Shown here in pieces: positions 1 to 22,736 of a stretch of DNA of 22,736 nt. Under the pieces are notes generated by a model. That model was not told the DNA's origin. It worked only from the letters and a program-made list of their open reading frames with translations, and searched no databases. How positions within the stretch are numbered: the stretch's first letter is position 1; each line of letters opens with the position of its first letter. The translations under genes were made by a program, and so were the position numbers. Location of the stretch: positions 1-22,736 of the forward strand of contig CAVQGX010000005.1 of assembly GCA_963712115.1 (NCBI GenBank). The letters are read 5' to 3'. This stretch comes from an uncultured delta proteobacterium (GTDB taxonomy: Bacteria; Desulfobacterota; Syntrophobacteria; BM002).

Positions 1-25
1 TGTGAATTAAGGGATGATATACAAA
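1..25 (+). repeat. A-type 25-bp site of the repeated tripartite element (TGTGAATTA AGGGATG ATATACAAA)
   Basis: The same motif with invariant AGGGATG spacer recurs at 2285, 12285, 15577, 18176 and 19143/20501. It is an imperfect inverted copy of the B site ending the window. Confidence 0.9.
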
Positions 26-70
26 GTTTCGTAGTGATCGAAAGGAGGAGTGCTATCGTTTTCTAACAAT

Positions 71-1066
71 CTACACAGCCTTTCGATATTGAGTAGGAGT
101 AACCCCTCTCCACCGTTTGAACGCCCTTGAAAAGGCACTGGATTCTGAAAAACCTAGTAAAAATGCAATCTCTGTCATGCTGGTGTCTTGATCTTTTAAA
201 TACTTTTGGGCCAAATCCTGACGGATCTCATTTAAAAGAGTATTGAAGGTCGTACCAGCACTCTGAAGTTGCCGTTGTAAATTGCGAGAACTCATATACA
301 GTGCCCGAGCCACATTTTCATCGGTAACGTTACCTGAAGGAAGCTGATCGATGATAACTGCTTTGACCTTCTCGGTGATACGATCGTGATCTAGCTGGGC
401 AAGATACTCAATCATTACCTGATCATTGAGTTCAGCAAGTTGAGGATTTGAACCGGGCAGACTCTTATCAGCAGCTTCAATTGGTAATGTTAGACTGTTT
501 GCGGGAGCTTCAAAAACAACTGGAGAGCGGAAATACTCATAGAACCTCGCAGAACAAGAAGGCTTTGGATGTGTAAATGTCACTGATAACGGTGCCAGAT
601 CTTCTATGTAGTTCGTACGGCACATACTCATTGTAACAGCCAGGATGGCATCGTTTCGTGCAGGGATATCTCGCTTTTCATGGCTGGAAATGAGAGTGTA
701 AGTCAGTCCCGCTTCCGTTTCATTTAATTTAATGAATCGTTCATCAGAAAGAAAACGATGATATCGGTCCACTCTCTCGAGGGCTGTCCGCAAATTGTTG
801 CTTGCGAGCATAGCGTAGCCTAAGGCGCCGAAATTCGAAGGATGCCAAAACTCAGCAGCTTTAAGGCCGAAACAGGGATCATCAATAATCTTAGAGGCTT
901 TGCGCCATAGATTATCGATACTATCCAGTCTATATCTCCCTCCAGGTCGTTTCATCAGCTCAGGGTTCAGGCCCATTTCCCTAAACAGGAGCTCAGGATC
1001 AATTCCGTAAGATTCCAGTATGTTCCACACACCCATCAATAGACTGGCGTTATTCGTAGCGTACAT
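71..1066 (-). CDS. AraC-family transcriptional regulator (OruR/VqsM-like N-terminal domain)
   Basis: 331 aa with a C-terminal double HTH: VARALYMSSRNLQRQL...EIAFLLGFSESSAFSRAFKRWRGVTPTQYR. The N-terminal GALGYAMLAS segment is typical of this subfamily. Confidence 0.93.
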   Translation of the reverse strand: MYATNNASLLMGVWNILESYGIDPELLFREMGLNPELMKRPGGRYRLDSIDNLWRKASKIIDDPCFGLKAAEFWHPSNFGALGYAMLASNNLRTALERVDRYHRFLSDERFIKLNETEAGLTYTLISSHEKRDIPARNDAILAVTMSMCRTNYIEDLAPLSVTFTHPKPSCSARFYEYFRSPVVFEAPANSLTLPIEAADKSLPGSNPQLAELNDQVMIEYLAQLDHDRITEKVKAVIIDQLPSGNVTDENVARALYMSSRNLQRQLQSAGTTFNTLLNEIRQDLAQKYLKDQDTSMTEIAFLLGFSESSAFSRAFKRWRGVTPTQYRKAV

Positions 1067-1219
1067 TCTATAGACCCCTTTCTTTCGTTAATCCCCCAAA
1101 TTCGAAATTAGTCTTGTTCTCCCTTTATCAAATTTGGCGTGATGAGTCAAAAGATCGGCGCTCAGAGTCAAGCATTTAATGGTTTTGCTACTTATGATCT
1201 CCATAAAAGAACTGGAGAA

Positions 1220-1594
1220 ATGAAGGTGATGACAAAAAAGAACTTGAGCGAAATAATGGGGATTTGTGACCAACGTAGACACACGAGACTGAAGAAAAAC
1301 TTTCAGGTGACGTTACACAAGAGAGTTCCTGTTAATCTAGATTTATTGCTGAAAGGAAATACCTTGGATCTGAGTCGAGGTGGTTCCTTCATTGAGACTG
1401 AAGGCTGGCATCTTTTCGAACCTAATGAGGTAACGGAACTTACTTTCTTTTTCCCAACGGGCTTTAGCGGCAAGGATACTCCTATTGGTTTACAGGGATC
1501 AGCTATTGTCAGAAGAGTCGATAAATTAAGAGAAGGGATCGCTGTAGAGTTTATCAATGAGCTCAGGCATTTTAAACAAATCGCAGTGTGTTGA
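1220..1594 (+). CDS. PilZ domain protein (c-di-GMP receptor) 1
   Basis: RxxxR (RRHTR) and DxSxxG (DLSRGG) motifs plus GIAVEF strand. Start uncertain (1139/1220/1229); GGAG at 1214. Confidence 0.85.
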   Translation: MKVMTKKNLSEIMGICDQRRHTRLKKNFQVTLHKRVPVNLDLLLKGNTLDLSRGGSFIETEGWHLFEPNEVTELTFFFPTGFSGKDTPIGLQGSAIVRRVDKLREGIAVEFINELRHFKQIAVC

Positions 1595-1694
1595 TGATCC
1601 TGCAAACACCTGTGGCCCGGACGTACCTCATGACGAGAATATCCCCTTAGTTCCATTGGATCGTACACTCAAAGTCTGATTGGCGTGTTTGGAG

Positions 1695-1750
1695 TTTGCA
1701 TATCATACTTTAATTCAAACTTTTGCTGTTGTGAAACCACCACAACAGAG
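1695..1750 (+). repeat. B-M half-site (B 1695-1719 TTTGCATAT CATACTT TAATTCAAA; left half of M at 1741)
   Basis: Matches B consensus. CACAACA begins 22 bp after the B end, as in the other copies. Confidence 0.85.
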
Positions 1751-1797
1751 GTATTAGAGCATTTAAGTTGTATTTGAGAGAGAGGTACAATGATCTC

Positions 1798-2121
1798 ATG
1801 AAAGATAGACGGCAATATGCACGAGCAGAAGTTAAGTGGCCTGTGACTATTATATCCTCTGAGCAAAAAGCTTCTGGTGAAATAGAAAGCATCAGCCAAG
1901 TGGGTGCATGCATTTACAGCCAAGAACTACCTCTACCAGGACAAGAATTGTCATTGGTGATTCAACCTCCCAATCGCCAGTCATTCTGTGTCTTTGCCAA
2001 AACAATTTGGGGAGTTGACGCTGGCTCCCCAGAAAAGCCATACCGATTTGCCCTTGGTGTGCAGTTTGAAGACATCTCGGAAGATGACATTCAATTTATT
2101 AGTGAGATTGTTTCCAAATAG
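1798..2121 (+). CDS. PilZ domain protein 2 (paralog of 3927-4259)
   Basis: RQYAR motif, SISQVG in place of D/NxSxxG, GVQF strand. GAGG RBS upstream. Confidence 0.88.
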   Translation: MKDRRQYARAEVKWPVTIISSEQKASGEIESISQVGACIYSQELPLPGQELSLVIQPPNRQSFCVFAKTIWGVDAGSPEKPYRFALGVQFEDISEDDIQFISEIVSK

Positions 2122-2202
2122 TTAACATATGCTCAAAATACTTTATTAATCCCTGTGTTAGTGTAGGCTTGATGATCTGAAGCCCAGGCTAGTCCCCTGG
2201 AC

Positions 2203-2309
2203 TGTGAATTACATACTTTAATCCACACTTTTCCCCCGAAGAACCCACTACCACAATTTGTGCTAGATTCACTGGGAGCAAAAGTGTAAATTAAGGGATG
2301 TAATTCACA
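2203..2309. repeat. Complete tripartite B-M-A site (B 2203-2227, M 2249-2262, A 2285-2309)
   Basis: TGTGAATTACATACTTTAATCCACACTTTT ... AAAAGTGTAAATTAAGGGATGTAATTCACA is an imperfect 30-bp inverted repeat around TACCACAATTTGTG. Confidence 0.92.
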
Positions 2310-2494
2310 CTTTCGATGTGACCGAGGTGAGTTTACATTTCTCGTTATTATATGTATTTTGGGAATACCTTGTTTTCGGGCCAATGCTGAAAACGAATAC
2401 TGATTTAGATCAGTCTAGAAGTAGACAAATATCGTTTTCTATGTTTTCCATGCAGCGAACGACAACTCCGTTTGGAAGATCGGACTAGATTAGA

Positions 2495-3331
2495 ATGATT
2501 AGGCTATCGTTTTATTACTTGGTGGCGGCATTGCTCGCTGCCTGTGCAACAATGAATCCAGCTAGCAATCCTGCCGAATTGGCTCGCACATTGGATAAAG
2601 CCATTGTAGCTATACCCGTTAGTAAGTATTCGAAAAACATTGATTCCGAAAGTGATTATGCTGATGTGTATGATAAATTTTGGCAAGTTAAGAATGAAAT
2701 GGCGAAAATACCGGACGAGGCCAAGATACCATTAGTGATCTATATGCATGGCTGCGGTGGAATTATGTTTAGAGAGCGTGTTCATATTCGTTTTCTCTTT
2801 GATAATAACTACGCAGTCCTTGCCCCCGATAGTTTTGCTCGCGACTACAAGCCTAAAAGCTGTAATCCCTATAACCTTACAGGAGGTTTCCATAGGGGGG
2901 TGCTGAGGTATCGATTGGCTGAAGCGCGTTTTGCTTACGAGTTTGCAAAAACACTACCTTGGGTAGATAAGCAAAACATTTTCCTAATGGGCTTTAGCGA
3001 GGGAGGGATAACAACTGCGAGATATGGTCAAGGCGGCCTAGCTGGAAGAGTAATTTTGGGATGGACTTGTAGTGCGGGGTGGACAGAATATAGGGGCATT
3101 GTAGGACCCAGAGATGAACCCATACTTGCAGTAGTTTCTCTAAAAGACCCCTGGTTTAGTGAACCTTGGATGCATGGTAACTGCGGTATGTTTATGGCGT
3201 TCAGAAAAAATAGCGAATCCGTTGTCTTAGATGGGCCTTATCATGATGTTCTGGCGTTGCCTGGAGTACAAGAAAAAGTGATTCAATTCCTTAGGGCTCG
3301 CACTCACTCCTCGAAGCCTGAAGACGGGTAA
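2495..3331 (+). CDS. Lipoprotein, dienelactone-hydrolase-like alpha/beta hydrolase
   Basis: Lipobox LAAC, HGCGG oxyanion region, nucleophile elbow GFSEG, and candidate Asp (KDPW) and His (YHD). Confidence 0.85.
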   Translation: MIRLSFYYLVAALLAACATMNPASNPAELARTLDKAIVAIPVSKYSKNIDSESDYADVYDKFWQVKNEMAKIPDEAKIPLVIYMHGCGGIMFRERVHIRFLFDNNYAVLAPDSFARDYKPKSCNPYNLTGGFHRGVLRYRLAEARFAYEFAKTLPWVDKQNIFLMGFSEGGITTARYGQGGLAGRVILGWTCSAGWTEYRGIVGPRDEPILAVVSLKDPWFSEPWMHGNCGMFMAFRKNSESVVLDGPYHDVLALPGVQEKVIQFLRARTHSSKPEDG

Positions 3332-3386
3332 GTACAGAGCTCTATTTAATCGTTAATGTGGGAAGTCCGCACAGCTTTTTCCAAAC

Positions 3387-3441
3387 TTTACATATCATAC
3401 TCCACACTTGCCCTTTTGAGAACTGACCACAACATCTGTGG
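3387..3441 (+). repeat. B-M half-site with 5-bp deletion in B (TTTACATAT CATAC-----TCCACA; M 3428-3441)
   Basis: Aligns to B consensus with TTTAA missing. M (CACAACATCTGTGG) begins 22 bp after the B end. Confidence 0.78.
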
Positions 3442-3448
3442 GTTTAAG

Positions 3449-3588
3449 GCTATTCATTTGTCAAAGAACGAATGGGGCATTTGCCACGCTTTTTTCTCAG
3501 GACAACAACCCCCGCTCCTGAGAGAGCCTGTTTAGCTTTCCTCCTAACAGTATTGGTGCATGGCTAATCCCCTGGCATGCTTTCTGCA
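3449..3588 (+). repeat. About 140-bp noncoding module duplicated at 14834-14975 (hairpin plus sigma54 promoter)
   Basis: Shared blocks in the same order: GCTATTCATT-GTCAAAGAA, CAACAA-CCCCGCTCC, GAGCCT, GTATTGGTGCATGGCTAATCC, TGGCAT..CTGCA. Confidence 0.9.
3573..3588 (+). promoter_or_regulatory. Putative sigma54 (-24/-12) promoter
   Basis: TGGCATGCTTTCTGCA: GG-N10-GC, about 50 bp upstream of the lipoprotein start. Confidence 0.65.
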
Positions 3589-3638
3589 CATAAATTTAGC
3601 TGGAAATTGGTACCAACTAACTGAATATGGAGTTACTA

Positions 3639-3893
3639 ATGAAAAGATGTCTATTAGTCCTCTTCATCCTTCTTGTAACTGCCTGCTCCCACGCTCCAGA
3701 ATATCCCCTTCCCGATCCACCCTATTTCGCATCTGTCTCAGGGCAACGCTGCGCAATTGAATGTCGGCAAGAGGATTATGAATGCAAAATGGATTGCCTA
3801 GGAACCAAAAGCGAACAGATTGCATGTGTTTCTGAATGCAACCAGGGGCTCGACCAGTGCTACCAGCTTTGTACAGTGGTATTAGAGTTGTAA
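3639..3893 (+). CDS. Small cysteine-rich lipoprotein
   Basis: GGAG RBS at 3629, signal peptide with lipobox VTAC, and two C-x3-C-x6-C-x3-C blocks. Confidence 0.75.
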   Translation: MKRCLLVLFILLVTACSHAPEYPLPDPPYFASVSGQRCAIECRQEDYECKMDCLGTKSEQIACVSECNQGLDQCYQLCTVVLEL

Positions 3894-3926
3894 CGGTAAT
3901 ATCGGGGAGAGAGGTACAATGGTCTC

Positions 3927-4259
3927 ATGAAAGATAGACGGCAATTCGCACGAGCAGAAGTTAAGTGGCCTGTGACTATTCTATCCCCTGAGCAACAACC
4001 TCCTGGTGAAATAAAAAGCATCAGTCAAGTGGGTGCATCCATTTACTGCCAAAAACTACCTCCAGCAGGACAGGAACTCTCATTGGAGATTCAACCTCCC
4101 AATCGCCAGTCATTCTTAGTCTTTGCCAAACCAATTTGGGCAGTTGACGCTGACTCCTCAGAAAGGCCATACCGATTTGTCTTTGGTGTCCAGTTTGAAT
4201 ACATCTCAGAAGATGACCTTCAGTTCCTTGGTAACATTGTTTCCCAACAGTCGCATTAA
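3927..4259 (+). CDS. PilZ domain protein 3 (paralog of 1798-2121)
   Basis: RQFAR, SISQVG, GVQF motifs. About 75% aa identity to PilZ 2 by manual alignment. Confidence 0.88.
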   Translation: MKDRRQFARAEVKWPVTILSPEQQPPGEIKSISQVGASIYCQKLPPAGQELSLEIQPPNRQSFLVFAKPIWAVDADSSERPYRFVFGVQFEYISEDDLQFLGNIVSQQSH

Positions 4260-4531
4260 TAGAGTTCGATCTAGCCCCGGATAATCATAGGGCAATTTTG
4301 CTCGTTCAATAACAATCTCTTCTCCACCACGCTCTCCTAGGTTCACACAGCCAATTATCGGAATACCTCTGCCGCTGTTACGCACTCGTCCCGAATCTCT
4401 CTGATTACAGATTTGATTTCTTCTGGTAGTAAGCTATCAATCGGCCTTATGCGGAGTTCAGCCAGGGCAACTATGGCATCCTTGAAGTCCACACAGAATT
4501 AGTGTGCTTCCCACCTCTCGGAACTATCATT

Positions 4532-4606
4532 GCGCTTGCCCTTGTGGTTGATGAACACCCACCATTCACCGGAGTGTTTGACTTGTTATCTAACAATTAC
4601 AGCCAT
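4532..4606 (-). pseudogene. Remnant resembling the N-terminal arm-binding segment of a tyrosine integrase
   Basis: The minus strand reads MAVIVR*QVKHSGEWWVFINHKGKR with AGGTG upstream. It has an in-frame stop and is truncated. Family assignment is from recalled similarity. Confidence 0.45.
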
Positions 4607-4924
4607 TTAAATCACCTACTCCAATTTTACTATTTTAGTAGTTAAAACTATTAATGATACAAATTTAGGCTATCACCCCCTTCTTTTTAGGTTTCACAAG
4701 TAACTCTCTTGTGGTGGATTACTTTCTGGTAGCGTTTCCCCAGCCCCCAAGCAAGAGACACGCTACCATCCTAGCCCCCATTAGCCTTGGTTCGCTGGAC
4801 TGGTCAGTGGGCTTTCTTTTTTCTTGCCACCTACCTACTCATTTCTGTATTTTGAAAACAGTCTGAGATCGTCTGAAGATGTACGAGAAAGAATCCTCCT
4901 ACTGATAGCCCCCCGCAATCGACT

Positions 4925-5263
4925 ATGAGCACTGACAACCGCCGCCACTTTAGAGCTAGAGTCAAATGGCCTGTTTTAATCCAGACTCCCACCGACCTCG
5001 TTGATGGAAAAACTGAAAACCTCAGTCTAAGCGGTGCATTCATCCGCCTATCGAAGCAATTGAACTCCAGTGCCGAAATACCTTTAGTCCTAAATGCCAA
5101 GGGACGGTTCATACCATGTAACGCTCAAATCGTCTGGTCTGACGAGCGCAACCTTTCAGACCAGAGAAAATTCCTTGGAATCGGAGTGCGCTTCACTCGT
5201 ATGATGCTCCACGACCGAGAGTTTCTTTATCGTGAAATTTCAAATGACGCTAGGGTTAAATAA
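4925..5263 (+). CDS. PilZ domain protein 4
   Basis: RRHFR and NLSLSG motifs, GIGVRF strand. Confidence 0.88.
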   Translation: MSTDNRRHFRARVKWPVLIQTPTDLVDGKTENLSLSGAFIRLSKQLNSSAEIPLVLNAKGRFIPCNAQIVWSDERNLSDQRKFLGIGVRFTRMMLHDREFLYREISNDARVK

Positions 5264-5315
5264 GCTATCTTCAATCAGACGTCATAGGATGGCGAGAGGA
5301 AGAGTCTGAGTAAAT

Positions 5316-5651
5316 ATGGAACAAGCAGTCGATCTAAACCTAATATTAGGAATCATCTTTGGACTTCTCGGCATCTTTCTGGTCGGTCTGTGGATTGCAG
5401 TTCCTTTTGTGGTGTTCAGCATGAGAAAAAGCTTGAATGAAACTAACAGGCGCCTTGAAAAGATACTTTCCAGACGCCCTGAAGACATACTTAATAAGCG
5501 CCTTGAAGAAATACTGTTGGAGCTTAAGACTCTGAGCAAAGCTATGCGGACTCAGGCTGCGCCGATTGAGGAAAAATCAGAAAACAGACGTCAACGTCAT
5601 ACAATAACTCAGCTTTACCGAACACCGAAAGAGGAAGACCCGAACAAATAG
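5316..5651 (+). CDS. Hypothetical single-pass membrane protein
   Basis: Hydrophobic residues 7-34 followed by a coiled-coil-like repeat NRRLEKIL/NKRLEEIL. Confidence 0.7.
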   Translation: MEQAVDLNLILGIIFGLLGIFLVGLWIAVPFVVFSMRKSLNETNRRLEKILSRRPEDILNKRLEEILLELKTLSKAMRTQAAPIEEKSENRRQRHTITQLYRTPKEEDPNK

Positions 5652-5664
5652 TTCAGGATCGCTG

Positions 5665-5859
5665 ATGGAAAGAACCAGGAATCCCTTTCCCCCAGAATGT
5701 CCCAAGCAGTGTCCATGCGGTCATAAGCATCTTTCATGGTCTACAGACGATGACCGCATCTTCTGCTGGGATTGCAACCGGAGATACCTACTACTTGCCT
5801 GTTTCAAACCACCAGAGCGTGACCTGTCTGAATTTGAAAAGCCCAATGATCAGCCTTGA
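5665..5859 (+). CDS. Small putative zinc-binding protein
   Basis: 64 aa with CPKQCPCG and CWDC Cys clusters, starting 13 bp downstream of the previous gene. Confidence 0.55.
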   Translation: MERTRNPFPPECPKQCPCGHKHLSWSTDDDRIFCWDCNRRYLLLACFKPPERDLSEFEKPNDQP

Positions 5860-6055
5860 CCCTAACGACATCAAACGAGTCAAACTTTATTCTGTCAAAT
5901 ATTCAAAATAAAATAACCGTAGTGGTTCAGCCAGACGAAAAAATGTGTCCTGTGCGTGGTACCGCGCTGCCAGCACAAGAGAAGTTATAGCAACTCCCGC
6001 TGCCCGAACAACCTCTTTAACTTCGCAGCCAGCATCATTGCTACGAGAGTAAAAA

Positions 6056-6427
6056 TTGTGGGAAAAAGATATATTAGAGTTGTCTAATCTTTTGCAATAT
6101 ATAATAGACCAATATATATATGAAATCAGTCTATATAATCAATGGAAACAAAGAGCAGACTCAATTTATGAAGAGAAATTGCACAAGATATTAGAGAACT
6201 TATTAATAGCACTGAATTTAATTTCTCAAATAATTACGTTCGAAATAGCATTACAAAATCTAAGTCTCGAAGATAGACAGATTTACGCATCATTTTTTCA
6301 TACAGCTAAAGAAATTATTGCCAGAACAGACTTGGATAAAATACGCAAAGGTCAGATAATTCACAACCTAGCTGCTCAATTATATTTCAATTCTGAACAA
6401 TTGCAGAATTTAAACAAACATCGCTAG
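6056..6427 (+). CDS. Hypothetical protein with C-terminal RKGQIIH motif
   Basis: C-terminus RTDLDKIRKGQIIHNLA matches 6525-6923 and the GGDEF protein tail. TTG start uncertain. Confidence 0.6.
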   Translation: MWEKDILELSNLLQYIIDQYIYEISLYNQWKQRADSIYEEKLHKILENLLIALNLISQIITFEIALQNLSLEDRQIYASFFHTAKEIIARTDLDKIRKGQIIHNLAAQLYFNSEQLQNLNKHR

Positions 6428-6524
6428 GGAGGCCAGGAGAATAAGACGTGCGGTAGCCACATCTTTCACTTTTCAAAGAGCACTGAGGAGTCTCGGCTCC
6501 CACTCAAGAAAGGAGAACAAAATT

Positions 6525-6923
6525 ATGGAGTTAGATAGCAGTTCTATGAAGTTGAAGGTAAAGCCGACATCCTATCCTGTAATGGAAATTTCTCTAAAAA
6601 ACAGGAGTGAACATGAGGATGACCTTTTGGAAACAGAAGTTACATTCTCGAGGGAGTTTTGGCTGAGTCTAGCGGACACGCTCAGGGAAGGAGCCAAGAG
6701 CATAGATGCTTTTGGTTCGCAAAGGGTAATATCGGGATTAAATCATATGGCCCAGAGAATATCGGAAGAAATTGAAGCAGAAAATCGCAGACTTCAATTT
6801 AAGGAAGCCTATGGGTCTTTTACGAATTTTGTCGTTCAAATCAGTAGCAGAAAGGATTTAGATGATGTGCGTAAAGGTCAAATTATTCACGATATGGCTC
6901 GCAAGTTGAAACTGGAGGATTGA
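6525..6923 (+). CDS. Hypothetical protein, stand-alone homolog of the GGDEF protein C-terminal domain
   Basis: AAGGAG RBS. Aligns over about 125 aa with the last domain of 8382-10022 (SYP, TEVxFxRxFW, QRIxxEIEAE, RKGQ..HD). Confidence 0.85.
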   Translation: MELDSSSMKLKVKPTSYPVMEISLKNRSEHEDDLLETEVTFSREFWLSLADTLREGAKSIDAFGSQRVISGLNHMAQRISEEIEAENRRLQFKEAYGSFTNFVVQISSRKDLDDVRKGQIIHDMARKLKLED

Positions 6924-7007
6924 AGACAGACATATTCAGGTGAGACATAATATAGAGCAATACTGAGTAAAAAGAGAGACAGTCTTCTATTCATTTTCCA
7001 AGACCCT

Positions 7008-7027
7008 GCGGAGCTTATCGGCTCCGC
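7008..7027 (+). terminator. GCGGAG-family hairpin, terminator-like
   Basis: GCGGAGC-TTATCG-GCTCCGC followed by a T-rich tract. Confidence 0.65.
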
Positions 7028-7064
7028 TGTTATTTTCAGCACACTTAACCGAAAGCGAACATTA

Positions 7065-8100
7065 CCCTAATGTTGCATAAAAATCTGGTTTACGTCGATT
7101 TTGCTTCTAAGCTGCCTTTTGCACTGCCTCCAAGAAGTGCAGAAGATCTTTGCGAACTGCTGGGTTTGCGCTCATGGTGAGTGTCAGTTGGCCCTGGGGT
7201 CGTATGAGCCGTCCGGCGCGTTGAATGAAGCGGTGTCTGAGGGTATCTAGAGTTTGGAACTTCCAAGCTGCGGGGCGTTTCGGGCGAGCTCGCAGCAAGG
7301 GTGGATTTGCCAGCATTTGTATTTCTCGGGCTAAGTTGTGAGCCATCATCGCGCAAAGGGTATAGACCTGGTTGCCTGCCAAGCGCCGAGTGGGAATGAC
7401 ATTGAGGCCACAGTTGTTTTTGGCCTCGCCGAAGATGGCTTCTTGGGAGCTGCGGCCATTATGAAACAGCACGACGCTTTTGGCTGAGTTGGTTTTGTTG
7501 GTAACGATAACCTTATATTGGTAGTTGAAGTCACGTGGTTCAAACAGATCAAGTTGCAAAGGGCCTTTATATTGGCTTTTAACTCTTCTGCGAGTGAAAA
7601 TGAACCGATATTTCGTCTGCCACGATTTTGGCTTCCACCTGGCCTCAAAGTATGACCACTGCCTATCAACGATCCGCCAGCGTTGTCGCACCTCAATCAT
7701 TTGTTTGAGCTCTGCAAATCTTTCGAAGGGGACAGAGCCTGTAAACTGCACCTTGTTGGTATCAAAGACATCAAATATCTCCTTGTTGAAGAAAGCTGCA
7801 TCGATTCGCGATTCAAATCTGGTATTCGCTAGCTCGCTTCGTGCTTTTTCAAAACAGCGCATCATGAAATCAACGGCACCATTGGAGTCATGGACATTGC
7901 CAGGGCGGTGATGCACGTCAAAGAATTGGCCTGTTTGCGCGACGCTGCAAAACAGTGGATAGTAACTGCGTGCACCCTTTTTCCTTTTGTTGAAACCGAC
8001 AGCCGTGCCCTCTGCATGCGCTTTGGTGCTGAGCACGGAGCCATCAAAATCCAAGGTCAGGTTTATTTGTGAAAAACCCGATTTTTATGCAACATTAGGG
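7065..8100 (-). mobile_element. IS1380-family element, internally deleted, inserted in a B site
   Basis: 21-bp perfect terminal IR CCCTAATGTTGCATAAAAATC, with ATTA on both flanks (7061-7064, 8101-8104). Only 1036 bp long. Confidence 0.9.
7107..8054 (-). pseudogene. IS1380-family DDE transposase, 5'-truncated
   Basis: Begins at LTLDFDGS (first catalytic Asp region) about 40 bp from the IR. Also has RIDAAF and [15 protein letters not shown] motifs. The N-terminal part is absent. Confidence 0.85.
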
Positions 8101-8193
8101 ATTACTTTAATCTAAACTCTGGCTACTTCAGAGCACGTCCCACATTTTGTGTTAGCCTTTCAGGGGGCAAGGTATGTCATACTTTAGATCAGA
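8101..8193 (+). repeat. Remainder of IS-split B site (to 8116), M box (8138-8151) and a second B-like core (8169-8193) where A is expected
   Basis: ATTACTTTAATCTAAA, then TCCCACATTTTGTG 22 bp later, then GGGGGCAAGGTATGT-CATACTT-TAGATCAGA. Confidence 0.7.
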
Positions 8194-8381
8194 ACAATTT
8201 ACCCAAGTATCTAGAGCGTTTCCTTCCCATCGAAGTTATGTCAGCAGATCCTATTATTCTATGGCTCACTCATCTTTAACTCATAGCGCGAATCTAAAAA
8301 ATTCTCCAAAGCGATGGGATTGAGAAGTGCTCATAATAATCGCAGTTTGAGTCAGCTATTCACTCCAGAAGATGCTGACCT

Positions 8382-10022
8382 TTAAGATTTCAATTGTAAT
8401 CGACAAGCTATATCGTGAACCATCTGACCTTTTCGCGCCTTATCCAAAGCCGCTCTATTAACAATTTGGGCGACGGAATCAGCAAGAATCTCATACTCTT
8501 CTTTGTTTCGTAATCGTTTTTTCTCCGCTTCGATTTCAGCCATAATCCTTTGAGAAATCAAGGTCAGTGCCGCTCTCAGTGTTCCCGAACCATAGGAATC
8601 CATGTTATCAGTCATCTGTCTACAAACATTTGACAAATTGACCCAAAACTTTCTCGGGAATGAAACCTCTGTTTTCAGCTCATCGTGTTTGTCACCACGC
8701 TTTTCTATAATATGTAGTCTGATCTTCGGATACGAAGCAGCTTCAACGTGCAACACCACAGATTTGTTGCTTCCTTGCTCAATGCTACTCTCTTTCCTAT
8801 TTCGAACGAATAGATCAGTTCTCCGAATAATACTAATACCTTGGATCTGTTTTGAAACCGGAGGATTTATGAGTTCTTGATCTTCCTCAGAAACCCTCGT
8901 AAAGCGCGCGCCATGAGACACAACTTCGCTGTCATTGCATTGGACGTCTGACTTTTTTTCCTTCATGTTGAACATTTCTTGGTCTGCAAATGCGAGCAGT
9001 TCGGTCTGGTCAGTGGCGTCGTAGGGAAAAGTAGCGACTCCGAAACTCGCCCGAATACTGACTTTATATCCCTGGTCGGCAAGATAGACCGCTTGTCTCA
9101 TTTGTGATCGAATGGTTTCAACCACTTGTAAGGCCTGACTCTTGCTGAAACCGGGCAATACTACGATAAACTCATCCCCGGCATAAGCTACACCGTAAGC
9201 AGGTTCTGAAAGAACACTTCTGATGGTAGCGCCTACTTCCTGAATGGCCTGGCTGGCATTAAGATGGCCGTAAGTGTCCACCACGTGCTTAAAGTTATCA
9301 AGGTCCAAGAAGATTAGTGAAAACGTTTGGGTATTGGCAACACTATCCTCAATCAGTTCATCCAAGGCCTTATAGAGGTAGCGGGTGTTGTAAAGGCCGG
9401 TTAGATCGTCGTGGATGGCAAGGTTGCGGAATTTCTCCTCACTTTTCCTCAGCGCCTCCTCTACACGTTTTCGGGCATCATCGGCTTCCATCTTCTTGGA
9501 AACAATTGTCAGGCAGCCTAAGGAAAGGCTGATTCGATCTTCCTCAAAAGACTCTACAGTCGCCTGATCTTTGAACCAAAAAACTTCGCCACTTTGAGTA
9601 GAACTCTTGTAAACAGCCTCAACGATTCCTTTATCCTGAACCTCTTTGCGCAGCTTGCTTCTGGACCCTTTCAATTCCCGATGACTGAGAACTTCTTCCT
9701 TAACACTCCAATCCGTTTCAAGAGATTTGTATATGCGTCGTTCGAGGATGCTGTTACGAAAAGTCTCAGCGGCTTGCGAATATTCAGACCCCAAAATTCT
9801 GACAAAGCGTCTACTGACAAATTCATACCAGATGACTTTCTCTTCTTCGTGCCAGGCAGCAATATAAGGGATTGCCAATGTACCGAGATTATCAAATGCC
9901 CGAAAGATCAAAATACATTCCGCAACCCTTCTTTTTAACCTTTGACTGTATGGTCCGTGAAGAATTTGGCCGTAATAATCCCTTTCACAGAGCAAGATAA
10001 GCGTATTATTATCTGTCTTCAT
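8382..10022 (-). CDS. Diguanylate cyclase-like (GGDEF-domain) protein with AGDEF motif, PAS-like N-terminus and unrecognised C-terminal domain
   Basis: DDLTGLYN, DLDNFKHVVDTYGH, YAGDEF, ASFGVA and ADQEMF motifs. Confidence 0.9.
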   Translation of the reverse strand: MKTDNNTLILLCERDYYGQILHGPYSQRLKRRVAECILIFRAFDNLGTLAIPYIAAWHEEEKVIWYEFVSRRFVRILGSEYSQAAETFRNSILERRIYKSLETDWSVKEEVLSHRELKGSRSKLRKEVQDKGIVEAVYKSSTQSGEVFWFKDQATVESFEEDRISLSLGCLTIVSKKMEADDARKRVEEALRKSEEKFRNLAIHDDLTGLYNTRYLYKALDELIEDSVANTQTFSLIFLDLDNFKHVVDTYGHLNASQAIQEVGATIRSVLSEPAYGVAYAGDEFIVVLPGFSKSQALQVVETIRSQMRQAVYLADQGYKVSIRASFGVATFPYDATDQTELLAFADQEMFNMKEKKSDVQCNDSEVVSHGARFTRVSEEDQELINPPVSKQIQGISIIRRTDLFVRNRKESSIEQGSNKSVVLHVEAASYPKIRLHIIEKRGDKHDELKTEVSFPRKFWVNLSNVCRQMTDNMDSYGSGTLRAALTLISQRIMAEIEAEKKRLRNKEEYEILADSVAQIVNRAALDKARKGQMVHDIACRLQLKS

Positions 10023-10596
10023 GCTGTTAATCTTTCAAGTCTTCGGAGCTGAATTCTCAAAATATAAAACCCATTCATTTAGCAACGAATATTTTTTTCT
10101 CCCATACTATCCTGGGCACTCTGTGCGGTAGCATTTCGTTGCCAAGAACACTGCACAGATTATCTTATCATCTTTTCTTCATAGCAAAGATTCTTTATCC
10201 AGTCCTTACCATACAAAACCTGTTTCACGATTTTAACTCCGGTTTAAGTGATCTGTCTAGGTCTACACCTTAGCTCTGTTTCGGGTCGATCGACAAGAGT
10301 ATTAATCTCAATTCTGTCTATCCTCCATCAAAGGCAGGTTGTGGAGTTTCTTTGCGGCTTTGTGAGTGTAAATGCTATCTATGTGGAATCTCTTAGTTTC
10401 AAATAGTATAGGATTCCAAAGCTCTAAATCTAGGCAAGGCAGCAGCCAAAAAGGAAGATTATGAGAAACATACATCTCACAATAAAATCTTCTCCGAGGA
10501 TCAAGGAATTGTATTTTGATGGTAAGCGGAAAGCAGCTATCTATGAGAGAAATGACGGCTGTGTAATGTTTCAGACAGGTCAAGAGAAAAAAGGTG

Positions 10597-11616
10597 TTAG
10601 TTTGGTACGGCAGTCAATTGTTGTTGGATTCGTCCTTGGTTGACCTGTCTCCTTCGTTCTTTGGCAATTTGAACCATCTGCCTGTAGTGATTGAGAAGCT
10701 GGCTCTTGTTTCCGAGACGGTGGACATCGCCAGGGGTATAGTTCCACAGGGCCTGATGGGGCCGTTGTTCGTTGTAGTAGTCAATGTAGTGGGCCAGGCA
10801 CAGGCGAGCGATCTCTTCTGAAAGATACGTGGGATAGCAGTAGATCTCTTCTTGTTTCACTGTCCGGTACCAGCGTTCCTGTCGGGCATTATCCGTAGGA
10901 CGATACGCTCTTGCTGGGGAGAGCAGCATCTCCAGGTCTTTGATCAGCCGCCTGGTCTTGATCGCCGTATTGGGTGAACCCTGATCTACCCGGACAATGG
11001 GTTTGGGATGTTGATGCTCGATTCTCTCACTCATGTAGGCAAGTGCCAGGAGTGCTTGAACCTCTCGTTGGGTGACGGTCTTCACCACGGCCCAGGCTAC
11101 GATGTAACGGGAAAAATAGTCGATAATAGTGAGCAGGTAATGCCTCAATCCGGTAATCGACAGAATGGTCCAATCCTCTCCCCAGATCTGGTTCGGGCGA
11201 AACGGTTCATATCGAGCTACTTTCCAGGGAGCCGTCCGCAGACAGGCAGCCATGACCCAGCCGAGAGCTTTGAGCCGACGGTAGCAACTCGAAGGGCTGA
11301 TCCAATGACCGTCCTGTCGCAACAAACCACTGACTTGGCGATGGCTGAGCTGAGGCTCTCCTTTCTTCTTCTTGATGATGGCGTGCTGTTCCTCAGCAGT
11401 CAGACGGAGCACGGCGGCCGACTTCTTTCGGACTGTAGGAGGGTTCAGCCAAACATAGTATGTGGAACGACAGACCCCAAGGCCCCTGAGCGTCTCTGAT
11501 ATGGAAAATCCTTGAGCACGGAGCCTTTGGACTTCCTCGAGGATCCGATGCCGCTGCTCCTGGCTGTAGGTGGCTCCCGTGGGACGGTTCGTTAGAGCAA
11601 GTTCATCTCTTTTTTT
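10597..11616 (-). CDS. IS3-family transposase OrfB (integrase-core DDE), probably expressed as an OrfAB fusion by -1 frameshift
   Basis: WGEDW, IIDYFSR, RVDQG and NARQERWYRTVKQE motifs. A7G slippery run at 11609-11616 on the minus strand. Confidence 0.88.
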   Translation of the reverse strand, partial: KKRDELALTNRPTGATYSQEQRHRILEEVQRLRAQGFSISETLRGLGVCRSTYYVWLNPPTVRKKSAAVLRLTAEEQHAIIKKKKGEPQLSHRQVSGLLRQDGHWISPSSCYRRLKALGWVMAACLRTAPWKVARYEPFRPNQIWGEDWTILSITGLRHYLLTIIDYFSRYIVAWAVVKTVTQREVQALLALAYMSERIEHQHPKPIVRVDQGSPNTAIKTRRLIKDLEMLLSPARAYRPTDNARQERWYRTVKQEEIYCYPTYLSEEIARLCLAHYIDYYNEQRPHQALWNYTPGDVHRLGNKSQLLNHYRQMVQIAKERRRQVNQGRIQQQLTAVPN

Positions 11617-11909
11617 AAAAGCATCAGCTCTTGGGTCTGCAGAGCCAGGGCTTCCTTCAGTCTCTGGTTCTCTTTCTCCAGCTTCTTGATGCGGGGATCC
11701 AATCTGGGCTTCTTCCCACTCAGAAACGCTTGCGCACCCTGCTCCAGAGCTTTCCTCCATCGGTAGAGGGTCTGAGGATGGATCTGATACTTCTCCGCTA
11801 CCTCGACACCGTTTCCAGATCGCTCCCATTCCCTGAGAATCTGGAGCTTCTGCTGAGGGGTAAACCTTTTGGCCTTTCGCCGAGTTGGGATGACTAGTTG
11901 TACGCTCAT
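11592..11909 (-). CDS. IS3-family transposase OrfA (HTH plus leucine zipper)
   Basis: RFTPQQKLQIL...VAEKYQIHPQTLYRW HTH and IKKLEKENQRLKE zipper. AGGAGG RBS upstream. Confidence 0.9.
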   Translation of the reverse strand: MSVQLVIPTRRKAKRFTPQQKLQILREWERSGNGVEVAEKYQIHPQTLYRWRKALEQGAQAFLSGKKPRLDPRIKKLEKENQRLKEALALQTQELMLLKKEMNLL

Positions 11910-12201
11910 GCATCTTCCTCCTCCTGGTGACTATAGCACTCTCTTGAGCGTCCAACTAACACCTTTTAGGGGCTGAAACTGTCTAGATCGGATTGAAACA
12001 TTATACTGCATTGATAGAATCTTTTTATATCCTGATAGAGAGAAATCAATTAATAAAAGATACGAAAATATCTTGGATGTGGCTGCGGATTTGTTAGCTG
12101 GCGAGTGGAAATGAAAGCAGGGAGTCTCCGGCGCTATATTGCAGAGAAGTGAAACTTAATCATTAGTAGCTTAGGTCCGCCCCGCAATTCATAGAAATAC
12201 A

Positions 12202-12309
12202 TATCATAATCATACTTTTCTGCACATTTCTGCCTCTTGAGGACCAGCTACCACGTTCTGTGTTGAGGTTTCAGGTGTGGAAAGTGTGACTTAAGGGATG
12301 GAATCTCCA
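12202..12309. repeat. Complete tripartite B-M-A site (B 12202-12226, M 12249-12262, A 12285-12309)
   Basis: TATCATAAT CATACTT TTCTGCACA ... TACCACGTTCTGTG ... TGTGACTTA AGGGATG GAATCTCCA. Same geometry as 2203-2309. Confidence 0.9.
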
Positions 12310-12445
12310 GTTTGCTCCCTTCCGTTTTGAGGCAACCGATTCATCTAAAAAATGCTGGTTTTTCGGTTCACTCGTGATAAAATACAAGCGGGTTACAGAG
12401 TAGGAGATTCAGTTACTCTGCATCATCCTACTCCCTCAGACATTG

Positions 12446-12488
12446 CCCCCACTGGCCAACGGTGCCCCGGCCAGTGGGGGATTTTTTT
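12446..12488 (+). terminator. Rho-independent terminator-like hairpin
   Basis: CCCCCACTGGCC / GGCCAGTGGGGG 12-bp stem followed by ATTTTTTT. Confidence 0.7.
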
Positions 12489-12503
12489 GGCATTGAGTTT
12501 GCA
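12488..12503 (+). promoter_or_regulatory. Putative sigma54 promoter
   Basis: TGGCATTGAGTTTGCA, GG-N10-GC. Confidence 0.7.
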
Positions 12504-12623
12504 TTAGTGAATCCGTGGGGTGAGCAAATTGCTCCCTCCTTGGTCCAGTCTCCTTCCTACTACAACCCTTGACTATCCCCATTGGTCCTATCTGGTGCCG
12601 TAGGCTGATGGGGATAACTTTTT

Positions 12624-13181
12624 TTGAACCGCTTTGACTTGACGGAGCTGGCTTTCCGAGTAAGGTCAATTCTCCGGACACGCTACATAGCCGATGAACT
12701 GGAGAGAGCAATAGCTTATATTGGGGAACTGGAGAAGGATTCCACGGCTTTAACAAAAGTAGATTTACGAGAAACTGCAATCAGTGAGAGATCTATGGAT
12801 GCCTTTATTGAGTGGGAGACATGTAAGAGAGGTACATGGTGTAATCTTTCAGAACTAGATTTAGGCCATGAGCATTTCGATGACATGGAAGGCGTGTACT
12901 TTATATGGCAAGGCGAAGAGAATCCAGTAGCCCTGCGAGTTAGCCACGGCTTAATCAGGGAATGCTTGGCCAGAGAGCAAAATGATAAAGACGTACTGGG
13001 CAACCTAAAGGATGAAATCTATGTGACTTGGGGGAAAGTCGATCGAAAATTCTGTGGTGGTATTGTCAGATATATTGAAAACATACTCCAACCAGCACTA
13101 GAAAGTTCCTCCCCAGATGTCGAATCAATCGAGGCAAACATACCCTCACCCTGGTACGAAGAAAGTTTCCCTTGGGAATAA
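12624..13181 (+). CDS. Hypothetical protein, C-terminal half possibly a degenerate GIY-YIG-like fold
   Basis: 185-aa ORF with GVYFIW and IYVTW motifs. The second Y(I/V)G motif is not conserved. TTG start uncertain. Confidence 0.6.
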   Translation: MNRFDLTELAFRVRSILRTRYIADELERAIAYIGELEKDSTALTKVDLRETAISERSMDAFIEWETCKRGTWCNLSELDLGHEHFDDMEGVYFIWQGEENPVALRVSHGLIRECLAREQNDKDVLGNLKDEIYVTWGKVDRKFCGGIVRYIENILQPALESSSPDVESIEANIPSPWYEESFPWE

Positions 13182-13216
13182 TATGCTCACTAATGTTGGT
13201 TTTTCAAAAAACACTA

Positions 13217-13239
13217 CGGGATTCGTCCCGCTTTTTTTT
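13217..13239 (+). terminator. Terminator hairpin (variant of GCGGAG family)
   Basis: CGGGA-TTCG-TCCCG followed by C and T8. Confidence 0.7.
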
Positions 13240-13261
13240 GTTCAGTGCATTCTGCCTAGAG

Positions 13262-13317
13262 TGAGCATTACATACATCTAAACTTTGTCTCTGAAGAAGC
13301 TACTACCATATGTTGTA
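13262..13317 (+). repeat. B-M half-site with 4-bp deletion in B (TGAGCATTA CATAC----ATCTAAA; M 13304-13317)
   Basis: The linker and M, CTTTGTCTCTGAAGAAGCTACTACCATATGTTGTA, align with CTTTTCCCCCGAAGAACCCACTACCACAATTTGTG at 2228. Confidence 0.8.
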
Positions 13318-13559
13318 CTATTTATTTAAAACCCGATCCCAACGGTCGGAATATAAATTGCAGTTTCCCAGTGAATAAGTTGGAGTAAACTTTTCTCATC
13401 ATTAAATGTACTTTTCTAACCTCTAGGTTTTAGATATTCTTGTTTATCTTTAAACCCACCAAAGTTTACATGTTGGCGAGAGATATATCATTACCCATTA
13501 TTAGTAACCATCCCCTCATGATGATCGAACTAATAAAAAGAATCTCCCAATAATTAGCT

Positions 13560-13575
13560 TGGCACATGCGTTGCA
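13560..13575 (+). promoter_or_regulatory. Putative sigma54 promoter
   Basis: TGGCACATGCGTTGCA, near-consensus -24/-12. Confidence 0.78.
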
Positions 13576-13744
13576 TCCTTCCCTCTGTGTAAGCAAAAAG
13601 CCTTCCTTTCCATACAGGTTAAACATTTTCTTTTTTTCAAGAGAGGGTTGCTATCCTAGTGATAGCAGCCCTTTTGCTATGGAAGGGTTTGTTAGACATG
13701 CTTGAAAGCCAATACCTAATCTGTAGAGGTTTATATTCGGAGGT

Positions 13745-14182
13745 ATGATATTGCATACAGTGAATGGTATCGAGCAACGTCAGCATCCTAGGGCCGAAAT
13801 CAGCTGGTCTGTAACTTTGAGACCATCTTGGGGGACAATAAAGGGAGAAACGCTAAATGTTAGCTCTATGGGTGCTTTTATCAAGAGTTCTGAGCCGCTG
13901 AAGTTTAATGAAGTTTTCATACTGGATATGGATGTTCTCGCACTAGATTATCCATTAAAGGCCATCGCTGAAGTGGTATGGTTGAACAGCAAAGGAAATA
14001 AAAATGAAATTACACCATATGGGATGGGGATTCGCTTCATAAGAATCTCAAGTGCGGACCGAAGATTCATTTTTAATGAGGTACTAAAGCATCTCAACTC
14101 AGAGAGTGTGGAAACCGGCTCTTCTGTGGTTTTTCAGACTACAGCTGTCGATCAAGAAGTCGAATCCGGTGAAGCTATTTGA
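13745..14182 (+). CDS. PilZ domain protein 5
   Basis: RQHPR, NVSSMG, AEVVW and GMGIRF motifs. Confidence 0.9.
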   Translation: MILHTVNGIEQRQHPRAEISWSVTLRPSWGTIKGETLNVSSMGAFIKSSEPLKFNEVFILDMDVLALDYPLKAIAEVVWLNSKGNKNEITPYGMGIRFIRISSADRRFIFNEVLKHLNSESVETGSSVVFQTTAVDQEVESGEAI

Positions 14183-14307
14183 GTGTGAATGGGTTAATCC
14201 TTGGAGATTTTGGGATGATTTCTGCGCATCATAGCCATTATTAAATCTTTCCTGGGTGAGTGCAAACTCACGAGATGATGAACTTTTATTGTAAGGAGGT
14301 TACTGCC

Positions 14308-14721
14308 ATGAGAAAGTTACTTTTCCTTCTCCCATTCCTGGTACTGGTCGCTATGTGCTTAGGCTTGCAAGCCACGAGCCAGGCCCAAGATAACTCTCAT
14401 CTGGAAGTCGCTGCATCTGCAATCTGCAAGGATGTAGTTGATCTGGAACCTGTGGACAGCGGCACTAGTTTCGTCGCTGAGGAAGGCGGACTCTATTGTT
14501 TTACTAAGATTACCGGTGCCCAGAGTCCTTCTCATGTGACACACGTATGGTATTTCGACGGCACCGAGAGAGCCAGGGTAGACCTGGCTGTCAATTCCAT
14601 CGCATGGCGCACCTATAGCTCGAAGATTATACAGCCACATGAGCTAGGGGCGTGGCATGTAGATGTTCTCGATTCACTGGGCAACGTGCTGAAGACTCTA
14701 AAGTTCGAGGTCGCGCCATAA
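14308..14721 (+). CDS. Secreted DUF2914-family protein
   Basis: AAGGAGG RBS and signal peptide. LYCFT, VTHVWY, WRTYSSK and GAWHVDV motifs. Confidence 0.8.
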   Translation: MRKLLFLLPFLVLVAMCLGLQATSQAQDNSHLEVAASAICKDVVDLEPVDSGTSFVAEEGGLYCFTKITGAQSPSHVTHVWYFDGTERARVDLAVNSIAWRTYSSKIIQPHELGAWHVDVLDSLGNVLKTLKFEVAP

Positions 14722-14801
14722 GATAAAATTTTCTTTTGAATAAGATCCAAGCGGTCCTCGCTATGATTCAAGGGTTGAAGGACTATGCTGTCAAACCGAG
14801 A

Positions 14802-14833
14802 AAAAGGCAGGGTCAGCAATGGCTCTGCCTTTT
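14802..14833 (+). terminator. Bidirectional terminator, related in sequence to 22668-22700
   Basis: AAAAGGCAGGGTC-AGCAAT-GGCTCTGCCTTTT. Confidence 0.75.
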
Positions 14834-14975
14834 GCTATTCATTAGTCAAAGAAAATAGCGGAGCTTAGACTCCGCCATTTTATTCAGCGCAACAATCCCC
14901 GCTCCCGAAAGAGCCTATTGAGTTTCCTTCCCAACCGTATTGGTGCATGGCTAATCCTCTGGCATATTTCCTGCA
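14834..14975 (+). repeat. Second copy of the 140-bp hairpin plus sigma54 promoter module
   Basis: Aligns to 3449-3588. GCGGAG hairpin at 14858-14875 and TGGCATATTTCCTGCA at 14960-14975. Confidence 0.9.
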
Positions 14976-15098
14976 GTTTTTTCCTCTTCGAAGGAGAGAG
15001 ACTGATCCCCTCTCTTCTTCTAAAAATACCTCCATCTAGCACCGCTCCCACACCGAGATTTCCGGTGTGGGGGCAAACACCCTAGGGAAAGAAACGAA

Positions 15099-15485
15099 AT
15101 GCCGCAAAAAGATAGACGCAAACATCAAAGAGCAAAAGTAGTGTGGCCTGTAATCATGGAAAACAACCGAAATATCATAAGCGGTGAAACGCAAGATATA
15201 AGTGCTGGTGGAGCATATATACGTTGTCGTACACCACTGAAGCCCGTTGAGGTTTCCATGTATGTCAGTGTCTCTTTTTTAAGCCCTCGTATAAGAGCCA
15301 TGGCAGAAGTTGTCAGGTCAGATGTTCTTGGATCAGCTAATGGGGTTGACTACTATGGTATAGCAGTTAGGTTCGTAGCAATTTCTAATGAAGCCCGGGA
15401 ACTCATCTCACTTGAATTTCAGGACACAAAATTGTCACCTCCTACAACAACGTCGGTATCCCCAACTCATCAGCCACACCCTTAA
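15099..15485 (+). CDS. PilZ domain protein 6
   Basis: RKHQR, DISAGG and GIAVRF motifs. Confidence 0.9.
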   Translation: MPQKDRRKHQRAKVVWPVIMENNRNIISGETQDISAGGAYIRCRTPLKPVEVSMYVSVSFLSPRIRAMAEVVRSDVLGSANGVDYYGIAVRFVAISNEARELISLEFQDTKLSPPTTTSVSPTHQPHP

Positions 15486-15541
15486 CGTCAATGGTCATCA
15501 GGGCAATACTATCTCCTTCTATTCCCCCTGCCTTGACAACT

Positions 15542-15601
15542 CTCAATATCTTGTGCCAGATTAGAATCCAGGCGAGTGTGAATTAAGGGATGTAATCTTT
15601 G
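15542..15601 (+). repeat. M-A half-site (M 15542-15555, A 15577-15601)
   Basis: CTCAATATCTTGTG then TGTGAATTA AGGGATG TAATCTTTG. Confidence 0.88.
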
Positions 15602-15751
15602 CTTTCACGCTAGACGGTCTCGTCCAGTTTGATCTGAATTGGTATTTTTTTTCCACTTCTATGGTCTTCTCTTCCCAATCACTAAATCAAACTTTTCATA
15701 CACCATGCCATAAGTTATTGAATTTCAGTCTAATTAATTAGACTCCTAATG

Positions 15752-15767
15752 TGGCACAATCTTTGTT
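15752..15767 (+). promoter_or_regulatory. Possible sigma54 promoter (imperfect -12)
   Basis: TGGCACAATCTTTGTT, with GT instead of GC at -12. Confidence 0.4.
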
Positions 15768-15906
15768 TATCTAGACTACATGTTGAATACCCATTAATTC
15801 TGCTGCCAGACTCCAACACTGCATGTTTGGGTCATCTTTTGGAGGATCTTTCATGCATACAGTTTTCCTTAACTCAGCGGCTCTAATGAAAAGCGGGGCA
15901 GTTTAG

Positions 15907-16140
15907 ATGACAACCTCGGAGAAAAGGATACTTGAAGCGAATCTATTTCAATTCGTCATCCGCCTTCGCTCCTGGCTCAGAAACCAGATTAACAGGATTA
16001 AAGCAATTTCAGTGGCTTTATTGGCGCTAATCCTGATTGTACTCGTAAGGTTACTTTGTCTATTTGTGGGCAGAACTGAAGCGCCAGAAATAGATTTACG
16101 AGAAGTTGAGGCAGAGTCAGACGAGAAAGTAATTTTTTAG
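15907..16140 (+). CDS. Small hypothetical membrane protein
   Basis: 77 aa with one hydrophobic segment (AISVALLALILIVLVRLLCLFV). Confidence 0.5.
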   Translation: MTTSEKRILEANLFQFVIRLRSWLRNQINRIKAISVALLALILIVLVRLLCLFVGRTEAPEIDLREVEAESDEKVIF

Positions 16141-16168
16141 TCGTGGATGAAATCCTTTCGAGGTCTCA

Positions 16169-16600
16169 ATGTTTCCGGAGTTATACTTATCCGTAGGGTA
16201 TGTTTTTCTGGTAAGTCTGCTTCTACTAAGGGATGAATATCTAACCAGGAAGATTAAGAAGAAACGCCTTGACGTCCGAGCCAAACTCTCTTGGCCAGTC
16301 ACGGTCCAAACTATCGCAGGACCCATTTGCGGTCACACGGAAAACATTAGCGTATCTGGTGCTTTATTGGTCTGTCTACAGCCATTATGCAAGGGTGAAA
16401 TACTAAAAGTAGTCTTAAATGTTCCAAGTCGGCCCTTGGAGGTAGACGCAGAGGTAGTTTGGACCGACATGTATCGACCCTCTGAAAAAAACTATCCTCA
16501 CAATGCAATCGCCGTCCAGTTCAAACGGATTTCAGATGAGTCCAGAAGTTTTTTGGCCCTAGCAGTGCATAATCGCTTGAACACTGATAAGCGTTCGTAG
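16169..16600 (+). CDS. PilZ domain protein 7 with N-terminal hydrophobic anchor
   Basis: RLDVR, NISVSG, AEVVW and AIAVQF motifs. GAGG RBS and hydrophobic residues 5-20. Confidence 0.88.
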   Translation: MFPELYLSVGYVFLVSLLLLRDEYLTRKIKKKRLDVRAKLSWPVTVQTIAGPICGHTENISVSGALLVCLQPLCKGEILKVVLNVPSRPLEVDAEVVWTDMYRPSEKNYPHNAIAVQFKRISDESRSFLALAVHNRLNTDKRS

Positions 16601-16619
16601 GCTCAAATACTGGAGAGAT

Positions 16620-16644
16620 AGCGGAGCTTCGGCTCCGCTTGTTT
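16620..16644 (+). terminator. GCGGAG-family hairpin with UUCG loop
   Basis: AGCGGAGC-TTCG-GCTCCGCT followed by TGTTT. Confidence 0.75.
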
Positions 16645-16726
16645 ATACGCTAAATAGCTTGTCCCAACCTGACTTCTAGCAGAAGCACAGATAAAAGCCT
16701 AACAAGGAACACTTACCATCCATAGC

Positions 16727-18016
16727 ATGAGGCACACGATGAGTTCATACAACAAGAAAAAGATGATCCTATCCATCCTTATAATCCTGATGTTGTGGTC
16801 CATAGCTTTGCTCCTAGGATTAGGATATCGAGACGTCTCTGCTTTTTTCCAAGGACAGGCGGAGGCCTCTGTGAGTCGTGTGGGGCATTTGAACGAAAAG
16901 AAACTTTGGCCTCCCTTGCAACGCCTCTTGGGAGCCCAAGTGCTTACTCTCAAATGTAAAAACTATGATGAGGTGGAACAGAGCATTGTAGATCTCAGGG
17001 AGGCAGGCGTTAATACTTTAATTGTTCGTGCATTTCAAAACCGCGGCGACACATTTCATCATTTTGCTAGTCCGCGATGTCAGGCAGGGGTCTATTTTGA
17101 AACCGAACACGGGGAGGTCGTGGACCCGATGTTAACACGACTTGTCTCTATTGCGCACCGACATGATCTTAAAGTGTTTGCTTGGATGGAGACACGGAAG
17201 ATGCCCCTTAGGTTGACTAATCCTGAAAGGGCCCAAGCAGTGCGTTATGATTTCGCCCAAAAAACCTTTGAACTAATACCTATGTGGAGCATCTTTGCCG
17301 AGGAGGTCCAGAGGAGCCTTATGGCACTCTACCAGGATGTGGCGAGAACAGGAATCGATGGAATCTTGGTTCAGGATGATTTAGTCATGTACCAGTATGA
17401 AGACTTCTATCCAGAAGCAGTATCACTGTTTGAGAGGGAAACAGGCAAGGTGCTCAGCCCGAAGACGCTCTACCTTTCGATTTTCAAAAGTCCTAAAGGA
17501 CGCTGGTTCGTACGCAATTACTCATACAACTTCTGGAGATGGTCACGCTGGAAAAATCAAAAACTTCTAGACTTAGCACGCAACCTCATCAGAGCTACCA
17601 GGGAAGTCAATCCAAACATAAAGTTCGCCCTCAACTTCATGTACGAGTCGGTAACCGACCAGGACAACGCCCTGGCATGGTTGTCTCAGGATCTTGAGGC
17701 GGCCATGAGACTCCCAATCGACTTCTATGCCATAATGGCCTACCACAGACAAATCAAAAAGGAGCTACATCTGAGCGATGAGGAAACCTATGAAAAAATC
17801 GCCAGCATGACAGCAAGACTCCTGCGGGTGATTGATGATCCCAGTAAGATCTTAATGAAAATACAGGTAAAGGATTGGGATACTCGCAAACAGATACCCT
17901 CCATTGAAATAGATGAGGTCCTTAGGAGGATAGATAGTCAAAATCAAATCAGCCTCGCTTTCGTACCCTACTCCGGCAGACATTCTCTTGAAGTGATCAG
18001 CCGCTATTTTCGATGA
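16727..18016 (+). CDS. PgaB C-terminal-like (GH153/GHL13-type) glycoside hydrolase, membrane anchored
   Basis: GVYF, KVFAWM, LYQDVA, IDGILVQDD, AWLSQD and AIMAY parallel the PgaB/HmsF C-terminal barrel. N-terminal TM helix; start uncertain. Confidence 0.75.
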   Translation: MRHTMSSYNKKKMILSILIILMLWSIALLLGLGYRDVSAFFQGQAEASVSRVGHLNEKKLWPPLQRLLGAQVLTLKCKNYDEVEQSIVDLREAGVNTLIVRAFQNRGDTFHHFASPRCQAGVYFETEHGEVVDPMLTRLVSIAHRHDLKVFAWMETRKMPLRLTNPERAQAVRYDFAQKTFELIPMWSIFAEEVQRSLMALYQDVARTGIDGILVQDDLVMYQYEDFYPEAVSLFERETGKVLSPKTLYLSIFKSPKGRWFVRNYSYNFWRWSRWKNQKLLDLARNLIRATREVNPNIKFALNFMYESVTDQDNALAWLSQDLEAAMRLPIDFYAIMAYHRQIKKELHLSDEETYEKIASMTARLLRVIDDPSKILMKIQVKDWDTRKQIPSIEIDEVLRRIDSQNQISLAFVPYSGRHSLEVISRYFR

Positions 18017-18043
18017 ATACCAAAGTTGTCCATCGTACTGCAG

Positions 18044-18200
18044 ATTGCATATATCCCCACTTTTGCCATTTAAGACCAAGCTACAATATCTTGGTTTAAT
18101 CTAAGAAAATGCGGAGTTTTTGGCTCCGCTTTTTTCTTCTCAACATCTTGTGCCTGAGCTTTCTGATGGGGAAACTGTGAATTAAGGGATGGTATCTACA
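18044..18200 (+). repeat. Split site: deleted B (18044-18059), M (18082-18095), GCGGAG hairpin (18111-18135), M (18139-18152), A (18176-18200)
   Basis: ATTGCATAT---------ATCCCCA CTTTTG, TACAATATCTTGGT, CTCAACATCTTGTG and TGTGAATTA AGGGATG GTATCTACA, with conserved spacings. Confidence 0.85.
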
Positions 18201-18454
18201 GGTTTGCTCCCTCCTTTTTGACCCAGCCAATTAATCGAAAATGGTGGTTTTTCGTGTTGACACATCTCTGCTTCTTATTTCACCCTTATGTGATTGTTCC
18301 CCATCACCTTAGCTTTTCTTCTCCTCGGACCTGCAATCACCTAAGATGCTATAAGTAATTAATAAATTACTTTAGCTTTGTTTTGTTAATATATATATTT
18401 TAGGCACTTAAATTACCATAGATGGCCATATAGTTACCTACACAACTGCTAAGA

Positions 18455-18470
18455 TGGTCTAATCTTTGCA
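18455..18470 (+). promoter_or_regulatory. Putative sigma54 promoter
   Basis: TGGTCTAATCTTTGCA, GG-N10-GC, 45 bp before the ATG at 18516. Confidence 0.5.
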
Positions 18471-18515
18471 TGTACTTTTGTGGCAATATGGCTAACTATA
18501 CGGTACCAATGCACC

Positions 18516-19049
18516 ATGAATCAGAAAAGAAAAAGCTACAACACCACTCTCAGGGCTGACCTAACCAGACGGCTCCGCATCCTCGCAGCCCAGAGGAGCA
18601 AGCGGCACAATGATCTTCTGGAAGAGGCTATACAAGACCTTTTAACCAAATATGAAAAATATGAAAAAGACTCCCAAGTACCGACTCTTAGTCCAGTCCC
18701 TAAAGCAGAAAGGCGCGAGCATCCTAGAGCTGAAGTATCATGGCCTGTAAGTATGATTACCGCTCAAGGCTTATTTCAAGGAGAAATCAAAGATATCAGC
18801 AAAGGTGGTGCACTCATCCAATGTACAGAACTGCCCAAAACAGATGAGCCCCTTGAATTAAGCATTGAGATAACCGACCACCTTTTAAGCATATCAGCCA
18901 CCGTGGAAAAGGTTAGGCTAAATCTTGATGATAGTGACAAAGCCCTTCCTTCATATGATATGGCTGTCCGCTTTCTGGGAATTGAGGCTGACCAAAGTAA
19001 ACATCTGTTCAATGCTATTGAACACAAAACCCGAACAATTGCCATTTAA
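18516..19049 (+). CDS. Ribbon-helix-helix - PilZ fusion protein (PilZ 8)
   Basis: N-terminal RKSYNTTLRADLTRRLRILAA...NDLLEEAIQDLL has RHH pattern. C-terminal REHPR, DISKGG and MAVRF motifs. Confidence 0.85.
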   Translation: MNQKRKSYNTTLRADLTRRLRILAAQRSKRHNDLLEEAIQDLLTKYEKYEKDSQVPTLSPVPKAERREHPRAEVSWPVSMITAQGLFQGEIKDISKGGALIQCTELPKTDEPLELSIEITDHLLSISATVEKVRLNLDDSDKALPSYDMAVRFLGIEADQSKHLFNAIEHKTRTIAI

Positions 19050-19077
19050 GATCTATAGAGTATCATTCAAAGAACAC

Positions 19078-19153
19078 AGCGGAGTCCTTGGCTCCGCTTT
19101 TTTCTTCTCAACATTTTGTGCCAGTGTCAAGACCAGCCAAAGTTTAAATTAAG
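19078..19153 (+). repeat. GCGGAG hairpin, M box (19107-19120) and left part of A site (19143-19153) split by ISL3
   Basis: GCGGAG..GGCTCCGCTTTTTTCTTCTCAACATTTTGTGCC is nearly identical to 18111-18154. Confidence 0.88.
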
Positions 19154-20500
19154 GGTTCTTCTCCCAATTAGTTGTATATATAGGTAAAAGTGGGCTGGTT
19201 CATCAAAACAGAATGGACATCCGGTAACTCCTAGAAGTATATGGTTTAACGACCAAGACAAACCCTATACAAAGGAGGCCTGCGATGTCCTTGCCCACTA
19301 TAGCAGCTTATTTTCCTTTTCGTCGAATCAAAATTGTCAATCAGGCGGTTACACCCGAGGCTAGCGAAGCTCACATCCAGGTACAGCCGGACAAGCGCTT
19401 TCAGCCCATCTGCCATGGATGCGGCCAGAGGGCTTGCGGTGTTCACAGCTGGAGTCGGCGCAAAGTTCGGGATCTGCACCTTGCCAGTGCTCGGCTGTGG
19501 CTCACCTGTCAATATCGCAAGGTGTTTTGTGCTCACTGTCAAGGCATCCATATCGAGGATTTAGAGCTGTTTCACCCTTATCTTCGGATGACAAATCGAT
19601 TGGCCCTTTATGTTTATCAGCTGTGCCAGTTTATGACCGTATCCGAGGTGGCTCGACACCTGGGTCTGAATTGGAAAACGGTTAAAGCCATCGACAAGTT
19701 TTGTTTGGAACGCGATTATGGTCAACTCGACTACCAGGGCCTGCACATTTTAGCTGTGGACGAAATCTCCATCCGAAAAGGTCAGCGCTACTTGACCATT
19801 GTATTGGACTATCTCAGTGGCCGCGTGGTCTTTGTCGGCAAAGAGCGCAAGGCCAAAACTCTGGAGAGGTTTTTCAATAAGTTGAATGGCAAGCAGCGTA
19901 AAGCCATTGAGGCAATTGTCATGGATATGTGGGACCCGTATATCAAAGCCGTTAAAAAAAACTGCCTCAGGCTAAGATCGTCTTCGATCTGTTCCACGTC
20001 GTGGCCAATCTTAACCTGATTATAGATAAGGTCAGAAACAGCGAATATCGCAAGGCCTCCGAACAGGACAAGGCTGTCTACAAAGGTGCAAGGTACCTGC
20101 TGCTCAAAAACCGCAAAAACGTGCGACGCAGAACTCATCGACAACAACTCAAAGAGCTGCTGGAGTTAAACCAAGTAATCAATACGGTGATGATTCTTAA
20201 GGAAAAGCTCAAACACATATGGACCTATCGATCAAAGACATGGGCTAGCAAGGCTATCGATCACTGGTGCGAACTGGCCCGGTCCTTAAATCACCCATCG
20301 GTGACAGGCTTTGCCCGGATGTTAGAACGATATCGATACGGCATCCTCAATCACTGTGATTATCCTATCCACACCGGAAAGCTGGAAGGGGTGAATAACA
20401 AAATCAAAGTCATCAAACGTAAAGCCTACGGATATCATGACTTGCGATACTTTACGCTGAAAATCTATCAAGCTTTCTTCAACTAATTGGGAGAAGAACC
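19154..20500 (+). mobile_element. ISL3-family insertion sequence inserted in an A site
   Basis: 21-bp terminal IR GGTTCTTCTCCCAATTAGTTG and 8-bp TSD AAATTAAG (19146-19153, 20501-20508). Confidence 0.93.
19285..20486 (+). CDS. ISL3-family transposase, split by a -1 frameshift at A8 (19954-19961)
   Basis: CHGC/CAHC zinc finger, AVDE, MDMW and EGVNNKIK motifs. The -1 frame restores LPQAKIVFDLFH. Confidence 0.9.
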
Positions 20501-20522
20501 AAATTAAGGGATGTAATACAAA
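20501..20522 (+). repeat. Right part of IS-split A site (AAATTA AGGGATG TAATACAAA)
   Basis: Rejoining across ISL3 gives TTTAAATTA AGGGATG TAATACAAA. Confidence 0.88.
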
Positions 20523-20838
20523 GTCCGCTCCCACCATCCATGCTGCCCACCTCACCTTCGCCCTAGTTGGTCAGGAGGTATTTTTTCTCTTGCATCCTGA
20601 TGCACAAGGCCGAATAATTCAACTAGTTAAGATCCTTATAGAAGTTTCATAAATCGTATATAGTTTCTATTTTTTTCTTCTGACCATGCTGACTTAGTTG
20701 AATTGCACATTACACCTATTCGTCTGTGTCCAGTCCACTCCTTTTGGGAGTTGTCGAGAAGAACCGTTGAAGTGGAAGTATCGTCAACGAAAAAGAACCT
20801 CAACCTAACCTACAGGGCAGTATTGAAAGGAGGAAGTT

Positions 20839-21468
20839 ATGCAGAACAGGAAACAATTGATGATTGTGTTGACGACCTTGTTGGTAATTATGGCCTCAGC
20901 TGTCTCATTACCAGGAGTGATTAGTGCAGGTGATCTGGAGCCACCGCCGGAAGCAGTAGATGGGTCTGGCAACCCTGTGTCAACGATGAAAACTCTGGAC
21001 CAAATCCGGCCCACTTGGAGCCAGAAGCTAAGAGCTGATGATGGCGATCCTGTCACAGGCTGTGGTTCTAGCCGGTTTGAGTGTGTGATGGACGGCCAGG
21101 CAGTGTTGGACAAGGAAACCGGGCTTGTGTGGGAGCGCAGTCCGGATGACACACTCAGAAAGTGGTCTGCTGCTATAAGTCATTGCTACGAGAGGGAGGT
21201 GGCCAATCGTAAAGGGTGGCGGCTTCCCACGGTAGAGGAGTTGGCCAGCTTAGTAGACAATGATAACTCGAATCCGCCCCTACCCACCGACCACCCTTTC
21301 AGCAACGTGCAGTCGGACTTCTACTTGTCGTCTACTACCTACAGAAACGACACCACCAGCATGCTTGCCATCCAGTTCACCGGTGGCCTCGTGCAGGTCG
21401 GCACTAAGAGTACCGCCTACGGCTATGAGTGGTGTGTGCGAGGCGGATACGGGTATGACGCTTATTGA
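20839..21468 (+). CDS. Secreted DUF1566 (Lcl C-terminal-like) domain protein
   Basis: GGAGG RBS and signal peptide. VLDKETGLVWE, GWRLPTVEELASL and WCVRG motifs. Confidence 0.88.
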   Translation: MQNRKQLMIVLTTLLVIMASAVSLPGVISAGDLEPPPEAVDGSGNPVSTMKTLDQIRPTWSQKLRADDGDPVTGCGSSRFECVMDGQAVLDKETGLVWERSPDDTLRKWSAAISHCYEREVANRKGWRLPTVEELASLVDNDNSNPPLPTDHPFSNVQSDFYLSSTTYRNDTTSMLAIQFTGGLVQVGTKSTAYGYEWCVRGGYGYDAY

Positions 21469-21554
21469 TTTGATGAACTGAGTGATTTGGCACCTTTTAT
21501 TGGATGTAAGACGCGAATCGCTCCCGAAATTTTTAGAAAGGGGTAAAAAGACCC

Positions 21555-22645
21555 ATGATATACAAAAAAATATGCAAGTTGCTTTTTGTAATCATTCTGC
21601 TCCTCTTTCCAACGGCTGCCTTTGCTGAAAACATCGACCCGAACAATGACAACTCACAGTTCGCTTATGGGGAGAATGTGGGATGGTGTAGCTTAGAACC
21701 TGGAGGTAATGGTGGTCTTGGACTAGAGGTGGCTAGTTCTGGAGTGACTGGCTACATGTATTGCGAGAACATAGGGTGGGTCAACTTCCGCCCCACCAGT
21801 GGCAGTGGAGTTAATATTGACCCAAACAATGGTGAGTTAAGCGGTTTTGCGTGGAGTGAGAACGGTGGGTGGGTCAACTTCCGCCCCACTACTGGCGGTG
21901 GAGTTAATATTGACCCAAACAATGGTGAGTTCAGTGGCTTTGCATGGGCTGAGAACTTCGGATGGATTAATTTTGCTCCGACTAGTGGCGGAGTAACGAC
22001 TTCATGGACTCCATCTGTAGACACTGGCGGCGATGGCATAGAGGACGATTCTGACAACTGCCCAGCCGTGGCGAACCCAGTGCAAGAGGATTATGAAGAC
22101 GACGGTGTGGGCGATTTCTGTGACAATTGCCCTGGCATGTCAAATCCGACCCAAATCAATGCGGACAAAGATAGCTTTGGCGATGCCTGTGACAACTGTC
22201 CGACTGTGGCCAACGATGACTAGGCCAATAACGATACTGACAAGGCTGGCGATGTTTGCGATGAAGACGACGACAACGACACCGTCCTTGATGCAGACGA
22301 TAACTGCCCGTTCGTGGCAATTCAGATCAGGTTGACTCTGACGGTGATGGCATAGGAAACGCCTGTGATGATGATACTTATGGTGACGGTATTTCAGACT
22401 TGGACGATCGGTGTCCAGAAACTGCAATAGGAACGGTTGTAAACGCTAATGGGTGCAGTGGCGAACAGCTCGTAGATTTAGATTGCCCGTGTGAGATTGA
22501 ACCAGCCTGGAAAAATCACGGCCAGTATGTATCCTGTGTTGCTCATGCCGCAGAAGACCAGTTAACGGCTGGGCTGATCACTCAGGCAGAAAAAGATGCC
22601 ATCGTGTCAGCACGTGCCAAAAGCGGTTGTGGCAAAAAGAAGTAA
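21555..22645 (+). pseudogene. Secreted protein with GxAWxENxGWxNF repeats and thrombospondin type 3 Ca-binding repeats, disrupted
   Basis: Signal peptide and DNCP..N..Q.D.D.DG.GD.CD repeats. In-frame TAG at 22221 and a 1-bp frameshift near 22319, after which the repeats continue to the stop at 22645. Confidence 0.85.
21774..21956 (+). repeat. Intragenic 93-bp tandem duplication
   Basis: GGGTGGGTCAACTTCCGCCCCAC..GGAGTTAATATTGACCCAAACAATGGTGAGTT at 21774 and 21867. Confidence 0.9.
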
Positions 22646-22667
22646 GATAGACACTCATTGATTCAAT

Positions 22668-22700
22668 AAAGGCGGGGCCAACAATGGGCCCTGCCTTTTT
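22668..22700 (+). terminator. Rho-independent terminator
   Basis: AAAGGCGGGGCC-AACAATG-GGCCCTGCCTTTTT. Confidence 0.8.
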
Positions 22701-22711
22701 CTTTTGGAGAT

Positions 22712-22736
22712 TGGATATATCATACTTTAATTCACA
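22712..22736 (+). repeat. B-type 25-bp site (TGGATATAT CATACTT TAATTCACA)
   Basis: Its reverse complement TGTGAATTAAAGTATGATATA matches the window start TGTGAATTAAGGGATGATATA at 19/21. Confidence 0.92.

Follow-up and report, generated by a model that had tools for sequence, protein, structure and literature searches.

A probable fragment of a genus-wide gene-cassette system with core-type recombination sites in an uncultured Desulfobacterota-type genus

The window analysed here, a stretch of 22,736 nt that makes up the whole of contig C5, is probably a fragment of a multi-locus, genus-wide mobile gene-cassette system with core-type site-specific recombination sites. These sites come in two versions, A and B, accompanied by an extra M box. 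The original prediction was made without the knowledge that the window is a complete contig, with one end inside an A site and the other inside a B site. The assembly broke at the repeat, and the limits of the array are therefore absent from the window; there are many contigs of this kind, C5 among them.

The site, as profiled from 75 unique A and 58 unique B copies, measures 29 bp and has an asymmetric 7-nt spacer between two arms of 11 nt each. The strong arm, AGTGTGAATTA, is highly conserved, while the opposite arm is weak (TAAT....A.T). The two arms are near-palindromic, and the site is a dyad-symmetric sequence of 25–29 bp. A sites read strong arm, AGGGATG, weak arm, and B sites read weak arm, CATACTT, strong arm, which is A inverted with two spacer changes. 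A and B are thus two heterospecific versions of one site. Only these two spacer classes were found, both nearly invariant; a spacer that does not vary across the genus is unusual if it serves for crossover alone, which counts against the cassette reading. From cassette to cassette the inner, weak arms differ, whereas the outer parts are constant. Genome-wide, the forward M motif was located 18–80 nt upstream of A at 61 of 95 A sites. Sites often come directly after terminator hairpins, and downstream of many A sites there are leaders that fall into conserved families and have a promoter-like box. In units composed of an M2 box and an A site (M2-A), no consensus fold was detected (alifold energy 0.0 for 51 unique units; mean z-score −0.08 for 30 of these), and left- and right-arm variants did not covary. 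Since these units show no folded structure, the site most likely acts as duplex DNA.

Scanning the window with a 10-mer around the A spacer at up to 1 mismatch gave 7 matches against 1.96 expected, and none of 100 shuffles reached 7. The true positions are 7, 2291, 12291, 15583, 18182 and 20504, the match at 16226 being an unrelated one with 1 mismatch, so that all six A sites proposed before were recovered, each with AGGGATG. An 11-mer for B at up to 2 mismatches gave 17 matches against 7.85 expected (0/100 shuffles reached 17), corresponding to six B sites (1704, 2212, 8101, 8178, 12211 and 22721), five A sites on the opposite strand and six unrelated matches. Nine B sites had been announced; the other three are deleted forms (at about 3385, 13263 and 18043) recognisable by eye only. 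M boxes were likewise found, although 11 M-like boxes were read instead of ten. As originally described, every site read in the window is intergenic and has the same orientation, that of the plus strand. The genes downstream of the sites are functionally unrelated. Apart from IS transposases, no recombinase gene was found in the window, in agreement with an enzyme supplied from outside it.

The features of the window are on the plus strand unless stated otherwise. The first A site (1–27) has its strong arm cut by the contig end, with the spacer at 10–16 and the weak arm at 17–27. It is followed by a module (28–1692) with a gene for an AraC-family regulator with AraC domains (71–1066, minus strand) and a PilZ ORF (1139–1594, PilZ match at C5:1271–1561), closed by the first B site (1693–1721), which reads weak arm, CATACTT (1704–1710), strong arm. 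An M-like box (1737–1751) follows, and a PilZ gene (1768–2121) lies between this B site and the next. The latter belongs to a complete B-M-A connector of type I-a (2201–2311; B 2201–2229, M 2245–2266, A 2283–2311), whose 35-nt arms are 83% complementary. The next cassette gene (2495–3331) has a weak dienelactone-hydrolase-like match, below the Pfam cut-off, and ends before a B site with a deleted spacer and arm (3385–3409) and an M-like box (3425–3442), both read by eye (3385–3442 together). The multi-gene stretch at 3443–7053 contains two PilZ genes (3927–4259 and 4925–5263) and small ORFs. The B site at 7054–8118 is split (left part 7054–7064, right part 8101–8118) by a DDE_Tnp_1 IS (7065–8100) with 27-nt inverted repeats and further copies in the assembly. 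Behind it, at 8139–8195, an M-like box (8139–8155) precedes an aberrant B-like site with CATACTT at 8178–8184.

The minus-strand region at 8382–12007 comprises a gene for a GGDEF protein (8382–10022) and an IS3-like element (about 10556–12007, rve-domain ORF 10597–11955) with near-identical copies on C4 and C34. A B-M-A connector follows at 12200–12311 (B 12200–12228, M 12248–12268, A 12283–12311), then a cassette ORF with no Pfam match (12624–13181), a terminator-like hairpin (13217–13230) and, read by eye at 13263–13318, a deleted-form B site (13263–13289) with an M1-like box (13300–13318). Between this box and the following M2 box, genes for PilZ (13745–14182), DUF2914 (14260–14721) and PilZ (15099–15485) occupy 13745–15485. 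The M2 box (15540–15562) and its A site (15575–15603) form a junction (15540–15603) with B absent nearby, the commonest junction type. The cassette at 15907–18016 encodes a small ORF, a PilZ protein (16169–16600) and a GHL13/PgaB-like glycosyl hydrolase (16727–18016), and is followed by a type II connector (18043–18202) consisting of a deleted B site (18043–18067), an M1 box (18079–18094), a terminator hairpin (18111–18129), an M2 box (18138–18158) and an A site (18174–18202). The region 18480–19126 contains an RHH-PilZ gene (18480–19049), a terminator (19078–19098) and an M2 box (19106–19126). The A site behind it (19140–20524) is split into a left part (19140–19153) and a right part (20501–20524) by an ISL3-family IS (19154–20500) with perfect 21-nt inverted repeats (19154–19174/20480–20500), transposase ORFs and an 8-nt target duplication. 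The last cassette (20839–22223) encodes an Lcl_C (formerly DUF1566) protein and a TSP3-repeat protein, and after a terminator (22668–22698) the window ends in a ninth B site (22710–22736, spacer 22721–22727), its strong arm cut by the contig end.

At the genome level, a 16-mer of the A core at up to 2 mismatches gave 97 matches compared with 1 for the reversed control, and the totals were 97 A-type and 54 B-type matches (controls 0–1). They form 48 clusters, 17 of them with at least 3 sites, in which 103 of 110 sites follow the cluster orientation; gaps over 200 nt between sites have a median of 1570 nt. Most sites are thus in co-oriented clusters, but they are not confined to one array: they are spread over many loci, and 21 of the 48 clusters hold one site. 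Each of the other species of the genus has the A core (17/17), as does the sister genus (1/1); it was found in none of 3 other genera of the family, and outside the family one genome among 39 has a single match. In the closed genome G011, the matches are scattered; this pattern and the single-site clusters are also what a regulatory or protein-binding repeat could produce.

Evidence for recombination comes from sequence breakpoints. A sites were compared in pairs (76 of 77 with full context, 2850 pairs): 9 pairs share the upstream side only, 5 the downstream side only and 4 both. For the 12 A pairs displayed, the point where identity begins or ends falls between core positions 5 and about 20. 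The exchange interval at A is about 13 nt around the spacer. Among the B sites (n = 58), 3 pairs share only the upstream and 25 only the downstream side, and two pairs (C2:94996/C4:8700 and C3:106035/C4:8700) confine the exchange to 8 nt or less with the spacer. Duplicates within the assembly have 252 internal ends, which are not independent of each other; 24 of these are no more than 40 nt away from a site, compared with an expectation of 0.94. No circle or excision junctions were seen in the contigs, whose joints at sites have short sides.

Module turnover was also found between relatives. At a first locus, between proA and a cyclodeaminase gene, the source assembly (G000) holds an array of four cassettes, different cassettes occupy the locus in G002, G012 and G007, and G016 has a single J-domain ORF and no sites. 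At a second locus, flanked by genes for an MFS protein, a response regulator and hyp126, the arrays of G002 and G000 (C42) have no cassette protein in common. Of six G002 cassette proteins queried, three have homologues elsewhere in G000: that of GATase is encoded in the C3 array, that of RR130 at a distance of about 2.4 kb from the single A site of C27, and that of OmpA some 12 kb away from the array on C31. Two chromosomal loci with conserved flanks therefore hold different cassettes in different species, and together with the breakpoints in the core or spacer and the duplicate ends at sites, this supports the module shuffling originally inferred. Spacer breakpoints combined with cassette turnover are the signature of site-specific recombination; operators, REP/RAYT repeats, TIR transposons and integron attC sites do not leave this signature.

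It is unlikely that A, M and B are REP/BIME-like repeats with another primary role (terminator, insulator or nucleoid-protein binding), with the mosaics arising by homologous recombination or gene conversion between repeats of 60–130 nt. The elements, with about 150 copies that are palindromic, intergenic and confined to a single genus, do resemble REP, BIME or REPIN sequences, singly or as inverted doublets with a linker; they are frequently right behind terminator hairpins, the B-M-A doublets are long imperfect hairpins as in REPINs, many sites are single and no dedicated recombinase was found. REPs are targets of IS insertion, and ISs also insert into the elements described here. However, exchange is within 8–13 nt around the spacer, the "loop" of such a hairpin, though the M2 and arm flanks offer equal or greater homology. 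The sole RAYT-like gene (C20:238180–238446) is flanked by its own, unrelated GC-rich REP, and the remaining Y1_Tnp matches are plain IS200 copies. The missing arm covariation and consensus fold also argue against this explanation, and the strict asymmetry of strong and weak arms together with two spacer classes suits a recombinase core site better than a hairpin.

A transcription-factor operator, perhaps linked to c-di-GMP given the PilZ and GGDEF genes, with the repeats marking a regulon, is decidedly improbable. The 25–29 bp dyad lies upstream of co-oriented genes (95 downstream ORFs of at least 80 aa in the same and 28 in the opposite orientation), promoter-like leaders are conserved after many A sites, and PilZ genes are enriched within 500 nt of sites (23/122, compared with 2.5% of the genome). 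Nevertheless, an operator would leave unexplained why identical upstream blocks continue, precisely from the core onwards, into unrelated downstream blocks, why gene content differs between conserved flanks in sister species and why inversely oriented B sites stand at module 3' ends, and the downstream genes are unrelated in function. Even less credit is given to A...B units as tandem-stacking, non-autonomous transposons with TIRs of about 20 nt (TGTG...CACA) and mobilised by a DDE transposase from another locus. Over 21 nt with TG/CA ends, A is indeed about 90% identical to the reverse complement of B, but the 5 nt just outside these ends (AAAAG and CTTTT) are reverse complements of each other and not direct target duplications. 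For about half of the A sites, the 160 nt upstream contain no B, and their cassettes are A...A. No transposase gene with such ends was found, each IS in the arrays is bounded by inverted repeats of its own, and the inner weak arms are cassette-specific while the outer parts are constant.

Integrons and CALINs (clusters of attC cassettes with no adjacent integrase) also share features with these arrays: small, mostly co-oriented and unrelated cassettes, each ending in a repeated site, uniformity of sites within the lineage as in sedentary chromosomal integrons, and clusters with no integrase alongside. They differ in that the arrays here have two inverted site versions, no conserved hairpin and, in many cassettes, their own promoter-like leader. 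That the sites are atypical attC used by the integron integrase of the genome has a very small probability: although an IntI is encoded (486.9 bits, cut-off 265) and B-M-A doublets are imperfect palindromes of attC-like length, the IntI on C27 lies beside a separate set of repeats, about 115 nt long and ending in the canonical AAC...GTT, with no A or B site there, closed relatives with arrays have no IntI (2 PF00589 matches each), M2-A units have no fold, and RYYYAAC/GTTRRRY boxes were not seen by eye in A or B, as the original prediction had held.

IMEX elements (e.g., CTX/TLC-type), phages or islands at a single dif site, have no recombinase of their own and stack head-to-tail at an Xer-type site that is regenerated at each junction. 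The arrangement of elements lacking their own recombinase is similar here, but small cassettes occupy dozens of non-dif sites and the canonical dif is separate, a single copy conserved in 13 of 15 genus genomes searched.

No dedicated recombinase for the sites was found and no recombinase gene adjoins the arrays. The only tyrosine recombinases of two closed relatives with arrays are XerC- and XerD-like: G002 and G013 have just two PF00589 matches each, of XerD-like and XerC-like length, and G002 has 15 A matches at up to 1 mismatch and a 7-cassette array. Serine recombinases (PF00239) gave no match in G000, G002, G013, G011 and G018. When aligned to the XerD arm of the genus dif, the A weak arms agree on average at 7.12 of 11 positions and the strong-arm consensus at 7 of 11, compared with 3.6 for shuffled arms, and 0.76% of random genomic 11-mers reach 7; since the arms are near-palindromic, this likeness counts as one observation, not two. 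Against the XerC arm, only the background of 3–4 of 11 was obtained, and the spacer has 7 nt instead of the 6 nt of dif. By exclusion, the host XerC/XerD pair is the leading candidate enzyme.

The closest analogue is the pdif module system of Acinetobacter. The mismatch to pdif pointed out initially is correct for the sequence but not for the architecture, which closely parallels pdif modules. As described in a published account, pdif sites are short and core-type with one conserved and one variable arm, the sites flanking a module are inversely oriented, and two module classes alternate, with variable or conserved arms inside (PMC13141974). The same account includes ORF-less modules, modules in either orientation, "fusion" modules between directly oriented sites, arrays lacking a recombinase gene and exchange limited to like spacers (PMC13141974). 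All of these have counterparts here. In contrast, the present arrays are chromosomal, at many loci between housekeeping genes of an uncultured Desulfobacterota-type genus, with about 150 sites per genome, an 11-7-11 instead of an 11-6-11 layout, two near-invariant spacer classes and the M box. Their arms are unlike the XerC arm of the host dif and reach just 7/11 with its XerD arm, and pdif is XerC/XerD-dependent whereas a role of Xer here is putative.

In the cassette system favoured here, gene-bearing A...B modules with the weak arms inside alternate with short B-M-A connectors of 73–130 nt with the strong arms inside, sometimes with a PilZ gene, and many cassettes are simply A...M2-A. The M box may be an accessory or third site. 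In B-M-A connectors, the middle M segment may point either way, yet the flanking spacers remain pure, which simple B-by-A inversion does not predict and which counts against the proposal. An enzyme of the tyrosine-recombinase type, presumably acting in trans, would cut at both spacer edges, and pairing would be limited to sites of one version, A with A and B with B. Cassettes may then be excised or inserted by recombination between direct repeats, and exchange at two different sites would swap a module between arrays, as proposed for Acinetobacter dif modules.

All six A sites with the spacer AGGGATG that the original prediction had placed in the window were present, and the A 10-mer gave 7 matches at up to one mismatch against 1.96 expected, a count reached in 0 of 100 shuffles. 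For the B sites, the claim held for six with the spacer CATACTT (ATTACTT at the one split by an IS); the three 'deleted' forms were seen by eye only. Shuffles and controls showed that the repetition of the sites is real and far from chance. The window is the entire contig C5 of the 4.9 Mb assembly G000 (70 contigs, 94% complete, 6% contaminated; C-numbers denote its contigs). Since it has an A site at its first bases and a B site at its last, the assembler broke inside a repeat.

The cassette genes of the window are mutually unrelated: an AraC regulator, a weak hydrolase-like match, GGDEF, DUF2914, a GHL13/PgaB-like hydrolase, Lcl_C and TSP3 proteins, and eight PilZ-domain ORFs (1139-1594, 1768-2121, 3927-4259, 4925-5263, 13745-14182, 15099-15485, 16169-16600 and 18480-19049). 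Two different PilZ genes share a 98-nt direct repeat (82% identity) in their upstream sequence (3491-3588 and 14878-14975), and the TSP3-repeat gene contains two tandem 93-nt units, 87% identical (21765-21950). Since a scan of the whole window against Rfam gave no match with E-values up to 1, A, M and B are not explained by a known RNA family. The promoter scan returned 15 sigma-70-like sites in the window against 16.4 expected. The minus strand of the M box, an accessory box near the sites, was considered as a sigma-54 -24/-12 element and dropped, the spacing being off by one as read by eye.

The site profile was built from 75 unique A and 58 unique B copies of G000. On this alignment, A and B are versions of one 29-bp site with the layout 11-7-11. 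From left to right, A consists of the strong arm AGTGTGAATTA, the spacer AGGGATG and the weak arm TaAT.taaA.T, and B of the weak arm AcTgt..ATta, the spacer CATACTT and the strong arm TAATccACACT. By the same comparison, B is A turned round; the spacer differs at two of its 7 positions and the strong arm at one. In the weak arm, conservation is limited to the inner TAAT and two outer positions, and this arm goes together with the adjoining cassette.

A conserved box, M2 (consensus c.Caa.at.Ttgtgccaga), is found upstream of A at a constant distance. A forward copy precedes 61 of the 95 A sites, and 47 of those 61 have no B within 160 nt. Three junction types were distinguished. Type I is B-M-A with a spacing of 73-78 nt (e.g., window 2201-2311), type II is B-M1-terminator-M2-A of about 130 nt (18043-18202), and the third, with PilZ genes in many cases, is B-M1-genes-terminator-M2-A (13263-15603). 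In the type I connector, as the short B-M-A module is called here, the central segment was found in both orientations, while the flanking spacers stay pure. The spacers do not vary across the genus. As read by eye at a few junctions, M1 resembles the left half and M2 the right half of the M that type I connectors have in undivided form, and a tentative conclusion is that PilZ-terminator modules may use M as a third point of insertion. No consensus fold of M2-A was obtained over 51 unique units (alifold energy 0.0), and the mean z-score was -0.08 for 30 of them. A hairpin-like form is limited to the B-M-A doublets, a minority.

A few conserved leader families open the cassettes directly 3' of A sites, in the window at 12312-12400, 18203-18260 and 20525-20600 and at many A sites elsewhere. 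One of these families has ...AAAATGGTGGTTTTTCG..TTGAC, promoter-like in look, and another is C-rich (...GCTCCC.CC..CTCCATGCTGCCCACCTCAC).

Two sites of the window are interrupted by an IS with its own inverted repeats: an ISL3-family element inside an A site (19154-20500) and a DDE_Tnp_1 element inside a B site (7065-8100). Elsewhere in G000, an IS200 element lies inside a B site (C48:16446-16965), and the A site at C49:25718 has its spacer shortened by an insertion of unassigned type. With three IS families (DDE_Tnp_1, ISL3 and IS200), each inserted within A or B, the sites appear to be preferred IS targets.

Across G000, the 16-mer A core gave 97 matches at up to two mismatches, compared with 1 for the reversed control. 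Together with 54 B matches, these form 48 clusters, 17 with at least three sites and 21 with a single site. In the larger clusters, 103 of 110 sites agree in orientation with their own cluster, and some of the seven exceptions (site 'a' of C5 and two in C36) are B sites whose reverse complement also fits the A pattern. Of the ORFs of 80 aa or more within these clusters, 95 run along the site orientation and 28 opposite to it, and the gaps above 200 nt between sites have a median of 1570 nt. Clusters occur at numerous contig ends and, amid ordinary genes, in the interior of long contigs, e.g., at C31:153.6-158.4 kb.

Each of the 17 other species of the genus has the A core, as does the sole sister-genus genome searched. 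The three other genera of the family gave no match, and outside the family a single match occurred in one of 39 genomes. In a scan of species-representative genomes, the 20-mer was found in at least 95 DNA stretches; among the matches listed, most were from MAGs labelled Desulfobacteraceae, Deltaproteobacteria, Syntrophobacterales or Desulfobacterota, and a few were short contigs in bins of other phyla. The latter (L041, L049, L053, L055, L061 and L081), in MAGs labelled Flavobacteriales, Dehalococcoidales, Dadabacteria, archaeon and Promethearchaeota, probably reflect mis-binning of repeat-rich DNA and not transfer. The B-M-A junction gave no match in plasmid and phage collections.

The original prediction that modules are shuffled site-specifically was supported by comparative evidence. 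Of 77 A sites with at most one mismatch, 76 had full context and gave 2850 pairs, in which sharing was judged over 60 nt: 9 pairs were alike upstream only, 5 downstream only and 4 on both sides. In the 12 A pairs displayed, identity crosses M2 and the strong arm and ends 17-20 nt into the core, or begins in the first 5 nt of the core, which places the exchange within about 13 nt that include the spacer. B pairs were alike upstream only in 3 cases and downstream only in 25, and two B pairs with C4:8700 narrow the exchange to 8 nt, ACATACTT. Duplicates within the assembly (at least 400 bp, at least 93% identity) had 24 of 252 internal ends at most 40 nt away from a site, where 0.94 were expected, these ends not being independent of each other; many other duplicate ends correspond to IS copies or strain duplicates of whole contigs. 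Multi-kb blocks of 97-99.8% identity were observed between C30/C65, C27/C56, C9/C10, C16/C59 and C28/C66, the last over 9 kb. The assembly probably mixes two closely related strains, in agreement with the 6% contamination estimate, and some of the junction pairs taken as 'paralogous' may therefore be alleles of the two strains.

Comparison with relatives showed different contents at the same positions. Between proA and the cyclodeaminase gene (locus 1), G000 has four cassettes framed by A/B, and in the relatives G002, G012 and G007 sites of these kinds frame other genes; G016 shows one J-domain ORF there and no recognisable site. At locus 2, beside MFS, response-regulator and hyp126 genes, the array of G002 comprises seven cassettes; that of G000 (C42), located on the same side of this flank, has no cassette protein in common with it. 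Six G002 cassette proteins of locus 2 were queried, and for three (RR130, GATase and OmpA) the best homologue in G000 is encoded elsewhere: that of GATase within the C3 array, that of RR130 about 2.4 kb away from the lone C27 A site and that of OmpA about 12 kb away from the C31 array. Twenty sediment-type metagenome runs from 9 studies contain 40-50% of the sampled words of window 12100-19150. In Logan contigs of four runs, depth heaps at the sites, and the many 'joints' between sites have sides of 18-30 nt, short enough to call for caution.

Tentatively, and with rather less than even confidence, the A/B sites are read as an undescribed chromosomal cassette-exchange system, an 'integron without an integrase' or natural recombinase-mediated cassette exchange. 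Two heterospecific, inversely oriented 29-bp sites with the accessory M would serve a housekeeping or other recombinase in excising, inserting and swapping small modules among dozens of loci, and this may have driven genome growth in a sediment Desulfobacterota genus, including part of its PilZ expansion of about 130 members. In the mechanism proposed, an enzyme of the tyrosine-recombinase type would bind both arms and exchange strands at the spacer edges. Since the spacers differ, A would pair with A and B with B. Between direct A repeats, a cassette would be excised and reinserted along with its 3' M2-A unit, and a module flanked by A and B would be replaced through two successive exchanges via a cointegrate.

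G000 has 12 Phage_integrase (PF00589) matches and zero resolvase-type matches. The integrase genes beside the arrays on C39 (417 aa), C11 (415 aa) and C46 (342 aa) were first taken as candidates. Those on C39 and C46 abut tRNA genes, that on C11, at a contig end, has an internal stop, and the C39 protein has homologues in just 3 of the 17 other genomes of the genus (with G000 counted, in 6 among all 31 genomes); the three are read as ordinary island integrases. The closed genomes G002 and G013 have only two PF00589 matches each, an XerD-like protein of 296-298 aa and an XerC-like open frame of 356-357 aa, and no match to the resolvase family PF00239. Despite having only these two, G002 contains 15 A matches and a clean array.

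By this exclusion and a partial likeness of arms, the host Xer proteins are the leading candidate to act on the A/B sites. The dif XerD arm agrees with the A weak arms on average at 7.12 of 11 positions and with the strong-arm consensus at 7 of 11, compared with 3.6 for shuffles; of random genomic 11-mers, 0.76% reach 7. A spacer of 7 nt and the lack of an arm like that of XerC call for caution, the dif XerC arm matching A/B arms at 3-4 of 11, which is background. Canonical dif itself is a single exact copy in 13 of the 15 genus genomes searched and also in G000, separate from the A/B sites. It is possible that an enzyme of an unrecognised family acts instead.

Besides canonical dif, a second dif-like site with arms identical to dif and the spacer TTAATC was observed, the two dif-like positions in G000 being C43:75937-75964 and C49:23172-23199. 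In G002 (C1:280948 and 289575), the second dif-like site lies 8.6 kb from dif in inverse orientation, and the pair may form either a genuine dif module or a terminus segment that can invert. No hybrid arrays of dif-like and A/B sites were found near the dif-like sites on C43 and C49. An A site 2.5 kb from the C49 dif-like site has a shortened spacer followed by unrelated sequence and a 506-aa ORF, possibly another IS.

Among known systems, the A/B system is best filed with site-bounded cassettes or modules, pdif modules being closest. As described in PMC13141974, dif modules of Acinetobacter have inversely oriented sites and alternating C/D modules, include ORF-less, inverted and fusion modules, and require like spacers. 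The inversely oriented flanking sites and the two alternating module classes (A...B and B-M-A) correspond to this, as in C31 ('abababbaa'), C36, C42 and window 2201-2311 and 12200-12311. The A...A and B...B exceptions resemble the fusion modules, and the exchange logic parallels the mechanism proposed here, with features that map closely. However, pdif sites are 28 bp with an 11-6-11 layout, whereas those described here are 11-7-11, and the likeness to the host dif expected of pdif sites extends to the XerD arm (about 7 of 11) but not to the XerC arm. Unlike the plasmid-borne pdif modules (Rep_3/OrfX), the arrays lie between chromosomal housekeeping genes. As originally predicted, the motif matches neither attC nor pdif, and the system fails sequence-level membership for both. 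The main texts of the literature searched gave no description of the motif or of a comparable system outside Acinetobacter.

Integrons likewise have small cassettes behind repeated sites, and G000 does encode IntI (C27:2356-3300, 317 aa; TIGR02249 486.9 bits, cut-off 265). This gene adjoins other repeats: C27:1-3300 (L001) is a canonical integron whose intI faces away from at least three short cassettes, between which lie repeats some 115 nt long that end in canonical AAC...GTT, and whose array extends beyond the contig start. With these separate repeats upstream of IntI, and with the closed array-bearing G002 and G013 having no IntI-like third PF00589 match, an integron was ruled out for the A/B arrays. 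No integron integrase was found beside them, those on C31, C9 and C42 and in G002 being flanked by ordinary genes. The attC core boxes R''/R' (AAC...GTT) were not seen by eye in A, B or M, and the conserved single-strand hairpin of attC has no counterpart in the 51 M2-A units, only the B-M-A doublets being hairpin-like.

A transposon or MITE with terminal inverted repeats was ruled out, since the bases outside the ends are complementary and not direct target duplications and about half of the cassettes are A...A; no transposase gene with A/B ends was found. A RAYT-REP system was discarded since the sole RAYT-like Y1 transposase gene (C20:238180-238446) sits between inverted GC-rich REPs of its own, unrelated type, and the other Y1_Tnp matches are IS200 copies with their own hairpins, one of them in a B site.

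PilZ genes are prominent in this genome. PF07238 (PilZ) gave 136 matches in G000 and our own HMM 122 ORFs, 23 of which lie within 500 nt of A/B, a span covering 2.5% of the genome. Some PilZ proteins have C-terminal zinc ribbons or an N-terminal RHH domain.

Two ways to file small modules behind short recombination sites are known, integrons and the Acinetobacter dif modules. A third, if true, would make cassette-type genome plasticity wider and more varied than the integron paradigm, being distinct in having its own site, in being chromosomal at many loci, in belonging to an environmental anaerobe lineage and in lacking a dedicated integrase. Should XerC/XerD, or only XerD, act on the sites, Xer-driven gene mobility would reach far past Acinetobacter plasmids; if another enzyme acts, there would be a new recombinase-site pair to discover. 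Two natural heterospecific sites are also of interest for genome engineering. For the organism, the system gives a handle on the origin of more than 120 PilZ-domain genes in one genome.

Follow-up and report, generated by a model that had tools for sequence, protein, structure and literature searches.

A probable polar gene-cassette array with a previously undescribed recombination site and frequent stand-alone PilZ cargo in an uncultured Desulfobacterota genome

Why would a bacterial chromosome hold a series of small PilZ genes, all on one strand, among copies of a repeated site? The question is raised by the window, i.e., the whole stretch of 22,736 nucleotides analyzed here, which is an entire contig of an uncultured sediment bacterium of the Desulfobacterota, with both ends falling in the repeated site. 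A sequence-only reading had described it as a library of c-di-GMP signaling parts led by eight plus-strand PilZ open reading frames (ORFs), and a profile scan agreed, with 8 of the 30 window ORFs, all on the plus strand, scoring 33.9 to 53.0 bits against a Pfam PF07238 cutoff of 22.5 bits. Three of these ORFs may start earlier than first called (1139 rather than 1220, 1768 rather than 1798, and 18480 rather than 18516), and with the 18480 start, the protein also has a ribbon-helix-helix domain at its N terminus (PF20605, 29.1 bits; cutoff, 27.2). PilZ genes 1 to 8 accordingly occupy plus-strand positions 1139..1594, 1768..2121, 3927..4259, 4925..5263, 13745..14182, 15099..15485, 16169..16600, and 18480..19049, the last being fused to the ribbon-helix-helix domain. 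RxxxR and D/NxSxxG are the c-di-GMP-binding motifs of PilZ domains. Alignment reproduced the motif counts given earlier, with RxxxR in all eight proteins, D/NxSxxG in six (DxSxxG in gene 1, and the variant SxSxxG in genes 2 and 3, called at 1798 and 3927), and the signature R-A-x-(V/I/L)-x-W-(P/S)-V in seven, gene 1 (called at 1220) alone lacking it.

The GGDEF gene and the poly-N-acetylglucosamine (PNAG)-type hydrolase named in the sequence-only reading were also recovered. The GGDEF-domain protein (546 aa; 8382..10022, minus strand, opposite to the array strand) scored 119.4 bits against PF00990 and has AGDEF where diguanylate cyclases have a GG(D/E)EF active-site motif, and no RxxD I-site; activity of AGDEF variants is on the literature record. 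Its gene, the only one of its kind in the window, is flanked by two minus-strand insertion sequences, one with a DDE_Tnp_1-type transposase (7065..8100; 27-nt inverted ends, 96% complementary) and one with an rve-type (IS3-like) transposase (10558..12009; 28-nt imperfect inverted ends). The predicted glycoside hydrolase (16727..18016, plus strand), GHL13/PgaB-C-terminal-like, reached 79.3 bits against GHL13 (PF14883; cutoff, 27), and among solved structures it matched PgaB (4p7l, E = 3e-7) and the BpsB/HmsF-like 6au1 (E = 2.4e-6). Other genes encode an AraC-family regulator (71..1066, minus strand; Arabinose_bd and HTH_18), a cassette protein with a weak dienelactone-hydrolase-like match under the Pfam cutoff (2495..3331, plus strand), and a DUF2914 protein (14260..14721, plus strand). 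No recombinase gene lies within the window. As GGDEF and EAL domains occurred in 0 of the 108 ORFs of 49 other cassettes, the proposed library stands as a collection of receptors but not as a full set of parts.

The repeat is a previously undescribed recombination site, made up of an M motif and, after it, the A core (TGTGAATTA-AGGGATG-TAAT); some instances also have a B copy in inverted orientation. The conserved block of the site, M motif included, exceeds 28 bp. On the plus strand, the window carries an A site at the contig start (1..25, TGTGAATTA-AGGGATG-ATAT...), a B-type half site with no M-A partner (1695..1747, CATACTTTAATTCA...), a complete 107-nt B-M-A element (2203..2309) whose 35-nt arms are 83% complementary with a DNA fold of -22.5 kcal/mol, M-A sites at 12242..12309 (B-type copy at 12211), 15531..15598 (the window's top score, 64.2 bits), 18133..18201 (terminator hairpin before the site), and 19099..19155, and a B-type site at the contig end (22712..22736). 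The M-A site at 19099..19155 is split by an ISL3-family insertion sequence (19154..20500, plus strand; 21-nt perfect inverted ends; transposase spread over two frames), which sits inside the A site with an 8-bp duplication, AAATTAAG, and beyond which the remaining A site lies at 20501-20522. A 16-mer with ≤3 mismatches matched the window 10 times against 0.48 expected, a count reached in none of 100 shuffles, and an M-A profile search of the genome returned 125 sites in same-strand runs on 34 of 70 contigs. At least eight contigs begin or end in the repeat, and the contig edge at 1..25 arises because the assembly breaks there; the site is a practical marker, breaking assemblies of these genomes and flagging variable regions. 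Moreover, a 21-mer with ≤2 mismatches was found in 18 of the 22 genomes of the order and in 16 of 17 other genomes of the genus, while the reversed 21-mer was found in none of the same 22. Several window genes are flanked by eroded or missing sites, so that not every PilZ gene of the window lies in a clean cassette.

Flank comparison of 93 sites yielded nine pairs sharing only the left flank, five sharing only the right, and five sharing both. Identity ended within or just after ATTAAGGGATGT, and flanks reassorted at the A core with a shared stretch as small as ~20 nt. The breakpoints show cassettes to have been cut and rejoined in the A core, evidently somewhere inside ATTAAGGGATGT, so that the same cassette appears behind different neighbors, both within this genome and in other species. 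For instance, one PilZ cassette lies behind three different upstream neighbors (contig positions C3:121403, C3:127230, and C39:10268), the end of the PilZ gene 6 cassette occurs again at C3:109 kb with another downstream neighbor, and PilZ gene 7 has a 90% DNA copy at C42:5647-6204 with other neighbors alongside. In other species, window cassettes recur singly with matches that end at sites (a match to query positions 1120-3288 stops at the A site 15577-15601), cassette order is permuted in one genome (G012), and the single-gene cassette of PilZ gene 8 (18201-19155) is present in at least six species at 77 to 86% identity. The layout is polar: of 53 cassettes, 41 have their largest ORF on the array strand, and 17 of the 18 PilZ cassettes have PilZ on that strand. 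Because the sites are not attC, flanks reassort at ATTAAGGGATGT, and cassettes recur singly elsewhere, the window is, judging from these comparisons, one assembled piece of a genuine polar chromosomal gene-cassette array. A cassette would comprise a 5' region of ~200 to 340 nt, usually one small array-strand gene, and a 3' part with a terminator or inverted B copy followed by the M motif and A core. Insertion sequences of the site-specific IS110/IS1111 type parasitize the A/M/B sites.

A polar array with one gene per cassette and exchange at a site (breakpoints inside ATTAAGGGATGT) is integron-like, and the sites could be divergent attC sites used by the IntI of this genome, which does encode a bona fide integrase at C27:2356-3300 (TIGR02249, 486.9 bits; cutoff, 265). 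The attC consensus for R''/R' is RYYYAAC...GTTRRRY in an imperfect hairpin, which the B/A pair CTTTAAT/ATTAAGG loosely mimics. We consider an ordinary integron very improbable, however, since the repeats upstream of intI are canonical attC (...TAAC...GTTA...), with no A/M/B sites there, IntI occurs in only 6 of 22 genomes compared with sites in 18, IntI is missing from closed G002, G003, and G004 despite their sites, and 69 of 93 A sites are single, an inverted hairpin partner being present at only 24. Neither integron nor attC identity was retained: no IntI lies beside the array, the genome's only IntI adjoins other repeats, and the core ATTAAGG with its partner CTTTAAT, found at those 24 sites only, is not an attC.

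Which enzyme moves the cassettes bears on a second alternative, in which host XerC/XerD do so, a role suggested for them in the dif modules of Acinetobacter plasmids, and a zinc-ribbon tyrosine recombinase belongs to an integrative element targeting the same site. In closed G002 and G004, sites are present, the tyrosine recombinases are two Xer-like proteins only, and no serine recombinase or IS110 was found; the A site fits an arm-spacer-arm reading, its right arm having a conserved T.AT....A.T, and inverted B copies resemble the way sites alternate in orientation in dif modules. Yet the likely chromosomal dif (C43:75958, AGTCTGATAA-TGTATA-TTATGTAAACT) is unlike the A site, the conserved block extends past 28 bp to take in the M motif, and the G002 and G004 arrays may be inherited fossils, which together make a Xer mechanism improbable. 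Identity with a 28-bp, 11-6-11 dif/Xer site was likewise rejected, the genome's top dif-like sequence differing from the A site and sharing only a weak right-arm pattern.

The zinc-ribbon tyrosine recombinase itself, with an N-terminal zinc ribbon and an arm-type domain, is the best candidate enzyme on gene placement. It lies beside the first site of arrays, and an M-A site is found 430 to 1,400 nt upstream in divergent arrangement at all four genus homologues with upstream DNA and at one metagenome homologue (90% identity), and at none of six distant homologues (42 to 55% identity, ≥800 nt of upstream DNA). The candidate is present in only 5 of 22 genomes, and two of the four genus copies contain a stop codon. 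It matches TIGR02249 in its C-terminal part only and far under the cutoff: the array-adjacent recombinase on contig C50 scored 49.3 bits (cutoff, 265), and for the array-adjacent C39-type recombinase, no TIGR02249 match was among those listed. This recombinase might perform cassette recombination, a weaker part of the proposal, and genomes lacking it would carry orphan arrays, like CALINs (integrase-less attC clusters) in integron biology. The fuller version, an integron-independent system of this Desulfobacterota genus that pairs the A/M/B site with a zinc-ribbon recombinase at the array head and carries mainly c-di-GMP receptors, is tentative, and we put it somewhat below even odds.

Whether the cargo follows any rule was assessed against the whole genome, a metagenome-assembled genome (MAG) of 4.9 Mb with 6% contamination and 136 PilZ (PF07238) matches. 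Nine groups of PilZ domains are ≥98% identical, and eight rows, likely redundant, were left out of the PilZ tree; contamination and near-identical groups leave the counts somewhat inflated and nonindependent, with ~127 nonredundant domains in 4.9 Mb. The eight PilZ genes in 22.7 kb give the window ~12.7 times the genome density, which is not chance. The 57 site-bounded cassettes, 2% of genome DNA, hold 22 of the 136 domains, i.e., 0.22 per kb compared with a background of 0.024 (9.4-fold), and 18 of these cassettes carry PilZ. In addition, 41 of the 136 are found no more than 2 kb from a site, with 8.2 expected. Near sites genome-wide, RxxxR is intact in 39 of 40 PilZ domains and D/NxSxxG in 36 of 40, and the annotation shows stand-alone PilZ with intact binding motifs to be the commonest recognizable cargo in this genome. 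The idea that the array differs from resistance or defense arrays gains from this and from the absence of known defense families among 22 window proteins; it is tempered by the abundance of PilZ throughout the lineage.

That abundance is the core of a third alternative, which needs no cargo rule. Under it, local duplication would enlarge an already very large PilZ family that is scattered over the genome; the repeats would be intergenic elements, either linked to terminators or of a REPIN or MITE type, that lie between small genes by chance; and PilZ would occur near sites as a side effect of variable regions being low in GC and rich in small genes. Window PilZ genes 2 and 3 are indeed duplicates (gene 2 is an 89% DNA paralogue of 3900-4199), 114 of the 136 PilZ domains are not in site-bounded cassettes, and contig C37 holds nine in 30 kb without any site. 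The R-A-x-V-x-W-P-V signature occurs in 10 of 40 domains near sites and in 21 of 87 far from them, so proximity to a site does not raise its frequency. The PilZ tree required 29 state changes between near-site and far domains (shuffles, 34.2 ± 2.0; 14 of 1,000 shuffles at ≤29), and the cassette PilZ domains scatter through the family tree and form no separate clade. The expansion is, by these domain counts, lineage-wide: closed G003 and G004 (3.2 and 3.6 Mb) have 63 PilZ domains each, and first-look candidates number 49 to 92 in 14 of the other 17 members of the genus and 17, 30, and 34 in the remaining three, which are the smallest or least complete, versus 1 to 28 in 98 of 99 sampled genomes from other families of the class and none in the remaining one. 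Enrichment at sites, put forward as a check in the sequence-only reading, is strong in this genome and modest in G003 (7 within 2 kb versus 2.33 expected, about threefold, P = 0.008) but absent in G004 (1 versus 1.24 expected). What chance placement hardly accommodates is the 9.4-fold density with PilZ in 18 of 57 cassettes, the strong polarity, and precise A-core reassortment on ~20 nt, which is hard for homologous recombination or plain repeats. A REPIN/RAYT origin was rejected: the inverted partner that REPINs require is at only 24 of 93 A sites, and the genome's four Y1_Tnp genes are IS200-like, with other hairpins and with ends not flanked by A/B sites. We therefore regard the absence of a cargo rule as unlikely, albeit the most credible of the three alternatives.

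Our preferred reading, to which we assign a probability of roughly 60%, is an exchangeable cassette array with exchange at the A core that serves as a variable c-di-GMP receptor reservoir atop a lineage-wide PilZ expansion. The array would be a variable store of c-di-GMP output receptors and other small signaling domains (REC, FHA, and cNMP-binding), and each cassette gained or lost would mean one c-di-GMP-controlled output more or fewer, with the signal-making and signal-breaking enzymes left untouched. Cassette swapping may in this way tune biofilm or motility, as proposed from the sequence.

Several known systems offer comparison. Like sedentary chromosomal integrons and CALINs, these arrays are polar, carry mostly single small promoter-distal genes and a repeated structured site, reassort exactly at that site, occur in many genomes without a recombinase, and have a candidate tyrosine recombinase placed divergently beside the first site. 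IS1111-type elements target attC in integrons, and site-specific IS110/IS1111-type insertion sequences appear to exploit sites in both systems. Unlike in integrons, the site is unrelated to attC and seldom has a hairpin partner, the candidate recombinase has a zinc ribbon and arm-type domain, cassettes bring terminators of their own as well as long 5' regions, many small arrays occupy many loci instead of one, and PilZ dominates the cargo in place of resistance, toxin-antitoxin, or defense genes. The dif modules are small accessory-gene modules with short recombination sites and no nearby dedicated recombinase, are shuffled between replicons, and are hit by insertion sequences at a fixed position by the site. 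The present arrays share the small modules, short sites, shuffling, and fixed site-adjacent insertions; they differ in being chromosomal, with mostly direct-orientation sites that are not dif-like and an extra ~30-nt M motif. On Acinetobacter plasmids, dif modules with pdif sites and XerC/XerD have alternating site orientation (PMC6449649, PMC13141974, and PMC10132070).

The genome of Myxococcus xanthus measures 9 Mb. That species has 24 PilZ proteins, 14 of them single-domain (PMC8316039). Many stand-alone PilZ receptors presumably feed separate outputs in both lineages, while PilZ is several times denser here (~127 in 4.9 Mb; 63 in 3.2 to 3.6 Mb) and part of the repertoire rides on mobile cassettes.

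Cassette arrays are mostly known as resistance, toxin-antitoxin, and defense stores that integron integrases mobilize; in the present case, that architecture comes with an unrelated site, probably another recombinase, and signal receptors as the commonest cargo. The cassettes may help to explain the 63 to ~127 PilZ domains found in 3 to 5 Mb of this lineage. If the proposal is true, cassette turnover would offer a quick, modular way to rewire a second-messenger network, a route that is directly testable, and output modules would be exchanged horizontally as single genes between loci and species, a new mode of rewiring.

The genome from which the contig was taken (G000) is a 4.9-Mb MAG of 70 contigs, with 94% completeness and 6% contamination. 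The contig (C5, which the window covers in full) opens with TGTGAATTAAGGGATG and closes with the same repeat inverted; the repeat also terminates at least seven further contigs, indicating that the assembly was broken by it. The repeated site was composed of an A core (TGTGAATTA-AGGGATG-TAAT..A.T), an M motif of ∼30 nt upstream of it (...CATCTTGTGCCAGATTAAAT.CCAGC...) and, in 24 of the 93 sites, an inverted A-like copy termed B (CATACTTTAAT...) at most 140 nt upstream of A. A complete, hairpin-capable element of ∼107 nt was found at 2203-2309, with B lying 57 nt upstream of A, and at sites without B a rho-independent terminator often stood ahead of M. Within the window, good M-A sites were located at 2244-2309, 12242-12309, 15531-15598, and 18133-18201, an interrupted one split by an ISL3 element at 19099-19155, and half or eroded ones at 1, 1695-1747, ∼3400, ∼8130-8190, and 22712; thus, some genes (the PilZ gene at 1798 and the ribbon-helix-helix [RHH]-PilZ gene at 18480) occupy clean cassettes and others lie in stretches with decayed sites. 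Searching public MAG contigs for an exact 20-mer of the site gave at least 106 stretches, the majority labeled as Desulfobacterota-type lineages. No occurrence of the site string was found in the literature, and the Rfam gathering scan of the window returned no matches.

Comparison of flanks revealed that the A/M/B sites are recombination joints of gene-cassette arrays. When the 93 A sites were compared pairwise over 100 nt per side, nine pairs shared the left flank only, five the right only, and five both, with aligned identity ending inside or just past ATTAAGGGATGT; left-arm variants went with the upstream cassette and bases past GGGATGT with the downstream one. Some pairs shared ∼20 nt of core and nothing else, a pattern that favors site-specific over homologous exchange. 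A single PilZ cassette was found behind three distinct upstream neighbors (C3:121403, C3:127230, and C39:10268 of this genome). The arrays are polar, and in 41 of 53 cassettes the largest ORF follows the array strand. BLAST of window positions 12309-19155 against 22 genomes of the order showed that the cassettes recur singly in other species, with matches terminating at sites. For instance, the PilZ-DUF2914-PilZ block was 90% identical in another genome (G012), where the match ended at the A site at 15577-15601 and the block precedes the cassette that stands before it in the window. The single-gene RHH-PilZ cassette (18218-19155) recurred at 77 to 86% DNA identity in at least six other species, the GHL13 gene had a 93% copy in G001, and PilZ 16169 had a 90% copy beside different genes on contig C42 of the same genome. 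The array proposed by the sequence-only reading was borne out, and it is more unusual than was assumed, given its new, non-integron sites. In four public sequencing runs compared as Logan contigs, site-containing bins had very high summed depth and many site-to-site joints were seen; their sides spanned just 18 to 33 letters, as expected of repeats, so they are not evidence for excision. Contigs of one RNA-library run covered several cassette genes, for which DNA carry-over is a possible source.

Other explanations of the site were considered and rejected. A true integron integrase (IntI; C27:2356-3300, 486.9 bits for TIGR02249) is present in the genome, but it adjoins at least four classical attC-type repeats running upstream past the contig start (C27:1-3300) and no A/M/B sites, so that two unrelated cassette systems occur in one genome. 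Moreover, IntI was detected in 6 of the 22 genomes versus 18 of 22 for the A/M/B site and was absent from three closed genomes that do carry sites (G002, G003, and G004). A RAYT/REPIN origin did not fit, considering that all four Y1 transposases proved IS200-like, having hairpins of their own, and that the inverted partner occurs at only 24 of the 93 sites. A CRP-like regulatory palindrome (TGTGA...TCACA), with a spacing of 15 nt, would leave the breakpoints at the site unexplained.

Insertion sequences were found inside the sites themselves. Three IS110-family elements (C41:∼2040-3900, C42:∼17000-18346, and C36:∼18400-19666) lay at an identical position and in an identical orientation within an A site (AAAGTG^TGAATTAAGG, with TG duplicated), and 14 IS110 transposase matches were found in the genome, several within arrays. 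These elements are site-specific parasites of the array sites and may be likened to the IS1111 elements found in the attC sites of integrons. A role of IS110 in moving the cassettes was rejected, since the three insertions lie on the left side of the cassette crossover and only 8 of the 22 genomes contained IS110. The ISL3-family element of the window (19154-20500), with 21-nt perfect inverted ends and a transposase in two frames (19285-20019 and 20001-20486), likewise interrupts an A site, where 8 bp of the target (AAATTAAG) are duplicated.

The most likely cassette mover, at a probability of roughly 35 to 40%, is a 411-aa tyrosine recombinase with an N-terminal zinc ribbon and an arm-type segment (MAILAECP...YWIQYRL), encoded divergently beside the first site of the arrays on C39 and C11, the latter copy carrying one stop codon. 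Every genus homologue with upstream DNA (these two, one on C11 of G010 with one stop codon, and one in G003; four in total) had an M-A site on the opposite strand, 430 to 1,400 nt ahead of the gene, as did a metagenome homologue with 90% identity. On C39 its neighbors are a HicB-like RHH gene and an ordinary membrane-transport gene, surroundings more suggestive of a small platform than of a large integrated element. The candidate is weakened by its distribution, as the family occurred in only 5 of the 22 genomes, and by the absence of the site from six more distant homologues for which 800 nt or more of upstream DNA was available. Moreover, arrays are kept in the closed genomes G002 and G004, which have just two Xer-like tyrosine recombinases, and the G004 array is bounded by ordinary BON-domain and cytochrome genes. 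Movement by the host Xer system is unlikely, as the likely chromosomal dif (C43:75958) is unlike the A site. No serine recombinase (PF00239) was found in the five genomes searched, and clustered ORFs of 76 loci near sites in other genomes included no recurrent recombinase. On this balance, the zinc-ribbon recombinase is placed ahead of Xer.

With respect to cargo, profile search confirmed eight plus-strand PilZ ORFs in the window: 8 of 30 ORFs exceeded the curated cutoff for PF07238, starting at 1139/1220, 1768/1798, 3927, 4925, 13745, 15099, 16169, and 18480/18516. Alignment reproduced the motif counts reported earlier, with RxxxR in all eight, D/NxSxxG in six (SxSxxG in the paralogues 1798 and 3927), and R-A-x-(V/I/L)-x-W-(P/S)-V in seven. 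With a GTG start at 18480, the last gene (18480-19049, plus strand) encodes an N-terminal ribbon-helix-helix domain ahead of PilZ, possibly making it a c-di-GMP-responsive DNA-binding protein. The other two proposed cargo genes were also present: the PNAG-type hydrolase (16727-18016) matched GHL13 and, at an E value of 3e-7, the PgaB C-terminal domain of solved structure, and the GGDEF protein is encoded on the minus strand (8382-10022) between two insertion sequences, with the variant active-site motif AGDEF and no RxxD. None of 22 window proteins matched PADLOC defense families, in keeping with the suggestion that this cargo differs from defense arrays. A direct repeat of 98 nt (82% identical; 3491-3588 and 14878-14975) in two cassette 5′ regions before small genes may be a common leader or promoter segment. 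A thrombospondin type 3 repeat gene (21555-22223) contains two tandem 93-nt copies (21765-21950, 87% identical), and its neighbor (20839-21468) carries an Lcl C-terminal domain.

Pfam annotation of 108 ORFs (≥60 aa) from 49 cassettes outside the window, a further four cassettes not being covered, gave no match for 61, many of which are probably not genes. PilZ accounted for 14 ORFs, including two FHA-cNMP-PilZ fusions, and the remainder included two single-domain response regulators, two more FHA proteins, two bactofilins, one cNMP-binding Ser/Thr kinase, one adenylate-cyclase-TPR protein, cell-wall peptidases, surface proteins with SH3, LysM, AMIN, and PKD domains, and three IS110 transposases. 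GGDEF, EAL, and HD-GYP domains were absent from these 108 ORFs; in other genomes, site-proximal loci included four with a PAS-GGDEF-EAL family and four with a DUF4388-PilZ family. The idea of a c-di-GMP library was half right: PilZ leads the cargo of this genome and its cassettes are reshuffled, but turnover enzymes are atypical, and the most fitting description of the cargo is PilZ receptors together with further small signaling and envelope proteins, an incomplete c-di-GMP toolkit. A recurrent ∼200-aa protein (C27:119481-120080, C37:99119-99718, C42:20011-20559, and C66:3408-4007) joins PilZ to a zinc-ribbon tail at its C terminus (..CPVCGS.LP..), and its end directly abuts an M-A site in at least seven cassettes; a remnant of the tail alone persists at ∼5930-5990 of the window. 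Three-domain FHA, cNMP-binding, and PilZ proteins of ∼400 to 434 aa were also recurrent (regions C3:4901-5242 and C36:26886-27236, and C13:10592, C18:146, and C46:150681); judging from their domains, they would join phospho-threonine, cyclic mononucleotide, and c-di-GMP inputs.

PilZ genes were enriched next to the sites of this genome, as the sequence-only reading would predict, with 41 of 136 within 2 kb versus 8.2 expected. Taking a cassette as the stretch between two consecutive same-strand sites (n = 57; 98.7 kb, 2% of the genome), 22 PilZ domains were spread over 18 cassettes, 17 on the array strand, a density of 0.22 per kb versus 0.024 per kb in the rest of the genome (binomial p = 7e-14, with some cassettes duplicated and the counts hence non-independent). 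Syntenic PilZ genes at least 98% identical on separate contigs (C48 and C67, C30 and C65, and C28 and C47) suggest strain redundancy in the MAG, which slightly inflates raw gene counts. Among closed relatives, the excess was seen in G003 (7 within 2 kb of 38 sites versus 2.33 expected, p = 0.008) and was not replicated in G004 (1 near 21 sites versus 1.24 expected). The main counterexample to the link is a 30-kb cluster of nine PilZ genes without any A/M/B site (C37:13884-44171), which is of other origin. In a tree of 127 PilZ domains (after removal of eight rows that probably reflect assembly redundancy and of one that was too short), the 40 near-site domains were scattered, with 29 state changes versus 34.2 ± 2.0 when shuffled (≤29 in 14 of 1,000 shuffles), and the signature motif was equally frequent near and far from sites (10/40 versus 21/87).

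PilZ is expanded throughout the lineage, and the cassette genes form the minority of this expansion. In each of two closed relatives, 63 PilZ were confirmed, and a first-look survey, in which up to 36 candidates per genome were scored, gave 49 to 92 candidates in 14 of the 17 remaining genomes of the genus (the other three, which are the smallest or least complete, giving 17, 30, and 34), 17 to 45 in sister genera, and, in other families of the class, 1 to 28 in 98 genomes and 0 in one further. Site and candidate counts were correlated across the 22 genomes (Spearman 0.64) but less so within the genus (only 0.40, p = 0.10), related genomes being non-independent. No report of PilZ gene cassettes was found in the literature searched. 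For these bacteria, the reshuffled PilZ cassettes may tune biofilm or motility.

Follow-up and report, generated by a model that had tools for sequence, protein, structure and literature searches.

A recurrent B–M–A repeat in an uncultured delta proteobacterium: a putative recombination site with two core types, related to a unit encoding a small Xer-like recombinase

The res site of Tn3 and gamma-delta comprises three dimer-sized subsites at fixed spacing within about 110 bp, a layout that recurs in the repeat described here, and the attC sites of integrons are characterized by the consensus boxes RYYYAAC and GTTRRRY, which are absent from this repeat. The pdif sites are 28 bp long, with 11-bp arms. 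In a description of the Acinetobacter dif modules (PMC13141974), a pdif site consists of an XerC binding site, a 6-bp spacer and an XerD binding site, and inversely oriented core sites alternate two types of module, the sites that react with each other being those with like spacers; PMC6449649, PMC10132070 and PMC12907356 also entered into our comparison with these modules. Insertion of ISPpu9 in REP sequences is reported in PMC12288879. Our searches of open-access text turned up dif modules in Acinetobacter alone, and nothing that describes the repeat studied here.

The stretch of DNA analyzed here (the window) is the whole of contig C5, 22,736 bases long, from the 4.9-Mb assembly G000 of an uncultured delta proteobacterium (70 contigs, 94.4% complete). 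A preliminary description of the window had proposed that three elements, B, M and A, recur in it with a fixed geometry. We found this geometry at all 12 places it named, the elements being separated by 22–23 bp: the seven B–M cases are present, with M (at 1741, 2249, 3428, 8138, 12249, 13304 and 18082) starting 22–23 nt beyond the CACA end of B, and so are the five M–A cases, with A (at 2285, 12285, 15577, 18176 and 19143) lying 22–24 nt past M. The announced length of 107–108 bp holds for the full sites, and the linkers do vary in sequence while keeping a constant length. A and B are inverted 9-7-9 core sites that differ in their spacer: A has AGGGATG, whereas B has CATACTT, which becomes AAGTATG in the orientation of A.

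All the sites of the window are on the forward strand. The full site under study spans 2203–2309 (B 2203–2227, linker 2228–2248, M 2249–2262, linker 2263–2284, A 2285–2309), and no direct repeat flanking it was seen on inspection; the second full site spans 12202–12309 (B 12202–12226, M 12249–12262, A 12285–12309). B–M halves are found at 1695–1754 (B 1695–1719, with spacer CATACTT, and M 1741–1754), at 3382–3441 (a short B variant devoid of TTAAT, 3382–3406, and M 3428–3441), at 8092–8151 (B 8092–8116 and M 8138–8151, 30 bp from an IS4-type insertion sequence (IS) located at 7062–8061) and at 13258–13317 (a degenerate B, 13258–13282, and M 13304–13317). An M–A half lies at 15541–15601 (M 15541–15554, A 15577–15601); when the PilZ module upstream of it is compared with its copies in relatives, homology stops at 15596, i.e. 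at position 19 of this A. A larger unit, B–M–terminator hairpin–M–A, occupies 18036–18200 (B 18036–18060, M 18082–18095, hairpin 18111–18129, M 18138–18151, A 18176–18200). Finally, a terminator hairpin (19078–19098), an M (19104–19117) and the left part of an A (19143–19154) make up the segment 19078–19154, where A is cut by an ISL3-family IS (19155–20500) with an 8-bp target duplication, AAATTAAG. The A at 19143 and the A-like sequence at 20498 are a single A site split by this IS, whose remainder at 20501–20522 consists of the duplicated AAATTAAG, the end of the spacer and the right arm. The same ISL3-in-A composite recurs on contig C11 (77420–78860) with 96% identity.

Besides this remainder, two sites add to those listed previously: an A core site with the AGGGATG spacer at the very start of the contig (1–25), where the assembly broke in the repeat, and a B core site at its very end (22712–22736). 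These motifs are not a product of chance, as shuffled sequences yield none: the A 16-mer (up to 2 mismatches) has six matches in the window versus 0.00 in 100 shuffles, and the B 20-mer (up to 3 mismatches) two versus 0.00. Rfam and tRNA scans of the window returned no match, and a promoter scan of 12000–20000 gave no signal (14 matches versus 14.1 expected). Terminator-like hairpins number 13 versus 7.4 ± 2.5, the GCGGAG...CTCCGC hairpins being among them. Several conserved sequence families directly follow A (window positions 12310–12350 and 18201–18261, and many A sites genome-wide); one of them ends with a TTGACA box about 70 nt downstream and may be a module-borne promoter leader.

Profile searches of the whole assembly retrieved 213 half-sites (127 A-side and 86 B-side) spread over 37 of the 70 contigs. 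They fall into 27 full sites, 13 B–M–terminator–M–A sites, 86 M–A-only sites, 45 B–M-only sites and one other, so that the claimed coexistence of full sites and halves (27 versus 131) is borne out genome-wide. The B–A spacing is quantized: 27 of the 43 B–A pairs lying less than 400 bp apart in G000 are separated by 76–82 bp, start to start, and 14 by 121–139 bp, 13 of the latter having a terminator hairpin between two M copies. At 97 loci, nearly all from other genomes, the spacing is 80–82 bp in 20 of 32 pairs and 137–139 bp in 9 of 32. The conservation of spacing thus extends to a larger set of copies, within G000 and beyond. The insert between the two M copies is a 57-bp terminator unit at the 13 sites of G000 and in the 9 pairs out of 32 at other loci; at C3:121086 it is 230 bp long. 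M is whole in 73 of 85 M–A-only sites and in 24 of 45 B–M-only sites.

The spacers are the most uniform part of the cores: AGGGATG is found in 94 of 110 A sites, and CATACTT and CATACTC in 53 and 11, respectively, of 78 B sites, with mean majority fractions of 0.97 and 0.95 over the two spacers. In the arms, this fraction is 0.90 (left) and 0.68 (right) for A, and 0.65 (left) and 0.70 (right) for B. The arm that faces M is thus the better conserved one, clearly so in A and by a small difference in B. Note that in a few rare sites (L017:76–181, L044:3696–3801 and the left end of L153) the spacer on the B side is that of A in reverse complement; the two spacers are then identical and inverted, and such units could invert.

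With up to one mismatch, the A 16-mer is present in each of the 17 other genomes available for the genus, as well as in the one genome of a sister genus. It is absent from the three genomes of further genera of the family and from 19 genomes that represent other families, and a reversed control pattern has no match. Exact 20-nt matches to A also occur on contigs binned to unrelated phyla (L083, a 300-kb contig filed under an archaeal MAG, and L043, L051, L055, L057 and L063), which could reflect mis-binning or horizontal spread. Within arrays, the sites are co-oriented: 159 of 162 consecutive half-sites no more than 6 kb apart are on one strand, and about 80% of the flanking open reading frames (ORFs) are oriented like the sites. 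Segments of the window fall on different contigs in relatives, and the reading of B–M–A as a marker of gene-module boundaries is supported. Of the half-sites of G000, which has 140 contig ends, nine are located no more than 120 bp from such an end, and both ends of the window contig fall in sites; the poor assembly of these genomes is explained by the repeats.

A candidate enzyme is encoded within split copies of the repeat in related genomes and metagenome contigs. The gene, which specifies an Xer-like tyrosine recombinase of 262–279 residues, is antisense to the site that it splits. In the orientation of the array, the unit begins with B, a hairpin and M, continues with the antisense gene and a promoter region of about 150 nt, and closes with a second M, 21–22 nt and A. 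The unit measures 1085–1088 bp in all eight complete copies. Both ends of the ordinary site are therefore common to a longer, enzyme-encoding unit in which B and M-22-A flank the gene at fixed distances, as in a miniature derivative. The gene is flanked by sites in genomes G005, G006, G011 and G018. At 18 independent metagenome loci with a full-length gene, A is found 176–185 nt before the ATG in 10 cases and B 66–73 nt past the stop codon in 12, both being inverted relative to the gene; at the thresholds used, a recognizable B is missing in 6 of the 18 copies and a recognizable A in 8. The window itself contains no gene of this family, and the sole copy in G000 (C3:1094–1927) is a variant with a B-like left end and without a canonical A.

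Homologues of the 279-residue recombinase encoded on C3 (E ≤ 1e-30) were found in 8 of 19 genomes from the two genera that bear sites, and in none of the three genomes of genera in which no site was detected. All the genomes compared are MAGs, and the 11 site-bearing ones without a homologue are all incomplete. The protein contains a Phage_integrase domain and is nearest to XerA/XerC-like chains. However, its score with the best curated model, XerA (NF040815), is 115–119 bits against a cut-off of 220, and no curated Xer model was passed; the best solved relative is 4a8e, an XerC-like protein (E = 4.7e-14). The 262–279-residue protein is thus Xer-like yet outside the named families. The recombinase family comprises 2,676 proteins at E ≤ 1e-10, and 7 of the 10 best homologues are on contigs shorter than 3 kb, which is what one would expect of a gene enclosed between repeats.

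To locate the junctions, we compared the flanks of all sites, in G000 alone and then in G000 together with about 100 loci, nearly all of them from other genomes. Among 72 pairs of A sites with a common flank, 68 share one flank only and 4 share both. When only the left flank is shared, homology ends at positions +16 to +28 of A in 23 of 27 pairs; when only the right flank is shared, 30 of 41 pairs gain homology at −6 to +5 and another 6 gain it near M. In both of these majorities (23 of 27 and 30 of 41), the break thus lies within positions 0–19 of A. B mirrors A, with left-only homology ending at 19–33 in 29 of 35 pairs and right-only homology starting at −4 to 9 in 19 of 25. M is the breakpoint in a minority of the right-only pairs (6 of 41 for A and about 6 of 25 for B). 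These positions place the junction within the invariant arm-plus-spacer of A and of B, with a resolution limited to the invariant 16–24 nt and for pairs of related copies that do not represent independent events.

The recombinase unit was examined in the same way. Over 109 pairs of unit copies, homology starts at B positions 2–23 in 62 of 68 cases and never at M; it ends at A positions 14–28 in 37 of 92 cases, beyond in one, and earlier in 54, the earlier ends lying in the diverged promoter side of the unit. As the copies have the B-side hairpin linker and the A-side linker in common, and their homology does not stop before the spacers of B and A, the unit was not inserted at the M of ordinary sites. 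A moved module is seen in a 2.2-kb stretch that extends from position 0 of A to position 24 of B (C3:121403–123633). It recurs at 98–99% identity in a second context on C3, where the copy is truncated by the end of the contig, and on C39, where the copy stops at the B site and is followed by unrelated DNA. No simple gain or loss of one module was found between two loci, the loci of the other genomes being short. In public sequencing runs, assembled contigs of 200–700 bp, which are too short to reveal excision circles, accumulate at the repeats and connect A with a variety of sequences downstream of it.

On balance, these comparisons lead us to favor the view that B–M–A is the recombinase-less, fused-ends form of the 1.09-kb recombinase unit, in a system of alternating modules delimited by A and B sites. 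The candidate recombinase would pair A with A and B with B, and the differing spacers would block A × B events; such a separation of A and B by consistently different spacers would explain the strict co-orientation of the sites. The chromosome would thereby be divided into alternating gene modules, bounded by the variable arms, and connector modules, bounded by the conserved, M-facing arms, and modules would be exchanged, lost or gained at A and B sites. A connector would consist of M alone (the 107-bp site), or would carry a terminator with an M on either side, cargo genes, or the gene for the recombinase. As to M, located 22 bp from each conserved arm, it would be an accessory or bending site rather than the main exchange point, a role suggested solely by its constant phasing and by its occurrence at either end of the recombinase unit. 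The core of the IHF consensus is CAA-N4-TTG, and only some M variants fit it. Halves (131 versus 40 full sites) are commoner than the model most simply predicts, and their excess is explained by it only via fused modules.

A more far-reaching version is plausible, albeit put forward tentatively: the repeat and its small Xer-like recombinase may form a self-contained module-shuffling system that works on double-stranded cores, i.e. a second, independent, integron-like platform for gene capture. Any gene block between A and B could then be swapped between sites or genomes, by way of the 107-bp copies devoid of the recombinase, hundreds of which are spread over the chromosomes of this genus of sediment Desulfobacterota; each of these copies combines a pair of inverted, heterospecific cores with a central motif at fixed phase. 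Such a system would coexist with a true integron and would have absorbed parts of it, in the form of attC 5' halves fused to B. Indeed, the 5' half of a classical attC runs straight into B at C31:156417, C13:18511, C27:118282, C42:183914 and C54:12932; a second IS110 subfamily is found at an attC end on C54.

It is rather unlikely that B–M–A is instead a passive or regulatory palindromic repeat of the REP/BIME kind, a mosaic lying downstream of genes and shuffled by homologous recombination, with the recombinase as cargo. The high copy number, the extragenic location, the dyad symmetry and the mosaic of B, M, A and T modules are all in keeping with this explanation, as are the stable fold of the single strand (−20.9 kcal/mol, z = −5.5) and the fact that IS110/IS1111-type IS land at the edge of an A arm in four copies out of four. 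Moreover, the breaks coincide with the longest identical stretches, and homologous recombination at identical stretches of 16–24 nt would leave an identical footprint. However, such stretches are short for RecA-type exchange, and both the fixed gene-to-end distances of the 1085–1088-bp unit and the near-uniform orientation of neighboring sites speak against a passive repeat, random spread of a near-palindrome not being predicted to produce the latter. Furthermore, no RAYT-type gene is linked to the repeat, and Y1 genes occur equally in G020, a genome without sites.

The preliminary description had placed the exchange in M, with the full site as an attP-like site, the B–M and M–A forms as attL- and attR-like halves, and A and B as accessory binding sites. 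Halves do exist, most of them with a whole M; the 57-bp terminator unit and the 230-bp insert are flanked by two M copies, as is the recombinase gene itself, and a few junctions are at M. Yet the observation that this description had itself named as decisive against exchange in M, namely junctions at the 7-bp spacers of A and B rather than at M, is what the comparison of copies revealed: most junctions are in A and B, and the unit copies lose homology only at the B and A spacers. In addition, one and the same downstream module is found after differing M-linker sequences, for instance at C3:121403, C3:127229 and C39:10268. Exchange in M is therefore very unlikely. The assignment of roles is better reversed: since breaks are far commoner at the A and B spacers than at M, A and B look like crossover cores, and M like a phased accessory element.

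Another reading, to which we likewise attach little probability, is that the host XerC and XerD act at A and B as chromosomal sites resembling those of dif modules, the small recombinase being dispensable. Both genes are present in G000, above the NCBIfam cut-offs. In addition, genomes G002 and G013 bear sites, and only two tyrosine recombinase genes were found in each of them, encoding proteins of 296–298 and 356–357 residues that score like the XerD and XerC of G000. The arms also resemble the arm of XerD type in a dif-like site of C43, with agreement at 5.9–6.9 of 11 positions versus 2.8 for random 11-mers, the comparison being post hoc. By contrast, the spacer is of 7 bp rather than 6, and the arms are of 9 bp and alike on both sides. 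As regards G002, it is an incomplete MAG, which is filed as a single contig and displays two 100-base breaks in its self-match within 20 kb. Dif-like sites with 6-bp spacers and a shared XerD-type arm are found in G000 at C43:75937–75963 and C49:23172–23199; GC skew confirms neither as the chromosomal dif, with no sign change at C43.

Several other enzymes were set aside. The likeness of B–M–A to gamma-delta res pointed out previously leaves a res-like reading without an enzyme, as no serine recombinase gene was found in G000 (no match to the Pfam resolvase family PF00239 in this 94.4% complete assembly). A zinc-ribbon integrase gene lies beside two arrays (on C39 and C11); it was rejected since it has homologues at E ≤ 1e-40 in only 2 of 19 site-bearing genomes and also in the site-less G020. 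IS110-family proteins (E ≤ 0.001) were rejected as the driver, being found in 9 of 19 site-bearing genomes, not in G002 or G013, and in the site-less G021; IS110-family elements are insertions into the sites and not the mover of the sites. Y1 genes fared no better: none of the four Y1 matches in G000 is beside a catalogued site, three of them being IS200-size open frames (150–155 residues), and the 320–350-residue Y1 frames of relatives also occur in G020, which has no sites. The integron integrase was likewise discarded as the enzyme because it has a classical attC array of its own.

The site may also be considered as a folded strand, an alternative raised in the preliminary description. Dyad symmetry is present and belongs to the family consensus, but compensatory covariation is absent. 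Over 24 full sites, the complementarity of the B side with the A side of the same site does not exceed that with the A sides of other sites (permutation p = 0.66 for the outer arms, 0.35 for the inner arms and 0.56 for the linkers), with scores in situ and with shuffled partners of 4.46 versus 4.55 for the outer arms and −3.33 versus −3.28 for the linkers. When 31 sites drawn from many genomes were folded together, the covariation term of the RNAalifold consensus was −0.04. In the full hairpin, the proportion of paired cells is 72.4% versus 71.5 ± 0.6 when partners are shuffled (a value reached by 45 of 500 shuffles), and the covariation score is 0.125 versus 0.118 (reached by 90 of 500). The conserved length of the linkers, combined with their free sequence, fits a protein–DNA architecture better than a folded strand, and the earlier notion of a multi-part, double-stranded site of the recombination type is supported. 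That B–M–A functions as a folded single strand like an integron attC, used by the IntI of this genome, is extremely improbable: although the dyad symmetry has a consistent imperfection at the spacer region, the arrays are co-oriented like cassettes and an IntI gene is present on C27 (TIGR02249, 487 bits for a cut-off of 265), this gene is followed by classical attC repeats of a different sequence (C27:1–3300), covariation is absent and halves without one hairpin arm are the commonest form. The identification of B–M–A itself with attC was rejected on the same ground, the IntI-adjacent array carrying other, classical attC sites.

The cargo of the window is accessory and comprises hydrolases, an AraC regulator, a GGDEF protein and PilZ proteins, along with three IS. 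No family near the sites is larger than that of the single-domain PilZ proteins, whose cluster has 45 ORFs in G000, mostly PilZ. In the window, PilZ-family ORFs are found at 1139–1594, 1768–2121, 4925–5263, 13745–14182 and 18480–19049, among others; five are confirmed by Pfam, and one PilZ forms a fusion with an antitoxin-like RHH domain. The window also encodes a conserved domain, about 70 residues long and ending in RKGQ(I/M)(I/V)H, in two stand-alone ORFs without a Pfam match (6056–6427 and 6525–6923) and at the C-terminus of a GGDEF fusion (8382–10022), with more copies on C31 and C50. The ORF at 21555–22223, with thrombospondin type 3 repeats, contains two tandem 93-bp copies at 21765–21950 that are 87% identical.

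Elsewhere in G000, the IS110/IS1111-type IS mentioned above, which is 1.31 kb long and has subterminal inverted repeats, occurs at the outer edge of the A arm on C36 (18.4–19.7 kb), C42 (16.9–18.4 kb; L136), C41 (2.0–4.2 kb) and C48 (12.5–13.8 kb), the C42 copy splitting a full B–M–A site. A 14-nt remnant of its right end replaces both M and the linker between M and A before an A in G005 (L018, 802–815), and replaces this linker in G013 (L125, before 2176).

If the recombinase acts on A and B, the system would be a natural cassette-exchange system, with an enzyme of about 270 residues and two short, orthogonal sites. This would bear on how uncultured bacteria of the sulfate-reducer type assemble large sets of signaling genes, and it could be a source of new tools for site-specific recombination; in its self-contained version, the system would resemble engineered recombinase-mediated cassette exchange.

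Set against known systems, B–M–A shares with REP/BIME repeats and MITEs an extragenic location, a palindromic and mosaic structure, a genus-wide distribution and targeting by the IS110 family and, with MITEs, a short form that has both ends in common with a longer, gene-carrying form. It differs from MITEs and from the REP/RAYT pair in that the linked gene encodes a tyrosine recombinase rather than a DDE or HUH transposase and no Y1/RAYT gene is linked, and from REP and MITE repeats in that no target-site duplication was seen and orientation is strictly kept in arrays. As in integrons, the arrays are long and co-oriented, with unrelated small genes between imperfect palindromes of about 60–140 bp, the junction is at the edge of the repeat and the recombinase gene is oriented divergently from the adjoining array in G005 and G006. 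Unlike the attC/IntI pair, the repeat displays no covariation, its recombinase has no IntI-type extra domain and half-sites are common. Unlike in res, the two outer subsites are the break points, so that the crossover is not confined to one end subsite.

The closest likeness that we see is to the Acinetobacter dif modules, as described in the papers cited above. In both cases, inverted sites bound two alternating module types, reactions take place, or would take place here, between identical or near-identical spacers, modules become fused after loss of a site, specific IS lie beside the sites and the cargo consists of accessory genes. The pdif sites, however, have a 6-bp spacer and distinct XerC and XerD arms, whereas the cores described here are of the 9-7-9 type with like arms. 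The setting also differs from that in Acinetobacter, the sites being chromosomal, numbering hundreds and belonging to uncultured Desulfobacterota. Finally, in contrast to the dif modules, one of the two module types is here nearly always a 57-bp connector with a central M at fixed phase, there are two types of site with fixed, different spacers, and the connector can carry a small Xer-like recombinase of its own.
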